Assembly (NCBI GenBank): GCA_964404825.1
Contig: CAYOLQ010000009.1
Coordinates: 1-63,707, forward strand
Direction: 5' to 3'
Source of the DNA: an uncultured Chitinophaga sp.
GTDB lineage: Bacteria; Bacteroidota; Bacteroidia; Bacteroidales; GCA-2748055
Length of the DNA: 63,707 bases
Positions 1 through 63,707 of this stretch are shown here, in pieces (positions within the stretch are counted from its first letter, which is position 1; the number at the start of each line of letters is the position of its first letter). A program made the position numbers and the translations under genes. Below the pieces are notes generated by a model. The model did not search any database and had not been told where the DNA came from. It saw only the letters and a program-made list of their open reading frames with translations.

Positions 1-909
1 AGGATCCAGATTGCCATTAGTCAGATTTCCATCTAGAAAATTTACGGTTGTTGAACCTTCATTTAATCCGATAGAGGAAGAATAAGGATTTCCAATAGCA
101 TTCCAGCCATTTTTTGTTCGATAAACAGAAATACCTATGGAACTTGGTGTTAAAGTACCTGTAAATGTAACCACACCATTTGTGTTTCTTCTAACCATGT
201 AACCTTTGGCTGTTTCAAAAGTTTGTAATGAGCCAAACGGAAGATTGGTATTATTAAAAAAGCTCCACTTCCCCGGATTTTCTTCGTAAAATTCCATCCC
301 ACGCAAGGTATCACCAAGTGATACAAATTTAACCGGTACATCGTTAGCAGCATCAAATACAAATTCTGCAATTCTTTGTCCTGAAACCGGAGATGATAAA
401 TTATGCCAGTACGCCACCCCTGTTAGTCCTCCGGTAATATACCGCTCTACATTTGTTCCTGCACCAGTGGATGAACCTGTAATGAGAGATGCCGTGCCTC
501 CGGCATTTGAACGTAGATTCAGGGTGCCGTTATTTGTGGTTGCGTTGTTTACCGTTACGTATTTTCCGGCGGGAATATCAACAATTGCAAGTGGGTCAAC
601 GGTAATATTTTCAAAATTGGACTGAGGAGCGGTACCCGCTATGGTTTGGGTGGTGGTGCCTTTGAAAACAACTGTTCCGTTGGTTCCGGTACCGCTTATT
701 ACAGTACCTGTGCTGTTGTTGGTCCAGTTGCCGGTGAGGGTGAGTATACCGTCTATAATAATTACAGACGATGATTCGTTTTGCATGGATCCGGAGACAA
801 CCAGATACCCGGCAGAAATGTTTATCTGACCATCATTTCTGACTACCTGAGCATAAAGGAAGGTTCCTGATATCAGATAAAAGAATAATATAAATGTTAA
901 TTTTCGCAT
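1..909 (-). CDS. secreted repeat-rich protein, C-terminus cut by the window edge (absent from the ORF track because it runs off the edge)
   Basis: ATG at 909 (cat at 907-909). The frame stays open for exactly 303 codons to position 1. Translation begins MRKLTFILFFYLISGTFLYAQ (signal peptide) and continues with Gly/Thr/Asn-rich beta-strand-like segments (GTGTNGTVVFKGTTTQTIAG...). Confidence 0.75.
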   Translation of the reverse strand, partial: MRKLTFILFFYLISGTFLYAQVVRNDGQINISAGYLVVSGSMQNESSSVIIIDGILTLTGNWTNNSTGTVISGTGTNGTVVFKGTTTQTIAGTAPQSNFENITVDPLAIVDIPAGKYVTVNNATTNNGTLNLRSNAGGTASLITGSSTGAGTNVERYITGGLTGVAYWHNLSSPVSGQRIAEFVFDAANDVPVKFVSLGDTLRGMEFYEENPGKWSFFNNTNLPFGSLQTFETAKGYMVRRNTNGVVTFTGTLTPSSIGISVYRTKNGWNAIGNPYSSSIGLNEGSTTVNFLDGNLTNGNLDP

Positions 910-1005
910 ATTTCAATTTTGAGATTCATAGGATAATCCAAAAAACAAGTCCAAAAAGTTTTTTGTTTGTACCCGTATTTTTATTAATTACATGCTCACG
1001 ATACA

Positions 1006-1764
1006 CTATAAACCTGCAATTTTATACCAGGCAGTTCCACTGCTAATAACTGTAATTGATGACCATTGTGTAGGTAGTGTTGGATTAACTGTGGCATCAA
1101 CAGTGCCTATGATTGTAACGACTCCGCTGTTGATATTTTTTATTGTGTACTGTCTTCCTGATGAACTTGAAGCAGTTGGTAATGTGACATTAAAAGGGCT
1201 CGTAGAATTACAAAGGACAATCTGATTTGTGGAATTTAATGTTGCATTAGCATTAATTGTGGTTACCCGTGTTGCAAATGAACCATTAACTTCTAAAGTT
1301 GATTGGGCATTAACACCACCTCCAATTGTTGATGATATTGCTAACCTTTTAAGGGTCTTGTTCCAATGCAAGCTATCAGTAGAAATCAAATTTCCTGAAC
1401 CATTACCAATAAGAATTTCTCCTACTGGAACAGATGTAAGTCCTGTACCACCATTAGGTACAGATAATCCACCACCAACTGATTCCAATATTTTTGCCCA
1501 CGATGTACCATTGTAATAATAAAAACCAGCAATATTATCCGTTTGAAAAATCAAAAGTCCTTGGGCGGGGTCATATAAATTTATAATATTATCACGTTCA
1601 TCCTGAATCATTCTTGGAACTAAGACTCCTTTTTCACTTGATACAACATCTAGCATTGAGGATGGGTCTGCCGCACTTCCGTCCGAATTAATAGCCACCT
1701 GCGCAAACCCTTGTTGTGAAAAGGCTAAAAAAACTGTAAATAGTATAATTCCCAGTGTTTTCAT
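1006..1764 (-). CDS. secreted protein with a tail-fibre-like head motif, function unknown
   Basis: 252-aa ORF. Signal peptide MKTLGIILFTVFLAFSQQGFAQ. The motif SSMLDVVSSEKGVLVPRM...GLLIFQTD...GFYYYNGTSW recurs in Bacteroidota surface and tail-fibre-like proteins. A PNGGTGLTS segment is also present. Confidence 0.7.
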   Translation of the reverse strand: MKTLGIILFTVFLAFSQQGFAQVAINSDGSAADPSSMLDVVSSEKGVLVPRMIQDERDNIINLYDPAQGLLIFQTDNIAGFYYYNGTSWAKILESVGGGLSVPNGGTGLTSVPVGEILIGNGSGNLISTDSLHWNKTLKRLAISSTIGGGVNAQSTLEVNGSFATRVTTINANATLNSTNQIVLCNSTSPFNVTLPTASSSSGRQYTIKNINSGVVTIIGTVDATVNPTLPTQWSSITVISSGTAWYKIAGL

Positions 1765-2094
1765 ATTTTTAAAATTTCAGTTTTAAATCTTGGATACTAT
1801 ATAACCAATAAACGTACCATAAAGTTGCATTGTATTGATTAATAACATACAAAGTTAACCATACCTGCTCACTAAAGCAATAATTAACAAGCATTTCTAC
1901 GTTAGTGGCCGGAATTTGTTGAGGAAAAAATCGTTAATTTAATTTTCTCCCGTTCTTTCAAAGTTTGTTTTGATTAGCAACAGATTGAATGTTAATTATA
2001 TAAACATGATTATCTCATTTAACTATGTGAAAGTTTTTTTTAAGTTTTGTTAATTATTTTGATGAGCGGGACATAAGAAGCAAAGAATAGCAAA

Positions 2095-2159
2095 GCAAGA
2101 GCAAGAGTTATGAGAGTTTAAATAGCACTCTTGCTCTTGCTATAGCACTCTTGCTCTTG
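2095..2159. repeat. inverted repeat plus tandem copy of its right arm in the purD upstream region
   Basis: gcaagagcaagagt (2095-2108) is the exact reverse complement of actcttgctcttgc (2127-2140). The right arm with its atagc prefix is repeated immediately at 2142-2159. Confidence 0.85.
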
Positions 2160-2205
2160 TTGATTCTGATTCACTTTTTAATTATCTTCGCATAAAATCA
2201 TTTCT

Positions 2206-3474
2206 ATGAACGTCCTCATCCTCGGCTCCGGTGGCCGCGAACACGCTTTGGCCTGGAAGATTGCTAAGAGTCCAAGGCTTACCAAACTTTTCATTGCTCC
2301 CGGAAACGCTGGTACAGCTGACTGTGGCACAAATCTTCAAATCAATACTGAAGATTTTTACGGAATTAAGGATGCAGTTTTAACACACAAAATTAATCTG
2401 GTGATTGTGGGTCCGGAAATACCTCTGGTGGCAGGGATTCATGATTTTTTTCTGGCAGATAAAGACCTAAAGTCTGTTCCTGTGATAGGTCCGACAAAAC
2501 AAGGCGCTATGCTCGAAGGGAGCAAGGATTTTTCTAAGGGGTTTATGGTAAAGTATAATATCCCAACAGCAGCTTATCAATCATTCACTTCAGAAACTCT
2601 TGAGGAAGGATTTCGTTTTCTTGAAACACTAAAGGCCCCTTATGTTCTTAAAGCTGACGGACTTGCTGCCGGTAAAGGTGTCTTGATTCTGAATGATCCC
2701 GATGAAGCCCGAAAGGAACTTCGTGAAATGCTGTCGGGTAAATTTGGAAAAGCAGGCAATACAGTGGTTATTGAAGAGTTTTTAAGCGGCATCGAGTGTT
2801 CGGTTTTTATACTCTCTGACGGCAAGGATTATGTTCTCCTTCCTGAAGCAAAAGATTATAAGAGAATCGGAAAAGGTGATACCGGATTAAATACAGGTGG
2901 AATGGGAGCAGTTTCTCCGGTGTCTTTTGCCGACAAGATTTTTATGAGCAAGGTTGAGGAGAGGATCATAAAACCTACTGTTGAAGGTCTGAAAACTGAA
3001 GGTATAGCTTATGTCGGTTTTATTTTCATTGGTATCATTAAGGTTGATGGTGAACCGATGGTAATTGAATATAATGCAAGAATGGGTGACCCGGAGACAG
3101 AAGCAGTGATGCCGCGTATTAAGAATGATTTTCTGGAAGTACTTATTGCCTGTGGCAAAGGAGAAATCAGAACACAGAAAATTATTACCGATGAGAGAGC
3201 TGTTTGCACAGTAATGATGGTGGCCGGAGGATATCCCGGGGATTATGAAAAAGGAGATGTAATTACCGGAATTGACGAAGTGAGGGATAGTATTGTTTTT
3301 CACGCAGGTACAAAGAAATCCGGAAATGAAATTATAACAAACGGAGGCAGGGTAATTGCTGTAAGCTCATATGGATCAGATTTACCGGAAGCAATGGGTA
3401 AATCCTATCAGAGTGTTGAAAAAATTAAGTTTAAGGGGAGATACTGGAGACCTGATATCGGAATGGATTTATAA
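2206..3474 (+). CDS. purD: phosphoribosylamine--glycine ligase
   Basis: 422 aa. N-terminus MNVLILGSGGREHALAWK, ATP-grasp core, C-terminal ...GGRVIAV..., all typical of PurD. Confidence 0.95.
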   Translation: MNVLILGSGGREHALAWKIAKSPRLTKLFIAPGNAGTADCGTNLQINTEDFYGIKDAVLTHKINLVIVGPEIPLVAGIHDFFLADKDLKSVPVIGPTKQGAMLEGSKDFSKGFMVKYNIPTAAYQSFTSETLEEGFRFLETLKAPYVLKADGLAAGKGVLILNDPDEARKELREMLSGKFGKAGNTVVIEEFLSGIECSVFILSDGKDYVLLPEAKDYKRIGKGDTGLNTGGMGAVSPVSFADKIFMSKVEERIIKPTVEGLKTEGIAYVGFIFIGIIKVDGEPMVIEYNARMGDPETEAVMPRIKNDFLEVLIACGKGEIRTQKIITDERAVCTVMMVAGGYPGDYEKGDVITGIDEVRDSIVFHAGTKKSGNEIITNGGRVIAVSSYGSDLPEAMGKSYQSVEKIKFKGRYWRPDIGMDL

Positions 3475-3558
3475 CAGGCATAATGTGAAACCAGATAATA
3501 TAACCGGTTTTAAACGATAATTGGTTTCTTTCGCACCACGGTCAAATCATAAAGATAA

Positions 3559-4560
3559 ATGTTTTACAAAACTATAAGTTCAGACAAGTTCAGTGCAGGT
3601 TTATTGATATTCCTTATTTCAATTGGAATGTGGATGCCAGCATTTTTCTCATCTGAAATAATTATCGATGGGGCATTGAATAGTTATATGCCTTTTTACA
3701 GTCTGGTGAATACAGCGATTGAGGGACATGCATTTTTGTCCCGTGCACTTAGCTTTATTCTTGTGCTGTTAGAGGCATTCATGCTCGTGAGAATTAACGC
3801 GAAGTTTGTGCTCATACAGCAACGAACATTTTTACCTGCTTTATTTTTTATTCTTATTGCCGGACATAATCCAATTCTCATGCAATGGAACCCGGTTTTG
3901 CCAGCAACTTTTTTCATAATCCTTCTGGTGGGAATTATTTTCGGTTCGTATCGTGATGATCCCGATTCTTACAGGTTTTTTGAGGCAGGCATCCTCCTTG
4001 GCTTAGGTAGTCTTTTTTATGCCCCTCTTGCTTATTTACTTGTTTTTATATGGATTTCCTGCATGGTACAAAGACCATTTTACTGGAGGGAATACCTTTT
4101 CCCTGTTCTGGGATTAGCTGTTCCCTATGCCATTACTTTTGCATTTTTATTTCTGGGTGATAAAAATATACCCAGATTCCTGTCAGAAATCCAATCAGAA
4201 TTTGCATTTAGTTTTGATTTACCGGCATTTCACCTGATTTATTCAGCATTCACCTTCTACTTCGGGTTTCTTATTCTTATTGCCAGCGTTTACCTTCTAA
4301 GTGTTTTCCAATTCAGAAAAATTTATATCCGCGATTATTTCATGGTCCTTTTCTGGTTATTCCTGACAGGTTTAGTTGTATTTGTTTTCCTATCAGGATT
4401 TAATACAGGACTTTTTTATGTAATGGCGATTTCGGTTTCATATATGCTTACCAATTATTTTATTACTGCACGGAAGAGCATCGGGAATAAGATCCTTTTT
4501 TACATATTACTTGGGTATTCTGCATTTATAGCAATATATAATTTTACCAATTTTCAATAG
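3559..4560 (+). CDS. polytopic inner-membrane protein, function unknown
   Basis: 333-aa ORF that is almost entirely hydrophobic helices (about 9-10 predicted by eye). No recognisable catalytic motif. Confidence 0.7.
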   Translation: MFYKTISSDKFSAGLLIFLISIGMWMPAFFSSEIIIDGALNSYMPFYSLVNTAIEGHAFLSRALSFILVLLEAFMLVRINAKFVLIQQRTFLPALFFILIAGHNPILMQWNPVLPATFFIILLVGIIFGSYRDDPDSYRFFEAGILLGLGSLFYAPLAYLLVFIWISCMVQRPFYWREYLFPVLGLAVPYAITFAFLFLGDKNIPRFLSEIQSEFAFSFDLPAFHLIYSAFTFYFGFLILIASVYLLSVFQFRKIYIRDYFMVLFWLFLTGLVVFVFLSGFNTGLFYVMAISVSYMLTNYFITARKSIGNKILFYILLGYSAFIAIYNFTNFQ

Positions 4561-4631
4561 CTGAATCGGGGGATTTTAATATAAAGAAAACGGGTTATTA
4601 AGGAAATGTTTTTTCTGCGAAAGGGAATATA

Positions 4632-5081
4632 CTATTTGTTCACATAAGATAATATTCCAATAGCATCTCCCTTTTTACCCTCCTTAAAACTGATCACAAC
4701 TGTATAAGCAGCTGATTTCTGACAGGCGAAGCTGATGGATTTATATTCCTTACCGGTTTCAGGGTAATACGTGCTGAGCAGAAGATTGGCCTGATCATAA
4801 AGACGTAAAACAGCCTCTCCCTCAGAGAAATCTCCATTACAGATGCTGAAACGATAAATAATTCCTTTTCTCAGGGCAAGTGACGATCGGAAAACAGGCG
4901 GTTTTTGATTAGGTGGGGCAGCATCAAGTTTAACAACGAAATCTTTAAGATAAGTAACATCATTTCCAGCGGTAAAAGCACATTTCTGTATATCTCCCTC
5001 AAGATCCTGCCCAATGCATGTGTCAAGAGAGAAAAACACTCCTGAAAATATAAAAATACAGAGGTAAATCTTACTGATCAT
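4632..5081 (-). CDS. small secreted protein, last gene of the sensory/ABC cluster
   Basis: 149 aa. N-terminal hydrophobic signal MISKIYLCIFIFSGVFFSLDTCIGQ. Its start lies 4 nt after the stop of the ABC gene. No family recognised. Confidence 0.65.
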   Translation of the reverse strand: MISKIYLCIFIFSGVFFSLDTCIGQDLEGDIQKCAFTAGNDVTYLKDFVVKLDAAPPNQKPPVFRSSLALRKGIIYRFSICNGDFSEGEAVLRLYDQANLLLSTYYPETGKEYKSISFACQKSAAYTVVISFKEGKKGDAIGILSYVNK

Positions 5082-5084
5082 GGC

Positions 5085-8000
5085 CTATATCGTTAGTTGC
5101 TTATTTCTTATACGGGCCGTAGTTTCAACTATCCTGGACAATATCTCTTCACTGATAACTACTGTACTACTTTCCTGTTGAACAATCATCAACATTCCGT
5201 CCTTTTCAACTGCAACAGGTTCACCAAGTTCGTAGCTAATCTTAACCCCATCGAAATCGCTTTTAATCAATTCGAGATCTTTTATGAGATCTGCGAATTG
5301 TGCATCACGCTGATAGTTTTTAAGAATAAGCAATATATCATTCAAAATTACTTTTTGTTCACCAATATATTCGGCCAGGCTGTTGTCATGTTTTTCTTTT
5401 ACAACCTGCGTAGCCAGATACATGCCTTCGATCCATACGCCGGTAATCATCAGGGCACTGAGATTACTGCGATCAGTAACACGAAGGTGATCATCCATCA
5501 AATTGAAGCTGTGAACGGATAAAAACATCAGGGAATCGATATTTGAACTGGAGCTTGCTAGGCGTTTCATTGTACTGAAGTCGAAAAACTGACTTATTTT
5601 GAGCCCGTCTGCAATTTTGTTTATTGCAGCCAGATAGTTTACAGAACTCCCTGTTTTTTCATATACATTAAGATAACCAAGATCAGCTCCAAGAATACCC
5701 AGAGTATAAGCCATTTTGAAGCTGCTGCCATGGTTGTCGATGGCGTCCAGATTCGAAAGATAACGACTGGAGAATGGTGTGCCGAGATCTTTAACTACTG
5801 CAGCCATTTCGATGGGTGAGGAAATGTTTTCGATTATTTCGTTCATGGCCTGAACAGAAACCTTTAATTCGCCCTGTTCCATTTCAGAACCAGGGACAAA
5901 CAGGGTCTCCTTAGGTTTTCCTTTACAGGAAAAAGTAAATACCGCAAGGATGAGAATGAATGATATTTTATTTCTCATTTTGGATTTATAATTGACAAAT
6001 GTAATAATATTAGGGAAAAACGAAAAATGTAAGACTTTCCTTAACAAATCATAATACAAAGTAATGTAAAAGATTAGTGTGAGAAACCATATTACTGTCA
6101 TATTGAACCAATAGGTATCGAAATACTTCCCCAGGAAATGTTTGCGGGGAGCATAAAAATGGGAGCGAAAATCGATAACAGAAGATGGCTGAGGATCCAG
6201 AAAAACGGGATCAATTTTTTGAATCAGCCGATCATTGTAACTCAGGATTTTTTTTCGTTCAAAGATTTTTCTTACTTCATCAGAGACACTTTCATTTGTA
6301 TATATATCCAGCCAGGAATAGTATTGTTCCTTTCGGTTTTCAATAGCACTCCGAACCATATTATTCTTTTCTCTGTTTGCCGCAGTAAATAGTTCGAGGT
6401 AATACATATTCAGCTCAGTTAGGTATAAACTGATTTTTTCAGCAAGTTCGGGGTTGAATTTTTCAACTACAATTTCATCATAATTCAGTTTTATGGTTCC
6501 TTCAAAAACTTTTTTCTCGCTGATTAATTCATTCCGGATAGTTCTCAGGGCAGAAGCTTTTTCAATAATAACGCCATTAAGAGTATATTCCTGTTCGCAT
6601 TCGTTAAGCAGGTCCTCCAGCTCGGGAATAAAATAGGATTGTTTAAAGTCAGAATTATTGATCCTTTTTTCAATATTATATAACATCTCTTCAAAACGGT
6701 TATCCTTAAACTGATGAACCATTAAAGCCTCATACGACCATTTCGTAGGCATGAATTCAGCCAGAACAGGAACTTTATCAACTCTGGTTATATTCCGGTT
6801 CAGCTTATCGAAACTGAACATTGCCCCGCTTAGCACCATCATTGGAATTATGACCAGTGGGATTAAAATATAAATCAGTATTGCAGAATCAAAAGATGCC
6901 GAAATATTTAATCCAAGCATATTTGCATAAGCTGCAGTAGTGAAGAAAGCAAACCAGTAAACAAACAACATTCCTTTTACCTCGACAATTGTATTGGCTA
7001 CAAGCACAAATGCAAAAGCCTGTATGGCCGAGATAAAAAATAAAACAGATATTTTGGAAAGCAGATATCCTGATCTGCTGAGGTTAAGAAATTTCTCCCG
7101 CTTCAGAATTTTCCTGTCCCTGAAAATCTCTTCTGCACTTAACTGTAATCCTATAAAGAGGGCAACAATCAGTGTCATAAAAATGTAAATCGGGATGTTT
7201 TCATTCTCCCGGAAAATATATTTGTCAGATGAAGGATCTGCAACATACCTGATTATATAGGATAGAATGAATCCAAGTAACGGAGTCTCAAGCAGGGTAA
7301 GAATTACATATTGCCGGTTACTGATTTTGGATAGCAGATCCCTGGTACAATAAATTTTAAACTGGCTGAACCAGTCCGGAATCTTCAAGGTTCGCTGGGG
7401 AGAATCATGGATTTCCTCGATCGTTTCATTTTGATTCCCCTGACGGAAAGACTCCTCCCATTTCTGAGGACTCACCTTTCGGTTATGAGTATAGTTGCCA
7501 TAATCATCAACAACTCTGGCTTCAATAATATTGAAAATAATTTCAGGATTAACATTTCCGCAGGCCGGGCATTCTCCAATTTCCGAGTTAATCTGTGCAT
7601 CCATCTTCTTGAAATACATAACTCCCTCCACCGGATTTCCGCAATAAATCAGATATCCGCCTTCATCCATAATAACGACGCGATCGAACATTTTGTAGAT
7701 TTCTGAGGAGGGCTGGTGAATGACTACAAAAATAAGCTTGCCTTTCAGGGTCAGCTCTCTTAAAAGGTCCATTACATTTTCAGAATCGCGTGAAGATAAA
7801 CCCGAGGTAGGTTCATCAACAAATAATAGGGAGGGTTCCCGGATCATCTCCAGAGCAATGTTCAGACGTTTTCTTTGTCCGCCGCTGATTGTTTTATTAA
7901 ATACGGAACCAACCTTAAGTTCTTTCTTATCAATAAGCCCGAGACTCAGAAGAGTATTTTCAACTTTTATTCGTATTTCCTCATCGCTTTTATCGCTGAA

Positions 8001-9053
8001 ACAAAGCTTTGCATTATAAAACAGGTTTTCAAATACTGTAAGTTCCTCAATAAGGAGATCGTCTTGTGGAATGTAGCCGATTACTCCCGCGAGTTTTTCC
8101 TTTTCTTCAAAGATATTAATTCCGTTAAGGTGAATGGTCCCTGAAGATGGGGCATCAATTCCCGAGAGAGTATTGAGCAGAGTTGTTTTTCCTGTGCCAC
8201 TGGCTCCCATGATTCCGATAAGATCGCCGTGTGTTGCACTTATGTTGACATTTCTAAGACCGGTAAGTCCGTTTTTAAACGTATAAGAGATATCACGTGC
8301 AACAAAGGATAGTTTTTCCGTGCTCGAATCGATTAGGAAGTGCGTGGAAATGTCGCTGTAATATATAGGTTTCCCTTTGGGGAGTTTGACTGTACTGCCA
8401 CGTGCAAATAAGTAAATACGGCCGCTGTGAAGACCCAAACCGTTCAGAAAAAGATCCTGATTTCCCGTATATTTTATAAAGTAGAGGTTAACATCAGGGA
8501 TACGAAGAATTAGAATTTCCTTGTCGAGCCGTTCGGCAAGTAAATGACGTTTGTTTCCCTTGTCAGATTCCTTATCGCTGATTATGAGAATATTAATATT
8601 ATCAATGGTAGAGAAATCATTTTCCAGGACAAAAGTTTCAATTGACTTGTAATCATCAGTGGAAATCCTGAACACATCGGATACAGTGGTTATGATAGCC
8701 AGTCTTTGCCGGGTAAGCTTTTTATCTGCATAAACCAGTTCAAAGAGTCTGACAAGCACGACGATTTTCTGACTCTGGTTAAGCGTTTTATTAATTTTTT
8801 TGCAGATTCCAAGTATTCTCACTGAATCCAGCACAGAGGTAAGCCGATGACCGTTTGTATCTTCCCCGGTTTTTCTGTCATCCTGTTCAGAACTCTCCAG
8901 AAAGAGTCTGAAATACTCTTCTGTTCCCGCTTCCCCCAGCTGCTGGATTAGAAAACTTTTTACATAACTTAGCTCATTCTCCTCCACACCACCGTCCTGT
9001 TTGGTGATAATGGCGAAAAGCTGCATCAGCGCTCTTAAAATTTCTTCACTCAC
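5085..9053 (-). CDS. multidomain ABC transporter: TerB-like N-terminal region, unknown domain, ABC ATPase, ABC-2/ABCG-like permease with a large loop, and an in-frame lipoprotein-like C-terminal module
   Basis: 1322-aa uninterrupted ORF with a GTG start that overlaps the stop of the upstream gene (GTGA). Walker A GASGTGKTTLLN (codons near 8180-8215). Signature/Walker B LSGGQRKRLNIALEMIREPSLLFVDEPTSGL. About 6 TM helices follow. The last 298 aa begin MRNKISFILILAVFTFSCKG (ATG at 5978), a complete lipoprotein signal. Confidence 0.85.
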   Translation of the reverse strand: MSEEILRALMQLFAIITKQDGGVEENELSYVKSFLIQQLGEAGTEEYFRLFLESSEQDDRKTGEDTNGHRLTSVLDSVRILGICKKINKTLNQSQKIVVLVRLFELVYADKKLTRQRLAIITTVSDVFRISTDDYKSIETFVLENDFSTIDNINILIISDKESDKGNKRHLLAERLDKEILILRIPDVNLYFIKYTGNQDLFLNGLGLHSGRIYLFARGSTVKLPKGKPIYYSDISTHFLIDSSTEKLSFVARDISYTFKNGLTGLRNVNISATHGDLIGIMGASGTGKTTLLNTLSGIDAPSSGTIHLNGINIFEEKEKLAGVIGYIPQDDLLIEELTVFENLFYNAKLCFSDKSDEEIRIKVENTLLSLGLIDKKELKVGSVFNKTISGGQRKRLNIALEMIREPSLLFVDEPTSGLSSRDSENVMDLLRELTLKGKLIFVVIHQPSSEIYKMFDRVVIMDEGGYLIYCGNPVEGVMYFKKMDAQINSEIGECPACGNVNPEIIFNIIEARVVDDYGNYTHNRKVSPQKWEESFRQGNQNETIEEIHDSPQRTLKIPDWFSQFKIYCTRDLLSKISNRQYVILTLLETPLLGFILSYIIRYVADPSSDKYIFRENENIPIYIFMTLIVALFIGLQLSAEEIFRDRKILKREKFLNLSRSGYLLSKISVLFFISAIQAFAFVLVANTIVEVKGMLFVYWFAFFTTAAYANMLGLNISASFDSAILIYILIPLVIIPMMVLSGAMFSFDKLNRNITRVDKVPVLAEFMPTKWSYEALMVHQFKDNRFEEMLYNIEKRINNSDFKQSYFIPELEDLLNECEQEYTLNGVIIEKASALRTIRNELISEKKVFEGTIKLNYDEIVVEKFNPELAEKISLYLTELNMYYLELFTAANREKNNMVRSAIENRKEQYYSWLDIYTNESVSDEVRKIFERKKILSYNDRLIQKIDPVFLDPQPSSVIDFRSHFYAPRKHFLGKYFDTYWFNMTVIWFLTLIFYITLYYDLLRKVLHFSFFPNIITFVNYKSKMRNKISFILILAVFTFSCKGKPKETLFVPGSEMEQGELKVSVQAMNEIIENISSPIEMAAVVKDLGTPFSSRYLSNLDAIDNHGSSFKMAYTLGILGADLGYLNVYEKTGSSVNYLAAINKIADGLKISQFFDFSTMKRLASSSSNIDSLMFLSVHSFNLMDDHLRVTDRSNLSALMITGVWIEGMYLATQVVKEKHDNSLAEYIGEQKVILNDILLILKNYQRDAQFADLIKDLELIKSDFDGVKISYELGEPVAVEKDGMLMIVQQESSTVVISEEILSRIVETTARIRNKQLTI

Positions 9054-9430
9054 GGATGATAACTAAAATGTTTGAAAGGCACATCTACCATTTCACTGTA
9101 TTCAATTCCTGCATCGCGCATATCCTCATCATATTCAGGATAATACCAATTTACATGAACTTTCTTACCCATATCATTCATTTTTTCAAGGATTGTAAGG
9201 ATATCGAGCAGAAGTTTTGATGACGCAGTGTTAAAATAGGTAAGCTTAAATGTAAATTCTGTTTCAGAGAAAGACTCCAGGGCATACTGATTAAGCCATT
9301 CGAGAATGGGTTTGTAAAAGCTGAAAACATCCTCAGGTAAAGATTTCCCGCTTATTTCAAGTTTGCCGGTTTCGTGAACGAAATTGACTTTTGGGCTATC
9401 GTCTTTTTCTATAAAAAGTAAATTATCCAT
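9050..9430 (-). CDS. SiaC-like regulatory phosphoprotein (DUF1987 family)
   Basis: 126 aa from the ATG at 9430 (MDNLLFIEKDDSPKVNF...GKLEISGKSLPED...YFNTASSKLL...). Size and motifs fit DUF1987/SiaC. The longer track ORF (to 9541) overlaps the upstream gene and is rejected. Confidence 0.8.
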   Translation of the reverse strand: MDNLLFIEKDDSPKVNFVHETGKLEISGKSLPEDVFSFYKPILEWLNQYALESFSETEFTFKLTYFNTASSKLLLDILTILEKMNDMGKKVHVNWYYPEYDEDMRDAGIEYSEMVDVPFKHFSYHP

Positions 9431-9434
9431 TGTT

Positions 9435-10013
9435 TTATATATTTCGGGGGATTGTAGAGGTAAAAAGAAAAAATGAGTGTGACTCAGAAATGGGAAAAAA
9501 CAGAAACTCCAGGTTTTTTCCGGTCTTCCTTCGAATATCAATAAAACCTAATCCGGCACCGCCCTTATCTGATAGATGTCCTTCTTTCAGCTGCTTTTTA
9601 TAAAGTTCATCGAGTTGTTTTTTTGAAAGAGAATTTATATGGTTAAGGAGATCTGTTATGTATGGTATTCTTTCTACTTTAATAACATTGCCGGTGGTTA
9701 TGCTATATATCTGGTTATTCCGGCTGATAAGGAATATTCCATGGTTGTATTCCGAATCCTTTTCATTTTCAGGATGAACAGCGTGTTTTGAGATATTTTG
9801 TAAGCACTCCACCATAACATGGTAAACTTTTTTCTGCAGCGCCTCGGATTCATCAATTTTGGACATGTTTCCTTCAGCAAGCGTAGTAAAGGTTTTCATG
9901 ATCTGATGATTAATTTCACCTTCATACGCAAGAGTTATTTCATGCTCCTTCATACCCTTGTAGAAATCGTAAACGAAATCCAGAAATCCGCTATTTGATA
10001 AGGCTTTCGGCAT
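9435..10013 (-). CDS. SiaB-like serine/threonine protein kinase (GHKL/anti-sigma-factor-type ATPase fold)
   Basis: 192 aa. N-box-like VECLQNISKHA and G-box DKGGAGLGFIDI. Sits between a PP2C phosphatase gene and a DUF1987 gene, as in siaABC. Confidence 0.75.
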   Translation of the reverse strand: MPKALSNSGFLDFVYDFYKGMKEHEITLAYEGEINHQIMKTFTTLAEGNMSKIDESEALQKKVYHVMVECLQNISKHAVHPENEKDSEYNHGIFLISRNNQIYSITTGNVIKVERIPYITDLLNHINSLSKKQLDELYKKQLKEGHLSDKGGAGLGFIDIRRKTGKNLEFLFFPISESHSFFLFTSTIPRNI

Positions 10014-10243
10014 TAATAATAATTTTTATATTGAATTTAAATTTATCAGAATTATACAACTGAAATTCCGGTTTAAAAAAATATGTGCCAATTATAAATT
10101 TGCATTGTTTAAGAGCAGTTCATATTATAGGTCAGAGTGATTCTGATTCAATTGAAAACATTGCCCGATAGCAAATCTGATTGAATTACTTTTCAATATT
10201 AACGCCAATTTACATTAAAATTTATTATGAGAGCCGGAAATCA

Positions 10244-12865
10244 TTAAAATTCTATACCAATCATCAGTACATCATCGAGTTGTTTAAAGCCATCCCTCCA
10301 ATTAGTAAAATCTTCCTCAAATAATGTGTGAAATTGTTTCATCGTGAAGCCGGGGTGTTCAAGAATCATTTCCCTTAGCCGGCCGGTTGAATATTTTCTT
10401 CCGTGCGGACCACCTAACTGATCAGTAATCCCATCGGAAAAAATGAATATTTTATCAGATTTTTTAAAGGAAATATAATTGTTTACAAAATCCTCTTCAA
10501 TTTTCTTGCCTATACTAATTCCTCCAATGGATTTGCGATCCCCTTTAAATTCTATAAGCTCTCCTTCGCTTAAAAGGAGTAACGGACGATGGGCTCCTGC
10601 AAAAACAAGTTCCTTCTTTTTAAGGTTTATTTTACAAAATGCAATATCCATTCCATCCCTTGTATCAGGATTTTCGGTATCCTGCTTTAAAGTATGGCGT
10701 ACGTTACGGTGCAGCGTATCGCAGATTTCAGCCGGAGACTGTTCTTTTTCCTTGTCGACAATATTATTCAGAAGGAAAAATCCAATAAATGATAACAGCG
10801 CTCCCGGAACACCATGACCTGTGCAATCCACCGCTGCTATGTAAATGTCATCATTCTTTTTAAAGTACCAGGGAAAATCCCCCGAAACAACATCCCTTGG
10901 CCTATAAAAAATAAAGCATTGGGGCAGACTTTGTTTTATGAATTCAATGTCAGGCAGTAGTGCTGACTGAATTCTTTCTGCATAATTTATACTATCTCCG
11001 ATATTTTTATTCTTTATCTGGATCTCTTTTTCAATCCTTTTTGCTTCAGTGATATCATGACCTACAAAAAGAACAGTCTCCAGCTCATCATTAGTGAATT
11101 CCGGTATAGCATCGATACTCATGATTCGTTCGGTTAGCTTTTCGCCCATTTTTACAGAGAGTGAAATCTCATTGTTGGTTTTCACGGGATTTGAAATTAT
11201 ACTCCGTAGTGAAGAATCAAAGTAATTATGAAGGGGAGGGGAAAAATTCAGCTCACTGAGTGGTTTGTTTTGCAAATCGAGCGGGTTAATACCTATGTAA
11301 TCTTCAACAACAGGGTTTGCATAATGGAAATGACCTGAGGTACTCAACCTGATTATCATGTCAAGAGAGTTTTCAGAGAGTGATTGCATACGGGTTTTGA
11401 GCCGTTCCTCCTTTTCAGCTCTGATTCTCTCGGTAATATCGCTGGAATTTATAATAATTCCCTGAATTGCAGGGTCATCCAGCAAATTTTTAGCTGTTGA
11501 TTCCAGATAAATACGTACGCCTTCTTTCTTAATAAATGAATACTGAATTGTTGTTTCAATACCGGGATTTTCAATCGAATTGGCAATTAACCTTCTTAGG
11601 TTTGCAGCCCCGTCCCTTGAAAGACGTTCAAAATCCTTACCCTGAATCATTTCCTCCGGAGTATAACCAAGAATTCGGGTTACAGATGGACTTACATAAT
11701 TCATCTGCAATTTGGCAGAATAAATTGAAATTACTTCGGATGCGTTTTCCAACAACCAGCGAAGTTTACCCTGTGCATTCTGAACTTCGGTTATTTTGGC
11801 CTCTAGCTGCTCATTGGATTTTCGAAGTTGTTCCTGGGTTGCCTTCATTTCTTCTGCGTTTTCCTGCAGAGTTTGTTCATTTTGCCTTAGCTCAAGGGTC
11901 ATGTTACACGATTCTTCCAAAAGCATCTCGGTCTTCTGATTGATTTTCAGATTATAGATAGTTCTGGCAATTGTTTCACCCAGCTCAAGAAGAAACTGTA
12001 TAACAATTTTTGGAAGTTTTTCATTTATGGAAGCGAATTCGAGCACTCCCTGCAATTTCCCATCTGTAATAAGAGGAATCAATAGAAGACTTTTCGGTTT
12101 CTGATCACCAATCAATCCTGAACTTAAGGTAATGAAATCATCAGGAATTTCGGTACGATAAACAAAATCCATTTCATAAGCACACTGTCCTACCAAACCT
12201 TCTCCAATCCTGAATTCCTGCCTGAGATATTTTTGCCTGTTATAGGCATAGGTAGCTGAATTAACTAAAACCTTTCGATCGATATCGTAAATGTACATAG
12301 CTCCCTGAACAACCTGTATATAGTTTATCAGATTCTTCAGTACATGAAATGACATAACATCTATCTTATTATGCAATCGTAAAATTCTGGATATCATGTC
12401 TTTGCCTTCTGAAATCCAGTTTTGGTCGCTTTCTTTTCTTTGATTAGCTTTTAAAAAATTCTGAAGTAAAAGAAGAGATTTCCCAAGAATATCTTCATCA
12501 TTTTCCGGCACAAAATTTCTTTTATAATCACCCTTACCAATTCCATAGGCATACTCGGAATACTTTTCAATTAAGGTCTGCCTGGTTTCTATTTCATTAA
12601 GTAATCTGGTTTTATCCTGATTTTGGTTCCTCATGTTTTTTAGAAATAATACACTCAGTATAATTGGAAGGCAATCTGTCAGCCAGAGAGCAGGATTATT
12701 CCTGTGGATTTCAATAATTCCATAAATAGAGATTTTAAGATCCCTGATAACCATGGTAGCAATCCATACCAGAAACAAACCAATGAGTAAGGAAATGAAA
12801 ACAGCCCTTTCAGGAATCTTTTCCTGTATAACAGTATAGCTGGTTTTTATATCCTTGATGTTCAT
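10244..12865 (-). CDS. membrane-anchored GAF-PAS-PAS-PP2C (SpoIIE/RsbU/SiaA-type) protein phosphatase
   Basis: 873 aa. N-terminal TM helices, a GAF region (VLKNLINYIQVVQGAMYIY...), an E/Q-rich coiled coil and two PAS-like repeats. C-terminal PP2C motifs AAVDCTGHGVPGALLS, IFSDGITDQ and DDVLMIGIEF. The ATG overlaps the upstream stop (ATGA). Confidence 0.9.
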   Translation of the reverse strand: MNIKDIKTSYTVIQEKIPERAVFISLLIGLFLVWIATMVIRDLKISIYGIIEIHRNNPALWLTDCLPIILSVLFLKNMRNQNQDKTRLLNEIETRQTLIEKYSEYAYGIGKGDYKRNFVPENDEDILGKSLLLLQNFLKANQRKESDQNWISEGKDMISRILRLHNKIDVMSFHVLKNLINYIQVVQGAMYIYDIDRKVLVNSATYAYNRQKYLRQEFRIGEGLVGQCAYEMDFVYRTEIPDDFITLSSGLIGDQKPKSLLLIPLITDGKLQGVLEFASINEKLPKIVIQFLLELGETIARTIYNLKINQKTEMLLEESCNMTLELRQNEQTLQENAEEMKATQEQLRKSNEQLEAKITEVQNAQGKLRWLLENASEVISIYSAKLQMNYVSPSVTRILGYTPEEMIQGKDFERLSRDGAANLRRLIANSIENPGIETTIQYSFIKKEGVRIYLESTAKNLLDDPAIQGIIINSSDITERIRAEKEERLKTRMQSLSENSLDMIIRLSTSGHFHYANPVVEDYIGINPLDLQNKPLSELNFSPPLHNYFDSSLRSIISNPVKTNNEISLSVKMGEKLTERIMSIDAIPEFTNDELETVLFVGHDITEAKRIEKEIQIKNKNIGDSINYAERIQSALLPDIEFIKQSLPQCFIFYRPRDVVSGDFPWYFKKNDDIYIAAVDCTGHGVPGALLSFIGFFLLNNIVDKEKEQSPAEICDTLHRNVRHTLKQDTENPDTRDGMDIAFCKINLKKKELVFAGAHRPLLLLSEGELIEFKGDRKSIGGISIGKKIEEDFVNNYISFKKSDKIFIFSDGITDQLGGPHGRKYSTGRLREMILEHPGFTMKQFHTLFEEDFTNWRDGFKQLDDVLMIGIEF

Positions 12866-13623
12866 ATTTTTTCGTTGTTCAGAACCGAGTGTATTTTTTC
12901 TCCCCCTTCACGCATAAGCCTGTTAAGCATATAAAACCGACTTTCTTCAATTTCTTTAAAGCAGGAAATCTCTATAAGTGCCAGTGATTTTTTTTCATGA
13001 ACCAGAGGGATCAGGTACAGTATGCGCGCTTTTCCTTTTCCAAGACCCGATATAACCTGAAAATACGATTCCGGAAGATTATTAATTACAATCACTTTAT
13101 TATCCATGCAGGCCTGACCATTAATTCCCTCTCCTTCCTGAAATCCTTGATGTGGATTTTCAAAAGCACAGGCATAAGATGCTGTCAGTGTATATTTACT
13201 TTCCTGAGGATCAGCAATGAAAAACATTCCCTGGACAATTTCAAATTCCTCTGCCAGATTTTTAAGTAAACGGTCGCCGATTCTCGCTAAAACAGTGCTG
13301 CTGAAAACTCCTTTTAAAAGGTCGGCATCAGAATCTTTCGCGCTGAATGTCTGAACCGGATCTTCATTATTCTCACTTTTGGGACCTTCGGGAACATTGG
13401 TTTTTGAATACGATAACTTTTTTAACTCTGAAGAAAGGCTATTAAACTTAAAATATAGAACCAGGAGTGACAGCAGAGAAAGAAGTAAGAATGCAAGAGA
13501 AACAAAAAATTTATTTTTCCCTGAAAGAAATGAATTCCAGGCCAGTATAAACGCAGCTATCATAGCTGCAGCTGTGAGCAGAAAAAGAAAATATTCCCTG
13601 ATGTCTGATTTCTTTATTAGCAA
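12862..13623 (-). CDS. membrane-anchored stand-alone GAF-domain protein
   Basis: 253 aa with a TTG start at 13623. Two N-terminal TM helices, then a GAF-like fold (LLKNLAEEFEIVQGMFFIADPQE...LIPLVHEKKSLALIEISCF) paralogous to the GAF of both large sensors. Confidence 0.7.
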   Translation of the reverse strand: MLIKKSDIREYFLFLLTAAAMIAAFILAWNSFLSGKNKFFVSLAFLLLSLLSLLVLYFKFNSLSSELKKLSYSKTNVPEGPKSENNEDPVQTFSAKDSDADLLKGVFSSTVLARIGDRLLKNLAEEFEIVQGMFFIADPQESKYTLTASYACAFENPHQGFQEGEGINGQACMDNKVIVINNLPESYFQVISGLGKGKARILYLIPLVHEKKSLALIEISCFKEIEESRFYMLNRLMREGGEKIHSVLNNEKI

Positions 13624-13631
13624 TGGTTTAT

Positions 13632-14186
13632 TTATAAGTTTTTTATAAAATTAATTATTTTGTCGGCATCAAGGATATAATCCGGATGAAACATATTTAT
13701 ACATGCTTCAGGCATGGTTCCAATCTCACAAAATTTTGGATCCTCAACAATGGTAATTCCCCCTTCCTTCTTAATCTTGTACATACCTTTTGCTCCGTCC
13801 ATGTTTGCTCCTGAAAGCAATACTCCTACAGCTTTATTCCCGAAGACTTCACCTGCTGTATCAAAAGTGATATCAAGAGAAGGTCGGGAATGGTTTACAG
13901 GTTCACTTATGGATAGGGAAAAGCGGTTTGAATGTTCGAGCATAAGATGGTAATTTGACGGTGCAAGATATACTCTTCCTTTCCTGATGGGTTCCTTATC
14001 ATCCGGTTCACGTATTATTAATCTGGAGTTAATCTGCAATGCTTCTGCAAATCCAGATCTTACAGTTCTTAATCGGTGAAGACATAACACAATAGGGTGA
14101 GCATAACCTTCTGGCAGGTTACTTAGCAGTTGATTCACGGTTTTAAAACTTCCTGCTGATCCTCCTATAATAATTATCTTTTCCAG
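13632..14186 (-). CDS. cheB: CheB-type protein-glutamate methylesterase catalytic domain (no receiver domain); start codon unresolved
   Basis: Catalytic-triad context: GGSAGS (Ser codon 14157-14159), CLHRL (His), RPSLDITFDT (Asp). The track start (GTG 14138) lies downstream of the Ser. The frame is open up to the TAA at 14190-14192. CTG 14184-14186 is used here only as a nominal start. Confidence 0.75.
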   Translation of the reverse strand: MEKIIIIGGSAGSFKTVNQLLSNLPEGYAHPIVLCLHRLRTVRSGFAEALQINSRLIIREPDDKEPIRKGRVYLAPSNYHLMLEHSNRFSLSISEPVNHSRPSLDITFDTAGEVFGNKAVGVLLSGANMDGAKGMYKIKKEGGITIVEDPKFCEIGTMPEACINMFHPDYILDADKIINFIKNL

Positions 14187-14189
14187 AAA

Positions 14190-15017
14190 TTATGTTTTAA
14201 TTTTTCTAAATATTTTTTCGGAACTGTTATATACTGTAAGATTTTTTTTGTTGTCGATATAATCATCAAGATTGTCTTTTATTCCGGTAATTAAAAATCC
14301 ACCTTCATCGATAATGGAAATCAATTGATCAAGAACTTTTTCTTTATGCTCAGGAGTATAAACCAGAAGATTATTTCTGAAGAAGAGCAAATTTGTGTGT
14401 GAAGGCACTGACTCAAAATTCAGATTTTGTGTGAAAAAATTAACATTCTTTAATAGGGAATGATCAATTGCGTAGTCCTTACCATTTTTTTTAATGTACC
14501 GGTAAATATCATTTTCCGGAAATATCTTTTCAAAGTTTTCAATACTTGTTTCGATTTGTCTGAGGGGAATAATACCTCCGGATAATCTGGATATTGTTTT
14601 TTCGGCTATACATGAAATTCCGGCTTCAAAAGTCAGTTTCGGGAAAACTATCTGAAGTAAAATCAGAAAGGAAAAAAGATCCTGTCCGTTGCTGGCACCT
14701 GGAAACCAAATCTGTGGTTTGTTAAAGGATATGAGAAGTTCTGGAATTACGTCAAAGCTGATAACTTTCCAGGTTTCGGGATCCCTGAAAAGCTCAATAT
14801 GCGTATCGGTTATTTCAAAGAGGAATTCATCAAAAAAATCATCATCTTCAAGGATTCTTGAAGAAAGAAGTCCGGGGTACTTCAGATGATGCAGCATTAT
14901 TGAGTTATCCAGAGCAAACCGAAATGCCATTGGCGAGTACTGACTGAAATCGTAGCCAAACTTTTGTTGTATTTCCCGTATAATTTTTCTCGTTTCAACA
15001 ATTCCTATTTCAGGCAT
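14190..15017 (-). CDS. CheR-like methyltransferase paralogue with a degenerate SAM-binding motif
   Basis: CheR N-domain motif IELFRDPETW is present. The canonical W-x-AGCSTG-E motif reads IWFPGASNGQD. Start taken at the ATG at 15017 (MPEIGIVETRK). The longer track ORF (to 15083) would overlap the upstream gene by 56 nt. Confidence 0.7.
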   Translation of the reverse strand: MPEIGIVETRKIIREIQQKFGYDFSQYSPMAFRFALDNSIMLHHLKYPGLLSSRILEDDDFFDEFLFEITDTHIELFRDPETWKVISFDVIPELLISFNKPQIWFPGASNGQDLFSFLILLQIVFPKLTFEAGISCIAEKTISRLSGGIIPLRQIETSIENFEKIFPENDIYRYIKKNGKDYAIDHSLLKNVNFFTQNLNFESVPSHTNLLFFRNNLLVYTPEHKEKVLDQLISIIDEGGFLITGIKDNLDDYIDNKKNLTVYNSSEKIFRKIKT

Positions 15018-15027
15018 ATCAGTTGTT

Positions 15028-17676
15028 TTACGGTTCATGCAGTTGTTGCCTGAGTCTGTCAATTTCTTTATTGGCATCCTCAAGTAACTGGTATTTTAGC
15101 TTTTTCTCAGTAATGTCGTGAGCAAGAAAATAAACCTTATAGATTTCTCCTTCTTCATTTTTTACAGGAGAAAAGGTTGCCATAAGCCAAACTTCTTCAC
15201 CAGTTGGTTTTGTTCTGCGAATTACTCCGGAATAGGTTTTATCTTTAGTAATCTCTGACCAGATTTTTTCAAATTGCTGTTTCTCAGTATCTTTAAGGAA
15301 TAATCTGATATTTTTACCGAGTACTTCCTTTCCCGAGTATCCGGTTGTTTCTATGTAATTCGCATTGACATCAGCAATGATTCCTTCAACTGATAATTCA
15401 CATTTAATTATAGATGCATCAACAGCATTGCTTAATGATTCCATTTCAATACTGCTTCTTCTTATCTCATTGGCCTGGTTTTCGAGTGATTCCTGTTGTT
15501 TTTTATCTTGCGTAATGTCATGTGCAATATTCAGAATTTTATAGGGTTTTCCTGTTCGATCAAGAATAGGAGTATAGGTTTGATTGAGCCAGATTTCATT
15601 CCCGTTAAAAAGTCTGAAATGTTCTGTCTGACTAATGGTCTCACCATCCTTTAATTTTTTCCAGAATTCTTTATACTCATTCGAGTATTTATCCACTACT
15701 GAGAAGTCGCTATGATGTTTTCCGACAACCTGTTCTCTGGATGATTCCATCAGAAAGAGAAATTTTTCGTTCACATCTGCAAAACGTCCGTTAATACTAT
15801 ATTCGGCTACAAGTGAAGAGGAATTTACAGCATTCAGGATACCGGTTATCTCTGTTTCTTTTCGAAGAGATTCTTCCTGAGCATCACGAAGTTCCTGAAC
15901 ATTCCTGACCATTTTCTCTTCCTGTCTGGCCATTTCCTCGGCCTGTTTTCGCGACTTTTCAAGCAGGCTGATGGTTTTTTCATTAATCCTCACGGCAGCA
16001 AGGGTATTTGCAATACTTTCTCCCAGTTGTTCAACAAATCCTGTTTCATGTGGTTCAAGTATTCTGAATGATGCTATCTCCAGGATACCAAAGAGCTCAT
16101 TTTCCAGTTTGAGCGGTACGATTAAAATACAACGAGGCTGAGCTTGCCCGATCCCTGAAGAAATTTCAAAATAGTTCTTCGGAATATCCGTCAGGTACAT
16201 GATTTCTTTTTCAAGTGCACAGGTACCTATAAGCCCTTCCCCATATAGAATTCTTCGGGAAATATATTTGCGCCTGTCGTATGCAAATGCGGCAACCATG
16301 TCTATAACGGGACTGGATTCTTCCTGATTATTAAGATAAATTGCCCCCTGATCGGCATTAATATATTTCACAAGGTTTTTAATTACTTTAAAAGCCAATT
16401 CTTCAAGATTTTCCCTTTCCGAACGGAAAATCTCCCCAAAACTTGCTATCCCTTCGCTAAGCCATCTTCGCTTCTCCTCCTGGGTTTTATGAATAATATC
16501 CTCATGCTCTGCTTCTCTTAAACGTTGCGCCATTTTCAATAGAGAATTTCCAAGTACATCATCAGCTCCCAACGGCTTAAAATCTTCCCGGATATTTAAC
16601 TCACCGATTTTATCAGCAAATCTTATTTTGTGGTTAAGACTTTCAACATGATCATTAAGGTTTTCAGCCATTTCATTTAGATCGTCAGATGAATTCAGGT
16701 TAAGCTTCTCCGGAACCTTACCAGATTTTAATTCCCTCAGAAAATGCTTTAATTGTGAAACAGATTGATAAATGTTAACAAATGATCTGTAAAAAGCCGC
16801 TATACAGAATCCCCCGAAAAAAAGAACAATCCAAATAAACCGGTTAATGACCTTCGCTGATCCCTTCGTATATATCTTCTCTGATTCCTTTTCAAGGTTT
16901 ACTGCAATATCACTGATCTGGAGAACATTAAAATTGATTTGTGCCCGCAAGCCGGCAGATTCATTATTCCCTGCCTTTCTGTATAAGGTGAGCAGGGATT
17001 CAGTATTATCGAAAAAGCTGTTCAGTATAAGTTCATTTTCAATTCCCGCTGCGTTCACCGGAAAAGAAAGACTTCTTTCGGATTCATAATAATCAATAAG
17101 TTTTTCAAGTTGAGTGGGATCCCGGTTTATGAGAAAACTCATTGCAATACCAGAAAGCTTTTCAATAAATACTGCAGCTCTCGGGGAAAGTGCGTTTTTG
17201 TTGATATTCAGGATAGATTGAAGCCTTGTATACCATTGATTTAACAAACCAGTTCCAAGATCTCCTCTCTCATAGATTAAGCCTGTAAATTCAGTACAAA
17301 GTTGTTTTACATCCTTAACATTTTCCTCCGCATCCTTAATGCTTCGCTGAAGCGTAAGATTATCTGAAACAAGTTTGCCAGCACTCAGACTGGATAATTT
17401 TGTATTAAGCCTGATGCAGACTTCTTCGATCCCATCGTTACTGACCTTTCCGGAGCTCCCACTCTCCAGATTACCAAACTGGCTTTTCAGATTTGCCGCT
17501 TCCAGAAAAAGTATTGAAGCTTCATGCCTTAGTTTTGCTATATCCTGGCGACCCTGATCATATGCCATAATGTTGTTTACGCGGTCCACCAGCATCAGGG
17601 AACATACAAACCAGAATATTACTGATAAACAGATTAGTAAAATGAACCGGGATCTCAATGTCGGTGCGGGTATCAT
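15028..17676 (-). CDS. MCP-like transmembrane sensor (TM, helical ectodomain, TM, HAMP) carrying GAF-PAS-PAS in place of an MCP signalling domain; no output domain
   Basis: 882 aa. TM1 at about aa 10-30, a roughly 250-aa helical extracytoplasmic region, TM2 (FIWIVLFFGGFCIAAFY), a HAMP-like segment, GAF (VIKNLVKYINADQGAIYL...), an E/Q-rich coiled coil and two PAS repeats ending ...AHDITQDKK and ...AHDITEKK. ATGA overlap with cheR. Confidence 0.85.
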   Translation of the reverse strand: MIPAPTLRSRFILLICLSVIFWFVCSLMLVDRVNNIMAYDQGRQDIAKLRHEASILFLEAANLKSQFGNLESGSSGKVSNDGIEEVCIRLNTKLSSLSAGKLVSDNLTLQRSIKDAEENVKDVKQLCTEFTGLIYERGDLGTGLLNQWYTRLQSILNINKNALSPRAAVFIEKLSGIAMSFLINRDPTQLEKLIDYYESERSLSFPVNAAGIENELILNSFFDNTESLLTLYRKAGNNESAGLRAQINFNVLQISDIAVNLEKESEKIYTKGSAKVINRFIWIVLFFGGFCIAAFYRSFVNIYQSVSQLKHFLRELKSGKVPEKLNLNSSDDLNEMAENLNDHVESLNHKIRFADKIGELNIREDFKPLGADDVLGNSLLKMAQRLREAEHEDIIHKTQEEKRRWLSEGIASFGEIFRSERENLEELAFKVIKNLVKYINADQGAIYLNNQEESSPVIDMVAAFAYDRRKYISRRILYGEGLIGTCALEKEIMYLTDIPKNYFEISSGIGQAQPRCILIVPLKLENELFGILEIASFRILEPHETGFVEQLGESIANTLAAVRINEKTISLLEKSRKQAEEMARQEEKMVRNVQELRDAQEESLRKETEITGILNAVNSSSLVAEYSINGRFADVNEKFLFLMESSREQVVGKHHSDFSVVDKYSNEYKEFWKKLKDGETISQTEHFRLFNGNEIWLNQTYTPILDRTGKPYKILNIAHDITQDKKQQESLENQANEIRRSSIEMESLSNAVDASIIKCELSVEGIIADVNANYIETTGYSGKEVLGKNIRLFLKDTEKQQFEKIWSEITKDKTYSGVIRRTKPTGEEVWLMATFSPVKNEEGEIYKVYFLAHDITEKKLKYQLLEDANKEIDRLRQQLHEP

Positions 17677-18539
17677 TTACGAATTGGGTTTTTAAAATAC
17701 ACCTGATTTTTTTTCACGAACTGAGTTGAATAGGGCCCTATGATGCTCTCATGAACACCTAACACAAGACATCCGTCGCTACTAAGATTCTTGTAAAACA
17801 AATTAAATACTTTGTTCTGCAAATCACTATTGAAATAGATGATTACATTTCTGCATATTATCAAATCAAATTTAATCGCAAACAAATTTTCGTCCTTAAC
17901 TAGATCAATCTTTTTAAAAACCGGTTTCTCAGTCAGAAACTTTTTCATCTGAATCAAATCCCTGGCTTTATCAACGATAAAATAATTTTCATGAAGGTGT
18001 TGTTTTTTTTCCTCACTGGGATCCTTTTCAGGAAAAATTACGGTATCCAGATTATCTATATAGGCTTGATTAAACCTGTATTTGTACTTTCCGGTTTTTG
18101 CGAGATCCAATACATCTGAGTTTATATCACTGGCAAAAATTTCAGCTTTTGATAGCATGTTTAACTGGTCAAGAAGAATCATCATTGAGTATACTTCCTG
18201 TCCCGTTGAACAGCCTGCGTGCCAGATACGCATACTTTTCCTGCCGGAAAATTTAGGCAGAATTTCATCCCTGAGGTTAATCCAGATGGAGGGGTCGCGA
18301 AAAAGTTCAGTAGTATTTACAGTAATGCTCATTACTACTTTTTCCATAAATTGAGGATTAGAAAAAATAGTATCTTCTAATTGACTAATCGACAACTTAC
18401 TATCAGACAGTATTTTAGAGATCCTTCGTTTCAGTGATTTAAGGGAATAGTTTGTGAAGTCATAATTAGAGCGATCCCTGAATACTTCAAGAAAAGCTAT
18501 AATTTCCTCATCCTTAATTTCCTGATCAGTAGGACTCAT
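17673..18539 (-). CDS. cheR: CheR-type protein-glutamate O-methyltransferase
   Basis: 288 aa. Canonical TELFRDPSIW and IWHAGCSTGQEVYS motifs, and ...IICRNVIIYF.... Confidence 0.9.
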   Translation of the reverse strand: MSPTDQEIKDEEIIAFLEVFRDRSNYDFTNYSLKSLKRRISKILSDSKLSISQLEDTIFSNPQFMEKVVMSITVNTTELFRDPSIWINLRDEILPKFSGRKSMRIWHAGCSTGQEVYSMMILLDQLNMLSKAEIFASDINSDVLDLAKTGKYKYRFNQAYIDNLDTVIFPEKDPSEEKKQHLHENYFIVDKARDLIQMKKFLTEKPVFKKIDLVKDENLFAIKFDLIICRNVIIYFNSDLQNKVFNLFYKNLSSDGCLVLGVHESIIGPYSTQFVKKNQVYFKNPIRK

Positions 18540-18731
18540 ATCCCCATTTTTTACAAGAGTAAATCTAAGAAAAATATCCTGTTTTCAAATCTGATTTATT
18601 TCATCGCAAAACAGAACCTTTTTATATCACCATAAAGACATGTTCCGGATATAAAAAAATCCCACCCTGATTAAAAAAATTATATATCGGATTTATTTAT
18701 ATTTGTGAGAGTATGTCTTAAAACTAACACC

Positions 18732-19427
18732 ATGAGAAAATCTTTTTTTACTTTTTTACTTCTGTTCGCTATTTCCGGTTCATACCTCATTGCACAGAAT
18801 TGCGACATGTACTTCCCCGATAAGGCAGGATCGATACGCGAACTTACCAATTTCGATAAAAAGGGAAAAATGACAGGAATGGTACATCAGGAATTCATAG
18901 GGAAAGATGTTACCGGAAACGAAACATCAGTTACCGTGCTGAGCAAAGCATTCGACAAAGATAGCAAGGAACTGAGCTCTAATCAAATGATTATCAAATG
19001 TAAGAATGGTGTTTTCAGCATTGATATGAAGGATTTTATTGATAAATCCATGCTTGAAGCATATAAGGAGATGGAAATTATTATGACCGGAGACAATATT
19101 AATTATCCTTCAGGTTTTAAGGTGGGAGATAAACTTGAAGATGCCAGTATCAATATAGTAGTAAAAAATCAGGGTGTTGTTTTTATGAACTGGACCATTA
19201 CCATTTCAAACAGGATGGTAACTGCGCAGGAAAGTATTTCCACAGATGCGGGTACATTTCAGACGTATAAGCTTACATATGATCTTCAGACAAAAACCCG
19301 CATTATGACCATAAACTCCAAAGCTGCCGAATGGCTTTGTTCAGGTGTCGGGGTAATAAAATCGGAAAGCTATGATAAGACCGGTAAGCTTTTGGCCTAT
19401 TCCTTACTAACAAAATTGAAAAACTAA
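18732..19427 (+). CDS. secreted protein, function unknown
   Basis: The ATG at 18732 gives MRKSFFTFLLLFAISGSYLIAQ (signal peptide). The track GTG start at 18705 is the last base of a TATATTTG -7 box (18698-18705), so the downstream ATG is preferred. Confidence 0.7.
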   Translation: MRKSFFTFLLLFAISGSYLIAQNCDMYFPDKAGSIRELTNFDKKGKMTGMVHQEFIGKDVTGNETSVTVLSKAFDKDSKELSSNQMIIKCKNGVFSIDMKDFIDKSMLEAYKEMEIIMTGDNINYPSGFKVGDKLEDASINIVVKNQGVVFMNWTITISNRMVTAQESISTDAGTFQTYKLTYDLQTKTRIMTINSKAAEWLCSGVGVIKSESYDKTGKLLAYSLLTKLKN

Positions 19428-19589
19428 GTTTGGAATTGTATAATAAAAGTATCGGAATGAACAGAGGGGAGTTACAGGGATGAGATTAAACATTTGATCC
19501 CTTTTTATTCCGATGATCTATCTGCCTCAATGAAGATGTATCAAAGTTGAAACAAGTTAACTCGATTTCCTGTTATTTGGAATCGATAT

Positions 19590-20246
19590 TTAGCTCTTGA
19601 TGGCTCTGTATAAAATACTTTCTCCCAAATAAACTATTTCCATCTCCCCAATAGAAATCAGCTTTACAAGAATATCCGATGCTTTTTTACGATTTAACAA
19701 TGCCAGTTTGCAGAAATCCTCCAAACTGATTGTTGTATTTTTACTGAGGTAGTCAAGTAATTTTTTTTCTGTTTCAGTAAATGGAAGAAACACACCTTTT
19801 TTTCGATTTTCGATTTTCCAGACTCGCAGTTGTATCGCATTTACAAGAAAATTTTCATCACAAACCCTGATATAAGCAAGCCATTTTCCCTCAGGTGATT
19901 TTGCCAGGTAGGGTTTTTCATCACCTTTGGGGATATCAACCTCCAGAATTGTCTTGCCGTCAATAAGCCATTTGCGTGCTTTAAATTTTATTTCTGGTTT
20001 ACAAAATAATCCTGCAGCTGAATCGATCATGTAAATTTCTTCCTCACTTCTGATTCCCGCGATTTTCCCGTTATCTTTTACACCAATGAGTAACTTTCCT
20101 CCAAATGAATTTGAAAAGGCTACCAGAGTTTTTGCGATTTTACGAACATCACTGATTTCAAATTTGAAATCCTGTCGCAAGTGTTCCCCTTCTTCAATTA
20201 ATTTCTGAATATAGCTGCTCACCTTGATTTTTGTTATTGAGAACAA
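19590..20246 (-). CDS. AlbA_2/Schlafen-type putative DNA-binding domain protein with a C-terminal wHTH-like region
   Basis: 218 aa. E..LEFK-like core (EGEHLRQDFKFEISD...IAKTLVAFSNSFGGKLLIGVKDNGKIAGI) is typical of the divergent AAA_4/AlbA_2 family. Confidence 0.6.
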   Translation of the reverse strand: MFSITKIKVSSYIQKLIEEGEHLRQDFKFEISDVRKIAKTLVAFSNSFGGKLLIGVKDNGKIAGIRSEEEIYMIDSAAGLFCKPEIKFKARKWLIDGKTILEVDIPKGDEKPYLAKSPEGKWLAYIRVCDENFLVNAIQLRVWKIENRKKGVFLPFTETEKKLLDYLSKNTTISLEDFCKLALLNRKKASDILVKLISIGEMEIVYLGESILYRAIKS

Positions 20247-20444
20247 TTCTAAATCTCAAATTTATAAAAATCCAAATGATCTGATAATGTATTATAAATC
20301 AATTTAAAATGTTAAGATTTATTTTTGGTACAATTCATCCCAGTAAAACATCGGCGCCAAGTAATTGGGAATTGATAACTTGATTTACTATATTTCCCAT
20401 CGCAAATTTTTTCTGATTACCATCAACTAAAAAAATTAACTAAT

Positions 20445-21941
20445 ATGAGTAATTCAAAAGAGTATAAAAAATCCGGTATGTCGAGGAGACAATTCGTATA
20501 TACCAGCGCTGCTGCAGCAGCTGGTCTGACAATCCTTCCCAGCGGAATCATAAGTGCTAAAGGCAGGACCGCACCGAGCGATAAACTGAATATTGCTGGC
20601 ATTGGTGTTGGAGGAATGGGTTTTGCCAATCTGAAAAACCTTGAATCTCAGAATATTGTAGGTGTGTGTGATGTTGATTGGGGTTATAGCAAACGGGTAT
20701 TTGACCATTATCCAAAAGCCGGGAAATACAAAGATTTTAGAAAAATGTATGATGATATGGGTAAATCCATTGATGCAGTAGTTGTTGCAACTGCTGATCA
20801 TACACATGCATTGGCTGCAGCTCAGGCAATGGCAATGGGAAAACACGCCTATGTTCAAAAACCACTTACACATTCTGCATATGAATCAAGACTTCTCACC
20901 AAACTGGCTGCAAAACACAAACTTGCTACCCAGATGGGAAACCAGGGTTCTTCAGGTGAAGGTGTGAGACAAACCTGCGAATGGATTTGGAGCGGACAAA
21001 TTGGTGAAATAACTAAAGTTGAGGCATTTACTGATCGCCCGATTTGGCCTCAGGGGCTTAATCGCCCTGCCAAAGGAATGTGGGTTCCCGAAACCCTTGA
21101 TTGGGATTTGTTTATTGGTCCGGCTCCTATGCGTCCATATCACGAACTTTATACTCCCTGGAACTGGCGCGGCTGGTGGGATTTTGGAACCGGTGCACTT
21201 GGAGATATGGCCTGCCATATTCTTCACCCGGTATTTGTGGGTCTGAAATTAAATTATCCGACTAAAGCACAGGGTAGCTCAACCTTGTTGTTAACCGACA
21301 GTGCCCCCAATGCGCAAATGGTTAAACTTACCTTCCCTGCCCGTGTAAAACCAAAAGAACTGAAGATTAATTTACCTGAAGTTGAAGTAACCTGGTATGA
21401 TGGTGGTCTTCAGCCCCCCTTGCCTAAAGGCTGGCCGGAAGGCAGAAATATGAATGATTCCGGTGGTGGAGTTATTTTCCATGGAACAAAGGACACCCTA
21501 ATCTGTGGTTGCTACGGAGTGAATCCCTGGCTGCTTTCAGGCCGGGTACCGGAAGTACCAAAAACACTTCGTCGGGTTGAAGAATCTCATGAAATGGATT
21601 GGGTAAGAGCTTGTAAAGAAAGTCCTGAAAGCCGGGTGGAAACTGCTTCTCCATTCCGCGTTGCCGGTCCTTTCAATGAAATGGTTGTTATGGGTGTTAT
21701 GGCAGTTCGTCTCCAGGCCCTTAACAAAGAGCTTCTATGGAATGGCGAAAAGATGGAGTTTACCAATATCGGTGACTCAGAGGAAATTAAAACTGTTATC
21801 GAAGACGGCTTTAAAATCCATGACGGGCATCCCACTTTTGACAAAAAGTGGACCCCGGCGGTTAATGCCAGACAGTTCTCAAAAGAGCTTGTTAAACATA
21901 CTTATCGCGAAGGCTGGGTTCTTCCTGAAATGCCTGTTTAA
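20445..21941 (+). CDS. Tat-exported Gfo/Idh/MocA-family oxidoreductase
   Basis: 498 aa. Twin-arginine signal SRRQFVYTSAAAAAGL, Rossmann motif NIAGIGVGGMG, and ...VVVATADHTHA.... Confidence 0.85.
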   Translation: MSNSKEYKKSGMSRRQFVYTSAAAAAGLTILPSGIISAKGRTAPSDKLNIAGIGVGGMGFANLKNLESQNIVGVCDVDWGYSKRVFDHYPKAGKYKDFRKMYDDMGKSIDAVVVATADHTHALAAAQAMAMGKHAYVQKPLTHSAYESRLLTKLAAKHKLATQMGNQGSSGEGVRQTCEWIWSGQIGEITKVEAFTDRPIWPQGLNRPAKGMWVPETLDWDLFIGPAPMRPYHELYTPWNWRGWWDFGTGALGDMACHILHPVFVGLKLNYPTKAQGSSTLLLTDSAPNAQMVKLTFPARVKPKELKINLPEVEVTWYDGGLQPPLPKGWPEGRNMNDSGGGVIFHGTKDTLICGCYGVNPWLLSGRVPEVPKTLRRVEESHEMDWVRACKESPESRVETASPFRVAGPFNEMVVMGVMAVRLQALNKELLWNGEKMEFTNIGDSEEIKTVIEDGFKIHDGHPTFDKKWTPAVNARQFSKELVKHTYREGWVLPEMPV

Positions 21942-21961
21942 GCGATCTGATTTTTCAGAAA

Positions 21962-21997
21962 GGGGTGAGACAATTTTGGTTCTCACCCCTTTTTTTG
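21962..21997 (+). terminator. rho-independent terminator
   Basis: The ggggtgaga / tctcacccc stem (21962-21970 and 21981-21989) is followed by a T-run. Confidence 0.8.
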
Positions 21998-22137
21998 TTT
22001 ATTTAGCTGAATAATTGCTTATTTCATCGTTTCGAAATATCTCGATTTATACAGGATATCACAGGAAAAATTTTGACCTGTTTCGCCGAACGAATAATGC
22101 AGGTCCTTAAAAGAAGAATAATTCTATTCCTAAAAGA

Positions 22138-23610
22138 ATGATACTTTTTAAATCAAATTTTTTTAATCTCTTTCTGGTAATTTGGGTCTTTACTTTCAGT
22201 CAATGTAAAACCATTTCCCAACCCGAGGAGTTTTTCTGTAACCTTCTTGCAGGTGAGGCCACACAAACCAGTGTTGTTCTGCAGGCAAGATTACACTCTT
22301 CAGATACACTTGTAAATAATGATATCAAGGGGTTAGAAGGGTATATTAAATTTTGTATTACAAGGGATTTAGAATCTCAGTTTTATATGGAGAGTAATTT
22401 TTTCCATGCTACAGACAGCAATGATTTTATAGCAAAATATGAATTTGCAGGCCTCCGTCCTTCTCAAAAGTATTTTTACAGGATTTCTTATGGCCGGGAT
22501 TCCATTAACACAACATCAAGTGCATGGAACAGCTTTAAAACACTAAATTCATCCAACTCGGATAAAAGCGTAAGTTTTGTAGTTGTTACCGGAATGAATT
22601 TTGAAGCATTCCGGAACGGTAATTCAAAAAGCAATATTTTGAAAGCAGATAACGATGTCAAGAAATCCGGATTTCCTGCATTTCATTCTATTGCTGCATG
22701 TAAACCTGACTTCTGGATTGGAAATGGAGATAATGTTTATTACGACAAACCCGAAAATAGTCCGGCAATTTCTTTACAGGATATGCGATTACGCTGGCAC
22801 TGGCTTTTCAGTATGTCGGATTTTAACCAGATGCTTTCGCATACTTCAACGTACTGGATGATGGATGATCATGACTTCCGTTATAATGATTGTGATACTG
22901 TTTTAAAATATGATGAATCAGGAAACCCTTTACTACCCGATGTTTCACTAGGATCCGGAGTCTTCTACGAGCAGATCCCGCTATCTTCCATTATTAAAGA
23001 AAACAGGCCATCTTACAGAACGCACCGGTTAAATAAGGACGTGCAGATATGGATGCTTGAAGGCAGGCTTTTCAGATCACCCAATTCAATTCCCGATATC
23101 AATGGCAAAAGTATCTGGGGATCATCGCAGCTAAACTGGTTAAAAAGTACGCTTAAGGAAAGCGATGCCCCCTTCAGAATTGTCATTAGTCCTACTCCTC
23201 TGATTGGCCCTGATGATGCTTCAAAATCAGATAATCATACAAATATCGGAGGATTCAGAACAGAAAGGGATAGTCTGTTCAACTGGCTGAAAAATAATGG
23301 ATTTCGGAATAACGGACTTTATTTTATATGTGGAGACCGTCATTGGCAATACCACTCTATTGATCCTTCCGGATTTGAAGAGTTTTCGTGCGGAGCACTG
23401 GTAGATGCAAATGCCCGGGCAGGTATATCTCCCGGTGATACACTTTCTACGGATCCTCTTGGAACAATCATTCAGCCATATTTACAGAAAGAAATATCCG
23501 GCGGGTTTTTGTTTGTCAGTTCTCACAGAGATGAGTTCAATAGCCCATTACTATTTTTCAGATTTTATGATGATCAGAAAAAACTGTTATATGCCGTTCA
23601 GAAATTCTGA
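22138..23610 (+). CDS. PhoD-like metallophosphatase (alkaline phosphatase D family)
   Basis: 490 aa with an N-terminal signal. Metallophosphatase motifs GNGDNVYYD, MMDDHDF and ICGDRHWQYH. Confidence 0.8.
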   Translation: MILFKSNFFNLFLVIWVFTFSQCKTISQPEEFFCNLLAGEATQTSVVLQARLHSSDTLVNNDIKGLEGYIKFCITRDLESQFYMESNFFHATDSNDFIAKYEFAGLRPSQKYFYRISYGRDSINTTSSAWNSFKTLNSSNSDKSVSFVVVTGMNFEAFRNGNSKSNILKADNDVKKSGFPAFHSIAACKPDFWIGNGDNVYYDKPENSPAISLQDMRLRWHWLFSMSDFNQMLSHTSTYWMMDDHDFRYNDCDTVLKYDESGNPLLPDVSLGSGVFYEQIPLSSIIKENRPSYRTHRLNKDVQIWMLEGRLFRSPNSIPDINGKSIWGSSQLNWLKSTLKESDAPFRIVISPTPLIGPDDASKSDNHTNIGGFRTERDSLFNWLKNNGFRNNGLYFICGDRHWQYHSIDPSGFEEFSCGALVDANARAGISPGDTLSTDPLGTIIQPYLQKEISGGFLFVSSHRDEFNSPLLFFRFYDDQKKLLYAVQKF

Positions 23611-23621
23611 ACAGATTTGAG

Positions 23622-24449
23622 CTATTCACCATAGACTTCTGCAGACTCTTTAGCAATCATTACTTTTTTTCTTACACTTCCCCAATGATACTCACCAATG
23701 ATACCTGTTGCACGGATAACCCGGTGGCAGGGTATAAGATAGGCAACAGGATTATCACCTACTGCAGTTCCTACTGCCCGGGCTGCCCCCTTTGCTCCAA
23801 TTACTTCAGCAATTCCGGAATAGGTAGTGAGACTTCCTGAAGGTATTTTTAACAGTGCTTCCCATACCTTTAACTGGAAGGCTGTTCCTTTAAGATGAAG
23901 ATTAACACGGGAAATTTCTGATGGCTTATAATTAAAAACTGATAATGCCTCCTCATGATAATTGTGAGTTGCTTTAATACAGTTTGCAGCAGGGAATTTT
24001 TTCCGGAGCTCCGCAAGTCCCTCTTGAATGGATTCGGTAAATGCAATATGACAAATTCCTTTTGATGTTGAGGCTATAATAAGTTTTCCAAAGGTACACT
24101 CATAATTATTCCAATAAATCAAAAGGTCCTTACCTCCATTCTTAAATTCTCCCGGAGTCATCCCTTCTATTTTGATAAAGAGATCATGAAGTCTGGAACT
24201 GCCCGATAACCCGGTGTTATAGCTTGTTTCTGAAAGTGAGTACTGAGCATTCAAAAGTTTTTTAGAATGCTCAAGGCTGATATACTGAAGAAACTTTTTC
24301 GGACTAACTCCTGCCCATTCTTTAAACATTTTCTGAAAGTGAAAGGGACTAATTCCAATATATTCCGATACTTGTTCAAGACGCGGCTGCTGAGTGAAAT
24401 TTTCTGTTATATAATGAATAGCTTTTGCAATTTTTTCGTAATCTGTCAT
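23622..24449 (-). CDS. AraC-type HTH fused to methylated-DNA--protein-cysteine methyltransferase (Ada/Ogt-like)
   Basis: 275 aa. AraC HTH (ISPFHFQKMFKEWAGVSPKKFLQY) and the MGMT active site IPCHRVI. Confidence 0.85.
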   Translation of the reverse strand: MTDYEKIAKAIHYITENFTQQPRLEQVSEYIGISPFHFQKMFKEWAGVSPKKFLQYISLEHSKKLLNAQYSLSETSYNTGLSGSSRLHDLFIKIEGMTPGEFKNGGKDLLIYWNNYECTFGKLIIASTSKGICHIAFTESIQEGLAELRKKFPAANCIKATHNYHEEALSVFNYKPSEISRVNLHLKGTAFQLKVWEALLKIPSGSLTTYSGIAEVIGAKGAARAVGTAVGDNPVAYLIPCHRVIRATGIIGEYHWGSVRKKVMIAKESAEVYGE

Positions 24450-24588
24450 AGAAATAGTTTTTTCAAAAATAAAGTTTTCCCGGGTGGATTGAAACCCGAT
24501 TCTTGCTATTTGTTATGAAGAAAAAAAATCAATTCATATAAGTTAAAAAATGAATTGCATTTGATACTTTTGATTTTAAATCATAAAT

Positions 24589-25104
24589 ATGGATATAAAA
24601 GCCCAACTTTTATCGGAGTTATCCCGCACTAATATTGATTTCACAATTCATACTCTGGGAAATGATGCGTCCGGTTTTAAGGAATTGATACAATTCATAT
24701 TAAATGAGCAGGATCCTCTTCCAATGAGGGCCGCATGGGTGGTCGAGGGCATTACCCTTACATATCCTGAGATGATTCAACCCTATGTTGGTATACTCAT
24801 TCGAAACCTCAGGGAGTATTCTCATCCGGGAACAAGACGCAATCTTCTTAAAATTTTTTCAAGAATGGAAATCGGGGTAAAATACCATGGTGTTTTACTG
24901 GATATATGTTTCGACTGGCTTACAAGGGAGGAACAGACTGTTGCTGAAAAAGTTTATGCAATGCAGATTATTGCAAATCACCTGAAACACTATCCGGAAC
25001 TCACAAATGAATTTATTGAAATAGTAGATGATCAAATACCAAAAAACTCTGCCGGGTTTTCGTCCAGAGCCAGACTCATTAAAAGGCAGCTGAAAAAAAA
25101 TTAA
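24589..25104 (+). CDS. all-alpha HEAT/ARM-like protein, function unknown
   Basis: 171-aa ORF, divergent from the Ada-like gene. Helical-repeat character only; no motif recognised. Confidence 0.5.
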   Translation: MDIKAQLLSELSRTNIDFTIHTLGNDASGFKELIQFILNEQDPLPMRAAWVVEGITLTYPEMIQPYVGILIRNLREYSHPGTRRNLLKIFSRMEIGVKYHGVLLDICFDWLTREEQTVAEKVYAMQIIANHLKHYPELTNEFIEIVDDQIPKNSAGFSSRARLIKRQLKKN

Positions 25105-25163
25105 TATACGTTGTTTCAATAGAATTTATTATTTTTGAGTGAAAACCAACACAATCCCCGGAA

Positions 25164-26231
25164 ATGAAAATGAAAATAATTCTACTTACAGTATTAATTC
25201 TGTCTGGTAGTTTTTTAGGAATCAGCGCCCAGGTCCTCGATGGGTATGTAAAATCCAAAGCCAGAACCGCTCAGAACCGGGCAGTTTATGATGCCGACAA
25301 AGAGGTTGATAACCAAATTAATAAGGCCGTAGATAAAGAATTTGACAAGTTAAAAAACAAGATTCTTGATAAAGATAAAAAGAAGAATGAAGGTGAAACC
25401 GATTCAACTTTGGCTGCTGAACCCGCTGAACCCGCTGAACCTGCAGAAGGTGATAAATCAAAATCTAAATCAGGGTCTTCCTCCGATGATGCAATGTCCA
25501 AAGCACTGATGGGTAAAATGGGAATTAGCATGGAGCGGCCTGCAAATATGAAGGACAACTATGATTTTACCGGTAATATCAAGATGGATGTTGAAACATG
25601 GAACGATGATGGTGAATCTGAAGGTATAATTGATTATACAACTCAGTATTCAGATAAAAATAATGGCTTTGCAATGGAATTCAAAGACGAAGATAATAAG
25701 TATTCAACGATGATTTTCGATTACGATAATATGTTAATGCTTATTCTGGGTGACGATGGATCTGAAAAAAATGGTTTTGCCAGCCCTCTGGGAGCTTTTC
25801 AGTCCGACTCAGTAAGCACTGCTTCGGTAAACGAGACTAATTCAGAAGAGGTTGAAAACTATTATTCAGGCTTTAAAAAGACCGGAAAAACCAAGACCAT
25901 CGCAGGTTATGCATGTGAGGAATATTATTTTGAAGATGAAGAAAGCATGATAAGTTATTGGATGACTTCAGAACTTCCAAAAGAATTGTGGGCAAAAATG
26001 GGCTCTTCCAGTGTTTTTACTTCAGTATACACCGGGCAGACAAATGGATTTGTAATGGAATCTGACCATCAGTATAAAGCATCCAAAGAAAGATCCCGCA
26101 TGATTGTCAGGGAAGTTAATAAGAATCAACCAGCCCGGATAAGTACCGTTGGTTATAATGTGATGACAATGAATGTTAGCCCCTCTGCAACGCAGCCTGC
26201 AGAGAAAGGGAAAAAAGGCACCAAGAAATAG
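25164..26231 (+). CDS. secreted protein (DUF4412-like) with a charged low-complexity linker
   Basis: 355 aa. Signal MKMKIILLTVLILSGSFLGISAQ. (AEP)3 repeat and an S/K/D-rich linker. C-terminal ...KTIAGYACEEYYF.... Confidence 0.65.
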   Translation: MKMKIILLTVLILSGSFLGISAQVLDGYVKSKARTAQNRAVYDADKEVDNQINKAVDKEFDKLKNKILDKDKKKNEGETDSTLAAEPAEPAEPAEGDKSKSKSGSSSDDAMSKALMGKMGISMERPANMKDNYDFTGNIKMDVETWNDDGESEGIIDYTTQYSDKNNGFAMEFKDEDNKYSTMIFDYDNMLMLILGDDGSEKNGFASPLGAFQSDSVSTASVNETNSEEVENYYSGFKKTGKTKTIAGYACEEYYFEDEESMISYWMTSELPKELWAKMGSSSVFTSVYTGQTNGFVMESDHQYKASKERSRMIVREVNKNQPARISTVGYNVMTMNVSPSATQPAEKGKKGTKK

Positions 26232-26270
26232 GAAATCTTTAAGGAGCTCTGACTACTCAGTTTTTTTAAT

Positions 26271-26654
26271 ATGGCAGCAAACCGGGTTCCGGTTTTGGAA
26301 AAATCTCCCCGGTTAAGACTGAATCTTGCTCATTTCGGGGGAGATGATTCATGGAAGAAATATACAAGTGGAAAATCTGAGCAATGGGGAGATCAAATTA
26401 TTGATATGATGCATGGCTTCGACATTCATTATAAAGATTTTTACAGAACAGATTACACGAAAGCACTATAAAATCTGCTTTGCAATGGTAGTATTGTTGC
26501 TTCCAGAGTTTTATATGGATCCGATTATTATAAGGTTGTAAGTGAAGGGCTCTTCCGCTTGCTAAATTCCGAGTTTATGAGTATTATGGGAGATGAGCTT
26601 ATAAAAAAAATCGCAAAGGAAAATCCAATGCGATTTTTTTTTTGGATGAGTTAA
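26271..26654 (+). pseudogene. remnant of the C-terminal part of a metal-dependent amidohydrolase (TIM-barrel) gene, frame-disrupted
   Basis: Frame A (26271-26471) reads ...RLNLAHFGGDDSW.... A different frame (to the TAA at 26652-26654) reads VLYGSDYYKVVSEGL...ELIKKIAKENPMRFF, a typical amidohydrolase C-terminus. No N-terminal half is present. Confidence 0.5.
26608..26643. terminator. bidirectional rho-independent terminator
   Basis: An A8 tract, the stem atcgca/tgcgat and a T10 tract. It reads as a terminator on both strands, between the convergent remnant (+) and the 26659-27399 gene (-). Confidence 0.7.
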
Positions 26655-26658
26655 TGTC

Positions 26659-27399
26659 TTACGAAAGAGAATCGATGAAGCCGATTAGTTTCAGCAGGTC
26701 GTATTCAAATTTTGGAGTAATTTTCTGAGCTTTAATAAATTGGGAAATTTCAGGCTGGCCTTCGAACTGATGCAAAAGTTTTTTACGGTTTTTCTCAAGT
26801 TTCAGAAGTTTGCCTTTTTGGAAAATATAATATGTCTGTTCAACTACCAGTTTATCTTCTTTAATCCCGGCATCTAATATTGGATTATAAGCTCCCTGAA
26901 CCAGTTTGGTGGAATAATGGCATAGAAGGCTTGATTTTTTATTATAAATAATTTTAAAAAAGCCAACCGGTTCAGCAATACCTAGTGTAGAATTACTGAT
27001 ATATACTTCTTCATTTGATTTAAAAGCAAGACTATAAGTGTTCGTAGCGTGTAGTACTTTTACCCTGTCCTCATGATTTATTTCAATAAGGTTTGCTTTT
27101 GCATCAATTCTTACAGGAACATTCAGAATTTTTGCCTGATTTTCAAGAAGGGTTATATCGGCCATTTGCCATTCCGTATTTACAAACGGACTACCGGTCT
27201 GATATGTGGAATTAACAGGTCTGTCTGTAATAAATACTTTATTCCAGGCATTGGAATTATCAAAATTCAATACTCCAAAGCTGGAACTGTTAACGGAAAT
27301 TGCACTGGAGCCTCCTGTATACTGCGCACTAACTGAGGTTGCAAAAAGAATAAGTGTAAATATGCCAACACTTATTTTTAATGTTTCAAATGGTTTCAT
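26659..27399 (-). CDS. secreted protein, function unknown
   Basis: The ATG at 27399 gives MKPFETLKISVGIFTLILFATSVSAQ (signal peptide). The 19-aa upstream extension in the track ORF has no signal-peptide character. Confidence 0.65.
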   Translation of the reverse strand: MKPFETLKISVGIFTLILFATSVSAQYTGGSSAISVNSSSFGVLNFDNSNAWNKVFITDRPVNSTYQTGSPFVNTEWQMADITLLENQAKILNVPVRIDAKANLIEINHEDRVKVLHATNTYSLAFKSNEEVYISNSTLGIAEPVGFFKIIYNKKSSLLCHYSTKLVQGAYNPILDAGIKEDKLVVEQTYYIFQKGKLLKLEKNRKKLLHQFEGQPEISQFIKAQKITPKFEYDLLKLIGFIDSLS

Positions 27400-27644
27400 T
27401 ATTATAAATCTTTCGTGATTTTCAAATATGTTACAAAAGTAGTCCAAAACCAACATAATTATTCATTTTCTTATAGAAAAAAATAAATAATATTAATCTG
27501 TCAGTACAGATAACAACAAAGCTATTAGAATTGTTGCATTCATTTTCTTTAAGTATACAATAATTCCTTAGGACAAAATGGTATTGTGTTTCAGGATGGC
27601 AAGGGTATTAGTTACCTGCCTGCATATTATCGTTACAAGGAATT

Positions 27645-27672
27645 AAAAAAGCCAATGGAATCTATTCCATTG
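27645..27672 (-). terminator. rho-independent terminator downstream of tRNA-Ala
   Basis: On the minus strand, caatggaa-taga-ttccattg is followed by gc and a T6 run. Confidence 0.7.
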
Positions 27673-27683
27673 ACTTATTAAGG

Positions 27684-27757
27684 TGGAGATAAGGGGTTTC
27701 GAACCCCTGACCTTGTGGCTGCCAGCCACACGCTCTAGCCAACTGAGCTATATCCCC
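27684..27757 (-). tRNA. tRNA-Ala (anticodon GGC)
   Basis: 74-nt cloverleaf folded by hand: GGGGATA-TA-GCTC-AGTTGGCTA-GAGC-G-TGTGG-CTGGCAG-CCACA-AGGTC-AGGGG-TTCGAAA-CCCCT-TATCTCC-A. The G3:U70 wobble pair, the Ala identity element, is present. CCA is not encoded. Confidence 0.95.
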
Positions 27758-28055
27758 TTTAAAGAATGCCAAAAGTAAGAGTTTTTTGGATATCTCCCAA
27801 GAAATCAGAAAAAATCCAAAAGTTTCTGGTCGCAAGGATAGAAAACGCTTTTTTAACAAATACAGGGTCTATTTACTTTGTAAAATAGTGAAGTTTGGTT
27901 TAATATTTGCATTCTGCATATATATAGGTTAACCAAAAAGTTCCCGGCACCTGCCGATTAACTCTCATTATGATCGAATCCTGAGGTAAGATCCTCAGAA
28001 TTTGTTTCAATCATACACAGCAAGCAAAATTCTATTAATCACAAAACCTATTGCC

Positions 28056-28733
28056 ATGCTACTGAAAAAATCAAATGATGCCGATCTTGAAAAGAAAAGG
28101 GGAATGTTTCTGCAGATTGGTCTATTGCTTTCACTTTCTCTGGTACTGCTGGCTTTTAATCATAAAACCAAACCTGATTATGAAATCAGGCAAAACCTGA
28201 ATTTTACGGAAAGTTTTCTGACCGAAGAAATTGAATCTACTATCAGGGAAAAGAGCAAACCAATGCCACTGAAAATCCCGGACATAATTACATTTGTTCC
28301 CGATGATACTCCAATTGATATTGAAATTGACTTCACAGTTGAGGCTAACGGGAATACGGAAGTGTTTAATCACGGTCTTGATTTTGAACCTGAAAATATT
28401 ATTGAACAGACTTATGAATTTCTACCGTATGAGGATATGCCGACTTTTAACGGGGGAGATCCAGGCACTGAATTCCGAAAGTTTATTATGCAAAATGTTA
28501 TATATCCGGAAATAGCCATATCAAATGGAATTGGAGGCATTGTATATGTGCAGTTCACGATAAATTCGAAAGGCCAACTGGTTGATCCGGTTGTAGTACG
28601 TTCAGTTGACGCTGCCCTGGACAAGGAGGCAATAAGGGTTATTTCGGAATCTCCTCTTTGGACTCCCGGTAAACAGGGAAATACGAAGGTAAGTGTGCGG
28701 TACACCTTCCCGATTAAATTTACCCTGATGTAA
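28056..28733 (+). CDS. TonB-family energy transducer (paralogue 1)
   Basis: The ATG at 28056 gives MLLKKSNDADLEKKRGMFLQIGLLLSLSLVLLAF (TM anchor). C-terminal TonB domain: MPTFNGGDPGTEFRKFI...GGIVYVQFTINSKGQLVDPVVV...WTPGKQ. Confidence 0.85.
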   Translation: MLLKKSNDADLEKKRGMFLQIGLLLSLSLVLLAFNHKTKPDYEIRQNLNFTESFLTEEIESTIREKSKPMPLKIPDIITFVPDDTPIDIEIDFTVEANGNTEVFNHGLDFEPENIIEQTYEFLPYEDMPTFNGGDPGTEFRKFIMQNVIYPEIAISNGIGGIVYVQFTINSKGQLVDPVVVRSVDAALDKEAIRVISESPLWTPGKQGNTKVSVRYTFPIKFTLM

Positions 28734-29034
28734 TTACAAGGGAAACCGGTTAATTCTATATGAAGGGATTAGAAAAGTTGTTGAAAAGGGATAATCCGGA
28801 AAAACTGAAGTTGCGAAAATACTATTTATACTGATTATTATTTTTAAAAAAAGGGAAGGTGCAATGCATAAATTATCAATATAAAATGCAGATAATTAAC
28901 AGAATAGAATAAATAGCATTTCGTTTTTAATCAATGAGGTAAAGATTATCCCGCATATTTGAAAATCAACTTGAAAAATTCTTTTGAAATTAATCATATA
29001 ATTTACTATTTTTAGACCCGCAAAATCAAATACC

Positions 29035-29718
29035 ATGGAACTAAAAAAATCAATTAAAGCTGATCTTGAAAGAAACAGAGGAGTGTTCCTTCAGATTGGA
29101 CTTGTAGTAGTTCTTTCCCTTACATTTATAGCTTTTGAGTGGACGACTAAACCCGACACATCAAAACAGGATAAGCTTGTTGCAGATGCAACATTCGAAG
29201 TGGAAGAAATGCAGATAACAAGACGTGAAGAGCCTAAACCCGAGCCAATTCAACAGCAACAGGTGGCTGAAATTCTGAATATTGTTCAGGATGATGCAAA
29301 GATTGACGATGATTTTGATTTTGATGTTGAAGCAAATGCTGAAACTGAATTCAAGTTCACCGGTTTTGCCGAAGAGGAAGAGGAATTTGTTGAAGAAGAG
29401 GTTTTTTATATCGTTGAGGATATGCCAACTTTTAATGGCGGGGATCCTGCAGTTGAATTCAGAAAATATATTTTCCAGAATCTTCGTTATCCGGATATTG
29501 CAGCTGAAAACGGGATCAGTGGAAGGGTTATCGTACAATTTGCCATCAATTCTAAGGGTAAGCTGGTTGATCCAGTAGTTGTGGTACCTGTAGATCCGGC
29601 ACTTGACAAGGAAGCCATCCGCGTTGTATTGGCATCTCCCGCTTGGACTCCGGGAAAACAGAGAGGTAAACCTGTAAAAGTGCTTTATACTTTTCCGATT
29701 AACTTCGTTTTACAATAA
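29035..29718 (+). CDS. TonB-family energy transducer (paralogue 2)
   Basis: 227 aa with the same architecture: MELKKSIKADLERNRGVFLQIGLVVVLSL..., an acidic linker, and MPTFNGGDPAVEFRKYI...GRVIVQFAINSKGKLVDPVVV...WTPGKQ. Confidence 0.85.
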   Translation: MELKKSIKADLERNRGVFLQIGLVVVLSLTFIAFEWTTKPDTSKQDKLVADATFEVEEMQITRREEPKPEPIQQQQVAEILNIVQDDAKIDDDFDFDVEANAETEFKFTGFAEEEEEFVEEEVFYIVEDMPTFNGGDPAVEFRKYIFQNLRYPDIAAENGISGRVIVQFAINSKGKLVDPVVVVPVDPALDKEAIRVVLASPAWTPGKQRGKPVKVLYTFPINFVLQ

Positions 29719-29723
29719 TAAAG

Positions 29724-29755
29724 AATCCCGGTCAGCTGACCGGGATTTTTCTTTT
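29724..29755 (+). terminator. rho-independent terminator
   Basis: Perfect palindrome aatcccggtcag/ctgaccgggatt (29724-29747) running into a T-rich tail. Confidence 0.8.
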
Positions 29756-29860
29756 CAATCTTTATCTTTCTCTTTTCCCAAAGCAGAATATTTGTAAAAA
29801 CATTACTTCTAAATGATATCTTTTATATATTAGTAATGTCAAATTTGAAATACATAAACT

Positions 29861-31036
29861 ATGAGAAAACTTTTATTCCTTCTGATTAGTGTTATTCTTA
29901 TTTCTTCTTGCGGAGGCACACGCAAACAGCTTCAAAGAGGTAATTATGATGCGGTTATCAATAAAGCTGTTAAAAAATTAATCAAAAACCCCGACAGTGA
30001 GGATGATGCAAGAATTCTTGATAAAGCATATAAACTTGCAAACGACAGGGATCTTGAGAGAGTTAAATACCTTAAACTGGAGAATAATCCCAACAATTAT
30101 GATGAGGTTTTTGCCCGCTACGAAAGCCTTAAAGCCCGCCAGTCCTGGGTAAGAACCGTTCTTCCGCTGAACCTTGACGGAATGAGTCTTAACTATAGTT
30201 TTGTGGATTATGACGCTGAAATAGTGTCTGCTAAACGTAAAGCAGCTGAATATTTTTATGCAAATGGAAAAAAATTGCTGCAGAACCCTGATAAAATTTC
30301 TCATAGGGAGGCATACTATCAGCTTATCAGGGCACAGCAGTATTCAGGCGATTCTTATCCTGATCTTAATGAATTGATCATAAGGGCGCGCTATCAGGGA
30401 ATAAGCCGGGTACTGGTTCAGGTGGAGAATAGTGCAAGAATTTTAATATCTCCTGATTTTCAGGATGAACTGTTAACCTTTAATTCTCAGGAACTTAACT
30501 CTGAATGGGTGGAATTTCACCTTCGTCATTTAAATGAAGAAATTGATTATGATTATATGGCAGTTATTCATATTATCGATATAGTAGTATCACCCGAAGA
30601 TACCAGAAACCTGGATAAAATTTATAAGAAGGATGTGGAAAATGGTTTCGATTATGCAAAAGATGCCAGGGGTAATGTTATGAAAGATACCGCCGGAAAC
30701 GACATAAAAATTATCCGGTATAAGACACTTCAATGTTCACTTGTGGAAACCACACAGAAAAAGTCTGTTTCAATCAGGGGAGAAGTTGAAATTATTGAAC
30801 TTGAACCCATTCGTAAACTTCTGGTTAAGGAACCAATAGGGGCAGAGAACGTTTTTACACATTCATCGGCCCGTGCAATTGGAGAAGAGGGAGCTCTTGA
30901 TGCTGAAGCCTTGGAAAAGATTAAAAGACAAGCTATTCCATATCCAAATGATCTTCAAATGATTTACAATACAGCAGAAACACTTAAACCTGCTATTAAA
31001 AATGCTATTTTTAATAACAGAAGATTCATTAATTAG
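29861..31036 (+). CDS. lipoprotein, function unknown
   Basis: 391 aa. Signal with lipobox MRKLLFLLISVILISSCGG. Confidence 0.7.
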   Translation: MRKLLFLLISVILISSCGGTRKQLQRGNYDAVINKAVKKLIKNPDSEDDARILDKAYKLANDRDLERVKYLKLENNPNNYDEVFARYESLKARQSWVRTVLPLNLDGMSLNYSFVDYDAEIVSAKRKAAEYFYANGKKLLQNPDKISHREAYYQLIRAQQYSGDSYPDLNELIIRARYQGISRVLVQVENSARILISPDFQDELLTFNSQELNSEWVEFHLRHLNEEIDYDYMAVIHIIDIVVSPEDTRNLDKIYKKDVENGFDYAKDARGNVMKDTAGNDIKIIRYKTLQCSLVETTQKKSVSIRGEVEIIELEPIRKLLVKEPIGAENVFTHSSARAIGEEGALDAEALEKIKRQAIPYPNDLQMIYNTAETLKPAIKNAIFNNRRFIN

Positions 31037-31068
31037 TACATTAGATAATTAAAGTACTCAAATTTTCC

Positions 31069-31120
31069 GAAGACGGAAATCATGGATAGCATACTTGATT
31101 TCCGTCTTCCTCTTTTTAAT
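31069..31120 (+). terminator. rho-independent terminator
   Basis: 14-bp stem gaagacggaaatca (31069-31082) / tgatttccgtcttc (31096-31109), followed by ctcttttt. Confidence 0.75.
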
Positions 31121-31198
31121 TTCCGGCAATCATATCCTGCATTTCGTTTCCTACTCTTCCAATTCCATTACCCCTAATGGGCCTAAATACTTTTTAAC

Positions 31199-31206
31199 TA
31201 CCTTTG
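31199..31206 (+). promoter_or_regulatory. Bacteroidota-type -7 promoter box (TAnnTTTG) for hflX
   Basis: tacctttg at 31199-31206, 18 nt upstream of the ATG at 31225. The TTG start used by the ORF track (31204) lies inside this box. Confidence 0.6.
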
Positions 31207-31224
31207 CAACCGAATTATGATACT

Positions 31225-32418
31225 ATGGCTGATTTTTTCGAAACGAACGTACAAGCAGAAAAGGCTGTCCTGGTTGGGGTTATAAACCAGAATCAGGATG
31301 AGAAAGAAGTATATGATTACCTTAATGAACTGGCATTTCTGACAGAAACTGCCGGTGCTGTTCATGTCAGGAATTTTACTCAGAAACTGGAATCTCCAAA
31401 TCCCCGCACATTTATTGGCTCAGGAAAGCTCGAAGAAATCCGTCAGTTTGTTATTGAAAACGATATAAATCTTGTAATTTTCGACGACGAACTGTCCCCG
31501 ACACAATTAAGAAATCTGGATAAAGAACTTAATGTTAAGATTCTGGATCGCACCAATCTGATTCTGGATATTTTTGCTACAAGGGCACAGACAGCTCATG
31601 CAAAAACTCAGGTAGAACTTGCACAATGCCAGTATCTTCTCCCCCGTTTAACGCGCATGTGGACTCACCTTGAGCGTCAGAAGGGAGGAATAGGTTTAAG
31701 GGGACCCGGGGAAACAGAAATTGAAACCGACCGCAGGATAATCAGGGATAAAATTACCCGTCTGAAGGAACAATTATCCAAAATCGATAAACAGATGGCC
31801 ACACAGCGCAAAAACAGAGCGAGAATGACCCGTGTGGCTCTTGTAGGATATACCAATGTTGGTAAATCCACCTTAATGAATCTTATAAGCAAATCTGATG
31901 TGTTTGCGGAAAACAAATTATTTGCAACCCTTGATACAACTGTGCGCAAAGTTGTAATTGAAAATCTGCCATTTTTGTTATCCGATACTGTAGGATTCAT
32001 CAGAAAACTGCCTCATGATCTTGTCGAATCGTTTAAATCAACCCTTGATGAATTGCGTGAAGCCGATATACTCCTTCATGTAGTTGACATTTCACATCCG
32101 GGATTTGAAGAACAGATAAGGGTTGTTAATGAAACGCTAAAGGAAATTGGTGCAGGTGATAAAAGAATGATAATGGTGTTTAATAAAATTGACGCTTATA
32201 CCTACATTCATAAGGAGGAGGATGACCTTTCACCCTCCACAGTTGAAAACATGACCCTCGATGAGCTTAAAAACAGCTGGATGGCAAGGAATAATGCTAC
32301 CTCCATGTTTATTTCGGCTAAACGGAAGGAGAATATTGATGAATTCAAGGAATTACTTTACAGGCAGGTAAAGGAAATTCACGCCGTAAGATATCCTTAT
32401 AATGATTTTCTGTACTAA
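31225..32418 (+). CDS. hflX: GTPase HflX
   Basis: G1 GYTNVGKSTLMN, G3 DTVGFI, NKID, and an HflX N-terminal domain. The start is moved to the ATG at 31225 (MADFFETNVQ...). Confidence 0.93.
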   Translation: MADFFETNVQAEKAVLVGVINQNQDEKEVYDYLNELAFLTETAGAVHVRNFTQKLESPNPRTFIGSGKLEEIRQFVIENDINLVIFDDELSPTQLRNLDKELNVKILDRTNLILDIFATRAQTAHAKTQVELAQCQYLLPRLTRMWTHLERQKGGIGLRGPGETEIETDRRIIRDKITRLKEQLSKIDKQMATQRKNRARMTRVALVGYTNVGKSTLMNLISKSDVFAENKLFATLDTTVRKVVIENLPFLLSDTVGFIRKLPHDLVESFKSTLDELREADILLHVVDISHPGFEEQIRVVNETLKEIGAGDKRMIMVFNKIDAYTYIHKEEDDLSPSTVENMTLDELKNSWMARNNATSMFISAKRKENIDEFKELLYRQVKEIHAVRYPYNDFLY

Positions 32419-32509
32419 ATATTTGTCTGATAATTCGTAAACACATGAATCAGTCTACTGCAAAGCCGGATTCTGTCTGCAATTCTTGAAGTATCAAACC
32501 GGGCAACTT

Positions 32510-33499
32510 TCAGAGTAATCCCTTTTTAAGCAGATATTCTGCAATCTGAACAGCGTTCGTTGCAGCACCCTTGCGAAGATTGTCGGATACTACCCAGAAA
32601 TTCAGAGTTTTTGGCTGTGTTTCATCTCTCCGGATTCTTCCCACGAAAACTTCATCCCTGTCGGCGCTTGTTCTGGGCATAGGATACAGGTTTTTAGAGG
32701 GGTCATCCTGCAGGATTATTCCGGGTGAATCAGATAATATTTTGCGGATATCGTCTAATTCAAATTCGTGTTCAAATTCAACATTAACTGTTTCGGAATG
32801 ACCTCCTGAAACAGGCACTCTTACTGCGGTAGCTGTTACACGAATAGTGTCATCGCCAATTATCTTTTTGGTTTCATTTACGAGTTTCATTTCCTCTTTC
32901 GTATATCCATTTTCCGTAAAAACATCACACTGTGGAATACAGTTTTTATCAATTACATGTGGATAGGCCATTGGGCCGGATATACCGGCTCTTTCGTTTT
33001 CAAGCTGCTGAACGGCCTTAACACCGGTTCCGGTAACGGACTGATAAGTTGAAATAACCAGACGTTTTGCCTTAAATTTTCTGTGCAAGGGCGCAAGTGC
33101 TACTACCATTTGAATTGTAGAGCAATTGGGATTGGCAATGATTTTGTCATCTTTTCCCAGTGTATCTGCATTGATTTCAGGCACTATCAGCTTTTTGGTT
33201 TTATCCATTCTCCAGGCTGAACTATTATCAACAACCGTTGTTCCTGCTTTTGCAAATTCAGGAGCCCATTCCAGAGAGGTATTTCCACCAGCTGAGAAAA
33301 TAGCTAGTGCCGGTTTTTGTGCAATTGCATCCCGCATGCTGATCACTTTATACTTTTTACCTTTAAACTCAACATCCTTTCCAACAGATTTCTCTGATGC
33401 CACAGGTAATAATTCCGTGACAGGAAAATTCCTTTCTGCAAGAACTTTCAACATAATCTGACCAACCAGACCAGTTGCACCAACAACAGCAACTTTCAT
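32510..33499 (-). CDS. asd: aspartate-semialdehyde dehydrogenase
   Basis: 329 aa. MKVAVVGATGLVGQ Rossmann motif and the active-site NPNCSTI. Confidence 0.95.
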   Translation of the reverse strand: MKVAVVGATGLVGQIMLKVLAERNFPVTELLPVASEKSVGKDVEFKGKKYKVISMRDAIAQKPALAIFSAGGNTSLEWAPEFAKAGTTVVDNSSAWRMDKTKKLIVPEINADTLGKDDKIIANPNCSTIQMVVALAPLHRKFKAKRLVISTYQSVTGTGVKAVQQLENERAGISGPMAYPHVIDKNCIPQCDVFTENGYTKEEMKLVNETKKIIGDDTIRVTATAVRVPVSGGHSETVNVEFEHEFELDDIRKILSDSPGIILQDDPSKNLYPMPRTSADRDEVFVGRIRRDETQPKTLNFWVVSDNLRKGAATNAVQIAEYLLKKGLL

Positions 33500-33611
33500 A
33501 ATTATTATTTTAATTTATTAGTAAATGATAAAAAATATTTATTAATTTTATGTTTCTCCCCAATCAGACTTTCGATTTATAAGCCGCAAAAATCGCAAAA
33601 ATTATCCGGAT

Positions 33612-36221
33612 GTGAAAAAAATGTACTTTATTTTTTCATTCTGGCCGCTTTTTGTATTGGGTCAGGTTTATGATGACTTCGAAAGCGGCCTTGGCGGTAC
33701 CTGGGAACAGTTTCCCGAGAATCGCTGGGAATCTTCACCCGATCAGGCATTGTCGGGTTTATACTCTCTGCATCATGCATTTGATAATACTACCTCGGGT
33801 ACCGACAGGATTTCGTTGGAAACCGGTAGGTTTGATTTAAACAACAACATCAGCTGGGAATTTACCATACAGCATTCCTACACCCCTTCTTCTTCCAATA
33901 AATGGCAGGTTTTTCTGGCAAGCGATAAATCAGCCCGTGAAACAGATGGGCTAAATGACTTAAGCGGATATATATTCGGGGTTAATATTACCGGGAGTGA
34001 TGATACGCTCAGACTTTATGCTGTTATTGATGGTGTTCTTTCTTTAATTTGCGCAACCGATGTAAATTACGAAAATGATATTGGTTTGTCTCCTTTTCAT
34101 TTTATGATTAAAAGGGATACTGAAAATGGTTGGGAGATTTTTGGAAGTATTCCGGGAAATGAATTCAGAAGTATCGGGAAGTCTCAAAAAGACAATTATT
34201 ACTTTCCGGGTTTAAAACACTTTATGTTGTCATTCAGTTACACTTCATCAAAAGACCGATTGCTGTGGTTGGATGATGTTAATATTCAGGCATTTTTTCT
34301 TGTCGATTCTATTCCCCCCGAAATAAATAATTTTGAAATTGCCGGCAGAAAATCAATTGTTCTGGAAATGTCTGAAGAAATCGGAAATGGCATTCTTTCA
34401 GAAGAGAATTTTCTGCTCATGCCCGGGGGTCTCTCTCCTGAAAGCATTATAAAAAATGGTAAAATGCTTACATGTAATTTTGCACACGAATTTGCCCAAA
34501 GAACCGGCTATAAATTAATTGCAAAAAATCTTGAAGATCAGGAAGGTAATATTTTGATAAGCGACAGTGTTGAATTCTTTTATTACCGGGCAGAAAAAGA
34601 TGATATAATCATCAGTGAAATAATGGCGGATCCTTCTCCTGCAGTACATCTTCCGGAGAAGGAGTATCTTGAGTTGTATTGCAGGAGTGAATTCCCAATT
34701 GCTCTGGACTCATTTATTTTGCAGACAGGTAAAAAAGAATGGCGATTTCCGGAGTATACTATTAATCCAGGCGAGTATTTAATCATAACCAGCGGAGACA
34801 AGGGTTTAGGTATACTTCCTCTGTTTACTTCATCAACAGTGATTACGAATGATGGGCAACAGTTTTTTTTAAAGGATCCATATGGAGACATAATTACAGC
34901 GGCCGAGTTTTATTCCGATTGGTACGAGGATGAGTATAAGTCGCAGGGAGGATGGTCGCTCGAAAGAATTGATACTGACAATTCATGTGGAGGCAAAGAG
35001 AACTGGAGGGTATCCGGGGATAACACGGGAGGAACACCGGGAAGGCAAAATTCGGTATCAGGGACAAATACTTTTAGCGCTGCGCCTAGTATCGACAGAC
35101 TGGAATACCTTAATGATTCAACAATCAGACTGGTGTTTACCAAAAATGTGGATTCTAAGTCAATACCTTTACCTGATTCATTTTCCATTTCAGATGAGTT
35201 GTTGCTTGCAGATTCGCTGTGTTTTTCAGAGTACTTTTGTGGGAATCTGGAGATACAGTTTAAAGGGACTTTCAAAAAAGGACTGGTTTATCAATTGAGG
35301 GTACCCGACGGAATCAAAGATTGTACGGGTAATGCACTTGTCAGAAGCAAAGAAATACAGTTCGGATTGCCGGAAAAAATATCATTGACTGATATCATCA
35401 TTTCAGAAGTAATGTATTCATCTTTGCCCGGTTGCCCCGAATTCATTGAATTATTTAATCAATCTGACCAGCTTCTGGATTTGTCGGATGTAAGGATATC
35501 TGTCGGACCGGAATCTGGTTCCGGAAATCCTTCCATACCTGTGTCAACTCCATTTTTATTTTTCCCCGGGGATTTTCTGGTTTTATGCAGGGATAAAGAA
35601 AGCCTCTTAAATTGTCATAATGTGCCTGACCAAACGATGATAATTGAGGCAGGAGATATGCCTGCACTTCCTGATGAAGGAGCTTGCCTGGGAATTGTAA
35701 ACCGTTCTCTTGAGCCTATTGATAAATATTGCTATAAACCCGAAGATTCATTTCCAATGTTATCTGATTTGCATGGAGTTTCGTTGGAACGACTTCTACT
35801 CAACAGAAATACAGGAGATCAATCTTACTGGCATTCAGCATCTTCAATTTCTGATTTTGCTACTCCGGGGAGGGAAAATTCGCAATCCATATCGAATAAT
35901 GATTCACAAAATACGCTGGAGATTGTTCCTGAAATATTCTCCCCCGATAATAATGGAATTGATGATATTCTTGAAATACATTATGTAATAAATAGAGAAG
36001 GATTTGTAGGTACAGTTGCAGTATTTGATCCTTCAGGCAGATTTGTTTGTTTTCCGGGTCAGAATGAGATATTGGGTACCAAGGGAATGTTTCTGTGGGA
36101 TGGCAGGGATCAATACGGTGGAATATGTAATTCCGGAATTTATGTAATATTTGCTGAATTCTGGAATCTGAAAGGTGAACGGGAAAGATTTAAAAAAGCT
36201 GTTGTGCTTATCAGACAATAA
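33612..36221 (+). CDS. secreted protein with two lamin-tail-like domains (LTD) and a T9SS-type C-terminal domain
   Basis: 869 aa. Two LTD-like segments (IIISEIMADPSP...EYLELYCRS and IIISEVMYSSLPGCPEFIELFNQS). C-terminal EIFSPDNNGIDDILEI... resembles the gliding-motility/T9SS type-B sorting domain. Confidence 0.75.
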   Translation: MKKMYFIFSFWPLFVLGQVYDDFESGLGGTWEQFPENRWESSPDQALSGLYSLHHAFDNTTSGTDRISLETGRFDLNNNISWEFTIQHSYTPSSSNKWQVFLASDKSARETDGLNDLSGYIFGVNITGSDDTLRLYAVIDGVLSLICATDVNYENDIGLSPFHFMIKRDTENGWEIFGSIPGNEFRSIGKSQKDNYYFPGLKHFMLSFSYTSSKDRLLWLDDVNIQAFFLVDSIPPEINNFEIAGRKSIVLEMSEEIGNGILSEENFLLMPGGLSPESIIKNGKMLTCNFAHEFAQRTGYKLIAKNLEDQEGNILISDSVEFFYYRAEKDDIIISEIMADPSPAVHLPEKEYLELYCRSEFPIALDSFILQTGKKEWRFPEYTINPGEYLIITSGDKGLGILPLFTSSTVITNDGQQFFLKDPYGDIITAAEFYSDWYEDEYKSQGGWSLERIDTDNSCGGKENWRVSGDNTGGTPGRQNSVSGTNTFSAAPSIDRLEYLNDSTIRLVFTKNVDSKSIPLPDSFSISDELLLADSLCFSEYFCGNLEIQFKGTFKKGLVYQLRVPDGIKDCTGNALVRSKEIQFGLPEKISLTDIIISEVMYSSLPGCPEFIELFNQSDQLLDLSDVRISVGPESGSGNPSIPVSTPFLFFPGDFLVLCRDKESLLNCHNVPDQTMIIEAGDMPALPDEGACLGIVNRSLEPIDKYCYKPEDSFPMLSDLHGVSLERLLLNRNTGDQSYWHSASSISDFATPGRENSQSISNNDSQNTLEIVPEIFSPDNNGIDDILEIHYVINREGFVGTVAVFDPSGRFVCFPGQNEILGTKGMFLWDGRDQYGGICNSGIYVIFAEFWNLKGERERFKKAVVLIRQ

Positions 36222-36226
36222 TTTTT

Positions 36227-37036
36227 TCAGAGGCTTTCTATCAGTTTTTCCATAATCAATGTCATTTTGGGAGCGGAAGCAGCTGCGGCCCTTTGAACGT
36301 CTTCTGCACTTACTTCAACTATTTTTCCGGGAACACCAAGGTCTGAAATAATAGAAATGGCAAAACATGGCATCCCCATCTGGTGCGCAACAATAACTTC
36401 AGGAACGGTGGACATTCCGACTGCATCACCGCCTATAACTCTAAAATACTGATATTCCTTTGGGGTTTCGAGAGTAGGACCGGTTACTCCAACATAACAA
36501 CCCTGACGGACAATTATATTATTTTCTTTTGCAATCTGAAGAGCTTTGTTAATGAGATTCTTGTCATAAGTTTCACTCATATCGGGGAAACGATCACCAA
36601 ATTCAGGAAAGTGTTTTCCAATCAGGGGGTTTGGAAGGAGGTTTATATGATCTGTCTGAATCATAAGATCGCCGATTTCAAAAGATGGATTCATACCGCC
36701 ACTGGCATTGGACACAAAAAGATATTTAATTCCAAGAAACTTCATCACCCTGATAGGGAACGTTACCTGCTGCATGGTATAGCCCTCGTAGAAATGAAAA
36801 CGACCCTGCATGGCCATTATCTTTTTACCACCCAGGATACCAAAAATTAACTTTCCATGGTGTCCGGGTGCTGTGCTTACGGGAAAATTTGGAATTTCCT
36901 CATAATCAAGAGACATAAATACATCAATATCGTTTACCATCCCACCCAGACCGGTACCGAGGATTATTGCTATTTCGGGCTGAAACTTAGTTTTATCCTT
37001 AATAAAGGCTACTGTTTCATTTATTGCTGCTAACAT
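36227..37036 (-). CDS. purine nucleoside phosphorylase (trimeric PNP/PunA family)
   Basis: 269 aa. ...GHHGKLIFG...MQGRFHFYEGY...VSNASGG...GMSTVPE.... Confidence 0.9.
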   Translation of the reverse strand: MLAAINETVAFIKDKTKFQPEIAIILGTGLGGMVNDIDVFMSLDYEEIPNFPVSTAPGHHGKLIFGILGGKKIMAMQGRFHFYEGYTMQQVTFPIRVMKFLGIKYLFVSNASGGMNPSFEIGDLMIQTDHINLLPNPLIGKHFPEFGDRFPDMSETYDKNLINKALQIAKENNIIVRQGCYVGVTGPTLETPKEYQYFRVIGGDAVGMSTVPEVIVAHQMGMPCFAISIISDLGVPGKIVEVSAEDVQRAAAASAPKMTLIMEKLIESL

Positions 37037-38090
37037 ATGAAATTATCTGTTTGTTGAAGTTCTCCTCATCTCTGTTGATAAATTCAATGCAGATTGGGAT
37101 GTAGAACATTCTGCTTTTTAAATTTCCGGGAAGATCGGAATATTTTTGTAAACGGACAGCATCTTTTTCCGTAGTAATGAGAATTTTTTCTTTTCCTTTC
37201 ATTTCATCAAAAGCCCGTATTATTTTCCGAATGTCATTTTTACTAAATAAATGATGATCAGAGAATTGTAATTCTGTAATGTTTTTTGAGATTTTCATTG
37301 CAAATAGTTTCAACCTGGCCGGGTTTGCAATTCCTGAAACAAGTAAAATGGAAGGTTCTGATGGCAAAGCCTCATCTGCCATATTCTTCAAATCCCTGAA
37401 AACTAAAAGCGGTTCACCCGGTGAGACTTTTGAAAAATAAATTTGCTGTGATTTATTTACTATCAGCTCGTTTGAGAATTTCTTCCGTACTTCAGGTGTA
37501 ATATTTCCGGGGGATCCGGATACCAGTATCAAATCAGCTCTTTTCCTGCCTGAGGCGAATTCCCTGAGGCTTCCGGATGGTAATATGAAATCATCCCTGA
37601 ACGGGCGGTTGTAATCGACAAGCAAAATGGAAAGACCCGGTTTAATGTACCGGTGCTGGAAAGCGTCGTCGAGCAGAATTACATCTATCTTCTTATCCAA
37701 AGCAATAAGATTAGTAATTCCATTTCGACGATTAGCGTCAACAGCGACAATGGTTTCTGGAAATTTCATTTTAATCTGAAGAGGTTCATCACCAATCAGA
37801 CCCGCATCGGAGTTTTCATCGGCAAGAATAAAGCCTTCAGATTTTCTCTTATATCCACGGCTTAAAACAGCAATTTTGTAATCTTCTCTAAGAATCCTTA
37901 TAAGGTATTCAATATGAGGAGTTTTACCCGTTCCGCCGACGGTAATATTCCCAACGGAAATGACAGGTATTTTAAACCCGGTTTCAGGAAGAATCCCGAA
38001 ATCGAATAATTTATTGCGTATAAAAACAACTGAACCATAGATCCAGCTTAATGGAAGTAAAAGGAATGAAAGTATATTCTTCTTTTTCAA
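37017..38090 (-). CDS. lpxK: tetraacyldisaccharide 4'-kinase
   Basis: 357 aa. N-terminal TM and P-loop VGNITVGGTGKTP. Its 3' end overlaps the PNP gene by 20 nt. Confidence 0.92.
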   Translation of the reverse strand: MKKKNILSFLLLPLSWIYGSVVFIRNKLFDFGILPETGFKIPVISVGNITVGGTGKTPHIEYLIRILREDYKIAVLSRGYKRKSEGFILADENSDAGLIGDEPLQIKMKFPETIVAVDANRRNGITNLIALDKKIDVILLDDAFQHRYIKPGLSILLVDYNRPFRDDFILPSGSLREFASGRKRADLILVSGSPGNITPEVRKKFSNELIVNKSQQIYFSKVSPGEPLLVFRDLKNMADEALPSEPSILLVSGIANPARLKLFAMKISKNITELQFSDHHLFSKNDIRKIIRAFDEMKGKEKILITTEKDAVRLQKYSDLPGNLKSRMFYIPICIEFINRDEENFNKQIISYVSSNK

Positions 38091-38172
38091 TTTTTTAAAT
38101 TAATACGCAACAGCCTCACACTGGTTAATTAAAAAAGATTCAATCTAATAACAATTTAGCCGGATGAAATTC

Positions 38173-39939
38173 TCAGAATAATTCAATTTCGAAAGGCATA
38201 ATTGCCTGAATACCTTTCATTGATTTAATAGTCTGTAATTGTTTATAGTATTTATAATCGGCTCCGAGTTCCTTTTGAATCATATGTATTCTGACATCTC
38301 CTGATAGTTGTCTGACAATTGCATCAAAAGGATCCTCCAGTTTTGGGAAATCAACGATACGATAATCCACAAGATTAGCTTCTTCTGCAGCAATTTCAAT
38401 AGCCCGGGTTAGCCCGCCAAAGTCGTCAACCAGACCGATTTCTTTTGCATCCGATGCTGAATATACATGGCCACGACCAATTTTATCGACCTGCTCAATG
38501 CTCAGGTTTCTGCCTTCAGCAACTCTGGATGTGAAAGTTTTATAGGTATTCATAACTTCATTTTGGATGATAACCATTTCTTCGGGTTTTAATGGGCGGT
38601 AAACAGAACCCAGATCCGAATGTTCGTTGGTATTAACAACATCTGTTGTAATGCCTAGTTTATCATTCATAAAAACTTTAAAATTGGGCAATAAACCGAT
38701 TACCCCTATAGACCCGGTAATAGTATTGGGGCTTGCGATTATCTTACTGGCGGGAGCAACGATATAGTACCCACCGGAAGCCGCAACATCTCCCAGGGAA
38801 GCAATAAGTGGTTTGACTTCTGATGCCAGCTTAACTTCTCTCCAGATGATTTCAGATGCGAGTGCACTTCCACCACCCGAGTTAACCCTAAGAACAATAG
38901 CCTTGATACTGCTATCGCGTCGGGCTTCGCGAATAGTTTTAGCAATTTTGTCGGAACCCATACTACCGTCTGAACCATCACCTGTAACAATTGTTCCTCC
39001 GGCATAAATAACAGCAATTTTATCCCTTACAATAGCTTTTTTCTCAGTTTGAATTTTGGGTACTTTGGTGTACTTTTTCAGGTTAACAGAACTTAGATTT
39101 TTTTTCTCTTCAGTAGATGTAAGCATTTTTAATTCGCTGAGAATTTCGTCGAAATACTTCAGTCCATCAACAAGATTGTATTCGAGAGCAGATGAGGCGT
39201 TATTAATCAGCATCTGATCAGCTATCCTGTTAAGTTCAGCTGCATCAATATTCCGGGATTTCGCAATATTATTTACAATTGTACCCCAGATAGATGAAAT
39301 ATATGCGCTTATCTGTGCCCGGTTTTCGGTACTGAGTTTTTCATACATTAGCGGCTCGGCAGCAGATTTATATTCACCAGCGCGGATAATCTGTGCATCA
39401 ATTCCAAGTTTTTCTAATGCACGCTTAAAGAAAAGCGGTTCGGCGCTAAGTCCCAGCCACATTACCTGACCTTCCGGTGTAAGGTAAATACTGTCGGCCA
39501 CAGAAGCAAGGTAATATGCGCCCTGAGTATAATAGTCGGCGTGTGCAATAATAAACTTTCCGGATTCCTTGAATTTAATCAAAGCGTTCCTGATTTCTTC
39601 AATACTCGCAATACCAGATGAGACGGTGGACAGATCCATAAAAATGCCATCGATATTTTCATCTTTTGAAGCTTTATCAATGTTAGTGAGAATCTGGTTC
39701 AGTCCCATTCCCCCGGTACCTGTAAAATTCATGAAATCGAATGATGCAAATGGATTCTCGGGATCGCGATCAACTATAGGAACATCGAAATTTGCCAATA
39801 ACACTGTATGCGGTGCAATTTCCAGAGGCTTTTCCATAGAAGCGGCAGAAACAATCCCTAAAAGAATAATAAATACAAGAAAGAGAGAAAGAAGTACTCC
39901 GATTATTGAAGCAAGAGTAAATTTCAGAAAGGATTTCAT
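38173..39939 (-). CDS. sppA: signal peptide peptidase SppA, 67K type
   Basis: 588 aa. N-terminal TM and two ClpP/crotonase-like halves. Catalytic region GDVAASGGYY. Confidence 0.9.
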   Translation of the reverse strand: MKSFLKFTLASIIGVLLSLFLVFIILLGIVSAASMEKPLEIAPHTVLLANFDVPIVDRDPENPFASFDFMNFTGTGGMGLNQILTNIDKASKDENIDGIFMDLSTVSSGIASIEEIRNALIKFKESGKFIIAHADYYTQGAYYLASVADSIYLTPEGQVMWLGLSAEPLFFKRALEKLGIDAQIIRAGEYKSAAEPLMYEKLSTENRAQISAYISSIWGTIVNNIAKSRNIDAAELNRIADQMLINNASSALEYNLVDGLKYFDEILSELKMLTSTEEKKNLSSVNLKKYTKVPKIQTEKKAIVRDKIAVIYAGGTIVTGDGSDGSMGSDKIAKTIREARRDSSIKAIVLRVNSGGGSALASEIIWREVKLASEVKPLIASLGDVAASGGYYIVAPASKIIASPNTITGSIGVIGLLPNFKVFMNDKLGITTDVVNTNEHSDLGSVYRPLKPEEMVIIQNEVMNTYKTFTSRVAEGRNLSIEQVDKIGRGHVYSASDAKEIGLVDDFGGLTRAIEIAAEEANLVDYRIVDFPKLEDPFDAIVRQLSGDVRIHMIQKELGADYKYYKQLQTIKSMKGIQAIMPFEIELF

Positions 39940-40047
39940 AGGGTTATAATTAAATTGTGTGAGTTTTTGCGAATATTAATTCCTCTAAAATTAAAATAAT
40001 ATTCAGTACTTTGAAAATCCAATCAGATATAATATTAAATCAATTGA

Positions 40048-40542
40048 ATGAGCAGTGTTTATCTATTAACAGGGAGTAATTTGGGTGATTGTATTGGCTT
40101 GATGAACAGGGCAATACAGCTAATCAATGAAGATATTGGAAAAATTGTAAGTAAATCCGGGATTTATTGTTCAAAATCCTGGGGTTATATAAGCACGCGT
40201 GATTATTACAATCAGTGTATTGTTACCCACACTGAATTGAATCCAAATCAGGTTCTTGAAACAATTCTGAAGATAGAGTCGAAACTGGGCAGAGTCAGAA
40301 AGACGGATGCTTATGCTGATCGGGAAATTGACATAGATATTTTGTTTTATGCAAACAGGATTATTTCAGATGAAAAGCTAACAATTCCTCACCCACGAAT
40401 GCATTTAAGGAGGTTTGCGCTTTTACCTGTGAATGAAGTTGATCCCGGTTTCGTCCATCCGGTTTTCAAAAAGAGAATTTCTATGCTGCTTGCAGAGTGC
40501 ATCGATGAGTCTGTTGTAAAGCTTTATAAGGATTTATGTTAA
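40048..40542 (+). CDS. folK: 2-amino-4-hydroxy-6-hydroxymethyldihydropteridine diphosphokinase
   Basis: 164 aa. HPPK signature ...REIDIDILFY...IPHPRMHLRRFALLP. Confidence 0.9.
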   Translation: MSSVYLLTGSNLGDCIGLMNRAIQLINEDIGKIVSKSGIYCSKSWGYISTRDYYNQCIVTHTELNPNQVLETILKIESKLGRVRKTDAYADREIDIDILFYANRIISDEKLTIPHPRMHLRRFALLPVNEVDPGFVHPVFKKRISMLLAECIDESVVKLYKDLC

Positions 40543-40548
40543 AAATTA

Positions 40549-41241
40549 TCAGAGAATACCTTCATCTGCAAAAGAGAAGAAACTTTTATCAGCAATGATA
40601 ATGTGATCTAATAAATTGATTTCCATAAAATTAGCCGCGTTTTGTATTTTCAATGTTATTTTTTTATCGGGATCACTGGGCTGGGTATTTCCGGAAGGAT
40701 GGTTATGACACAGAATTATACCGGAGGCAAGTTTTTCAAGCGCATTTCTCAGAATAAGACGGGTATCAATAACAGTACCGGATATGCCTCCCTGACTTAT
40801 TCGTATCTTGTCCACTACCTGATTGGATCTGTTTAGGATAAGAATCCAGAATTCTTCATGGGGCAGGTCGCCCAGCAGAGGATGAAAAATGGTAAAAACA
40901 TCTTTGCTTGAGGTAATTTTAAATCGGGTAAGTGTTTCGGTCTGACTCCTTCTCCGGCCCAGTTCAAATGCAGCCATCAGCATCAGGGCTTTTGCCTGAC
41001 CAATACCTTTAATTTGTTTTAATTCTGAAACACCGGCTTTTCCAAGTTGATGCAGATTATTTCCGGCAGATTCGAGAATTTGTCTTGCCAAATCTACAGC
41101 TGAGTTATTCCGGGTACCCGATCCCAGCAGAATTGCAAGCAGTTCACTATCACTCAGACTCTGTGTTCCGTGGTTCAGGAGTTTTTCTCTGGGCCTGTCC
41201 TCCAGGGCCCATTTCCTGATAATTGATTTTCTGTACTCCAT
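40549..41241 (-). CDS. radC: RadC-family JAB/MPN domain protein
   Basis: 230 aa. HhH region and the JAMM motif LCHNHPSGNTQPSDPD. Confidence 0.9.
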   Translation of the reverse strand: MEYRKSIIRKWALEDRPREKLLNHGTQSLSDSELLAILLGSGTRNNSAVDLARQILESAGNNLHQLGKAGVSELKQIKGIGQAKALMLMAAFELGRRRSQTETLTRFKITSSKDVFTIFHPLLGDLPHEEFWILILNRSNQVVDKIRISQGGISGTVIDTRLILRNALEKLASGIILCHNHPSGNTQPSDPDKKITLKIQNAANFMEINLLDHIIIADKSFFSFADEGIL

Positions 41242-41384
41242 ATACTTTTATTCCTTAATGTGATTTAAGGAAAAAAATCAGCATAAAGACCGAACTTTTT
41301 GAATGTAGGGAAAAAGAGTTCACTGAATACAAATAAAAAAAGCCACCCAATGGGTAGCTTTTAAATTTTTTTCTGAACAAATCC

Positions 41385-41639
41385 TTATGATAAGCTGGAT
41401 ACGTGTTTCTGAAGTTTGGATTTCAGGTTACCTGCTTTGTTTTTGTGAATCACGTTGGTTTTTGCTAGTTTATCAAGCATGGAAACAACTTTAGGAAAAA
41501 GTTCTGCAGCAGCAGTTTTATCAGTTGTGCCACGGAGTTCTTTAAGAGCATTACGCATTCCTCGTGCATAATACTTATTATTCACACGCTTTACTTCGTC
41601 TTGTCTGATTCTCTTCTGTGCTGAATGATGGTGTGCCAT
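41385..41639 (-). CDS. rpsT: 30S ribosomal protein S20
   Basis: 84 aa, basic. MAHHHSAQKRIRQDEVKRVNNKYY.... A hairpin plus T-run lies downstream, at about 41333-41360 on the minus strand. Confidence 0.93.
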   Translation of the reverse strand: MAHHHSAQKRIRQDEVKRVNNKYYARGMRNALKELRGTTDKTAAAELFPKVVSMLDKLAKTNVIHKNKAGNLKSKLQKHVSSLS

Positions 41640-41901
41640 TGTTAAATATTATTTATAATCGATAACTTCTTTCTGATAAAATTGGCTTGCAAAAGTAAGG
41701 AATTATTTGAAATAAAAAAATATTTAACAGGAATTAAATACTTTCATTCATTCTGCTACATTTAGGCTTGCAAAATCATCCAAAGATTGTACATTTATTA
41801 TCATAATCTGGAATGTTTTCAGTCAACCGTTTTTTTCCGGCTGGTGTAAACCATTCCCAAAGTTAAGAAGAGATTTATATAGCCATTGTAATAATTATAA
41901 A

Positions 41902-42369
41902 ATGCAGAATGAATCCTTTAATGTAAAAAAGGCCCTTCAGCTAACACGTATCATTTATTTCTCAATAATTGGAGGAATGATGTTTTTTCTTGTAATAGTG
42001 TTATCCATATCAGCAGAACCTTTTTTCTTTTCAGCTGATCTTACTGAAATTTTGTTTGCAATGCTTTTGTTTCTGAGTATACTTGCAATTCCCGGAAGTT
42101 TTTATTTTTCCGCTAAGACATTAAAGGCACTAAACAGTAATGATCCAATTTCAAAAAAGTTTCCGGTTTATCAGAGTGCTCTTATTACGCGAATGGCAGG
42201 TTGTGAAGGAATAGGTCTTTTTGCAATTGTATGTCTTTTGATTACGAATAATCTGTTTAGTCTGGTTTTTTTAATAGCCCCATTAGCAGCAATGATTTCC
42301 TATTATCCCAAACCTGAGAAAATAGGCAGGGAGATAAACCTTAGTCATTCTGAAACGGAATTATTTTAA
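41902..42369 (+). CDS. small integral membrane protein, function unknown
   Basis: 155 aa with four hydrophobic helices. Ends 5 nt before the GntP-family gene. Confidence 0.6.
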   Translation: MQNESFNVKKALQLTRIIYFSIIGGMMFFLVIVLSISAEPFFFSADLTEILFAMLLFLSILAIPGSFYFSAKTLKALNSNDPISKKFPVYQSALITRMAGCEGIGLFAIVCLLITNNLFSLVFLIAPLAAMISYYPKPEKIGREINLSHSETELF

Positions 42370-42374
42370 AGAAT

Positions 42375-43691
42375 ATGCCACTACTTTATGTCCTGTTGGG
42401 AATTTGTCTTCTGTTAATTCTAATTCTGGCAGTAAAACTTAATTCATTTATCTCATTTGTTATTGTTTCACTTGCGGTTGCTCTGGCAGAGGGCATGACA
42501 GTTAATGAGGCTGTTGTATCCATCGAAAAGGGAATTGGAAGTACGATGTCTTATCTTGTAATGATTCTCGGTTTTGGTGCGATGCTTGGTAAAATGGTTT
42601 CGGAAAGCGGGGCGGCACAGCGACTGACTTCAGGCATAATTAAAGCCTTCGGTGTTAAAAGGATTCAGATTGCACTGATGTTAACGGGGTTTATTGTAGG
42701 AATTTCCTTGTTTTATGATGTCGGTTTTTTTATAATGATCCCACTGGTATTTACTGTTGCAGCTTCAACAGGCTTGCCCTTACTGTATGTTGGTTTACCT
42801 ATGCTGGCCTCCTTGTCTGTTACGCATGGTTTTCTCCCTCCGCATCCTGCACCAACGGCAATAGCAGTTATGTTTAACGCCGATATAGGAAAAACCCTGG
42901 TATATGGCATAATTATAGCAATTCCCGTTATATTTATTTCCGGACCCCTTTTATCAAGGGCATTAAGCAGAATTGAAGCCAGACCGCTTTCGGAATTTGT
43001 AAATCCCAGGGTATTATCTGATCATGAAATGCCGGGTTTTTGGGTAAGCTTTTTTACTGCACTCTTACCTGTAATACTTATTGGTATTTCAACAATTGCC
43101 GGATTTATTCTGGATGAAGAAAATCAGATTCGGATTGTTCTGGGTTATATCGGGAATCCGCCGGTGGCAATGCTTTTGTCGGTTCTTTTTGCAGCGTATA
43201 CGCTGGGTTTGAACAGGGGACGAAAGATGAAAGATATAACAGAATCCATGACCCATTCCGTTATAAGCGTCACTACAATCATTTTACTTATTGCTGGCGC
43301 CGGTGCTTTGAAACAGGTATTGGTAGATAGTGGTGTTAGTGCTTATATTGGTAGTTTACTTAAAGAGTCGACTGTTTCACCATTATTTATGGGGTGGTTA
43401 ATCTCTACGGTTTTAAGGTTTTGTGTCGGATCTGCTACTGTTGCAGGAATTACCACGGCAGGTATTGTACTTCCGCTTTTATCCGGATCAGATGTGAGTC
43501 CGGAGTTAATGGTTCTGGCCATTGGTTCCGGAAGTCTGATGTTCGGACATGTGAACGATGGTGGATTCTGGCTATTTAAGGAATACTTTAACTTAAGCAT
43601 TAAAGATACTCTCAAAACATGGAGTGTAATGGAAACATCGATTGGAATTACCGGACTGGCGGGGGTTTTTATTTTAGATATTTTTGTTTAA
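42375..43691 (+). CDS. GntP-family (gluconate/H+ symporter type) permease
   Basis: 438 aa, polytopic. Family-typical segments ...IEKGIGSTMSYL.. and ...GSATVAGITTAGI.... Confidence 0.8.
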   Translation: MPLLYVLLGICLLLILILAVKLNSFISFVIVSLAVALAEGMTVNEAVVSIEKGIGSTMSYLVMILGFGAMLGKMVSESGAAQRLTSGIIKAFGVKRIQIALMLTGFIVGISLFYDVGFFIMIPLVFTVAASTGLPLLYVGLPMLASLSVTHGFLPPHPAPTAIAVMFNADIGKTLVYGIIIAIPVIFISGPLLSRALSRIEARPLSEFVNPRVLSDHEMPGFWVSFFTALLPVILIGISTIAGFILDEENQIRIVLGYIGNPPVAMLLSVLFAAYTLGLNRGRKMKDITESMTHSVISVTTIILLIAGAGALKQVLVDSGVSAYIGSLLKESTVSPLFMGWLISTVLRFCVGSATVAGITTAGIVLPLLSGSDVSPELMVLAIGSGSLMFGHVNDGGFWLFKEYFNLSIKDTLKTWSVMETSIGITGLAGVFILDIFV

Positions 43692-43789
43692 TTTCTGAAT
43701 GAAACAGTTCCTTACAATATTATTTCGCGCATAGGCGCAATGTTGAAGGTTATAAAGCATCATACTCTTATTACTTAATTGAAAATCGC

Positions 43790-46210
43790 ATGAAACATCT
43801 ATCTGGCTTTTTATTCATGATTTCAATCTTGGCGGGATTATTTCTCTGTTCCTGTAGTACGGGTGAAACACGAATCCGCTCTGATTTTGGTGAAGAGTGG
43901 AATTTTATTCTTAGTGAAGACAGCATTTCCGTGGATATGCCCGGATTAGAAAGCAAAGGATGGAGAAAGATTGATCTGCCTCATGACTGGAGTATTGAAG
44001 GAGAGTTCAGTGAAAAAAATCCGGCATCACCGGGTGGAGGCGCATTGCCGGGCGGAATTGGCTGGTACAGGAAGACATTTTTTGTGGCGGAGGTTGATTC
44101 TTCTATGATGTTTTATATTGATTTTGATGGTGTTTACAGAAACAGTGAAGTTTGGATAAACGGACAGTTTCTGGGAAAACGACCATACGGATATAGCTCC
44201 TTCCGGTATAATCTTACCCCTTTCCTTAATTATGCAGATAAGCCAAATGATATTATTGTGAAAGTTGATAATTCAAGTCAACCCAACTCACGATGGTATT
44301 CAGGTTCAGGAATTTACCGCAATGTGTGGCTGGTAAAAACCGGAAAAGTACATGTTGACCAATGGGGGACACAAATCATAACTCCGGTTGCTTCAAAAAG
44401 TTATGCTGAAATTAAGATTACGACAAAAGTCAGAAATACTAATTTTTCCCGGACAGAAGGCATTCTGGAGACCAGAATCCTCGATAAAAGCGGGGCCCGG
44501 GTATTGAAACAAAAAACAAAATTTACTGTAGAAGGCGATACTGTTGTTTCAATTGATCAGGATTTTAAGGTACACGATCCGAATCTCTGGTCAGTAGATG
44601 ATCCCGATATGTATACAGCCTTAAGCAGGGTAATTGTCGGGGGAAAAGAGGTCGATTCCTATGAAACACCTTTTGGTATAAGAACTTTTGAGTTCAACCG
44701 GGATGAAGGTTTTATCCTTAACGGAAAGAAGATTAAGATACTGGGCGTATGTAATCATCATGACCTTGGCTGTCTGGGTGCTGCAATCAATACAAGAGCA
44801 ATTGAAAGACAGCTTGAAATTTTAAAGTTGATGGGGTGTAACGGAATCCGGACTTCGCATAATCCACCTGCGCCTGAACTGCTTGATCTGTGCGATAAAA
44901 TGGGCTTTATTGTTATGGATGAAGCATTTGATATGTGGAAAAAGCAAAAGACGAAATTCGACTATCACCTTGACTGGGATGAGTGGCATAAAAAGGATTT
45001 ACAGGATTTCATTCTCAGGGATCGGAATCATCCATCGGTTTTTATCTGGAGTATAGGAAATGAAATCGGAGAACAATGGGATTCCACAGGTATTCCAATT
45101 GCCAGAGAACTTGCCGGAATTGTAAGAGAGCTCGATACAACACGTCCGGTTACATCTGCTTGTAATGAAACAGGTCCGTTTAACTATATTATCAGGTCGG
45201 GAGCACTTGATTTGATTGGCTACAATTATCATCATGAGGAATACCCGGAATTTAAAATGAGGTATGACTCGGGAGCCTTCATTGGCGCGGAAACCACATC
45301 TGCCCTTGCAACCAGAGGTTATTATGATATGGATTCTGACAGTATACGTCGCTGGCCTGCTTATTATGGTGCGGATTTTACAGGTAATCCGGATAATACA
45401 TGCTCAGCATACGATAATTGTTCCGCGCCATGGGGTTCAACACATGAAGAGACCTGGAGAGTTGTTAAAAAATATGATTTCATATCCGGTATGTTTATCT
45501 GGACAGGTTTTGATTATCTGGGTGAACCTACTCCTTATTGGTGGCCCTCCAGAAGCTCCTACTTCGGAGTTATTGATTTGGCCGGTTTTCCAAAAGATGC
45601 ATTTTACATGTATCAGAGTGAATGGATTGATAAACCGGTAATTCACTTGTTTCCTCACTGGAACTGGACAGAAGGAGACAGCATTGACATATGGGTTTAT
45701 TCCAACAGTGATGAGGTTGAACTTTTTATTAACGATAATTCATTGGGAATTAAGAAAAAGGGGCCTGAAGATTTTCATTTACAATGGAGAGTGAGTTATT
45801 CACCAGGAGAAGTAAGAGCTGTAGGAAGAACTTCCGGCAAGAAGGATTTAAAAACAACTGTAAAAACCGCTGGTAAACCTGCCCTGATAGAACTTGATCC
45901 GGACAGGACGACTATTTCAGCCGACGGAAAGGATCTTTCATTTATTACAGTCAGAATTCTTGATGAAGCAGGCACTCTTGTTCCGAATGCCGAAAACCGG
46001 GTTAAGTTTTCAGTTCGGGGTGCGGCAACCATTGCAGGGGTTGACAACGGGGATCCCGTTTCTCATGAATCATTCAGGGCAGATACAAGAAAAGCATTTA
46101 ATGGCTTATGTCTGTTGGTGGTAAAAGCAGGGAAAAATAAGGGTAAAATTGAGGTTATTGCTGAATCAGAGGGGCTACCCGCGACTTCTTTTGTTTTAAA
46201 GGCGGAATAA
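43790..46210 (+). CDS. glycoside hydrolase family 2 enzyme (beta-galactosidase-like), lipoprotein signal
   Basis: 806 aa. Signal LFLCSCSTG. GH2 motifs NGQFLGKRPYGYSSFRYNLT, GVCNHHDLG, RTSHNPP and WSIGNE (acid/base Glu). Confidence 0.88.
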   Translation: MKHLSGFLFMISILAGLFLCSCSTGETRIRSDFGEEWNFILSEDSISVDMPGLESKGWRKIDLPHDWSIEGEFSEKNPASPGGGALPGGIGWYRKTFFVAEVDSSMMFYIDFDGVYRNSEVWINGQFLGKRPYGYSSFRYNLTPFLNYADKPNDIIVKVDNSSQPNSRWYSGSGIYRNVWLVKTGKVHVDQWGTQIITPVASKSYAEIKITTKVRNTNFSRTEGILETRILDKSGARVLKQKTKFTVEGDTVVSIDQDFKVHDPNLWSVDDPDMYTALSRVIVGGKEVDSYETPFGIRTFEFNRDEGFILNGKKIKILGVCNHHDLGCLGAAINTRAIERQLEILKLMGCNGIRTSHNPPAPELLDLCDKMGFIVMDEAFDMWKKQKTKFDYHLDWDEWHKKDLQDFILRDRNHPSVFIWSIGNEIGEQWDSTGIPIARELAGIVRELDTTRPVTSACNETGPFNYIIRSGALDLIGYNYHHEEYPEFKMRYDSGAFIGAETTSALATRGYYDMDSDSIRRWPAYYGADFTGNPDNTCSAYDNCSAPWGSTHEETWRVVKKYDFISGMFIWTGFDYLGEPTPYWWPSRSSYFGVIDLAGFPKDAFYMYQSEWIDKPVIHLFPHWNWTEGDSIDIWVYSNSDEVELFINDNSLGIKKKGPEDFHLQWRVSYSPGEVRAVGRTSGKKDLKTTVKTAGKPALIELDPDRTTISADGKDLSFITVRILDEAGTLVPNAENRVKFSVRGAATIAGVDNGDPVSHESFRADTRKAFNGLCLLVVKAGKNKGKIEVIAESEGLPATSFVLKAE

Positions 46211-46287
46211 AATTATGTGACGGGAAAAGCCGGAAGTGAAACAAAGAATGTTTCAATCCAACCGAAGTCTTTAAAACAATTCAGAAA

Positions 46288-47823
46288 CTAAAACTCCATT
46301 GATTTGAGAATGGCATGCAGGGAGTTAACGGATTTGTCTTTAAAATCAATCCTGACTTCAGTCTTTTCAATATTTCCTGTTAAAGTCAGGCATTTTAAAG
46401 AAGTCCCAAGTCCATCAAGACCCATTGAAAGTCCTTTATCCATTTCATCCCTGAGATAATCATTCATTTCCTGTGAATAGCTTTCTTTATCGAGATTCAG
46501 GTAAAAGCAAATGGGATTATCTATCAGGTTTTTGGAAATATCAAGGGAAAGAATATTGTTTTTCAGCTCTCCTTCTGATAGAATTTCTGTAAGATATTTT
46601 TCCTCATTTGAGAATACAATTACCTTGTTTTTTTGGCCAAGGAAAAGGGGCAAATCATTTTCGATAATAACATAATAGTTATCTTTTTCAATAACGGGTG
46701 TCTGAAGTTTTATAAAATTCACAAGCTCGCTAAATACCATCTCATCATTAGTTTGTAATGCAGCAACCACCAGGGGGATTTTAGAGAATTCAGGGTTGTT
46801 TTCGTTATTTGTTTGTTTTATACCATTAACAGAGAATGCAACACTGCCCTGCAAAGAATTCAGAAGTTCAGCAGGAGTTTTACCGGTTTTTAGTTCAAAT
46901 TCTTCAAGAAAGTGCTGATCCCCCGAATTTAAGGATGACAGAATTTCAAGCATTTTAGCGGGATTAAGTCTGAAATTGCCAGCTAAAATGAGGTTTTCAG
47001 CCGGAAGCATTTTTAAAATATTCTTTTCTGCATTAAGATCAATTACATTATACCGGTCAAGATTTTTTTTAAAGTCCGGATTTAGCAGAAGATTTGAACT
47101 AAGTAATATCCCTCCATCCTGAAAATCAAGAGAGATATGCGCATAATTATTATTAAGTGTACCAAACATATTCAGCATACCCATGGCTTGTCCCGTAAGA
47201 GCTTCAAACTGATTGCTGCTTAACCAGATGTTCAGATCTTTTTGTTCTGACAGGAAACTTTTAAAATCTTTATCACTCAGTACGCAATTTTCTGCTTCAA
47301 GATTAAACAGTCCGGGAAGCGCATCTTCCACAGCATTATCCGGCCCCTTTAATCTGGTTAAGTGTATCAGAACAGTTTTATTCCATGCGAGAACATTGTT
47401 TCCTTTTTTCGAATAGGTATAATTTTCTGTCTTTTCCCTCGGAAATTCAGCATTATATTCCTGTCCAAGACTATCTAAAAAACTTTCAAAATCCTTTAGC
47501 TTTCTAACAGGCATGATTACACCCAGATACTTATTCTCTGTGCCGAATACAAAAAACCCGGAGTAGGTGTTTAAATTAATGCCGCTCATTTCCGGATTAT
47601 CAAATAATGCCTGACTAAACTCATTTTCACCGATAGCCCTTTTAATATAATTTATTTCATTTGCCTTTGACTTTTTAATTAGCTTCCCCGGATTGAATGT
47701 TCCAACCATCGAAGCATTATCAGGAACAATGGTAAATATCTTATGCGGACGATTGCATGAAGTACATAAAATACTCATTAGCAAAATGCCAAAGGAAACG
47801 GTTTTGAAAAAATTTAGTTTCAT
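46288..47823 (-). CDS. lipoprotein (DUF4836-like), function unknown
   Basis: The ATG at 47823 gives MKLNFFKTVSFGILLMSILCTSC (lipobox). The track ORF start at 47901 would overlap the upstream gene. Confidence 0.7.
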   Translation of the reverse strand: MKLNFFKTVSFGILLMSILCTSCNRPHKIFTIVPDNASMVGTFNPGKLIKKSKANEINYIKRAIGENEFSQALFDNPEMSGINLNTYSGFFVFGTENKYLGVIMPVRKLKDFESFLDSLGQEYNAEFPREKTENYTYSKKGNNVLAWNKTVLIHLTRLKGPDNAVEDALPGLFNLEAENCVLSDKDFKSFLSEQKDLNIWLSSNQFEALTGQAMGMLNMFGTLNNNYAHISLDFQDGGILLSSNLLLNPDFKKNLDRYNVIDLNAEKNILKMLPAENLILAGNFRLNPAKMLEILSSLNSGDQHFLEEFELKTGKTPAELLNSLQGSVAFSVNGIKQTNNENNPEFSKIPLVVAALQTNDEMVFSELVNFIKLQTPVIEKDNYYVIIENDLPLFLGQKNKVIVFSNEEKYLTEILSEGELKNNILSLDISKNLIDNPICFYLNLDKESYSQEMNDYLRDEMDKGLSMGLDGLGTSLKCLTLTGNIEKTEVRIDFKDKSVNSLHAILKSMEF

Positions 47824-47866
47824 GGTAATTCTTTTAAAATATGTAAAGCAACAATGGCAGAATATC

Positions 47867-48337
47867 TTATTGGGAAAGCCCGGAGCTCTGATAAAATTCA
47901 AGTCTTACAATATCAAGTTTTTTTTTCTCCGTAAAAAAAGTGATCTCTGAATTTCGCTGGTTTCCGGATTCGGGATTACTAACCTCAAGCCAGTCCCAGG
48001 TTCTGATTTTTTTTTTGAAACGGGATCCATTTGAAGTAAGTCCCTCAATGAGAAGCTGATAATAGAACTGATCGGTTCCAATTCCTTTTTCATATCTGAA
48101 AGTCATACTTACAATTTTTTCAAGAGGATAGTTCCTTATAAAATCTACAGAAGTGAGTTCTTTTTTGTTATAACGATTGTTTTTTTGAAAATAGTACAAC
48201 TCAGTTTGCAATCTTGTAAATTCTTTCATTTCAATTATGGAGCCATCTTTTAAAAATATCCTTCCTGATTGCTGACCCAGGGAAGGATTAAACAGAAGGA
48301 GGAATTGAGTTATAAATATGATGAGGAATTTCCTCAT
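47867..48337 (-). CDS. small secreted protein, function unknown
   Basis: 156 aa. Signal MRKFLIIFITQFLLLFNPSLGQ. Contains A10 and A9 runs in the sense strand. Confidence 0.6.
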   Translation of the reverse strand: MRKFLIIFITQFLLLFNPSLGQQSGRIFLKDGSIIEMKEFTRLQTELYYFQKNNRYNKKELTSVDFIRNYPLEKIVSMTFRYEKGIGTDQFYYQLLIEGLTSNGSRFKKKIRTWDWLEVSNPESGNQRNSEITFFTEKKKLDIVRLEFYQSSGLSQ

Positions 48338-48410
48338 TATCCAGTGATTTAAATGTAAAATTAAATTTCTTTTCCATATGACAAATAAAAAAAAAGTTTA
48401 ATTTTGTTCA

Positions 48411-48615
48411 GGTTTTGGTTTCGAGGGTGCTTTCGCACCACAGAATTAAAAGGGAATCCGGTAAACACTTTTCAAAGTGCCAGTCCGGAGCTGTTCCCGC
48501 AGCTGTAAGTCCTAATCAAAGCTTTTTGAATTCTACGCCACTGTTACGATCTGCCTGTTGCAGAAAGGATGGGAAGGCTCAAAAAGCGGGACAAGCCAGA
48601 AGAACTGCCAAAATT
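48411..48615 (+). promoter_or_regulatory. cobalamin (B12) riboswitch
   Basis: Conserved core read directly: ttaaaagggaatccggt, ccggagctgttcccgcagctgtaag, the B12 box gccactg, gggaaggc and agccagaagaactgcc. Putative P1 is ttttgg (48413-48418) with ccaaaa (48608-48613). Confidence 0.85.
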
Positions 48616-48747
48616 GTTTAAATGTTTTTTGCTTTCGGTGAAAAAGCAGGGAATGATTCAGATTTTTCAGCCAGAATCATTTTTAACCTGATCGGAAGCG
48701 GATTGCGCATATGCTTTTTTGGAAAGCAGAACCTAATTTTTTTGATC

Positions 48748-51174
48748 ATGCGATCCGTGTTTTTATTTTTAGTCCTTTTATATGCCGGCACTCAATTGCC
48801 GGCTCAATCGCCCGTTTTTGCAAGTAAACTGCTCGATTACCGGCCTGCTCCTGGTCAGCATATAAACGATCCGGTTTCGGGAACACCTTCAGTTGCGCTT
48901 GAAATCCTAAATGGTATTGGCAATCCTTTGAGCCTGGGAGCATACGGTGGATACATTGTTTTTGGCTTTACCAATTCCATCGACAACCATTTTGAAAATC
49001 CTTATGGAGTTGACTTTATTATTTATGGAAATGCTTCTCAAACTCATGCCGAACCTGGGATAATTAAGGTGATGCGGGATGTAAATAAAAATGGAATTCC
49101 CGATGAAACATGGTATGAAATTGCCGGAAGTGTTCATAATACACCGGCGGTTGAAAAGGATTATTCAGTGAGGTATTTTAATCCTGAAAACACCTCAGCT
49201 GCTGATGTGCAATGGGTAGATAATCAAGGAAATACAGGGAAAGTTTCGAAAAACAGTTTCCATTTGCAACCTTATTATCCGTTAAATACACTCTTCCCTG
49301 AAATAGACTCCGAAAGCCTCAGTTTTTCAGGTTCAAAACTGATGGGTAATGTCAGAATGCAAAACGGGATTTATATTTCTTCCCCATATGCATTTGGTTA
49401 TGCTGATAATATCAAACTTAACAGCCAATCTCCATTGGGGATCCCTGATAATCCTTATACATTGGAAATTATTGAAGGCGATGGGGGTGATGCAATTGAT
49501 ATTTCCTGGGCTATTGATGATCATGGTAATTATATTGAGTTACCCGAAATTGATTTTGTAATGATCTATACCGGGCTGAATGAATCTGCCGGATGGCTGG
49601 GCGAAATCTCCACCGATATACGGGGGATTGCTGATGTTCAACCTAATGCTGACATAAGCGGACCAATGAACATGATTGTTGCAGATGATTTGCCTGCAAA
49701 GATACTTTTAAATGATAATCTGATTCTTTCAGCCAGGGCTCTGTTTTCCGGACGACTGAAAGAATCCGAAGAAATTATTTGGGAATCTATGTCACCGGAA
49801 ATTCTAGAGATTGCGGGATATACCCTTTACACAAAAAGCACAGGGGTAGCTGAAATCCGCGGAAGTCTTCAATCCGATCCAACCTGCACTTTTACAAAAA
49901 GTATACAAGTTGTTGAACCTGCAGGACTTGTTTTTGACAGACAAATCAAAATTCTGCAAAAGGGAGACTCATGTGTTTTGAAGTACTCGTTTATAGATAA
50001 CGGAGGAGAGGAATTGCACGGGTTGATCCCTGAAGTAATCATAGAGAATGAAGAAATTGTTCAGTATTCCGGAATAAGCGAAGAGCAGTTAAAGTTTACC
50101 GGTATTTCTGAAGGAGCAACACTAGTTTCATTGATTTTTAGTGATAATGCGGAACTTAACTGCAGCTTTCAAATTCAGGTAATACATAGTTTAGCCCCAG
50201 TACAGATTTCCTTTTCCCTCAGCTATGAAGATTACAATTTACTCCCTTCAAAAAAATACTATGTAGGGAAAGCTGATATATTGCGTTTTACAGACAGATT
50301 TCAGCCTGAATTTAACCCCGACAGACCTTTTATAAGTCTTGCAGACGCGATAACGTCAGTGCTTCAGAGTGAAGGGTTTGGATCTGCTGGAAAATCGCTT
50401 GCATTCAGACAGGATGAATACGGAGGCAATGGACTTTATGTCTGGCAAATAGGATACGACTGGGAATATCAGTATGGGTGGGGCGGTTCAAAAAAGAGTA
50501 ATTCCTATGCGAAGACATGGTTTGCAGTAATTAATAATTCAGTATTCGCAAGTGGGTTTGACAGTATCGAAGTCGCTGAAGGAGACAGGATTAGTCTCAG
50601 ACATATAAGTGATAACAGTATTTCATGGAATTTTATCAGGATTATTCCTGAGAAGGATGAAATATTTGTTGGGGATACGATAGGATTTTTATCAGAGCAA
50701 GTTGATGTATTCCCGACATTGTCTGGAGGTTTTTCAGTTTCGGGTCCATTTCCTGTTGTAAATGCAAGTGTCGTTATAGACCCCGGAGTTGTTTTTGCCG
50801 ATGGTTCTGATGATTATACTTCTTTTTCAGGAAAATTCTCACTTAGTTTTAATAAACCAGGGATGCACACGGTTTCTGTTGATGGTTCAGAACCATTTCT
50901 TGTTGATGTGAGTTTCACAAGCCATATTAAGTTGAAAGAAAGCCTTGCTTTTTTTCCAAATCCCTGCTATGATAAATTGAGTTTAGAGAATCAAGAGGGT
51001 TTGGCCTGCGGGATCAGAATATTTTCAATGGATGGAGTGCTTAAGGAAAGCAGATATTTTGATCAGGGCGAAACAAGCCTTGAGTTGAATTTGTCCCATC
51101 TTAATGAAGGAATGTACATCCTTGAATATAGCAGTAAAGAGAATAATCAAAGGCAAAAGTTTTATAAGTTGTAA
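48748..51174 (+). CDS. large secreted/surface protein with a T9SS C-terminal sorting domain, first gene of the riboswitch-controlled locus
   Basis: The ATG at 48748 gives MRSVFLFLVLLYAGTQLPAQ (signal). The 42-aa upstream extension in the track ORF runs back to just after the riboswitch. The C-terminus FFPNPCYDKLSLEN...GMYILEYSS...QKFYKL is Por/T9SS-CTD-like. Confidence 0.75.
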   Translation: MRSVFLFLVLLYAGTQLPAQSPVFASKLLDYRPAPGQHINDPVSGTPSVALEILNGIGNPLSLGAYGGYIVFGFTNSIDNHFENPYGVDFIIYGNASQTHAEPGIIKVMRDVNKNGIPDETWYEIAGSVHNTPAVEKDYSVRYFNPENTSAADVQWVDNQGNTGKVSKNSFHLQPYYPLNTLFPEIDSESLSFSGSKLMGNVRMQNGIYISSPYAFGYADNIKLNSQSPLGIPDNPYTLEIIEGDGGDAIDISWAIDDHGNYIELPEIDFVMIYTGLNESAGWLGEISTDIRGIADVQPNADISGPMNMIVADDLPAKILLNDNLILSARALFSGRLKESEEIIWESMSPEILEIAGYTLYTKSTGVAEIRGSLQSDPTCTFTKSIQVVEPAGLVFDRQIKILQKGDSCVLKYSFIDNGGEELHGLIPEVIIENEEIVQYSGISEEQLKFTGISEGATLVSLIFSDNAELNCSFQIQVIHSLAPVQISFSLSYEDYNLLPSKKYYVGKADILRFTDRFQPEFNPDRPFISLADAITSVLQSEGFGSAGKSLAFRQDEYGGNGLYVWQIGYDWEYQYGWGGSKKSNSYAKTWFAVINNSVFASGFDSIEVAEGDRISLRHISDNSISWNFIRIIPEKDEIFVGDTIGFLSEQVDVFPTLSGGFSVSGPFPVVNASVVIDPGVVFADGSDDYTSFSGKFSLSFNKPGMHTVSVDGSEPFLVDVSFTSHIKLKESLAFFPNPCYDKLSLENQEGLACGIRIFSMDGVLKESRYFDQGETSLELNLSHLNEGMYILEYSSKENNQRQKFYKL

Positions 51175-51183
51175 CAAGAAAGA

Positions 51184-53178
51184 ATGAAGCACCTTTTGAG
51201 AATATGGTTGATATTTTTTGTAATGCTGATAGTTGCAATAAATACTTATGCTCAGAAACTCGGTGATACTTTAAATATTGAAGAGGTAGAGATAAACAGC
51301 TTCAGACCGGTTAAATTCAATTCCCTTCGGATTACCCGATTCGACTCACTTGTGCTACGGACTAACAAAGGCAATAGTTTATCTGAGCTTTTGGCAGAGC
51401 ATTCCGGGATTTTCATTAAAAGTTATGGTCGCGGCGCAATGGCCTCTGCCTCTTTCAGGGGAACAGATCCCTCACACACCAAAGTATTGTGGAATGGAAT
51501 CGAGTTAAACTCACCTATGCTTGGAATGGTTGATTTTTCGCTGATTCCAATGTTTTTTATTGATAATGTTGAATTATTCCACGGAACCAGTTCAATGTCG
51601 GAAGCTTCAGGTGCACTGGGGGGACTGATTAATCTCAGTACCGAACCAGACTGGACCAATAGTTTTTCGGGGAGTTATTTGCAGGGAGCGGGTTCTTATG
51701 GAACACATGATGAGCATATCAGTCTTGAAATTGGAAACAAAAAGTTTCAGTCGCAAACCCGGGTTTTTTATGCACATTCAGACAATGACTTTAGCTTTGA
51801 GAATCATGATATTTATGATTCGGTTAACCTTGAAACCGGCCGCAGGTATTACCCCCGGATGATAAACAAGGATGCATGGTTCAGTTATTACGGTGTTTTG
51901 CAGGAATTTCATTACCGTCCCGGTAAGAACAATTTTTTTAGTATGAGTTTCTGGGGACAGGAATCATCCCGGAGTATTCCATTGCTTAGTACAAGGGAAA
52001 GTGACGACATTAAAAACCGGCAAACCGATAAAAGTATCCGAAGTCACATCTCATATAAGCATTATGGTGAACGATATAGTTTTAAAATCTTTTCGGGGCT
52101 GAACACAATGAACCTGCTGTACAATGAGAAAATCCAGCTTAGCGATCTGGTTTATCAATACAGAACCAATTCTGAAAATGTAACTGCCAGTTTGTATAAT
52201 AAGATGGATCTGGAATATAGGGTTTCAAAAACCCTTGAGCTTGAGTTATCCGCCGGGACCGATTTGCATCGCGTAAGATCCCTCGAAAAAGTAAGCTTAC
52301 TGGGTTATACAAAAAGCAGGATACAATCGCATCTGAGTGTATCTGCTGCTAAAAAGTGGAATGAACGATGGAATTCCAGTCTGAAGGCCGGGGCAGAGTA
52401 TATTTCTGAGGCGATAACAACACCTGTAATGATAGCCGGGAGTGAGTTTCATGTGTTACCGGATAATAGATTGTATCTGAAATTGCTTCTTGCGACAAAC
52501 TCAAGGTTTCCTTCTCTGAACGACTTGTATTATCAGCCCTGGGGAAATAAGGATCTCAGGCAGGAACGAAGTATGGATCAGGAACTAGGTATACATTTCA
52601 GCTCGAAAAGCGGCGGATGGGAATTTAGTCAGGATGCAGCCTTTTACATGTCGCAGGTACGAAACTGGATTATGTGGAAATATAAAGCAAACGGGATTGC
52701 TCCTGAGAATATTGAAAAGGTCGATATAAAAGGTTTGGAGGTAAATTTCTCCCTCGGATACAAAGTCAACCATACTCGTATTACCCTGACATCAGGGTAT
52801 GGAATGACGCATTCCCGTGATATGGAAATGAATCTTAATAAGTATGATTATTCGTATGGTAAGCAACTACCTTATATTCCTGTACATTCTGCAAATGCTA
52901 TGTTTTTTATCAATCAGAATACATGGTCGCTAAACTATATCTGGAATTTTTACAGTGAGAGAAATGTAAGCAGTTCGGGTGATGAAGCCAACAGAAGGGA
53001 TGTGCTTTATCCTTATTATATGAGTCAGATTGGATTGGGAAAACAAGTTCAATTGGAAAGGTTAAGGTTTGATTTCAGTCTCAGGATTCATAATCTGTTT
53101 AATGAGGAATACAGATCTGTTTTGCAAAGACCAATGCCGGGTAGAAACTACAGTTTACAGTTAAAGATTGATTTCTGA
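51184..53178 (+). CDS. TonB-dependent outer-membrane receptor, BtuB-like (inferred from the riboswitch context)
   Basis: 664 aa. Signal, then plug motifs (SFRGTDPSHTKVLWNGIELNSP..GMVDFSLIP), a beta-barrel and a terminal ...LQLKIDF. Confidence 0.85.
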   Translation: MKHLLRIWLIFFVMLIVAINTYAQKLGDTLNIEEVEINSFRPVKFNSLRITRFDSLVLRTNKGNSLSELLAEHSGIFIKSYGRGAMASASFRGTDPSHTKVLWNGIELNSPMLGMVDFSLIPMFFIDNVELFHGTSSMSEASGALGGLINLSTEPDWTNSFSGSYLQGAGSYGTHDEHISLEIGNKKFQSQTRVFYAHSDNDFSFENHDIYDSVNLETGRRYYPRMINKDAWFSYYGVLQEFHYRPGKNNFFSMSFWGQESSRSIPLLSTRESDDIKNRQTDKSIRSHISYKHYGERYSFKIFSGLNTMNLLYNEKIQLSDLVYQYRTNSENVTASLYNKMDLEYRVSKTLELELSAGTDLHRVRSLEKVSLLGYTKSRIQSHLSVSAAKKWNERWNSSLKAGAEYISEAITTPVMIAGSEFHVLPDNRLYLKLLLATNSRFPSLNDLYYQPWGNKDLRQERSMDQELGIHFSSKSGGWEFSQDAAFYMSQVRNWIMWKYKANGIAPENIEKVDIKGLEVNFSLGYKVNHTRITLTSGYGMTHSRDMEMNLNKYDYSYGKQLPYIPVHSANAMFFINQNTWSLNYIWNFYSERNVSSSGDEANRRDVLYPYYMSQIGLGKQVQLERLRFDFSLRIHNLFNEEYRSVLQRPMPGRNYSLQLKIDF

Positions 53179-54314
53179 TGAGTACGGGATATACTGGTTT
53201 CAGGCATGTAATTTCAGGAATTTTCTTTCTGGTTCTTACAGTATCCTGTATGAATGACGAGACGTGGGTAGAAAAGCACAAACCCAATCTGAGTGCAGAA
53301 AAAGTATTGGAAGATGGGGGAGTGCTGGTTTTAAATGAAGGTAATTTTATGTATGGGAATGCTTCTTTGAGTTATTACAATTCACAAACGGAAACAGTTA
53401 TAAATGATTTGTTTTATCGTCAGAATGGAATACCACTTGGCGATGTAGCACAGTCAGCAGTAGTTTATCAGGGGGAATTATTTGTGGTGTTAAACAATTC
53501 AGGTAAAATTATTGCCATGAATCTGGGAAAGTATCCCTCGCTTAAGGCATTTGATTTTACCCATAAAATAACAGGTTTGCAATCTCCCCGATATATACAC
53601 TTTTTTGATAACACAAAGGCTTATATCAGCGACCTGTATTCAAAATCAATAAGCATACTCGATCCCGCTACATACACAATTAGCGGAAAAATTAACCTGT
53701 CAAACAACAATCCGGATTTTTATCAGCATCCATCCGAGCAGTTCATTGTTTTTGAAAATGAGGTTTTCACGAATTGTTACAGTTTCGATGATAAGATTCT
53801 TGTTATAAATCCGCTTACCGATAAATTAACCGATTCTATTGAGGTATTGCAGCAACCCAATTCTATGGTTCTCGATAAAAACGGGAAGCTATGGGCGCTT
53901 TGTGATGGTGGATTTGAAGGAAGTGCTTATGGGAATAACCAGCCCGGCCTTGTCAGGATTGATGCCAGAACGCATACTGTGGAAAAAGTATTTATTCTGC
54001 CGGAGGACAACTGGCCATCCAAATTATGTATTAACGGGAGTCTGGATACGTTATATTTTATAAACAGGGATATATGGAGAATGCCGGTAAATTCAGTTAA
54101 ATTACCCGACAGTTCTTTTATTTCTGCTGTTTCCGGTTCGCAGGTTAAAAACTTTTTTGGACTGGGAGTAGATCCTGCAAGCTCGGAAATTTATGTTTCG
54201 GATGCTCTGGATCATGTGCAGAACGGTGTTGTTTACCGTTATACCCATGAAGGTGAGGGGATCGACACTTTTAAGGTTGGAATAATTCCCGGATTCTTTT
54301 TGTTTCTTAACTGA
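53178..54314 (+). CDS. surface lipoprotein, YncE/beta-propeller-like (possible BtuG-type corrinoid-binding protein)
   Basis: 378 aa. Lipobox LVLTVSCMND. Repeated propeller-blade-like segments (VLNEGNF..GNASLSYY, ..LFVVLNNSGKI.., ..LWALCDGG.., ..IYVSDA..). The start overlaps the receptor stop. Confidence 0.65.
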   Translation: MSTGYTGFRHVISGIFFLVLTVSCMNDETWVEKHKPNLSAEKVLEDGGVLVLNEGNFMYGNASLSYYNSQTETVINDLFYRQNGIPLGDVAQSAVVYQGELFVVLNNSGKIIAMNLGKYPSLKAFDFTHKITGLQSPRYIHFFDNTKAYISDLYSKSISILDPATYTISGKINLSNNNPDFYQHPSEQFIVFENEVFTNCYSFDDKILVINPLTDKLTDSIEVLQQPNSMVLDKNGKLWALCDGGFEGSAYGNNQPGLVRIDARTHTVEKVFILPEDNWPSKLCINGSLDTLYFINRDIWRMPVNSVKLPDSSFISAVSGSQVKNFFGLGVDPASSEIYVSDALDHVQNGVVYRYTHEGEGIDTFKVGIIPGFFLFLN

Positions 54315-54320
54315 TAGAGC

Positions 54321-55676
54321 TTACTTTTTAATGAGCTTTATCGTCTTAAGTGTTTTCCCGTTTTCGTCGGTTAACTGAAGAATGTATAAACCGCTGCTCA
54401 AATGACTCAAATCCATTCTGTTTTCAATGGTTTGTATAATTGTCCTGCCTTCGATGGTGTAAAGAGAAACGAGTTCTCCGGGATTATGATTCAAAAACAA
54501 TACCGATGAAGACGGATTGGGATAAGCGAATCCTGTGTTTTGAAGATATTCCGGAATTGCAGTTACATTATTTATGGTAAAATTCTGTATATCTGAAATC
54601 TTGGCTGCACCATCATTATCTTTTACTTCAATTGTAAAGAAGATTTCTAAACCGGCTGACTGTGCTGCGATACTTGCATTATAGCTTCCGTTCCCTAAAC
54701 TCATGTCGGAGAAGTATAAAAGATTGTCGGAGCTATATCCCCAGTATAGTTTTACACTCTGGATAGTACCATCAGAATCGTTTGCATTGGCTGTAAAATT
54801 AACGATATCGTCAGATGTTGGTACGATTGGAGAATAAGTAATGTTTGCCAGTTGAGGCAGTTCGTTTTCCGTTTGAACAGGCGTACCCCAAATGTAATTT
54901 ACATATTCAGGATGGTCAATAAATGGATTGCGGTTTTTCTGATAACTGTAAACTACATTGTTACGGTACATTTCAATATCATCTACAGGATCGATCATGT
55001 TCCATTCAATTAAGGTGGAAAGAACTCCATGTTCGGGGTCTGCGGTAACGGAAGGAATGTAATCGACTACCTCCAGATCGGGGAACCCATCCCCTCCTTC
55101 ATACCTTGTAGCCATATAAAAGATCATTCTTGCAACATCTCCTTTATCAACATCCCGGGGTTCCCATACGTCTCGTGAGGAACTGGTTTTACATCCTGTA
55201 GCCACGCTTCCATCTATATATTCATAATCGCCATAATCAAAATGACGGTTATTACGGGCTGAGTTAACAGAAATGTCGCATGCACGAAGATGATGGCAAT
55301 CTGTTCCCGGACCTTTTGTTGTTTCACTGAAGGGTCCATGAGATTTTGCCCAGACATGTTCCCGGTTCCATCCTGCTCCGTTGGCGTATTCCTGTGCAGC
55401 ATTAACCGACCAGCCTGTATAAAAAAGAAGAACATTTGAAGGGTTATTGGGATCGCGGTCGGATGCTTTTAAAATATCCCAGGTATCTGTACCAGAGCTT
55501 GTGTAGGGAAAAGTTATATGCCCTTTGATAATATTATGCAAGGCCGATTTAAGTTCGGTACCTGTCAGGTTCTGGGCAGATGAATAATATCCTTCAGGTA
55601 TTTGTGCAAATGCACCTGAAAGGAAAAAAGTCAAAAGAAAAAAAACCAGTCCAATACTCCGCAGATCTCGTCTCAT
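54321..55676 (-). CDS. secreted endonuclease I-family nuclease with a T9SS C-terminal sorting domain
   Basis: 451 aa. Signal, NREHVWAKSHG and DCHHLRACDISVNSARNN motifs (Endonuclease_1 family). C-terminus ...AYPNPSSSVLFL...GLYILQL.... Confidence 0.8.
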   Translation of the reverse strand: MRRDLRSIGLVFFLLTFFLSGAFAQIPEGYYSSAQNLTGTELKSALHNIIKGHITFPYTSSGTDTWDILKASDRDPNNPSNVLLFYTGWSVNAAQEYANGAGWNREHVWAKSHGPFSETTKGPGTDCHHLRACDISVNSARNNRHFDYGDYEYIDGSVATGCKTSSSRDVWEPRDVDKGDVARMIFYMATRYEGGDGFPDLEVVDYIPSVTADPEHGVLSTLIEWNMIDPVDDIEMYRNNVVYSYQKNRNPFIDHPEYVNYIWGTPVQTENELPQLANITYSPIVPTSDDIVNFTANANDSDGTIQSVKLYWGYSSDNLLYFSDMSLGNGSYNASIAAQSAGLEIFFTIEVKDNDGAAKISDIQNFTINNVTAIPEYLQNTGFAYPNPSSSVLFLNHNPGELVSLYTIEGRTIIQTIENRMDLSHLSSGLYILQLTDENGKTLKTIKLIKK

Positions 55677-55808
55677 CGCATATCCAGAATTAATTGCACC
55701 TAAAAGACAGATATGTGAACAGGGTCTTTTAGTTGATGCAAAGATATTCTTTATGAGAATAAAACGAAATTAAGTTTCGCTTTTACATAACATTAATTAT
55801 TTTCTTTT

Positions 55809-56732
55809 TCAATGTCCAAGTCCGTGAATCATCAGTATGGCGTGATCCAGAACAGTCAGTATTTCTCCAAGATATTCCTCCACTGCTTTCGGACTTCCGG
55901 GAAGGGTAAAAACAAGAGATTTTCCCGTGACGCCGGCAACAGAGCGGCTAAGAAGGGCAGCAGGATTATTCTGTCCGTATTTAAATCTGATCATGTCCAT
56001 AATGCCCGGAATTTCCTTTTCGAGGAGGGGATTGATAACATCGGGTGCAATATCACGCGGGCCGATTCCTGTACCTCCTGTTGTAAAAATCAGGTCAGTA
56101 TTTGCCTTAAGAAGTTCATTAAACTGATTTTTGAGCTGGAGTTTTTCATCCGGAAGAAGGTAGCGCTGAAGTTTATATTGCCGGTTATGGGTCCCGAAGT
56201 GAGATTTAATTCGCTTTTCAATAACCTCACCACTTATATCTTTGTAGTCACCCCTGCTGGCCCGATCACTCAGGGTAATTACAGCAATGTTAAAAACTCT
56301 GGCCTGGTATTCAAGGGTATCACCTGCTCTCAAAGATCCCCCGCGGATAACACGTGCAAAAACACCTTCCTTTGGCATTACACAATTTCCGACCTCTCTG
56401 AAAATTGCGCAATTATCGCCATGACATTTTTTCCCTATCTGAGTAATTTCGAGTGTAATTTCTTTGTTGAAGAGAATATCAAGAGGGTTCATTTTGTACA
56501 ATAATTCTCCACTGGTGGTAATGTTTTCAGCAAATTCTCCGAATTGTATTTTTCTGTTGGATTCGGCAGAAAATTTTTCGATACTTTCGGTTCCCAGCAG
56601 ACTAACCTGGCGGTGCCATAAACCGGCATGTGCATCCCCCTGAACCCCATTATTGTCCAAAAGAATTTTAGAGATTGGTTCTTTGATTGTACCCTTTTCG
56701 AGGGAAATATTTACTGATTTAACAAGTATCAT
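55809..56732 (-). CDS. MOSC domain fused to a MogA/MoaB-type molybdopterin adenylyltransferase domain
   Basis: N-terminal half has GDAHAGLWHRQVSLL (MOSC-like). C-terminal half has ITLSDRASRG...FTTGGTGIGPRDIAPD...LPGSPKAV (MogA). Start taken at the ATG at 56732, 4 nt after the moaC stop. Confidence 0.8.
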   Translation of the reverse strand: MILVKSVNISLEKGTIKEPISKILLDNNGVQGDAHAGLWHRQVSLLGTESIEKFSAESNRKIQFGEFAENITTSGELLYKMNPLDILFNKEITLEITQIGKKCHGDNCAIFREVGNCVMPKEGVFARVIRGGSLRAGDTLEYQARVFNIAVITLSDRASRGDYKDISGEVIEKRIKSHFGTHNRQYKLQRYLLPDEKLQLKNQFNELLKANTDLIFTTGGTGIGPRDIAPDVINPLLEKEIPGIMDMIRFKYGQNNPAALLSRSVAGVTGKSLVFTLPGSPKAVEEYLGEILTVLDHAILMIHGLGH

Positions 56733-56736
56733 AATT

Positions 56737-57183
56737 TTATATTTTTTCTTTACTAAGTAAGCGGATATCATAGATTACCATACTCTTATCCACCGCCTTG
56801 CACATATCATAAACCGTTAGCAATGCAATACTTACCGAAGTCAGAGCCTCCATTTCCACACCTGTTTGTCCGTTGCATTGTACTATCGCAGTAGCCTTTA
56901 CACCGGTTTTCAGGAGTTCGGTCTTTACGTCAATGCTGGTTATTAACAGGGGATGACAGAGCGGGATCAGGTCGCTGCATTTTTTACCTCCCTGAATTCC
57001 TGCGAATTCAGAAATGCTGAGAACATCGCCTTTTTTTATGAGGTTATCCCTTATAAGATTTACTGTTTCGGGAGTCAGCATGATAAATCCTTCTGCAATA
57101 GCTTTACGGTGCTGGTGCGGTTTATGACCAACATCAACCATTGATGCGCGACCGGTATTATCGGTGTGAGAGAGTTCAGACAT
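56737..57183 (-). CDS. moaC: cyclic pyranopterin monophosphate synthase
   Basis: 148 aa. ...MVDVGHKP...IPLCHPL...GVEMEALT... is typical of MoaC. Confidence 0.9.
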   Translation of the reverse strand: MSELSHTDNTGRASMVDVGHKPHQHRKAIAEGFIMLTPETVNLIRDNLIKKGDVLSISEFAGIQGGKKCSDLIPLCHPLLITSIDVKTELLKTGVKATAIVQCNGQTGVEMEALTSVSIALLTVYDMCKAVDKSMVIYDIRLLSKEKI

Positions 57184-57186
57184 TAT

Positions 57187-57987
57187 TCATCCTCCTATAT
57201 TATAAAATTTGCTTTTTTGATTCAGAGATCCGCAAGCAGGTTTATTTTTTACGGCTTCTGAAAATGCTTTTTGATATCCAAGTTCGCGGATATTAAATGA
57301 AGAGGGATCAAAAAGACACGGTTTAAGATCACCACCAGCTGTAAGTCTCAGTCGGTTACAGATAATACATTTACCTCCGTCACCACCATCAACTTCGTAG
57401 AAAATGCCGGATTCAAGATCCATTTCACGAATGAACCGAACCTGAAGGTTCTGTTCTTTGGCAAACTTTGCAACTTTCACCGCATCGGGTTCAAGAATGG
57501 ATTTTTTGATAACACAATTCAGTTTTATCGGAAACAGACCTGCAGCTTGAGCTGCATGGATGCCATTCAAAACATCCTGAAGTTCACCAACTCTGGTAAT
57601 TTCCCTGAAACGGATTGGATCGGTTGTATCCAGACTAATGTTTACCCGCATAAGCCCTGCTTTCTTAAGGTCTTCAGCTAATCCCGACAAAAGAATTCCG
57701 TTTGTGGTCATGGAGAGATCTTCAATACCCGGAATCCTGCTTAGCATTTCCACAAGAATTACAATATCTTTCCGCACCAGTGGTTCCCCTCCGGTAATTC
57801 TCAGCCGGTTGATTCCCTGAGTAGCAGAATATCGTACAAAACTTTCTATTTCCTCGAAGCTCAGAATATTTTTGTGATGGAGTAAAGGAATACCTTCTTC
57901 AGGCATACAATAGGTGCATCGAAGGTTACAACGGTCGGTGACCGAAATACGCAGGTAATTTATTTTACGGTTAAATGAGTCGTACAT
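57187..57987 (-). CDS. moaA: GTP 3',8-cyclase (radical SAM), short form
   Basis: 266 aa. Radical-SAM cluster CNLRCTYC, second cluster CIICNRLRLTAGGDLKPC (CX2CX13C) and the essential C-terminal GG. Confidence 0.9.
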   Translation of the reverse strand: MYDSFNRKINYLRISVTDRCNLRCTYCMPEEGIPLLHHKNILSFEEIESFVRYSATQGINRLRITGGEPLVRKDIVILVEMLSRIPGIEDLSMTTNGILLSGLAEDLKKAGLMRVNISLDTTDPIRFREITRVGELQDVLNGIHAAQAAGLFPIKLNCVIKKSILEPDAVKVAKFAKEQNLQVRFIREMDLESGIFYEVDGGDGGKCIICNRLRLTAGGDLKPCLFDPSSFNIRELGYQKAFSEAVKNKPACGSLNQKSKFYNIGG

Positions 57988-59146
57988 CTACCAGTTCTCC
58001 TTTCCCGATATTATTTACACCCAGAGGGATTTTCATAAACCCATTCGCAGATCCAAATACGAATATATGCGCTGAACCGTGATATTCGACTGCTTTTACA
58101 GTTCCGTCGGCATTAACCAGAACAGGTACAAAATTCACTCTTGAGGCATTTTTATTGAAATATTCTTCCTGAATTGTTCTTTTTTCCATTACAGGCAATT
58201 CTGAAGCGTTCTGAAGTTTAAAAAGAAGAGGTTTTACAAGCAACTCAAACTGGAGCAGTGCGGATACCGGATTCCCGGGAAGTCCAAAAATATATCGCTC
58301 ATTTTTAGTTGCAAATAGAATTCTTTTTCCGGGTTTTACCTCCAAACCATGAAAATGAATTTTGAAACCAAGTTCTTTTAAGATATCCGGAACATAGTCG
58401 AAATCCCCAACCGAAACTCCCCCGGAAATAACTGTAACTGAATTTCTTTCAGCAGAATTGGTGATGGTTTTTGTGAGTTCCTTCCTCGAATCGGGAATAA
58501 TACCATAATCTTTTGATTCTATATGCATTTCACTGCATTGTGCCAGGAGCTGAGGCCCGTTGCTGTTGCGAATCTGACCGGACGCAGGTTTTGCAGATGG
58601 ATCGACCAGTTCACTGCCGGTACAGATGATTCCAACCAAAGGTTTTTTATACACAAGTGGATGGGAATAGCCCATTGATGCCAGAACAGGGATATGCCTG
58701 GGTTTAAGAAATGTACCTGAGGAGAGCAGAGTATCTCCCTCCTTTACATCCTCAGCAAAATAACAGATATTGGAAGATGTTTTCTGAGCCATGAAAAGGA
58801 TATTTCCCTGAGGATCAGTTTTAGTTTCTTCAATCATAATGACGCAATCAGCGCCCGGGGGAACTTCAGCACCAGTCATAGTTCTTGAGCAAAGACCTTC
58901 GAAAACCGTCATGTTTGGTGGACTTCCGGCAGCAATTGTCTCGATACACCGGAGTGGTTTCCCGAGATCTTCGCGACGGCAGGCAAAGCCATCCACGGCA
59001 GATTTATTGAAAGGAGGCATATTCATATCGGCTATGATATCCTCTGCAAGCACATGAAAAAGAGATTCTGAAAGGGCCTTCCTTTCTGTTTCTCTCAGGG
59101 GAGGGACCTCCCGGACAATTTTTTCAGCTTCATGAAATAGGATCAT
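57971..59146 (-). CDS. moeA: molybdopterin molybdotransferase
   Basis: 391 aa. MoeA N-domain, MoCF-binding domain (ISGGVSVGDFDYV) and C-terminal domain. Confidence 0.88.
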   Translation of the reverse strand: MILFHEAEKIVREVPPLRETERKALSESLFHVLAEDIIADMNMPPFNKSAVDGFACRREDLGKPLRCIETIAAGSPPNMTVFEGLCSRTMTGAEVPPGADCVIMIEETKTDPQGNILFMAQKTSSNICYFAEDVKEGDTLLSSGTFLKPRHIPVLASMGYSHPLVYKKPLVGIICTGSELVDPSAKPASGQIRNSNGPQLLAQCSEMHIESKDYGIIPDSRKELTKTITNSAERNSVTVISGGVSVGDFDYVPDILKELGFKIHFHGLEVKPGKRILFATKNERYIFGLPGNPVSALLQFELLVKPLLFKLQNASELPVMEKRTIQEEYFNKNASRVNFVPVLVNADGTVKAVEYHGSAHIFVFGSANGFMKIPLGVNNIGKGELVDVRLI

Positions 59147-59147
59147 A

Positions 59148-59678
59148 TCATTGTTTTATTTGCCAACGGTTGTTTTTAAAGAGCAGGTTTTTTTCGATTT
59201 CTTCATAGTTAATATCTGAAGGGGATATGATTTTGTCTGCCAGAATTTCAAGAGAATTAATGCCGGGTTTTATACTTTTTGCATCATCCTTAATGAGGAA
59301 ATAAATACCGGGAACGATTAAATGTCTGAGTCCGCCTGATTCGCAGATAACCGGACGATTGTGAGTGAAAGCATTCAGAGCAGATAAGATATCAGGCAGG
59401 CGGAAATCGGGACCCTGCGCATAGAATGATGATTCTGCACCGGACTGCAGCATTTTTGAGCTGTCTTTCTGACTTATCAGGGTTTCCCGGATTACAGAAA
59501 AATCCTCCCCTCGGACGATCCATTCCGAGTCTTCAGGTAAATGATGAAGGTGAGAGGATATTTTTACAGCGACTGGTTTCATATGCGACCATTCCCTGAT
59601 AATCCGGCATGAAAGCGTTGTTTTGCCGACATTTCTGCCGGAGCCTGATATTAGCAGCCAGTTTGGAAGTGTCGTCAT
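59148..59678 (-). CDS. MobB-like P-loop protein (molybdopterin-guanine dinucleotide biosynthesis adaptor-like)
   Basis: 176 aa. P-loop ISGSGRNVGKTTL. Its position inside the Moco operon supports the call, but similarity beyond the P-loop was not assessed. Confidence 0.55.
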   Translation of the reverse strand: MTTLPNWLLISGSGRNVGKTTLSCRIIREWSHMKPVAVKISSHLHHLPEDSEWIVRGEDFSVIRETLISQKDSSKMLQSGAESSFYAQGPDFRLPDILSALNAFTHNRPVICESGGLRHLIVPGIYFLIKDDAKSIKPGINSLEILADKIISPSDINYEEIEKNLLFKNNRWQIKQ

Positions 59679-60409
59679 CAGAAAATTAATAGTTTAATAC
59701 TAGCAAGCAATAAAACTCCCGCAAGAAGATATTTCAGGCTTTTAACAGGGATGCGGTATGTACCGGCCCACGAGCCCAGGATTCCACCGGCAATTGCAAT
59801 AACGGTCATCGGGATTATCTGTTCAGCCATCCGGGCACTTCCAGTATAAATAAAAGTTGATGCAAGTCCGCTGGCAGAATTCAGGAAAATAAAGGCGGCA
59901 GACGCAGCTGCTGCTTCGCGGAGCGTGGCCCATCGGAGTAGGATAAGCAGCGGGCTGAGGATAATTCCCCCTCCGATTCCGATCATTCCTGAGAAAAACC
60001 CAAGAACAGCACCTGTAATTATTGCAAAGGGGAGAGGGAGATTTCGTGTTTGTCCTTCTAATGTAGTGGTTTGAAGTATCATTCTGAGGGTTGCGAGAAA
60101 AAGAAAAACGCCAAGTATGATTTTGTACACTCCCGGATTTACCTGTAAAGATGCCCCCAGCCATGCCATGGGAACAGAAGCGATTACAAGTGGGAGGATT
60201 AATTTCGGACGTAAATATCCCCCGCGATAAAAACTTACAAATGAAATTCCGGAAACGAAAAGATTTAGGGAAAGAGCAGAAGTTTTCATCACCACGGTTT
60301 CAAATCCCCAGATAGCCATAATAGCAAGATATCCGCTTGCTCCCCCGTGTCCAACGGAGCTGTAAAGAAAAGCGATAATAAATACAACCAGGAGAAAAAG
60401 CCAGTCCAT
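59678..60409 (-). CDS. TauE/SafE-family anion permease (TSUP), first gene after the Moco riboswitch
   Basis: 243 aa with 7-8 TM helices. Duplicated G-rich motifs (GHGGASGYL and GIGGGIILSPLL) are typical of the family. Confidence 0.8.
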   Translation of the reverse strand: MDWLFLLVVFIIAFLYSSVGHGGASGYLAIMAIWGFETVVMKTSALSLNLFVSGISFVSFYRGGYLRPKLILPLVIASVPMAWLGASLQVNPGVYKIILGVFLFLATLRMILQTTTLEGQTRNLPLPFAIITGAVLGFFSGMIGIGGGIILSPLLILLRWATLREAAAASAAFIFLNSASGLASTFIYTGSARMAEQIIPMTVIAIAGGILGSWAGTYRIPVKSLKYLLAGVLLLASIKLLIF

Positions 60410-60520
60410 TACTAATGATTTAAATATTTCTCAGGAATAATTCCATTGGAAATGACAGGACCGGCCGGATAAGAATTGAAAATACAGGTAACTGGAATCC
60501 CCGCAAAACAGAGAATCCAT

Positions 60521-60634
60521 TCACCCCTTTCCAATTCGGGAACAATTTGTTCCGTCGGGAGGCCCGGTTGTTTCCTTCCTGACCCGCGTCCCTGTTAGCA
60601 TAGAATGATCCTTAGCAAACAGGGCTCGAGGTGT
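60521..60634 (-). promoter_or_regulatory. molybdenum-cofactor (Moco) riboswitch
   Basis: The minus strand reads ACACCUCGAGCCCUG...(hairpin ccctgtt/aacaggg)...GGGCCUCCCGACGGAAC...GUUCCCGAAUUGGAAAGGGGUGA. This matches the conserved CACUCUAGCCUCUG...GCCUCCCG...GGAAAGGUGU blocks I recall from the E. coli moaA leader. Confidence 0.75.
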
Positions 60635-60738
60635 TTAATTAAAGTGGCAAATTAAGGAATATTTTTGAAATGGAGAGTAAATTATACTTATTTAGACAGA
60701 TATGTAGATATGTTTGCTTAGGAAGTTCATTATAATTT

Positions 60739-62259
60739 TTACAAGCCTTTGAATTGCAGGGTTTCTGACAAGGGTGTTTTAAGGATTTTACTTTCTATCC
60801 AGGCGGTGAAGTCAAAGATTTTGATAACCTGCTGCTCAAAAATGTCATTGTGTAATTCATCAATTTCAGGAGATAGGCGGGACCAGAATTCCTCTCTTTT
60901 TTGACTAATTGCAGGCAGGTTCTGTTTATTCACAAAATTAAGCATGATACGTTCGATTCTATAACCCTTTTCGATTTCAAGTATTTCACGGCGAAGTGAG
61001 CGCGTCTCTGATTTGATGAGATCAGCTTCTTTCATTTCATATAGAAGCATGAGGTTTACCAGACGGATTGTGCGGTAAAGGGGCAGGTTATAATAGTTCC
61101 TTCCTATCAGGATAATTTGGTTAAGGGCTTCCCGGGCTTTGTGAAAATCTTTCAGTCCGATATATACAAGAGCTGTGTAGAGGTTAATTTCTGCAAGACG
61201 GGGAAGGCTTAACAAATGCATTTTTGTAAAAAGAGGTTCCTTATATTTTATAATCAGCGTTTCGCAGTTATTAAAATTCCCATTGTCAAGATATGGAAAC
61301 AATTCATAAAGAAAGCATAGGCTGCTGACATTTGCCTTGAAATTTACAGAAGGGCTGGTAAGCTTTTTAAGTTGGTCGACAAAATATTTCATGCCCTCGT
61401 AGTTTTTAATTCCCCTAAGGCTTTCCAATACTCCTTCTAATGTAAGCAGGTAATAAACGGGGGGATTAGCCAGCAGATGTTTATTGCTTTCAAAGAGGGA
61501 ATTCAGCTCGTAATAAGCCCGCAGTGCTGATTTGTGATCTCCTACGCTGATGAGGTAATTTGCCTGGAAAAGCTGATGAAGTTTTTTTATCTCGAAGTTT
61601 TCAAGATTCGAGGAGGCGACAATACTCATTTCACTAACAACAAGATCGTTAAGTTCTGTTTTTTGTTTTTCGGATCTCACACTTCCTTTATAGATAATCC
61701 GATGTTTTAAAAGTTCGTACAAAGATGATTGCTGATTGACCTTCTGAATAAACCGGAGGGTTTCGTTAATGGCAAATTGCTTGTTTAAAAGAGTTTTCTC
61801 ATCAATATCAGGAAGATTCAGAAACAGCAGGTATTCAAGTTCAAGCCTGGAAGCAATCAGCAAAGCGCTAAAATTCTCCAGCTTTCTCGCCTTTTCAATT
61901 ACCTGATGAAGGAGATTGAAACATTCCGTGAACAGGGTTTTTTCGAACAGAATTCTGGCTTTAAGAATTTTATTATGCAGGGAATAGTGCCCGTCCTGCT
62001 CCTCCCTGAGTTCAAGCATGCTATCTAATAACCTCTTATAAAGGTATTTAACTGTGGTGTCATAAGATGCGCCCGGGAGAGACTCAAGAAATTGTTTCCG
62101 AAGGGATTCGGAAGTTACGCTCTTGTCTTTCAGTATGATATGATACATAATGAGATAACCGGGAGTTGTTCCTGAACCTGATGAGGCAATTGTAAAAGCT
62201 TTTTTTTCGGGTTTCGACATGGAATTAATAAGAAAAATAAGCGCTTCAGATTTTATCAT
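60739..62259 (-). CDS. large all-helical (TPR-like) cytoplasmic protein, function unknown
   Basis: 506-aa ORF with no signal peptide and helical-repeat composition. No catalytic or DNA-binding motif recognised. Confidence 0.6.
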   Translation of the reverse strand: MIKSEALIFLINSMSKPEKKAFTIASSGSGTTPGYLIMYHIILKDKSVTSESLRKQFLESLPGASYDTTVKYLYKRLLDSMLELREEQDGHYSLHNKILKARILFEKTLFTECFNLLHQVIEKARKLENFSALLIASRLELEYLLFLNLPDIDEKTLLNKQFAINETLRFIQKVNQQSSLYELLKHRIIYKGSVRSEKQKTELNDLVVSEMSIVASSNLENFEIKKLHQLFQANYLISVGDHKSALRAYYELNSLFESNKHLLANPPVYYLLTLEGVLESLRGIKNYEGMKYFVDQLKKLTSPSVNFKANVSSLCFLYELFPYLDNGNFNNCETLIIKYKEPLFTKMHLLSLPRLAEINLYTALVYIGLKDFHKAREALNQIILIGRNYYNLPLYRTIRLVNLMLLYEMKEADLIKSETRSLRREILEIEKGYRIERIMLNFVNKQNLPAISQKREEFWSRLSPEIDELHNDIFEQQVIKIFDFTAWIESKILKTPLSETLQFKGL

Positions 62260-62481
62260 AATGTTAAAATTTGTGTTTTACAATATCCATTAAACATTTA
62301 TAATTATTATATTCTTTAATAAATTTCAATAGTGTAAATTTATATATAGCATATTATCAATACAATAGTAATATTTATTAATTAAACACAGTATTTTAAA
62401 ATTACTATTTTTCCATTTTTATTGTACATTTTCGGTATTTGTATTCCATATATTTGTCCCGTACCCTCAAATTGAACTAAG

Positions 62482-63396
62482 ATGCAAACAAAGAAAATTA
62501 TTGTTATCGGGAGTTGTAATACGGATATGGTAATAAAAGCTGACCGTCTCCCCATTCCCGGAGAAACCGTTATTGGTGGAACATTTCTCATGAACCCGGG
62601 AGGCAAAGGAGCCAACCAGGCAGTTGCCGCGGCCCGCATGGGCGGAAAAGTGACCTTTATTTCAAAAACAGGTAATGATGTTTTTGGCCGGCAGTCAGTT
62701 GAGCTTTATAATTCTGAGGGCATAAACACTGAGTATATATTTTCCGATCCGAAAAATCCTTCCGGAGTGGCCCTGATTACCGTTGATGCAAATGGTGAGA
62801 ACTGCATTGTTGTGGCATCCGGTGCAAATGCCAGTCTTAGTCCTGCTGACATTGAAAGCTCAAAATCCGAAATCGAAACTGCCGATCTTGTGTTGATGCA
62901 GCTTGAAATCCCTATTGAAACAGTTGAATATGCTGCTGAGATGGCTCATAACAAAGGTATTCCCGTTATTCTTAACCCGGCACCTGCCCGTGCTCTTTCT
63001 GAAAAACTCCTGAAGCGACTCTATATGATCACCCCTAACAAGACTGAAGCTGAAATCCTTTCGGGTATTAAAGTGTCAGACTGGGAACGTGCCAGGAAAG
63101 CAGCCGATGTAATCAGCTCAAAAGGAGTTGATATTGTGGTGATTACTCTTGGCTCATTAGGAGCTTTTATCAAAGAAAATAATAATTATCATAAGGTAGA
63201 AGCAACTCATGTTAAAGCTGTTGATACCACCGCTGCGGGTGACTGCTTTTCAGGATCATTATGTGTAGGGCTTTCGGAGGGATTATCAATTGTAGATTCT
63301 GTAAGGATGGCAGCAAAAGCTTCTGCATTAACTGTAACAAGAATGGGAGCGCAGTCTTCAATCCCTTTCAGAAAAGAATTGTCGGCAATAGAGTAA
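62482..63396 (+). CDS. rbsK: ribokinase
   Basis: 304 aa. VIGSCNTDMV, NPGGKGANQAVAAARMG and DTTAAGDCF (PfkB signatures). Confidence 0.92.
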   Translation: MQTKKIIVIGSCNTDMVIKADRLPIPGETVIGGTFLMNPGGKGANQAVAAARMGGKVTFISKTGNDVFGRQSVELYNSEGINTEYIFSDPKNPSGVALITVDANGENCIVVASGANASLSPADIESSKSEIETADLVLMQLEIPIETVEYAAEMAHNKGIPVILNPAPARALSEKLLKRLYMITPNKTEAEILSGIKVSDWERARKAADVISSKGVDIVVITLGSLGAFIKENNNYHKVEATHVKAVDTTAAGDCFSGSLCVGLSEGLSIVDSVRMAAKASALTVTRMGAQSSIPFRKELSAIE

Positions 63397-63420
63397 ATTT
63401 ATTTTTAAAAGCAAAGGAAT

Positions 63421-63707
63421 ATGAAAATAGACTTCATTTTTTCGCGAACAAAGAATTACCTGATAATACTCATTCTTTCCTTTTTGAATTTCAGCATAAT
63501 CATTGATGCTTCAGCCCAGGATGCACAACACCGGACCATTACAGGTATGGTAAGTGACGCCTCTACCGGCAATCCACTCCCCGGAGTGAATGTAACCGTC
63601 AAGGGTACTCAAACCGGAACGATAACAAATCTTGAAGGAAAATATTCAATATCCGCACCACAGGGCTCAGTTATTGTATTTTCCTTTATTGGATATCAAA
63701 TTACTGA
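63421..63707 (+). CDS. SusC/RagA-type TonB-linked outer-membrane protein, N-terminal fragment (runs off the window)
   Basis: Signal peptide, then the carboxypeptidase-regulatory-like domain ITGMVSDASTGNPLPGVNVTVKGTQTGTITNLEGKYSI. Confidence 0.85.
   Translation, partial: MKIDFIFSRTKNYLIILILSFLNFSIIIDASAQDAQHRTITGMVSDASTGNPLPGVNVTVKGTQTGTITNLEGKYSISAPQGSVIVFSFIGYQIT

What the first reader, a model, noticed from the sequence alone, without database searches (positions are those of the whole stretch)
4632..18539. Ten-gene operon joining CheR/CheB, GAF-PAS sensors, a SiaABC-like partner switch and an atypical ABC transporter
All ten ORFs lie on the minus strand. Their junctions are overlapping or nearly touching: ATGA at 17673-17676 and 12862-12865, GTGA at 9050-9053, and gaps of 3-10 nt elsewhere. 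The only real gap is 10014-10243. The order is cheR, an MCP-like HAMP-GAF-PAS-PAS sensor, a degenerate cheR, cheB, TM-GAF, TM-GAF-PAS-PAS-PP2C, a SiaB-like kinase, a SiaC-like protein, a TerB-ABC-permease-lipoprotein fusion, and a small secreted protein. None of the usual outputs of these modules is present: no CheA/CheW/CheY, MCP signalling domain, histidine kinase, diguanylate cyclase, sigma or anti-sigma factor, or DNA-binding domain. The only plausible effector is the transporter. A methylation-adapted sensor feeding a Ser/Thr partner switch that gates an ABC exporter is not, to my knowledge, a described pathway.
Basis: partly seen in the sequence, partly recalled or inferred. Interest (0 to 1): 0.8.

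Follow-up and report, generated by a model that had tools for sequence, protein, structure and literature searches.

The report
Conserved methylation–phosphoswitch–ABC exporter gene cassette
This is a real, tightly packed gene cassette found in hundreds of Bacteroidales species that joins chemotaxis-type methylation enzymes, GAF/PAS sensors and a SiaABC-type phosphorylation switch to an ABCG-like exporter, a wiring I found described in no paper, though each part belongs to a known family.

Summary
All ORFs, junctions and domain calls are in the sequence. The linkage is not unique: in 80 species-representative Bacteroidales genomes the same genes sit in the same order on one strand. Where enough flank exists, each gene is present in 96-100% of loci.

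The phosphatase, kinase and phosphoprotein are true homologues of Pseudomonas SiaA, SiaB and SiaC, and the acceptor threonine is kept. SiaB-SiaC-ABC-lipoprotein-small protein behaves as a fixed output block. The input varies:
- CheR/CheB plus GAF sensors in most loci;
- a receiver-PAS-PP2C phosphatase in one;
- a TPR-PP2C phosphatase in one;
- a complete MCP/CheW/CheY/CheB/CheA/CheR pathway in one.

Corrections:
- The extra sensor between the two cheR genes is accessory.
- The lipoprotein is a separate gene in every relative outside this species.
- cheB needs a non-ATG start to keep its catalytic serine.
- A methylated sensor feeding a PP2C partner switch is already known (Bacillus cereus RsbK/RsbM/RsbY).

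Best model (inferred): CheR/CheB modify a conserved EExxAT coiled coil after the GAF domain. The phosphatase and kinase set the SiaC state, and SiaC acts on the exporter's TerB/FHA-like N-terminus. New variant of a known kind.

The parts
17673..18539 (-). cheR1: CheR-type protein-glutamate methyltransferase, motifs intact
   Evidence: Pfam CheR E 2e-36. Matches B. subtilis CheR 5FTW at E 2.5e-25. IWHAGCSTGQEVYS, FASD(I/L)N and CRNVIIYFN are conserved in 55 orthologues. Present in 52/54 assessable loci.
15028..17676 (-). Accessory membrane sensor: N-terminal hydrophobic segments, weak HAMP, GAF, E/Q-rich coiled coil, two PAS, no output domain
   Evidence: Pfam. Found between the two cheR genes in 36 loci and absent in 16. 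Orthologue conservation.
15859..15918 (-). Post-GAF coiled coil of the accessory sensor (about aa 587-606). Orthologue consensus is QEEEMRQNMEEL(K/Q)ATQEES
   Evidence: [EQ][EQ]xx[AG][ST] is present at this position in 30/39 orthologues. The window's own copy (QELRDAQEES) misses the strict pattern.
14190..15017 (-). cheR2: diverged CheR paralogue, probably not a normal SAM-dependent enzyme
   Evidence: Pfam CheR E 1e-14. In the alignment to 5FTW, the Asp of the conserved (T/S)DI stretch that follows the Gly-rich motif is Cys here and Ser in the orthologue consensus. Overall conservation is low. The gene is nevertheless kept in 57/59 loci. It is absent in the more distant cassettes L096 and L097.
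13632..14186 (-). cheB: methylesterase catalytic domain only (no receiver domain), with a probable non-ATG (CTG) start
   Evidence: Matches T. maritima CheB 3SFT at E 1.5e-34 over aa 3-178. The Ser (GGSAGS), His (CLHRL) and Asp (NMDGA) positions align with those of CheB 1CHD. Start-codon analysis. Present in 58/60 loci.
12862..13623 (-). Small membrane protein with a C-terminal GAF domain
   Evidence: Pfam GAF_2 E 8.5e-7. Two hydrophobic segments by inspection. Present in 61/62 loci.
10244..12865 (-). SiaA-like sensor phosphatase: membrane segments, GAF, coiled coil, two PAS, PP2C
   Evidence: Its only PDB sequence match is P. aeruginosa SiaA PP2C 6K4E, E 1.2e-34. NCBIfam SiaA E 1e-47, but below the equivalog cut-off. 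The motifs RDVVSGDF, DCTGHG, RDGMD, FSDGxxDQ and DDV are near-invariant in 61 orthologues. Present in 62/63 loci.
11798..11860 (-). Candidate methyl-accepting heptads in the GAF-PAS linker (aa 336-356: NAEEMKATQEQLRKSNEQLEA)
   Evidence: The receptor-methylation-type pattern [EQ][EQ]xx[AG][ST] is conserved at aa 338 in 44/61 orthologues. It is one of only two conserved occurrences in all 11 cassette proteins. Background is 1 hit in 17,438 residues of window ORFs. It is also present in the distant L096 and absent from variant phosphatases that lack the receiver-less CheR/CheB set.
10014..10243 (.). 230-nt intergenic gap between the phosphatase and siaB-like genes
   Evidence: The median gap in relatives is 36 nt. 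The long gap recurs in the same species. No Rfam match. RNA folding z = -0.06. No TAnnTTTG motif.
9435..10013 (-). SiaB-family protein kinase (DUF6272)
   Evidence: NCBIfam SiaB_fam_kinase 153.8 bits against a cut-off of 85. Matches the 181-residue chain A of 6KKO over its full length, E 4.9e-7; I take that chain to be SiaB from its length and co-crystal partner, although the file labels it 'Putative serine phosphatase'. VMVECLQNISKHA and GGAGLGFIDI are conserved. Present in 68/68 loci.
9050..9430 (-). SiaC-family phosphoprotein (DUF1987)
   Evidence: Pfam SiaC E 1e-39. Matches P. aeruginosa SiaC 6KKO_C at E 1.1e-14. Present in 73/74 loci.
9227..9229 (-). Codon for Thr68 of SiaC, the predicted phospho-acceptor
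   Evidence: It aligns without gaps to chain residue 69 of 6KKO_C, which I take to be the phospho-acceptor Thr68 of P. aeruginosa SiaC (identity of the site from my own knowledge). YFNTASSKLLLDIL is essentially invariant in 75 orthologues. NTAS is kept in distant variants.
6027..9053 (-). ABCG-type half transporter: TerB-like bundle, FHA-like beta domain, nucleotide-binding domain, ABC-2 membrane domain, helical domain, one further hydrophobic segment
   Evidence: Pfam. Matches ABCG1 7FDV at E 2e-39 over aa 260-751. Walker A, signature, Walker B and H-loop are invariant. About 1020 aa in all relatives.
8379..9053 (-). N-terminal regulatory module of the transporter: TerB-like helices (aa 1-143) plus small beta domain (aa 155-225)
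   Evidence: AlphaFold2 mean pLDDT 84. The top Foldseek PDB matches to the beta domain are all FHA domains (probability about 1.0, TM 0.45-0.54 on the target, rmsd 2.6-2.9 A), but E is only 0.017-0.15. No Pfam FHA hit. The module occurs in 395 clusters (50% identity) at E<=1e-10. In nearly all of the 150 listed it begins at the protein's first residue; the full-length members are about 1000 aa.
5979..6026 (-). Junction where the transporter's stop codon and part of the intergenic region are missing, giving the 1322-aa ORF
   Evidence: Compared by eye with L001, which has a longer tail, a TAG stop and a ~75-nt spacer; the automatic alignment of this stretch is unreliable. The read-through is reproduced in independent assemblies.
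5996..6003 (-). TACATTTG, a match to the Bacteroidota -7 promoter consensus TAnnTTTG, 25 nt before the lipoprotein ATG
   Evidence: The same motif lies within 60 nt upstream of the lipoprotein gene in 37/76 relatives, mostly 30-38 nt upstream, against 1-17% for the other cassette genes. The consensus itself is from my own knowledge.
5085..5978 (-). Lipoprotein of unknown fold (signal peptide, Cys18), a separate gene in relatives
   Evidence: 2146 homologues, none with a Pfam domain or a name. Present in 74/74 loci. AlphaFold2 pLDDT 79: helical bundle plus a small sheet. No PDB fold match.
4632..5081 (-). Small secreted protein with conserved cysteines, family unknown
   Evidence: No Pfam hit. 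Present in 70/70 loci. Conservation. A homologue is present in L093.

Best explanation
The region is a conserved signalling-plus-export cassette of Bacteroidales. It has a variable input half and a fixed output half.

Output half:
- A SiaB-family kinase phosphorylates SiaC on Thr68, and the SiaA-like PP2C phosphatase removes the phosphate.
- By analogy with Pseudomonas, the unphosphorylated SiaC binds and switches its neighbour. Here the neighbour is not a diguanylate cyclase but an ABCG-type exporter with a TerB-like plus FHA-like N-terminal module.
- The exporter works with a lipoprotein and a small secreted protein.

Input half in this window:
- The phosphatase is itself the sensor (membrane segments, GAF, two PAS).
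- An active CheR and a receiver-less CheB methylate and demethylate glutamates in the conserved EExxAT heptads of the coiled coil after the GAF domain. This tunes phosphatase output without CheA.
- The small GAF protein, the second CheR-like protein and, where present, the extra GAF-PAS sensor are accessory parts of this sensory complex.

Shown: gene content, order, conservation, homology and intact motifs. Inferred: who methylates what, that SiaC contacts the transporter, the direction of control, and the exported substrate (unknown; ABCG relatives move lipids, pigments or drugs).
For: 1. Conservation. In 80 species-representative genomes the genes keep the same order and strand: CheR1 52/54, CheR2 57/59, CheB 58/60, GAF 61/62, PP2C 62/63, SiaB 68/68, SiaC 73/74, lipoprotein 74/74, small protein 70/70. 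Median gaps are 3-67 nt.
2. Homology to the characterised Sia switch. PP2C matches 6K4E at E 1e-34. The kinase scores above the NCBIfam SiaB-family cut-off and matches chain A of the 6KKO complex. SiaC matches at E 1e-14 with the acceptor Thr aligned and invariant.
3. Modularity. The block SiaB-SiaC-ABC-lipoprotein-small protein is kept while the input changes: TPR-PP2C in L047; REC-CheB plus REC-PAS-PP2C in L083; a full MCP/CheW/CheY/CheB/CheA/CheR pathway with a PP2C-SiaB fusion in L093; dCache-HAMP-GAF-PAS-PP2C in L097. A Che-type input recurs in front of this output in different forms.
4. Published proposal that DUF1987 proteins modulate the adjacent protein (PMC8457831).
5. The transporter has a dedicated N-terminal non-transport module with an FHA-like fold. 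An FHA-bearing ABC transporter regulated by Ser/Thr phosphorylation is known: Rv1747 (PMC3138270).
6. Methylation target. The receptor-type pattern occurs at only two conserved places in 11 proteins, both in the post-GAF coiled coil. CheR-type methylation of the signalling helix after a GAF domain has an experimental precedent in RsbK/RsbM (PMC4574943).
7. CheR1 motifs and the CheB Ser/His/Asp positions are intact.
Against: - No experiment or transcript data exist, and every mechanistic step is by analogy.
- The FHA-like match is weak by E-value (0.017 or worse). There is no Pfam FHA hit, and the usual phosphothreonine-binding Arg/Ser/His pattern is not evident.
- The strict methylation pattern is missing in 17/61 phosphatase orthologues and in the window's own accessory sensor. 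It is also missing from the bona fide MCP of L093, so it is neither necessary nor specific.
- L047 has the kinase and transporter but no detectable SiaC gene.
- More distant members of the transporter family (29-38% identity in the N-terminal module) stand alone without Sia genes.
- The survey sample is the 80 closest relatives, so it is biased towards one clade.
- In this species the cassette shows oddities (no ATG for cheB, lost ABC stop codon, 230-nt gap). Its closest relative L001 has lost the phosphatase and the small GAF gene.
Confidence: 0.45

Rival explanations
1. The transporter is an input or co-sensor rather than the output. Its transport activity or conformation would be reported through the TerB/FHA-like module to SiaB/SiaC, as Bce-type ABC transporters report to their kinases. 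The real target of SiaC would be encoded elsewhere.
For: Sequence cannot give the direction of information flow. No enzyme or DNA-binding output lies in the cassette. L047 keeps the kinase and transporter without a SiaC gene, which suggests the kinase-transporter link can exist without SiaC.
Against: The phosphatase already carries rich sensor domains, and the input side varies while the transporter block is fixed. That is the pattern expected of an output. The characterised SiaC acts on the protein encoded next to it (PMC8457831).
Confidence: 0.2
2. Two or three neighbouring but separately working units. A CheR/CheB-sensor-phosphatase unit, a SiaB/SiaC unit and a transporter-lipoprotein unit stay adjacent by ancestry, with separate promoters and partly separate functions.
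For: There is a 230-nt gap before siaB in the window. A promoter-like TAnnTTTG lies before the lipoprotein gene in 37/76 loci and before siaB in 9/71. Input modules are exchangeable.
Against: Order and strand are kept in 96-100% of assessable loci. The phosphatase-siaB gap is 36 nt at the median and SiaC-ABC 40 nt. A PP2C without its kinase and substrate, or the reverse, has no known function. In L093 the PP2C and SiaB are fused into one protein.
Confidence: 0.12
3. CheR/CheB here serve ordinary chemoreceptors encoded elsewhere in the genome and are only neighbours of the Sia-ABC genes.
For: The rest of the genome could not be searched. L093 and L083 show that classical Che components do occur next to this output block.
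Against: CheB lacks the receiver domain that couples it to CheA. No MCP, CheA or CheW lies in the 63.7-kb window. CheR-CheR-CheB sit within 3-20 nt of the GAF/phosphatase genes in more than 50 species.
Confidence: 0.05
4. In this particular species the cassette is decaying and partly non-functional, even if it works in relatives.
For: cheB has no ATG/GTG/TTG start upstream of its catalytic serine. The transporter has lost its stop codon and reads into the lipoprotein signal peptide. The gap before siaB is unusually long. The closest relative L001 lacks the phosphatase and the small GAF gene.
Against: All reading frames are open and all catalytic motifs intact. The same structure is found in at least four independent assemblies. 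The catalytic motif upstream of the GTG start is also kept in frame, without an ATG, in L001, which argues that this stretch is translated. The promoter-like motif and the ATG of the lipoprotein gene are retained inside the read-through ORF.
Confidence: 0.15

Closest known systems
SiaABCD of Pseudomonas aeruginosa (threonine partner switch controlling the diguanylate cyclase SiaD)
   Same: A PP2C phosphatase homologous to SiaA, a SiaB-family kinase and a SiaC/DUF1987 phosphoprotein with the acceptor Thr conserved, encoded in that order and followed directly by the presumed target (PMC8457831).
   Different: There is no SiaD or any GGDEF protein; the next gene is an ABCG-type transporter. The phosphatase has GAF and two PAS domains where I recall SiaA having a HAMP domain (not checked here). 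CheR, a CheR-like protein, CheB and a GAF protein are added upstream. Scores are below the NCBIfam equivalog cut-offs for SiaA and SiaC.
RsbK-RsbM-RsbY-RsbV/RsbW-sigmaB of Bacillus cereus
   Same: A non-MCP membrane sensor with HAMP, GAF and a signalling helix is methylated on that helix by an operon-encoded methyltransferase, and the signal ends in a PP2C phosphatase acting on a partner switch (PMC4574943). That RsbM is CheR-type is from my own knowledge. The candidate site here is in the same place, right after the GAF domain.
   Different: RsbK is a histidine kinase that reaches the PP2C through a receiver domain; here the PP2C is fused to the sensor. RsbM has no paired esterase; here a CheB is always present. 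The switch proteins there are STAS/RsbW-type and the output is a sigma factor; here they are SiaC/SiaB-type and the linked gene is a transporter.
Chemosensory pathways with non-motility outputs (for example Wsp of Pseudomonas, from my own knowledge)
   Same: CheR and CheB are encoded beside a sensor whose output is not flagellar. The relative L093 has a complete MCP/CheW/CheY/CheB/CheA/CheR set in front of the same output block.
   Different: The window has no MCP signalling domain, CheA, CheW or CheY, and its CheB has no receiver domain.
Rv1747 of Mycobacterium tuberculosis (FHA-domain ABC exporter regulated by the kinase PknF)
   Same: An ABC exporter carrying an N-terminal non-transport regulatory module (canonical FHA domains in Rv1747, an FHA-like fold here), encoded next to Ser/Thr phospho-signalling genes (PMC3138270). 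That Rv1747 has an ABC-2-type membrane domain in the same domain order is my own recollection.
   Different: Rv1747 has two canonical FHA domains that bind phosphothreonine within the transporter itself. Here there is one small non-canonical FHA-like domain plus a TerB-like bundle, and the phosphorylated species is expected to be a separate protein, SiaC.

Membership tests
SiaABC-type partner switch | PP2C phosphatase homologous to SiaA | tested here: met
   Its only PDB sequence hit is SiaA PP2C 6K4E, E 1.2e-34. PP2C metal-site motifs are conserved in 61 orthologues.
SiaABC-type partner switch | SiaB-family kinase | tested here: met
   NCBIfam NF038262 153.8 bits against cut-off 85. Full-length match to chain A of 6KKO, taken to be SiaB.
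SiaABC-type partner switch | SiaC/DUF1987 protein with the acceptor threonine | tested here: met
   Pfam PF09345 135 bits against cut-off 24.5. Thr68 aligns with the P. aeruginosa site and is invariant in 75 orthologues.
SiaABCD system proper (orthologues of the Pseudomonas genes) | Diguanylate cyclase SiaD as partner; equivalog-level scores for SiaA and SiaC | tested here: not met
   No GGDEF domain in the cassette. SiaA model 162.8 against 700 bits; SiaC model 83.4 against 150 bits.
SiaABC-type partner switch | Phosphorylation and dephosphorylation of SiaC; phospho-dependent partner binding | not testable with these tools
   Needs biochemistry.
Chemosensory (Che) pathway | CheA kinase, CheW adaptor, and a receptor with an MCP signalling domain | tested here: not met
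   None in the cassette or among the scanned ORFs of the window. They are present in the relative L093. The rest of the genome was not searchable.
Chemosensory (Che) pathway | CheR methyltransferase with SAM-binding motifs | tested here: met
   Met for CheR1. CheR2 lacks the Asp of the conserved (T/S)DI stretch that follows the Gly-rich motif.
Chemosensory (Che) pathway | CheB methylesterase with Ser-His-Asp triad and N-terminal receiver domain | tested here: inconclusive
   The triad positions are conserved if translation starts at the CTG at 14186. There is no receiver domain.
Methylatable signalling-helix sensors (RsbK/RsbM type) | GAF domain followed by a coiled-coil signalling helix, with a CheR-type methyltransferase in the same operon | tested here: met
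   Domain order and the conserved E/Q-rich linker. Precedent.
Methylatable signalling-helix sensors (RsbK/RsbM type) | Demonstrated methylation of the helix | not testable with these tools
   Only a consensus-pattern match.
ABCG-like / ABC-2 exporters | Nucleotide-binding domain before an ABC-2 membrane domain; Walker A, signature, Walker B, H-loop | tested here: met
   Pfam ABC_tran and ABC2_membrane. ABCG1 match over both domains, E 2e-39. Motifs invariant.
FHA domain | FHA fold | tested here: inconclusive
   The top Foldseek hits are all FHA domains with high probability, but E is 0.017-0.15 and they cover about 75 residues.
FHA domain | Sequence-profile match and canonical phosphothreonine-binding Arg, Ser, His, Asn | tested here: not met
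   No Pfam FHA hit even at E<=10. Only an invariant Asn-Gly is recognisable among the conserved residues.
TerB domain | Pfam PF05099 above gathering score | tested here: met
   33.2 bits (36.9 for the isolated N-terminus) against cut-off 24.4. The helical bundle in the model also matches the P. gingivalis protein of unknown function PG1108, 2H5N.
Operon (single transcription unit) | Same strand, short or overlapping junctions, conserved order | tested here: met
Operon (single transcription unit) | Co-transcription | not testable with these tools
   No transcript data. A promoter-like motif before the lipoprotein gene hints at an internal promoter.

The most novel reading that the evidence does not exclude
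A CheA-independent adaptation system in which CheR and a receiver-less CheB act directly on the signalling helix of a SiaA-type phosphatase. The phospho-state of SiaC then gates an ABCG-type exporter through its TerB/FHA-like N-terminus. To my knowledge this would be the first partner switch shown to control a transporter, and the first methylation-adapted Ser/Thr phosphatase.
Probability: 0.33. Interest if true: 0.75.

Novelty: new variant of a known kind. Interest (0 to 1): 0.62.

Why it matters
Partner switches of the Sia type are known only from Pseudomonas, where they control a cyclic-di-GMP synthase and biofilm formation. CheR/CheB are almost always discussed with chemoreceptors and CheA. 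This cassette is present in at least 575 species-level genomes, mostly uncultured Bacteroidales.

If the model is right, it matters in three ways:
- It extends SiaC-type switching to the control of membrane export.
- It gives a natural system for studying methylation-based tuning of a phosphatase.
- It assigns a working hypothesis to several families with no function: DUF6272, the 297-aa lipoprotein, the 149-aa secreted protein and the TerB/FHA-like ABC transporters.

The series from a full Che pathway (L093) through a receiver-phosphatase (L083) to the CheA-less form in this window also offers a way to study how chemosensory pathways are simplified and rewired.

Tried and rejected
- Lipoprotein: no Pfam or NCBIfam family, no PDB sequence match and no PDB fold match despite a fair model.
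- 149-aa protein: no Pfam family.
- Sigma-70-type promoter and terminator scan of the cassette: counts equal to shuffled controls, so uninformative.
- The 230-nt gap: no Rfam family, no stable RNA fold, no Bacteroidota -7 motif.
- FHA by sequence profile: no hit; only the fold comparison suggests it.
- Literature: no paper mentions DUF6272. Searches combining CheR/CheB, PP2C, SiaC, partner switching, ABC transporter and Bacteroidetes found nothing on this cassette. One search on 'CheBR' returned only unrelated words.
- I considered that the 1322-aa fusion or the short cheB might be assembly errors. I rejected this because at least four independent assemblies from different samples give the same structure.
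I rejected it as the obligatory target because 16 complete cassettes lack it.
- I recalled that CheB-CheR-PAS-kinase fusion proteins carry similar EELQS-type heptads. I could not check this here, so it remains a lead only.

Full report
**1. The observation**

The ORF table shows an unbroken run of minus-strand ORFs from 18539 down to 4632. There are 4-nt overlaps at 17673-17676, 12862-12865 and 9050-9053, and one long gap at 10014-10243.

Pfam confirms the domain calls:
- CheR.
- GAF plus two PAS, with only a weak HAMP hit.
- A second, weaker CheR.
- CheB_methylest without a receiver domain.
- GAF alone.
- GAF-PAS-PAS-SpoIIE.
- DUF6272.
- SiaC.
- TerB-ABC_tran-ABC2_membrane.
- Nothing for the last protein.

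No CheA, CheW, CheY, MCP signalling domain, histidine kinase, GGDEF, sigma or DNA-binding domain is present in the cassette. The other window ORFs that I scanned encode housekeeping enzymes, TonB-type proteins and type IX secretion cargo, but no che genes.

**2. Three corrections to the gene models**

- **cheR2.** Orthologues start at the equivalent of the ATG at 15017, not the TTG at 15083.
- **cheB.** Read from the GTG at 14138, it starts after the catalytic serine. The peptide LEKIIIIGGSAGSF is encoded in frame directly after the cheR2 stop. Relatives begin MYKAxxIGGSAGSF, and the window has CTG where they have ATG. With that extension the protein matches Thermotoga CheB at E 1.5e-34, and the Ser, His and Asp positions align with those of the Salmonella CheB domain 1CHD. 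The 82%-identical relative L001 also has no ATG yet keeps the motif, so the stretch is probably translated.
- **The 1322-aa 'TerB-ABC-permease-lipoprotein fusion'.** This is an open reading frame in the sequence, and at least three other assemblies give the same 1322-aa ORF. Every homologue outside this species is about 1020 aa, and the lipoprotein is a separate ~297-aa gene after a median gap of 67 nt. Comparison with L001 by eye shows that the window has lost the transporter's last ~20 codons, its stop codon and part of the spacer. The lipoprotein's ATG and a TACATTTG motif 25 nt upstream are retained. This motif matches the Bacteroidota -7 promoter consensus, which I know from the literature and did not test here. 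It lies upstream of the lipoprotein gene in 37 of 76 relatives, against 1-17% for the other genes. Separate expression of the lipoprotein is therefore plausible. If so, the 'operon' may have an internal promoter.

**3. Is the linkage conserved?**

I aligned transporter homologues and scanned one genome per species of GTDB. At least 575 genomes encode a relative, and the best 80 loci were returned. Nearly all are Bacteroidales metagenome-assembled genomes with 55-64% identity.

A tblastn matrix with the window's proteins shows the same genes in the same order and strand. Counts are for loci with enough flank:

| Gene | Present / assessable |
|---|---|
| CheR1 | 52/54 |
| CheR2 | 57/59 |
| CheB | 58/60 |
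| small GAF protein | 61/62 |
| phosphatase | 62/63 |
| SiaB-like | 68/68 |
| SiaC | 73/74 |
| lipoprotein | 74/74 |
| small secreted protein | 70/70 |

Median intergenic distances are 3-67 nt. The phosphatase-siaB gap is 36 nt at the median, so the 230-nt gap is peculiar to this species. The extra GAF-PAS sensor between the two cheR genes is present in 36 loci and absent in 16. The downstream convergent gene and purD are also syntenic in the relatives I looked at (L001, L004, L086), whereas the gene upstream of cheR1 differs between them. This sets the cassette's boundaries.

**4. What the parts are**

- **Phosphatase.** Its only match in the PDB is the PP2C domain of Pseudomonas SiaA, at E 1.2e-34.
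- **Kinase.** The DUF6272 protein scores above NCBI's cut-off for the SiaB kinase family. It also matches the 181-residue chain A of the 6KKO complex over its whole length; I take that chain to be SiaB, although the file labels it a putative serine phosphatase.
- **SiaC.** The protein matches Pseudomonas SiaC at E 1e-14. Thr68 aligns with the position I take to be the known phospho-acceptor, and the motif YFNTASSKLLLDIL is essentially invariant in 75 orthologues.
- **Catalytic motifs.** The PP2C metal-site motifs and the kinase's N- and G-box-like motifs are conserved.
- **CheR1 and CheR2.** CheR1 keeps the conserved CheR sequence motifs. CheR2 has Cys (Ser in the orthologue consensus) where B. 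subtilis CheR has the Asp of its conserved TDI stretch, and it is poorly conserved, yet the gene is retained.
- **Transporter.** It is ABCG-like: nucleotide-binding domain first, then an ABC-2 membrane domain, matching ABCG1 at E 2e-39 with canonical ATPase motifs.
- **Transporter N-terminus.** An AlphaFold2 model of the first 263 residues (pLDDT 84) shows a TerB-like helical bundle followed by a small beta domain. Its best PDB fold matches are all FHA domains. The E-values are weak (0.017-0.15), there is no Pfam FHA hit and the usual phosphothreonine-binding residues are not evident. This module occurs in about 395 clusters (50% identity). In nearly all of the 150 listed it begins at the protein's first residue, and the full-length members are about 1000 aa.
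- **Lipoprotein and 149-aa protein.** Neither has a family assignment, and the lipoprotein has no fold match.

**5. Variants that reveal the logic**

The block SiaB-SiaC-ABC-lipoprotein-small protein is constant while the input changes.

| Locus | Input in front of the constant block |
|---|---|
| L047 | TPR-PP2C phosphatase; no CheR/CheB (and no SiaC ORF seen) |
| L083 | Classical receiver-CheB and a receiver-PAS-PP2C |
| L093 | PAS-HAMP-MCP receptor, CheW, CheY, receiver-CheB, CheA, CheR, then a PP2C-SiaB fusion. SiaC, the transporter and homologues of both accessory proteins follow (E 2e-61 and 6e-13) |
| L096 | One CheR, receiver-less CheB, GAF protein and a long sensor phosphatase |
| L097 | As L096, with a dCache-HAMP periplasmic sensor on the phosphatase |

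Transporters with only 29-38% identity in the N-terminal module stand alone. So the transporter block behaves as an output with exchangeable inputs. Che-type inputs recur, and the window's CheA-less arrangement looks like a reduced form.

**6. Where might CheR/CheB act?**

The target has to be something conserved in all cassettes. I searched all 11 protein families for the receptor-methylation-type pattern [EQ][EQ]xx[AG][ST]. Only two conserved occurrences exist:
- aa 338 of the phosphatase (NAEEMRATQEEL, 44/61 orthologues);
- aa 594 of the accessory sensor (NMEELKATQEES, 30/39 orthologues).

Both lie in the coiled coil that follows the GAF domain. The background in the window's ORFs of 200 aa or more is one hit in 17,438 residues. 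The distant L096 phosphatase keeps the motif. The phosphatases of L047, L083 and L093, which lack the receiver-less CheR/CheB set, do not have it.

There is an experimental precedent. In Bacillus cereus the methyltransferase RsbM methylates the signalling helix after the GAF domain of the sensor RsbK. RsbK acts through the PP2C RsbY on the RsbV/RsbW partner switch (PMC4574943).

Caveats:
- The pattern is absent from a quarter of orthologues, from the window's own accessory sensor and from the L093 receptor.
- The whole linker is conserved, so the pattern may be conserved for structural reasons.

**7. Model and rivals**

The best-supported reading has four steps:
1. The phosphatase senses through its GAF/PAS domains.
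2. CheR1 and CheB tune it by reversible methylation of the post-GAF helix.
3. The phosphatase and the SiaB-like kinase set the phosphorylation state of SiaC.
4. SiaC, probably in its unphosphorylated form as in Pseudomonas (PMC8457831), binds the transporter's N-terminal module and changes export.

The regulatory idea resembles Rv1747, an ABC exporter with FHA domains controlled by Ser/Thr phosphorylation (PMC3138270). Only homology, conservation and architecture are shown; the contacts, the direction and the substrate are inferred.

Rivals:
- The transporter is a co-sensor and SiaC acts elsewhere.
- The genes form adjacent but separate units.
- CheR/CheB serve receptors elsewhere in the genome.
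- The cassette is decaying in this species. Supporting this, the closest relative L001 has lost the phosphatase and GAF genes.

**8. Novelty**

I found no paper on DUF6272 or on this cassette. All components belong to known families, and two of the three conceptual links have precedents: a methylated sensor feeding a PP2C switch, and a phospho-regulated ABC exporter carrying FHA domains. The combination appears undescribed, namely SiaC-type switching next to a transporter, and CheR/CheB with a phosphatase and without CheA. I rate it a new variant of a known kind, of moderate to high interest because it is so widespread and so consistently organised.

Noticed in passing
window 13632-14192: cheB has no ATG/GTG/TTG start upstream of its catalytic serine motif. 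The codon matching the orthologues' ATG is CTG (14184-14186), three nucleotides after the cheR2 stop. The related species L001 shows the same situation.
   Followed up: yes
window 5979-6026: A short deletion relative to L001 removes the ABC transporter's stop codon, so it reads in frame into the lipoprotein signal peptide. This is reproducible in independent assemblies of the same species. Topology arguments suggest the fused product would misplace the lipoprotein domain.
   Followed up: partly
window 5996-6003; loci L006-L085: TAnnTTTG, the Bacteroidota -7 promoter consensus, lies mostly 30-38 nt upstream of the lipoprotein gene in 37 of 76 relatives. It is rare before the other cassette genes, which hints at an internal promoter.
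   Followed up: partly
L001 6469-14521: The closest relative (82% identical transporter) has cheR, cheR2, cheB, siaB, siaC, ABC, lipoprotein and the small protein. It lacks the small GAF gene and the SiaA-like phosphatase.
   Followed up: no
L093 3-13431: A complete chemosensory gene set (MCP, CheW, CheY, REC-CheB, CheA, an unknown 207-aa protein, CheR) lies directly upstream of a PP2C-DUF6272 fusion protein, SiaC and the transporter block.
   Followed up: partly
L047 6711-14567: A TPR-PP2C phosphatase and a SiaB-like kinase precede the transporter block, with no SiaC ORF between kinase and transporter and no CheR/CheB.
   Followed up: no
window 48399-48626 (+): A cobalamin riboswitch (82.7 bits) lies just upstream of a gene for a protein with a type IX secretion sorting tail. 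That gene is followed by a TonB-dependent receptor (Plug domain) and a DUF5074 protein.
   Followed up: no
window 60508-60643 (-): A molybdenum-cofactor riboswitch (57.5 bits) lies upstream of a TauE/SafE-type permease. Further downstream on the same strand are MoeA, a radical-SAM MoaA-like gene and a MOSC/MoCF gene.
   Followed up: no
window 27682-27757 (-): tRNA-Ala (anticodon GGC), the only tRNA gene in the window.
   Followed up: no
window 28002-29718 (+): Two neighbouring genes each encode a protein with a TonB C-terminal domain.
   Followed up: no
window 19590-20246 (-) and 23622-24449 (-): A Schlafen AlbA_2-domain protein lies close to the cassette's upstream end. Further on is an AraC-type HTH fused to a methylguanine-DNA methyltransferase domain (Ada-like).
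   Followed up: no

Follow-up and report, generated by a model that had tools for sequence, protein, structure and literature searches.

Nine co-oriented and tightly packed genes, all on the minus strand of the window (the whole stretch of 63,707 nt that was analysed), form one operon with the order CheR, sensor, CheR-like, CheB, TM-GAF, SiaA-like PP2C phosphatase, SiaB, SiaC and TerB-ABC transporter (Table 1). The spacings between the genes lie between -4 and +8 nt, except for one gap of 230 nt and for the CheR-like gene, whose maximal ORF nominally overlaps its neighbour by 56 nt. An earlier note on this DNA had described a methylation module built around an MCP-shaped sensor. The genes of this module are real but they are the first four of the nine-gene operon, and the SiaABC-type partner switch which the module would feed had been missed.

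Table 1. Genes and protein regions of the operon
Feature	Size or residues	Position	Strand	Basis
CheR, protein-glutamate O-methyltransferase	288 aa	17673..18539	-	PF01739 E=2e-36; CheR_N
Membrane sensor	882 aa	15028..17676	-	Pfam, hydropathy, AlphaFold2
Sensor TM1	aa 12-30			hydropathy scan
Sensor helical ectodomain	aa 31-275			AlphaFold2 model
Sensor TM2	aa 276-294			hydropathy scan
Sensor HAMP-like region	about aa 295-358			weak HAMP; helix-loop-helix after TM2 (AlphaFold2)
Sensor GAF	aa 423-559			Pfam
Sensor EE-heptad linker, LLEKSRKQAEEMARQEEKMVRNVQELRDAQEESLRKE	aa 571-607	15856..15966	-	motif HMM E=2.4e-27
Sensor PAS1, PAS2	aa 619-724, 762-857			Pfam
CheR-like	297 aa (maximal ORF)	14190..15083	-	PF01739 E=1e-14
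CheB methylesterase/deamidase, catalytic domain only, receiver-less	about 184 aa	13632..14186	-	PF01339
TM-GAF protein (two-TM hairpin and GAF domain, without the EE-heptad linker)	253 aa	12862..13623	-	GAF_2 E=8.5e-7
SiaA-like PP2C phosphatase	873 aa	10244..12865	-	NCBIfam SiaA 1e-47; SpoIIE 4.5e-16
Phosphatase two-TM hairpin	aa 22-75
Phosphatase GAF	aa 175-303
Phosphatase EE-heptad linker (followed by two PAS)	aa 315-359
Phosphatase linker motif, LLEESCNMTLELRQNEQTLQENAEEMKATQEQLRKSNEQLEAKI	from aa 315	11789..11923	-	motif HMM E=1.9e-4
Phosphatase PP2C/SpoIIE	about aa 640-873
SiaB-family protein kinase	192 aa	9435..10013	-	NCBIfam SiaB_fam_kinase 3.4e-45; DUF6272 9e-39
SiaC-family regulatory phosphoprotein	about 127 aa	9050..9433	-	PF09345 2.2e-39
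TerB/ABC ATPase/ABC-2 permease protein	1322 aa	5085..9053	-	TerB 7e-8; ABC_tran 2e-30; ABC2_membrane 8e-21

The Pfam matches agree with the earlier assignment of a canonical CheR upstream of the sensor and of a CheR-like gene and a receiver-less CheB downstream of it. CheR is the first gene of the operon and its end overlaps the start of the sensor gene by 4 nt. Among 15 orthologues there is little or no variation in its motif I (AGCSTGQE), the post-I Asp (ASDIN), FRDP and CRNVIIYF. The CheR-like protein, which probably starts at Met16 or Met23 and would then comprise about 275-282 aa, aligns over the whole CheR fold (5FTW, 5XLY). In 17 orthologues FRDP and the RN of CRNV are retained, whereas motif I and the post-I Asp vary. 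The gene evolves fast, with 28-46% identity compared with 50-68% for CheR. Judged from these sequences, the CheR-like protein is probably a pseudo-methyltransferase which has lost the conserved SAM-binding motifs.

The CheB_methylest profile was covered from 1 to 173 of 174 positions (E=1.3e-45, translation from 14189), and the catalytic Ser (GGSAGS), His (LCLHRL) and Asp (ANMDGA) are present. An ORF finder had listed a GTG at 14138 as start codon of CheB; this start was rejected, as upstream of it the frame stays open until it meets the TAA at 14190-14192, the in-frame stop codon at the end of the CheR-like gene. The probable start, inferred from sequence, is a CTG at 14186, two codons past this TAA. 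An independent assembly that is 95.4% identical in nucleotides has exactly this junction, and at the locus L007 a TTG is found at the equivalent position.

Could the methylation genes be the decaying, non-functional remnant of a lost chemotaxis system? The lost SAM-binding motifs of the CheR-like gene would fit, as would a CheB which has neither an ATG, GTG or TTG start nor a receiver domain. However, CheR and CheB are 48-70% identical among distant orthologues with all catalytic motifs intact, the position of the CTG/TTG start is conserved, and the block has been retained in 16 genomes. We consider decay hardly credible.

The architecture proposed earlier for the sensor, TM, helical ectodomain, TM, HAMP, GAF, linker and two PAS domains without an output, was borne out by Pfam, hydropathy and AlphaFold2. 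The protein terminates past PAS2 with a short C-terminal helix. No match to MCPsignal (PF00015) was found in the sensor or in the 873-aa phosphatase, even at E<=10, while a true MCP in the locus L040 was recovered with the same library at E=8e-36 as positive control; the absence of an MCP signalling domain asserted in the earlier note was thus supported by the HMM search. The AlphaFold2 model has a mean pLDDT of 82.7 and an all-helical ectodomain with a pLDDT of about 90. The coiled coil, for which such modelling had been proposed, has a pLDDT below 50 at aa 571-592 in this monomer model, and therefore even the helical state of the linker motif is unconfirmed. The sensor and the phosphatase are paralogues, as had been suspected (phmmer about 1e-40), with a common GAF-linker-PAS-PAS core.

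The E/Q-rich segment noted earlier, KQAEEMARQEEKMVRNVQELRDAQEE at aa 577-602 of the sensor and a second peptide at aa 333-366 of the phosphatase, turned out to be more than E/Q-rich: the expected Glu/Gln pairs recur through a strongly conserved motif, in which four or five heptads follow one another and each core residue is immediately preceded by an EE (or EQ/QE) pair. The consensus is QAEEMAAQEEEMRQNMEELQATQEE for the sensors and TEELxENEEELRQNAEEMRATQEEL for the phosphatases, whose orthologues reach E values down to 1e-10 to 1e-11 with the motif HMM. Among 215 unique sensor instances, Q21, E22, E23, R26, N28, E31, Q36 and E37 have a conservation of 92% or more although they face the solvent, and Gln is the main replacement at the pair positions 30, 31 and 38. 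The sequence EExxA[ST], published as the recognition sequence of CheR with sites 7 residues apart (PMC1079850), occurs in 167 of 235 motif instances. In the window the only match to [EQ][EQ]xxA[ST] in all ORFs of at least 150 aa is the phosphatase linker, where AEEMKAT contains an exact Glu-Glu-X-X-Ala-Thr. The sensor of the window has no exact EExxA[ST], and two of its four pairs (E587-K588 and Q594-E595) differ from the consensus. Candidate modification pairs, for which there are no methylation data, are E580/E581, E587(K588), Q594/E595 and E601/E602 in the sensor and E325, Q331, E338/E339, E345/Q346 and E352/Q353 in the phosphatase. No homology between the motif and the methylation helices of MCPs could be detected: a PDB profile search returned no MCP at E<=10, and true MCPs from related contigs were negative against the motif HMM. 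Judging from the sequences, the likeness to MCP methylation sites is one of short pattern.

The phosphatase carries the metal-binding motifs SGDF661, DCTGHG680, SDGI810 and DDVL864, and its periplasmic loop has only 16 residues. SiaB matches chain A of the P. aeruginosa structure 6KKO, and SiaC aligns with P. aeruginosa SiaC (6KKO_C, E=1e-14) including the threonine of NT(S); catalytic or phospho-acceptor residues are retained in all three proteins. The TerB-ABC protein, whose reading frame runs on into a lipoprotein-like C-terminal part, represents the last gene(s) of the operon and is presumed to be its output.

The order CheR-[sensor]-CheR-like-CheB-TMGAF-SiaA-SiaB-SiaC-ABC is kept at all 16 Bacteroidales MAG loci examined, with sensor identities as low as 28%, and each of the 16 genomes encodes a motif-bearing protein in synteny with CheR, CheR-like and CheB. 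The CheB gene always comes after the CheR-like gene. Wherever the contig of an operon locus is long enough, the TM-GAF gene is present, and so is the ABC gene after SiaC. At L018 and L020 the sensor gene is absent and CheR, CheR-like, CheB and the motif-bearing phosphatase are kept; the constant partner of the methylation genes is the phosphatase and not the 882-aa sensor. The same operon was present at about 10 of 80 metagenome loci recovered by the motif alone.

Searching all six-frame ORFs of the window by phmmer with CheA, CheW, CheY and CheD of Tenuifilum and an MCP hairpin tip, we found no CheA, CheW, CheY, CheD or MCP; the only che genes there were CheR, CheR-like and CheB. Nor was a CheA, CheW, CheY or MCP gene found within 10 kb of any of the 16 operon loci. 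Both the absence of CheA/W/Y from the window and the lack of a linked MCP or CheA/CheW gene, on which the earlier proposal depended, were in this way upheld. Its premise that Bacteroidota are generally non-flagellated is unsafe, because some Bacteroidales relatives encode CheA and CheW and some motif-bearing contigs carry MCPs.

These same observations bear on the possibility that CheR and CheB serve in ordinary adaptation of canonical MCPs elsewhere in the genome, the operon reflecting co-regulation only and the linker being unmodified. True MCPs share metagenome contigs of unknown taxon with motif proteins (L040, L083) and could there be the substrates of CheR and CheB; full che clusters exist in some Bacteroidales; and beyond the 63.7 kb covered, the genome could hold an MCP, CheA or CheW. 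Against this stand the synteny of CheR and CheB with the Sia genes and a motif protein at 16 of 16 loci without MCP, CheA or CheW within 10 kb, and a conservation of the EExxA[ST] heptads which exceeds the needs of a coiled coil. Moreover, a protein with GAF, the motif and PAS is encoded immediately after CheY-CheA-CheW-CheR-HATPase-CheD-CheB in Tenuifilum thalassicum as well as in two further assemblies, and no MCP was recognised within 10 kb of these clusters (L003 by phmmer with the MCP tip; L101 and L102 by precomputed Pfam listings, without MCPsignal). We therefore regard service to distant MCPs as quite improbable.

The motif family comprises at least 3,162 clusters, mostly output-less Cache/4HB-HAMP-GAF-PAS receptors. 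Of 44 representatives, 42 have GAF and PAS and two have SpoIIE; MCPsignal, HisKA and GGDEF are not among the 25 most common families listed for them. Since members almost never carry an output domain they must signal via partner proteins, like MCPs. Some contain up to nine copies of the motif, and about 85-90% of the motif-bearing genes do not adjoin CheR or CheB. The high copy numbers and the many genes without neighbouring cheR or cheB would suit a motif that serves as signalling helix or as docking site (e.g. for SiaB, SiaC or higher-order receptor packing), with CheR and CheB modifying some other protein of the operon, e.g. the TM-GAF protein, SiaC or TerB-ABC. A near-total conservation that extends beyond the EE pairs also fits a protein-protein interface, and SiaC-like genes often adjoin motif genes in the absence of CheR/CheB (L050, L060, L065, L066, L073, L080). 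On the other hand, EExxA[ST] is absent from every other operon protein, and CheR, CheB and the motif are the elements that the operon has in common with the Tenuifilum-type che clusters. In addition, NEELQS[AT] heptads occur in short ORFs annotated by their sources as CheB/CheR fusion protein, and at the one locus examined (L104) a heptad fragment directly follows CheB-CheR_N-CheR fragments. Similar EE heptads thus adjoin CheR and CheB in two unrelated contexts besides the operon. A mere docking function appears unlikely to us, without being negligible.

The reading we favour, with confidence only a little above even, is that CheR and CheB reversibly methylate the linker and thereby adjust a Sia-type partner switch controlling the ABC transporter. 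The earlier suggestion that these enzymes act on non-MCP E/Q-rich linkers has gained in silico support from the motif, the 16/16 synteny, the two other contexts and the catalytic residues; methylation has not been shown, and there is no biochemical evidence. A chemotaxis-type adaptation module, CheR with a receiver-less CheB, would have been recruited to a Sia-type partner switch and not to a CheA/MCP array. CheR would methylate, and CheB demethylate or deamidate, Glu/Gln pairs in the linker helices of phosphatase and sensor; charge neutralisation may then alter the balance between conformations of the signalling helix that joins GAF to PAS, an effect which methylation has in MCPs, and reset the activity of the phosphatase once a stimulus has acted, as a form of adaptation or gain control. 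As CheB lacks a receiver domain, feedback would depend on the preference of each enzyme for one conformational state of the substrate. The sensor, with the only sizeable periplasmic domain, could signal to the phosphatase via hetero-oligomers of the homologous cytoplasmic cores. Phosphatase and SiaB kinase would set the phosphorylation state of SiaC, and SiaC might control the adjacent TerB-ABC transporter and lipoprotein, for which gene adjacency is the only basis. The CheR-like protein, its SAM-binding motifs lost, may bind the motif without any catalysis and could perhaps target CheB. The operon suggests an undescribed class of methyl-accepting signalling proteins, biochemically untested as yet.

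The proposed system resembles MCP/CheR/CheB adaptation (E. coli Tar/Tsr) in its two enzyme families, in receptors with TM, helical or Cache ectodomain, TM and HAMP, and in many scattered or tandem receptor genes for enzymes encoded once. It differs in that the operon locus lacks an MCP signalling hairpin and a CheA or CheW partner, CheB is receiver-less, the candidate sites belong to one linker helix between GAF and PAS instead of an antiparallel four-helix methylation bundle, and the output is a PP2C phosphatase with a partner switch. With the SiaABCD partner switch of Pseudomonas aeruginosa (EMBO J 2020 and eLife 2021, as cited in PMC9239204) it has in common a membrane-anchored PP2C SiaA, a SiaB kinase, SiaC with the conserved threonine and the gene order. 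Unlike there, the phosphatase bears GAF, EE linker and two PAS, and is preceded by the CheR/CheR-like/CheB module, an extra sensor and the TM-GAF protein; the diguanylate cyclase SiaD, on which Pseudomonas SiaC acts, is missing, and the TerB-ABC transporter on which SiaC is proposed to act here follows SiaC.

The CheB of F3-class chemosensory systems (Campylobacterota; PMC9239204) also consists of the catalytic domain only and is therefore not controlled by CheA phosphorylation, but CheA, CheV, CheW and true MCPs are present in these systems. In CheB/CheR fusions (KEGG-type 'two-component system, chemotaxis family') a receiver-less CheB and CheR are physically linked to a non-MCP NEELQS[AT] heptad coil; the heptad EELQ[SA]T is common to both and PAS domains follow the coil, yet enzymes and coil form one polypeptide. 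No functional study of such fusions was found in the literature searched. Their usual output is a histidine kinase. In Shewanella oneidensis Che3 (CrsR-CrsA) a chemosensory-type cluster is likewise coupled to a PP2C-containing partner switch and not to the flagellar motor, but an MCP is included and the coupling runs via CheA phosphorylation of a receiver domain. In the operon the link would instead be direct methylation of the phosphatase.

The earlier note had described a module of four genes coding for CheR, a sensor, a divergent CheR (CheR-like protein) and a receiver-less CheB. Pfam and NCBIfam agree with this description of the first four genes and the genes are real, but they are only the front of a longer operon, which reaches the TerB-ABC protein. 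Nine ORFs lie in one orientation on the minus strand from 18539 to 5085 (ORF listing). The gene junctions range from -4 to +8 nt with the exception of a single 230-nt gap and a nominal overlap of 56 nt (maximal CheR-like ORF). Promoter and terminator scans of the operon gave counts equal to those of shuffled sequence, and no Rfam families were found within it.

Operon genes, linker residues and further features of the window, and Tenuifilum-type che clusters of other assemblies
Feature	Position	Strand	Assignment or remark
CheR	17673-18539	-	PF01739 E=2e-36, N-terminal helical domain CheR_N
Sensor, 882 aa	15028-17676	-	GAF aa 423-559, PAS 619-724 and 762-857, weak HAMP match
CheR-like protein (divergent CheR)	14190-15083	-	PF01739 E=1e-14
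CheR-like/cheB junction	14186-14192	-	one reading frame, single TAA
Two-TM GAF protein	12862-13623	-	Pfam/NCBIfam assignment
SiaA-like PP2C phosphatase, 873 aa	10244-12865	-	NCBIfam SiaA 1e-47
SiaB-family kinase	9435-10013	-	NCBIfam SiaB_fam 3e-45
SiaC phosphoprotein	9050-9433	-	NCBIfam SiaC 2.6e-23
TerB/ABC ATPase/ABC-2 permease protein	5085-9053	-	domain assignment
Sensor linker pairs	E580/E581, E587(K588), Q594/E595, E601/E602
Phosphatase linker pairs	E325, Q331, E338/E339, E345/Q346, E352/Q353
Tenuifilum-type che cluster, L003	1-12283
Tenuifilum-type che cluster, L101	1658-13883
Tenuifilum-type che cluster, L102	1-14006
tRNA gene (single)	27684-27757	-
Cobalamin riboswitch	48399-48626	+	82.7 bits
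Molybdenum-cofactor riboswitch	60508-60643	-	57.5 bits

With an alignment of CheR-like proteins as query, a scan of one genome per GTDB species retrieved 16 loci, all from Bacteroidales MAGs and with identical gene order throughout. The sensor gene is missing in two of them, L018 (an Acetobacteroides MAG; 1930-12600) and L020 (6264-11078), where the CheR-like gene directly follows CheR and all other genes are kept. Thus CheR and CheB are constantly accompanied by the phosphatase and not by the sensor. On the contig of P0002, a sensor 71% identical to that of the window, a rearrangement splits CheR and the sensor from the remaining operon, beside PhoD and GFO_IDH genes.

The sensor had been said to lack an MCP signalling domain. 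This was confirmed by HMM search, since PF00015 matched neither the sensor nor the phosphatase even at E≤10; as positive control, a true MCP in a related contig (L040) was recognised by the same library with E=8e-36. With the signalling domain absent, the locus fails the defining test for an MCP. The claim that CheA, CheW and CheY are missing from the window also held. CheA, CheW, CheY and CheD from a Tenuifilum che cluster and an MCP hairpin tip served as phmmer queries against all six-frame ORFs of the window; only CheR, the CheR-like protein and CheB were found, and the search with the hairpin tip was negative. A linked MCP or CheA/CheW gene, which would have refuted the proposed methylation of a non-MCP substrate, occurs neither in the window nor within 10 kb of the 16 orthologous loci. 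The same window and 10-kb flanks contain no CheA kinase and no CheW or CheV coupling protein. MCPs could still be encoded outside the window, in parts of the genome that these searches did not cover, and be served by CheR and CheB, which we regard as rather improbable.

A hydropathy scan placed the TM helices of the sensor at aa 12-30 and 276-294. An exact-sequence look-up of the window sensor gave no record, and P0001 (97% identical) took its place in that look-up. In the AlphaFold2 model of the sensor (40 homologues, mean pLDDT 82.7) the ectodomain, about 245 residues long, is all helical, and GAF and two PAS domains come after a HAMP-like helix-loop-helix. These domains were modelled well; residues 571-592 in the linker between GAF and the first PAS domain have pLDDT values below 50, so that the monomer model neither supports nor excludes a coiled coil there. 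Foldseek of the model against the PDB gave only tandem-PAS matches, none of them informative on the ectodomain. Operon-type sensors have no NWETF-type C-terminal tether; their C-termini are a conserved short helix.

The window CheR has the CheR fold with intact SAM-binding motifs, and among its orthologues motif I (AGCSTGQE), the post-I aspartate, FRDP and CRNV(I/L)IYF are essentially invariant. The CheR-like protein can be aligned along the full length of the CheR fold and matches 5FTW and 5XLY over aa 68-278. Its counterpart of motif I (AGCSTGxE in CheR) varies among orthologues (GASNGQD, PNSVSGDE, ASFDSGEE, GVCTVQD etc.), only one of 17 orthologues retains the post-I Asp (replaced in 16), and the rate of evolution is about double that of CheR (28-46% versus 50-68% identity). 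Because motif I and the post-I Asp are not kept and evolution is fast, we infer that the CheR-like protein is a pseudo-methyltransferase which retains a binding role.

In the operon loci cheB always lies directly 3' of the CheR-like gene. Both genes of the window share one reading frame with a single TAA in between, and there is no ATG, GTG or TTG start upstream of the catalytic serine of CheB. The GTG start chosen by ORF finders and public gene callers (168 aa) removes the nucleophile and truncates the enzyme. When translated from nt 14189, CheB covers positions 1-173 of 174 of the CheB_methylest profile (E=1.3e-45), with the catalytic Ser, His and Asp present (GGSAGS, LCLHRL, ANMDGA). It is likely that translation starts at the CTG at 14186, two codons past the TAA, by re-initiation or translational coupling. 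The CTG is kept in the closest relative, another relative has TTG at the corresponding place, and an independent assembly with 95.4% DNA identity shows no difference at the junction. CheR-like/CheB fusion proteins, sought because of the in-frame stop, were found in none of 23 homologues. A receiver domain is absent from CheB, whose ORF begins with the catalytic domain right behind the upstream stop, and phmmer detected none in the window; receiver-less CheB is also known from the F3 systems (PMC9239204). The operon enzymes CheR and CheB have 27-34% identity to, and are equally distant from, those of che clusters and of a CheB/CheR-fusion locus; there is no sign of a dedicated clade of enzymes for non-MCP substrates. 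One could also think of a methylation module in decay, a reading with one degenerate and two intact enzymes before us to which we give hardly any credence.

As substrates, the earlier note had proposed the E/Q-rich linkers of sensor and phosphatase. The segment from GAF to the first PAS domain aligns without gaps between sensors (consensus LLEqSQQQAEEMAAQEEEMRQNMEELQATQEEsaRK) and phosphatases (LLEESQxMTEELxENEEELRQNAEEMRATQEELEKSNEKLE). This linker motif is made up of four or five successive heptads, in each of which a Glu-Glu pair directly precedes the hydrophobic core residue (EEM, EEM, EEL and EES in sensors; EEL, EEL, EEM, EEL and EKL in phosphatases). The Glu/Gln pairs that the note had asked to be looked for at heptad positions are present in both window proteins (see the table). 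In MCPs, CheB deamidates Gln residues, of which the EQ and QE pairs are reminiscent. Conservation over 215 unique sensor instances is 92% or higher at the solvent-facing residues Q21, E22, E23, R26, N28, E31, Q36 and E37, and glutamine is the main substitute at the pair positions 30, 31 and 38. The third heptads, EELQAT in sensors and EEMRAT in phosphatases, fit the published CheR recognition sequence (PMC1079850); EExxA[ST] occurs in 167 of 235 unique motif instances. Among window ORFs of 150 aa or more, [EQ][EQ]xxA[ST] is matched only by AEEMKAT in the linker of the phosphatase, an exact match to the consensus. Literature searches retrieved no paper describing the operon or the linker motif.

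Homology of the linker motif to the methylation helices MH1 and MH2 of MCPs was rejected. Searched with the motif profile, the PDB yielded no MCP at E≤10, only insignificant coiled coils, and the motif HMM scored true MCPs from related contigs (L040, L083) negatively. For these two reasons the likeness to MCP methylation sites is, at the level of sequence, a short pattern without demonstrable homology. The linker motif could also be an unmodified docking or signalling helix and another protein the substrate, an explanation we consider unlikely.

The metal-binding motifs of the PP2C domain are intact in the phosphatase, and the phospho-acceptor threonine of SiaC lines up with its counterpart in P. 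aeruginosa SiaC (6KKO). No GGDEF signature of a SiaD-type diguanylate cyclase was found in window ORFs by regular expression. As judged from sequence alone, the Sia genes are a bona fide SiaABC-type switch without SiaD; they share the SiaABC-type genes with P. aeruginosa SiaABCD and differ from it in the absence of SiaD. A TerB-ABC transporter follows SiaC in each operon locus whose contig reaches so far. The window transporter ORF (1322 aa) continues in frame into a part of about 300 aa, which is a separate ORF in relatives where seen, and its internal MRNKISFILILAVFTFSC resembles a lipoprotein signal peptide. This fusion is not a sequencing error, since assembly L105 has the same fusion. Searches for literature on CheR/CheB together with SiaA/SiaB gave nothing relevant.

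Taken as a whole, the mechanism that we favour, with moderate confidence, is reversible methylation of the linkers by CheR and CheB which tunes the Sia switch; methylation itself is inferred. CheR would methylate the Glu pairs in the linkers of the phosphatase and of the sensor(s), and the receiver-less CheB would demethylate or deamidate them. Charge neutralisation would change how stable the GAF-to-PAS helix is, or its register, and phosphatase activity would thereby be reset after stimulation. The phosphorylation state of SiaC would be set by the phosphatase and the SiaB kinase, and SiaC may act on the neighbouring conserved TerB-ABC transporter and lipoprotein, which would replace the diguanylate cyclase SiaD of Pseudomonas. 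The sensor, sole owner of a real periplasmic domain, presumably signals by associating with the phosphatase, whose cytoplasmic core is paralogous to its own. Such a system would work like MCP adaptation and differ from it in the absence of the MCP signalling domain.

To see how far the motif reaches, its profile was run against 1.84 billion representative proteins. At least 3,162 clusters (at 50% identity) match at E≤1e-3 and 815 at E≤1e-10, with up to nine motif copies per protein among the best matches. In 44 sampled representatives GAF and PAS were each found in 42 and a SpoIIE output in two only; many carry Cache, 4HB_MCP or HAMP sensor modules, and MCPsignal, HisKA and GGDEF are not among the 25 commonest families listed for them. 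The 120 closest homologues of the window sensor present the same domain picture. A metagenome scan with the motif gave at least 492 confirmed sites. About 10 of 80 retrieved metagenome loci contain the CheR/CheB/Sia operon; the remaining ones contain orphan or tandem receptor genes, at times beside genes for SiaC-like proteins or TPR-PP2C phosphatases. Chemotactic bacteria have the same layout of MCP genes and cheR/cheB, with many scattered receptors versus one enzyme set.

Several variants were seen among the matches. The giant proteins P0121, P0122, P0132 and P0139 (up to 2,405 aa) have up to nine copies of QEEE(L/M)RQN(L/M)EELQATQEE between PAS domains, and P0122 repeats the motif six times in tandem, at intervals of about 70 residues and without a domain in between. 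Orphan motif receptors are often adjoined by motif-free TPR-repeat PP2C (SpoIIE) phosphatases about 765-825 aa long (L031, L034, L072, L079, L081, L083; domain composition from Pfam for L031 and L034 only). At six loci (L050, L060, L065, L066, L073, L080) a motif sensor of about 560-570 aa pairs with a divergently oriented SiaC-like gene, and L050 has three SiaC paralogues in tandem. None of these six has CheR, CheB, SiaA or SiaB nearby, and because the pairing occurs without them it suggests a direct functional link between the short motif sensors and SiaC-type proteins.

The motif also occurs beside complete sets of chemotaxis genes. A GAF-motif-PASx3 protein with two TM helices (758-761 aa) is encoded directly after a full che cluster in the complete genome of Tenuifilum thalassicum and in two further assemblies. 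The gene order is large coiled protein, STAS-like, CheY, CheA, CheW, CheR, HATPase, CheD, CheB (with receiver) and motif protein; in L101 and L102 a hybrid HK follows. No MCP gene was found within 10 kb of these clusters by phmmer with the MCP tip (L003) or in precomputed Pfam listings (L101 and L102). The motif proteins end in (E/D)LF, and so do the large uncharacterised proteins heading each cluster. These acidic-x-(L/F)-F termini (DIELF, NLELF, DVEFF, VDLF, LELF, VELF) recall the NWETF tether for CheR and CheB. The large upstream proteins also carry NLQYHDIIRQK(V/I)EH, which we take to resemble the D-x3-Q motif of CheZ.

In CheB-CheR fusion proteins the coil behind the CheR domain consists of NEELQS[AT] heptads. 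A query built from this coil retrieved short ORFs with 50-89% identity to it, and about 20 of 58 bear the source name 'CheB/CheR fusion protein'. In L104 one such fragment lies directly 3' of fragments with CheB_methylest, CheR_N and CheR. CheR, CheB and the linker motif are common to the operon and the che clusters, and the fusion proteins have a similar EE-heptad coil. No function for these fusions was found in literature searches.

We tentatively put forward, with doubt prevailing, that the mostly output-less Cache/4HB-HAMP-GAF-[EE-heptad]-PAS family could be a second, MCP-independent class of methyl-accepting receptors. Its linker would be methylated by CheR/CheB (and CheD in some lineages), signalling would run via PP2C/SiaB/SiaC or via CheA/CheW clusters without a recognisable MCP, as in the Tenuifilum relatives, and CheB-CheR fusions would modify their own EE-heptad coil. 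To our knowledge CheR and CheB have been shown to modify only proteins with an MCP signalling domain, and we found no counter-example in the searchable literature. CheR and CheB wired to a PP2C partner switch would carry reversible glutamate methylation beyond chemotaxis-type arrays, because the only plausible substrates of the operon are non-MCP sensors with a consensus-like EE-heptad helix. If true, methylation would be a general device for adaptation or gain control in other signalling architectures, and a function would be at hand for a very large family of output-less receptors in Bacteroidota and other bacteria, for the widespread, long-unexplained CheB-CheR fusion proteins and for pseudo-CheR. 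Should methylation be confirmed, the system would stand for methyl-accepting receptors of a new class.

Beside the operon start, region 18705-24449 codes for a DUF3108-like protein, an AlbA_2/SLFN-like protein, a GFO_IDH_MocA oxidoreductase with a twin-arginine-like signal, a PhoD-like phosphatase and an AraC/Ada-type regulator. These genes are syntenic in L105 and have no relation to signalling. Of the RNA features in the window, the cobalamin riboswitch lies just upstream of an 850-aa ORF (48622-51174).
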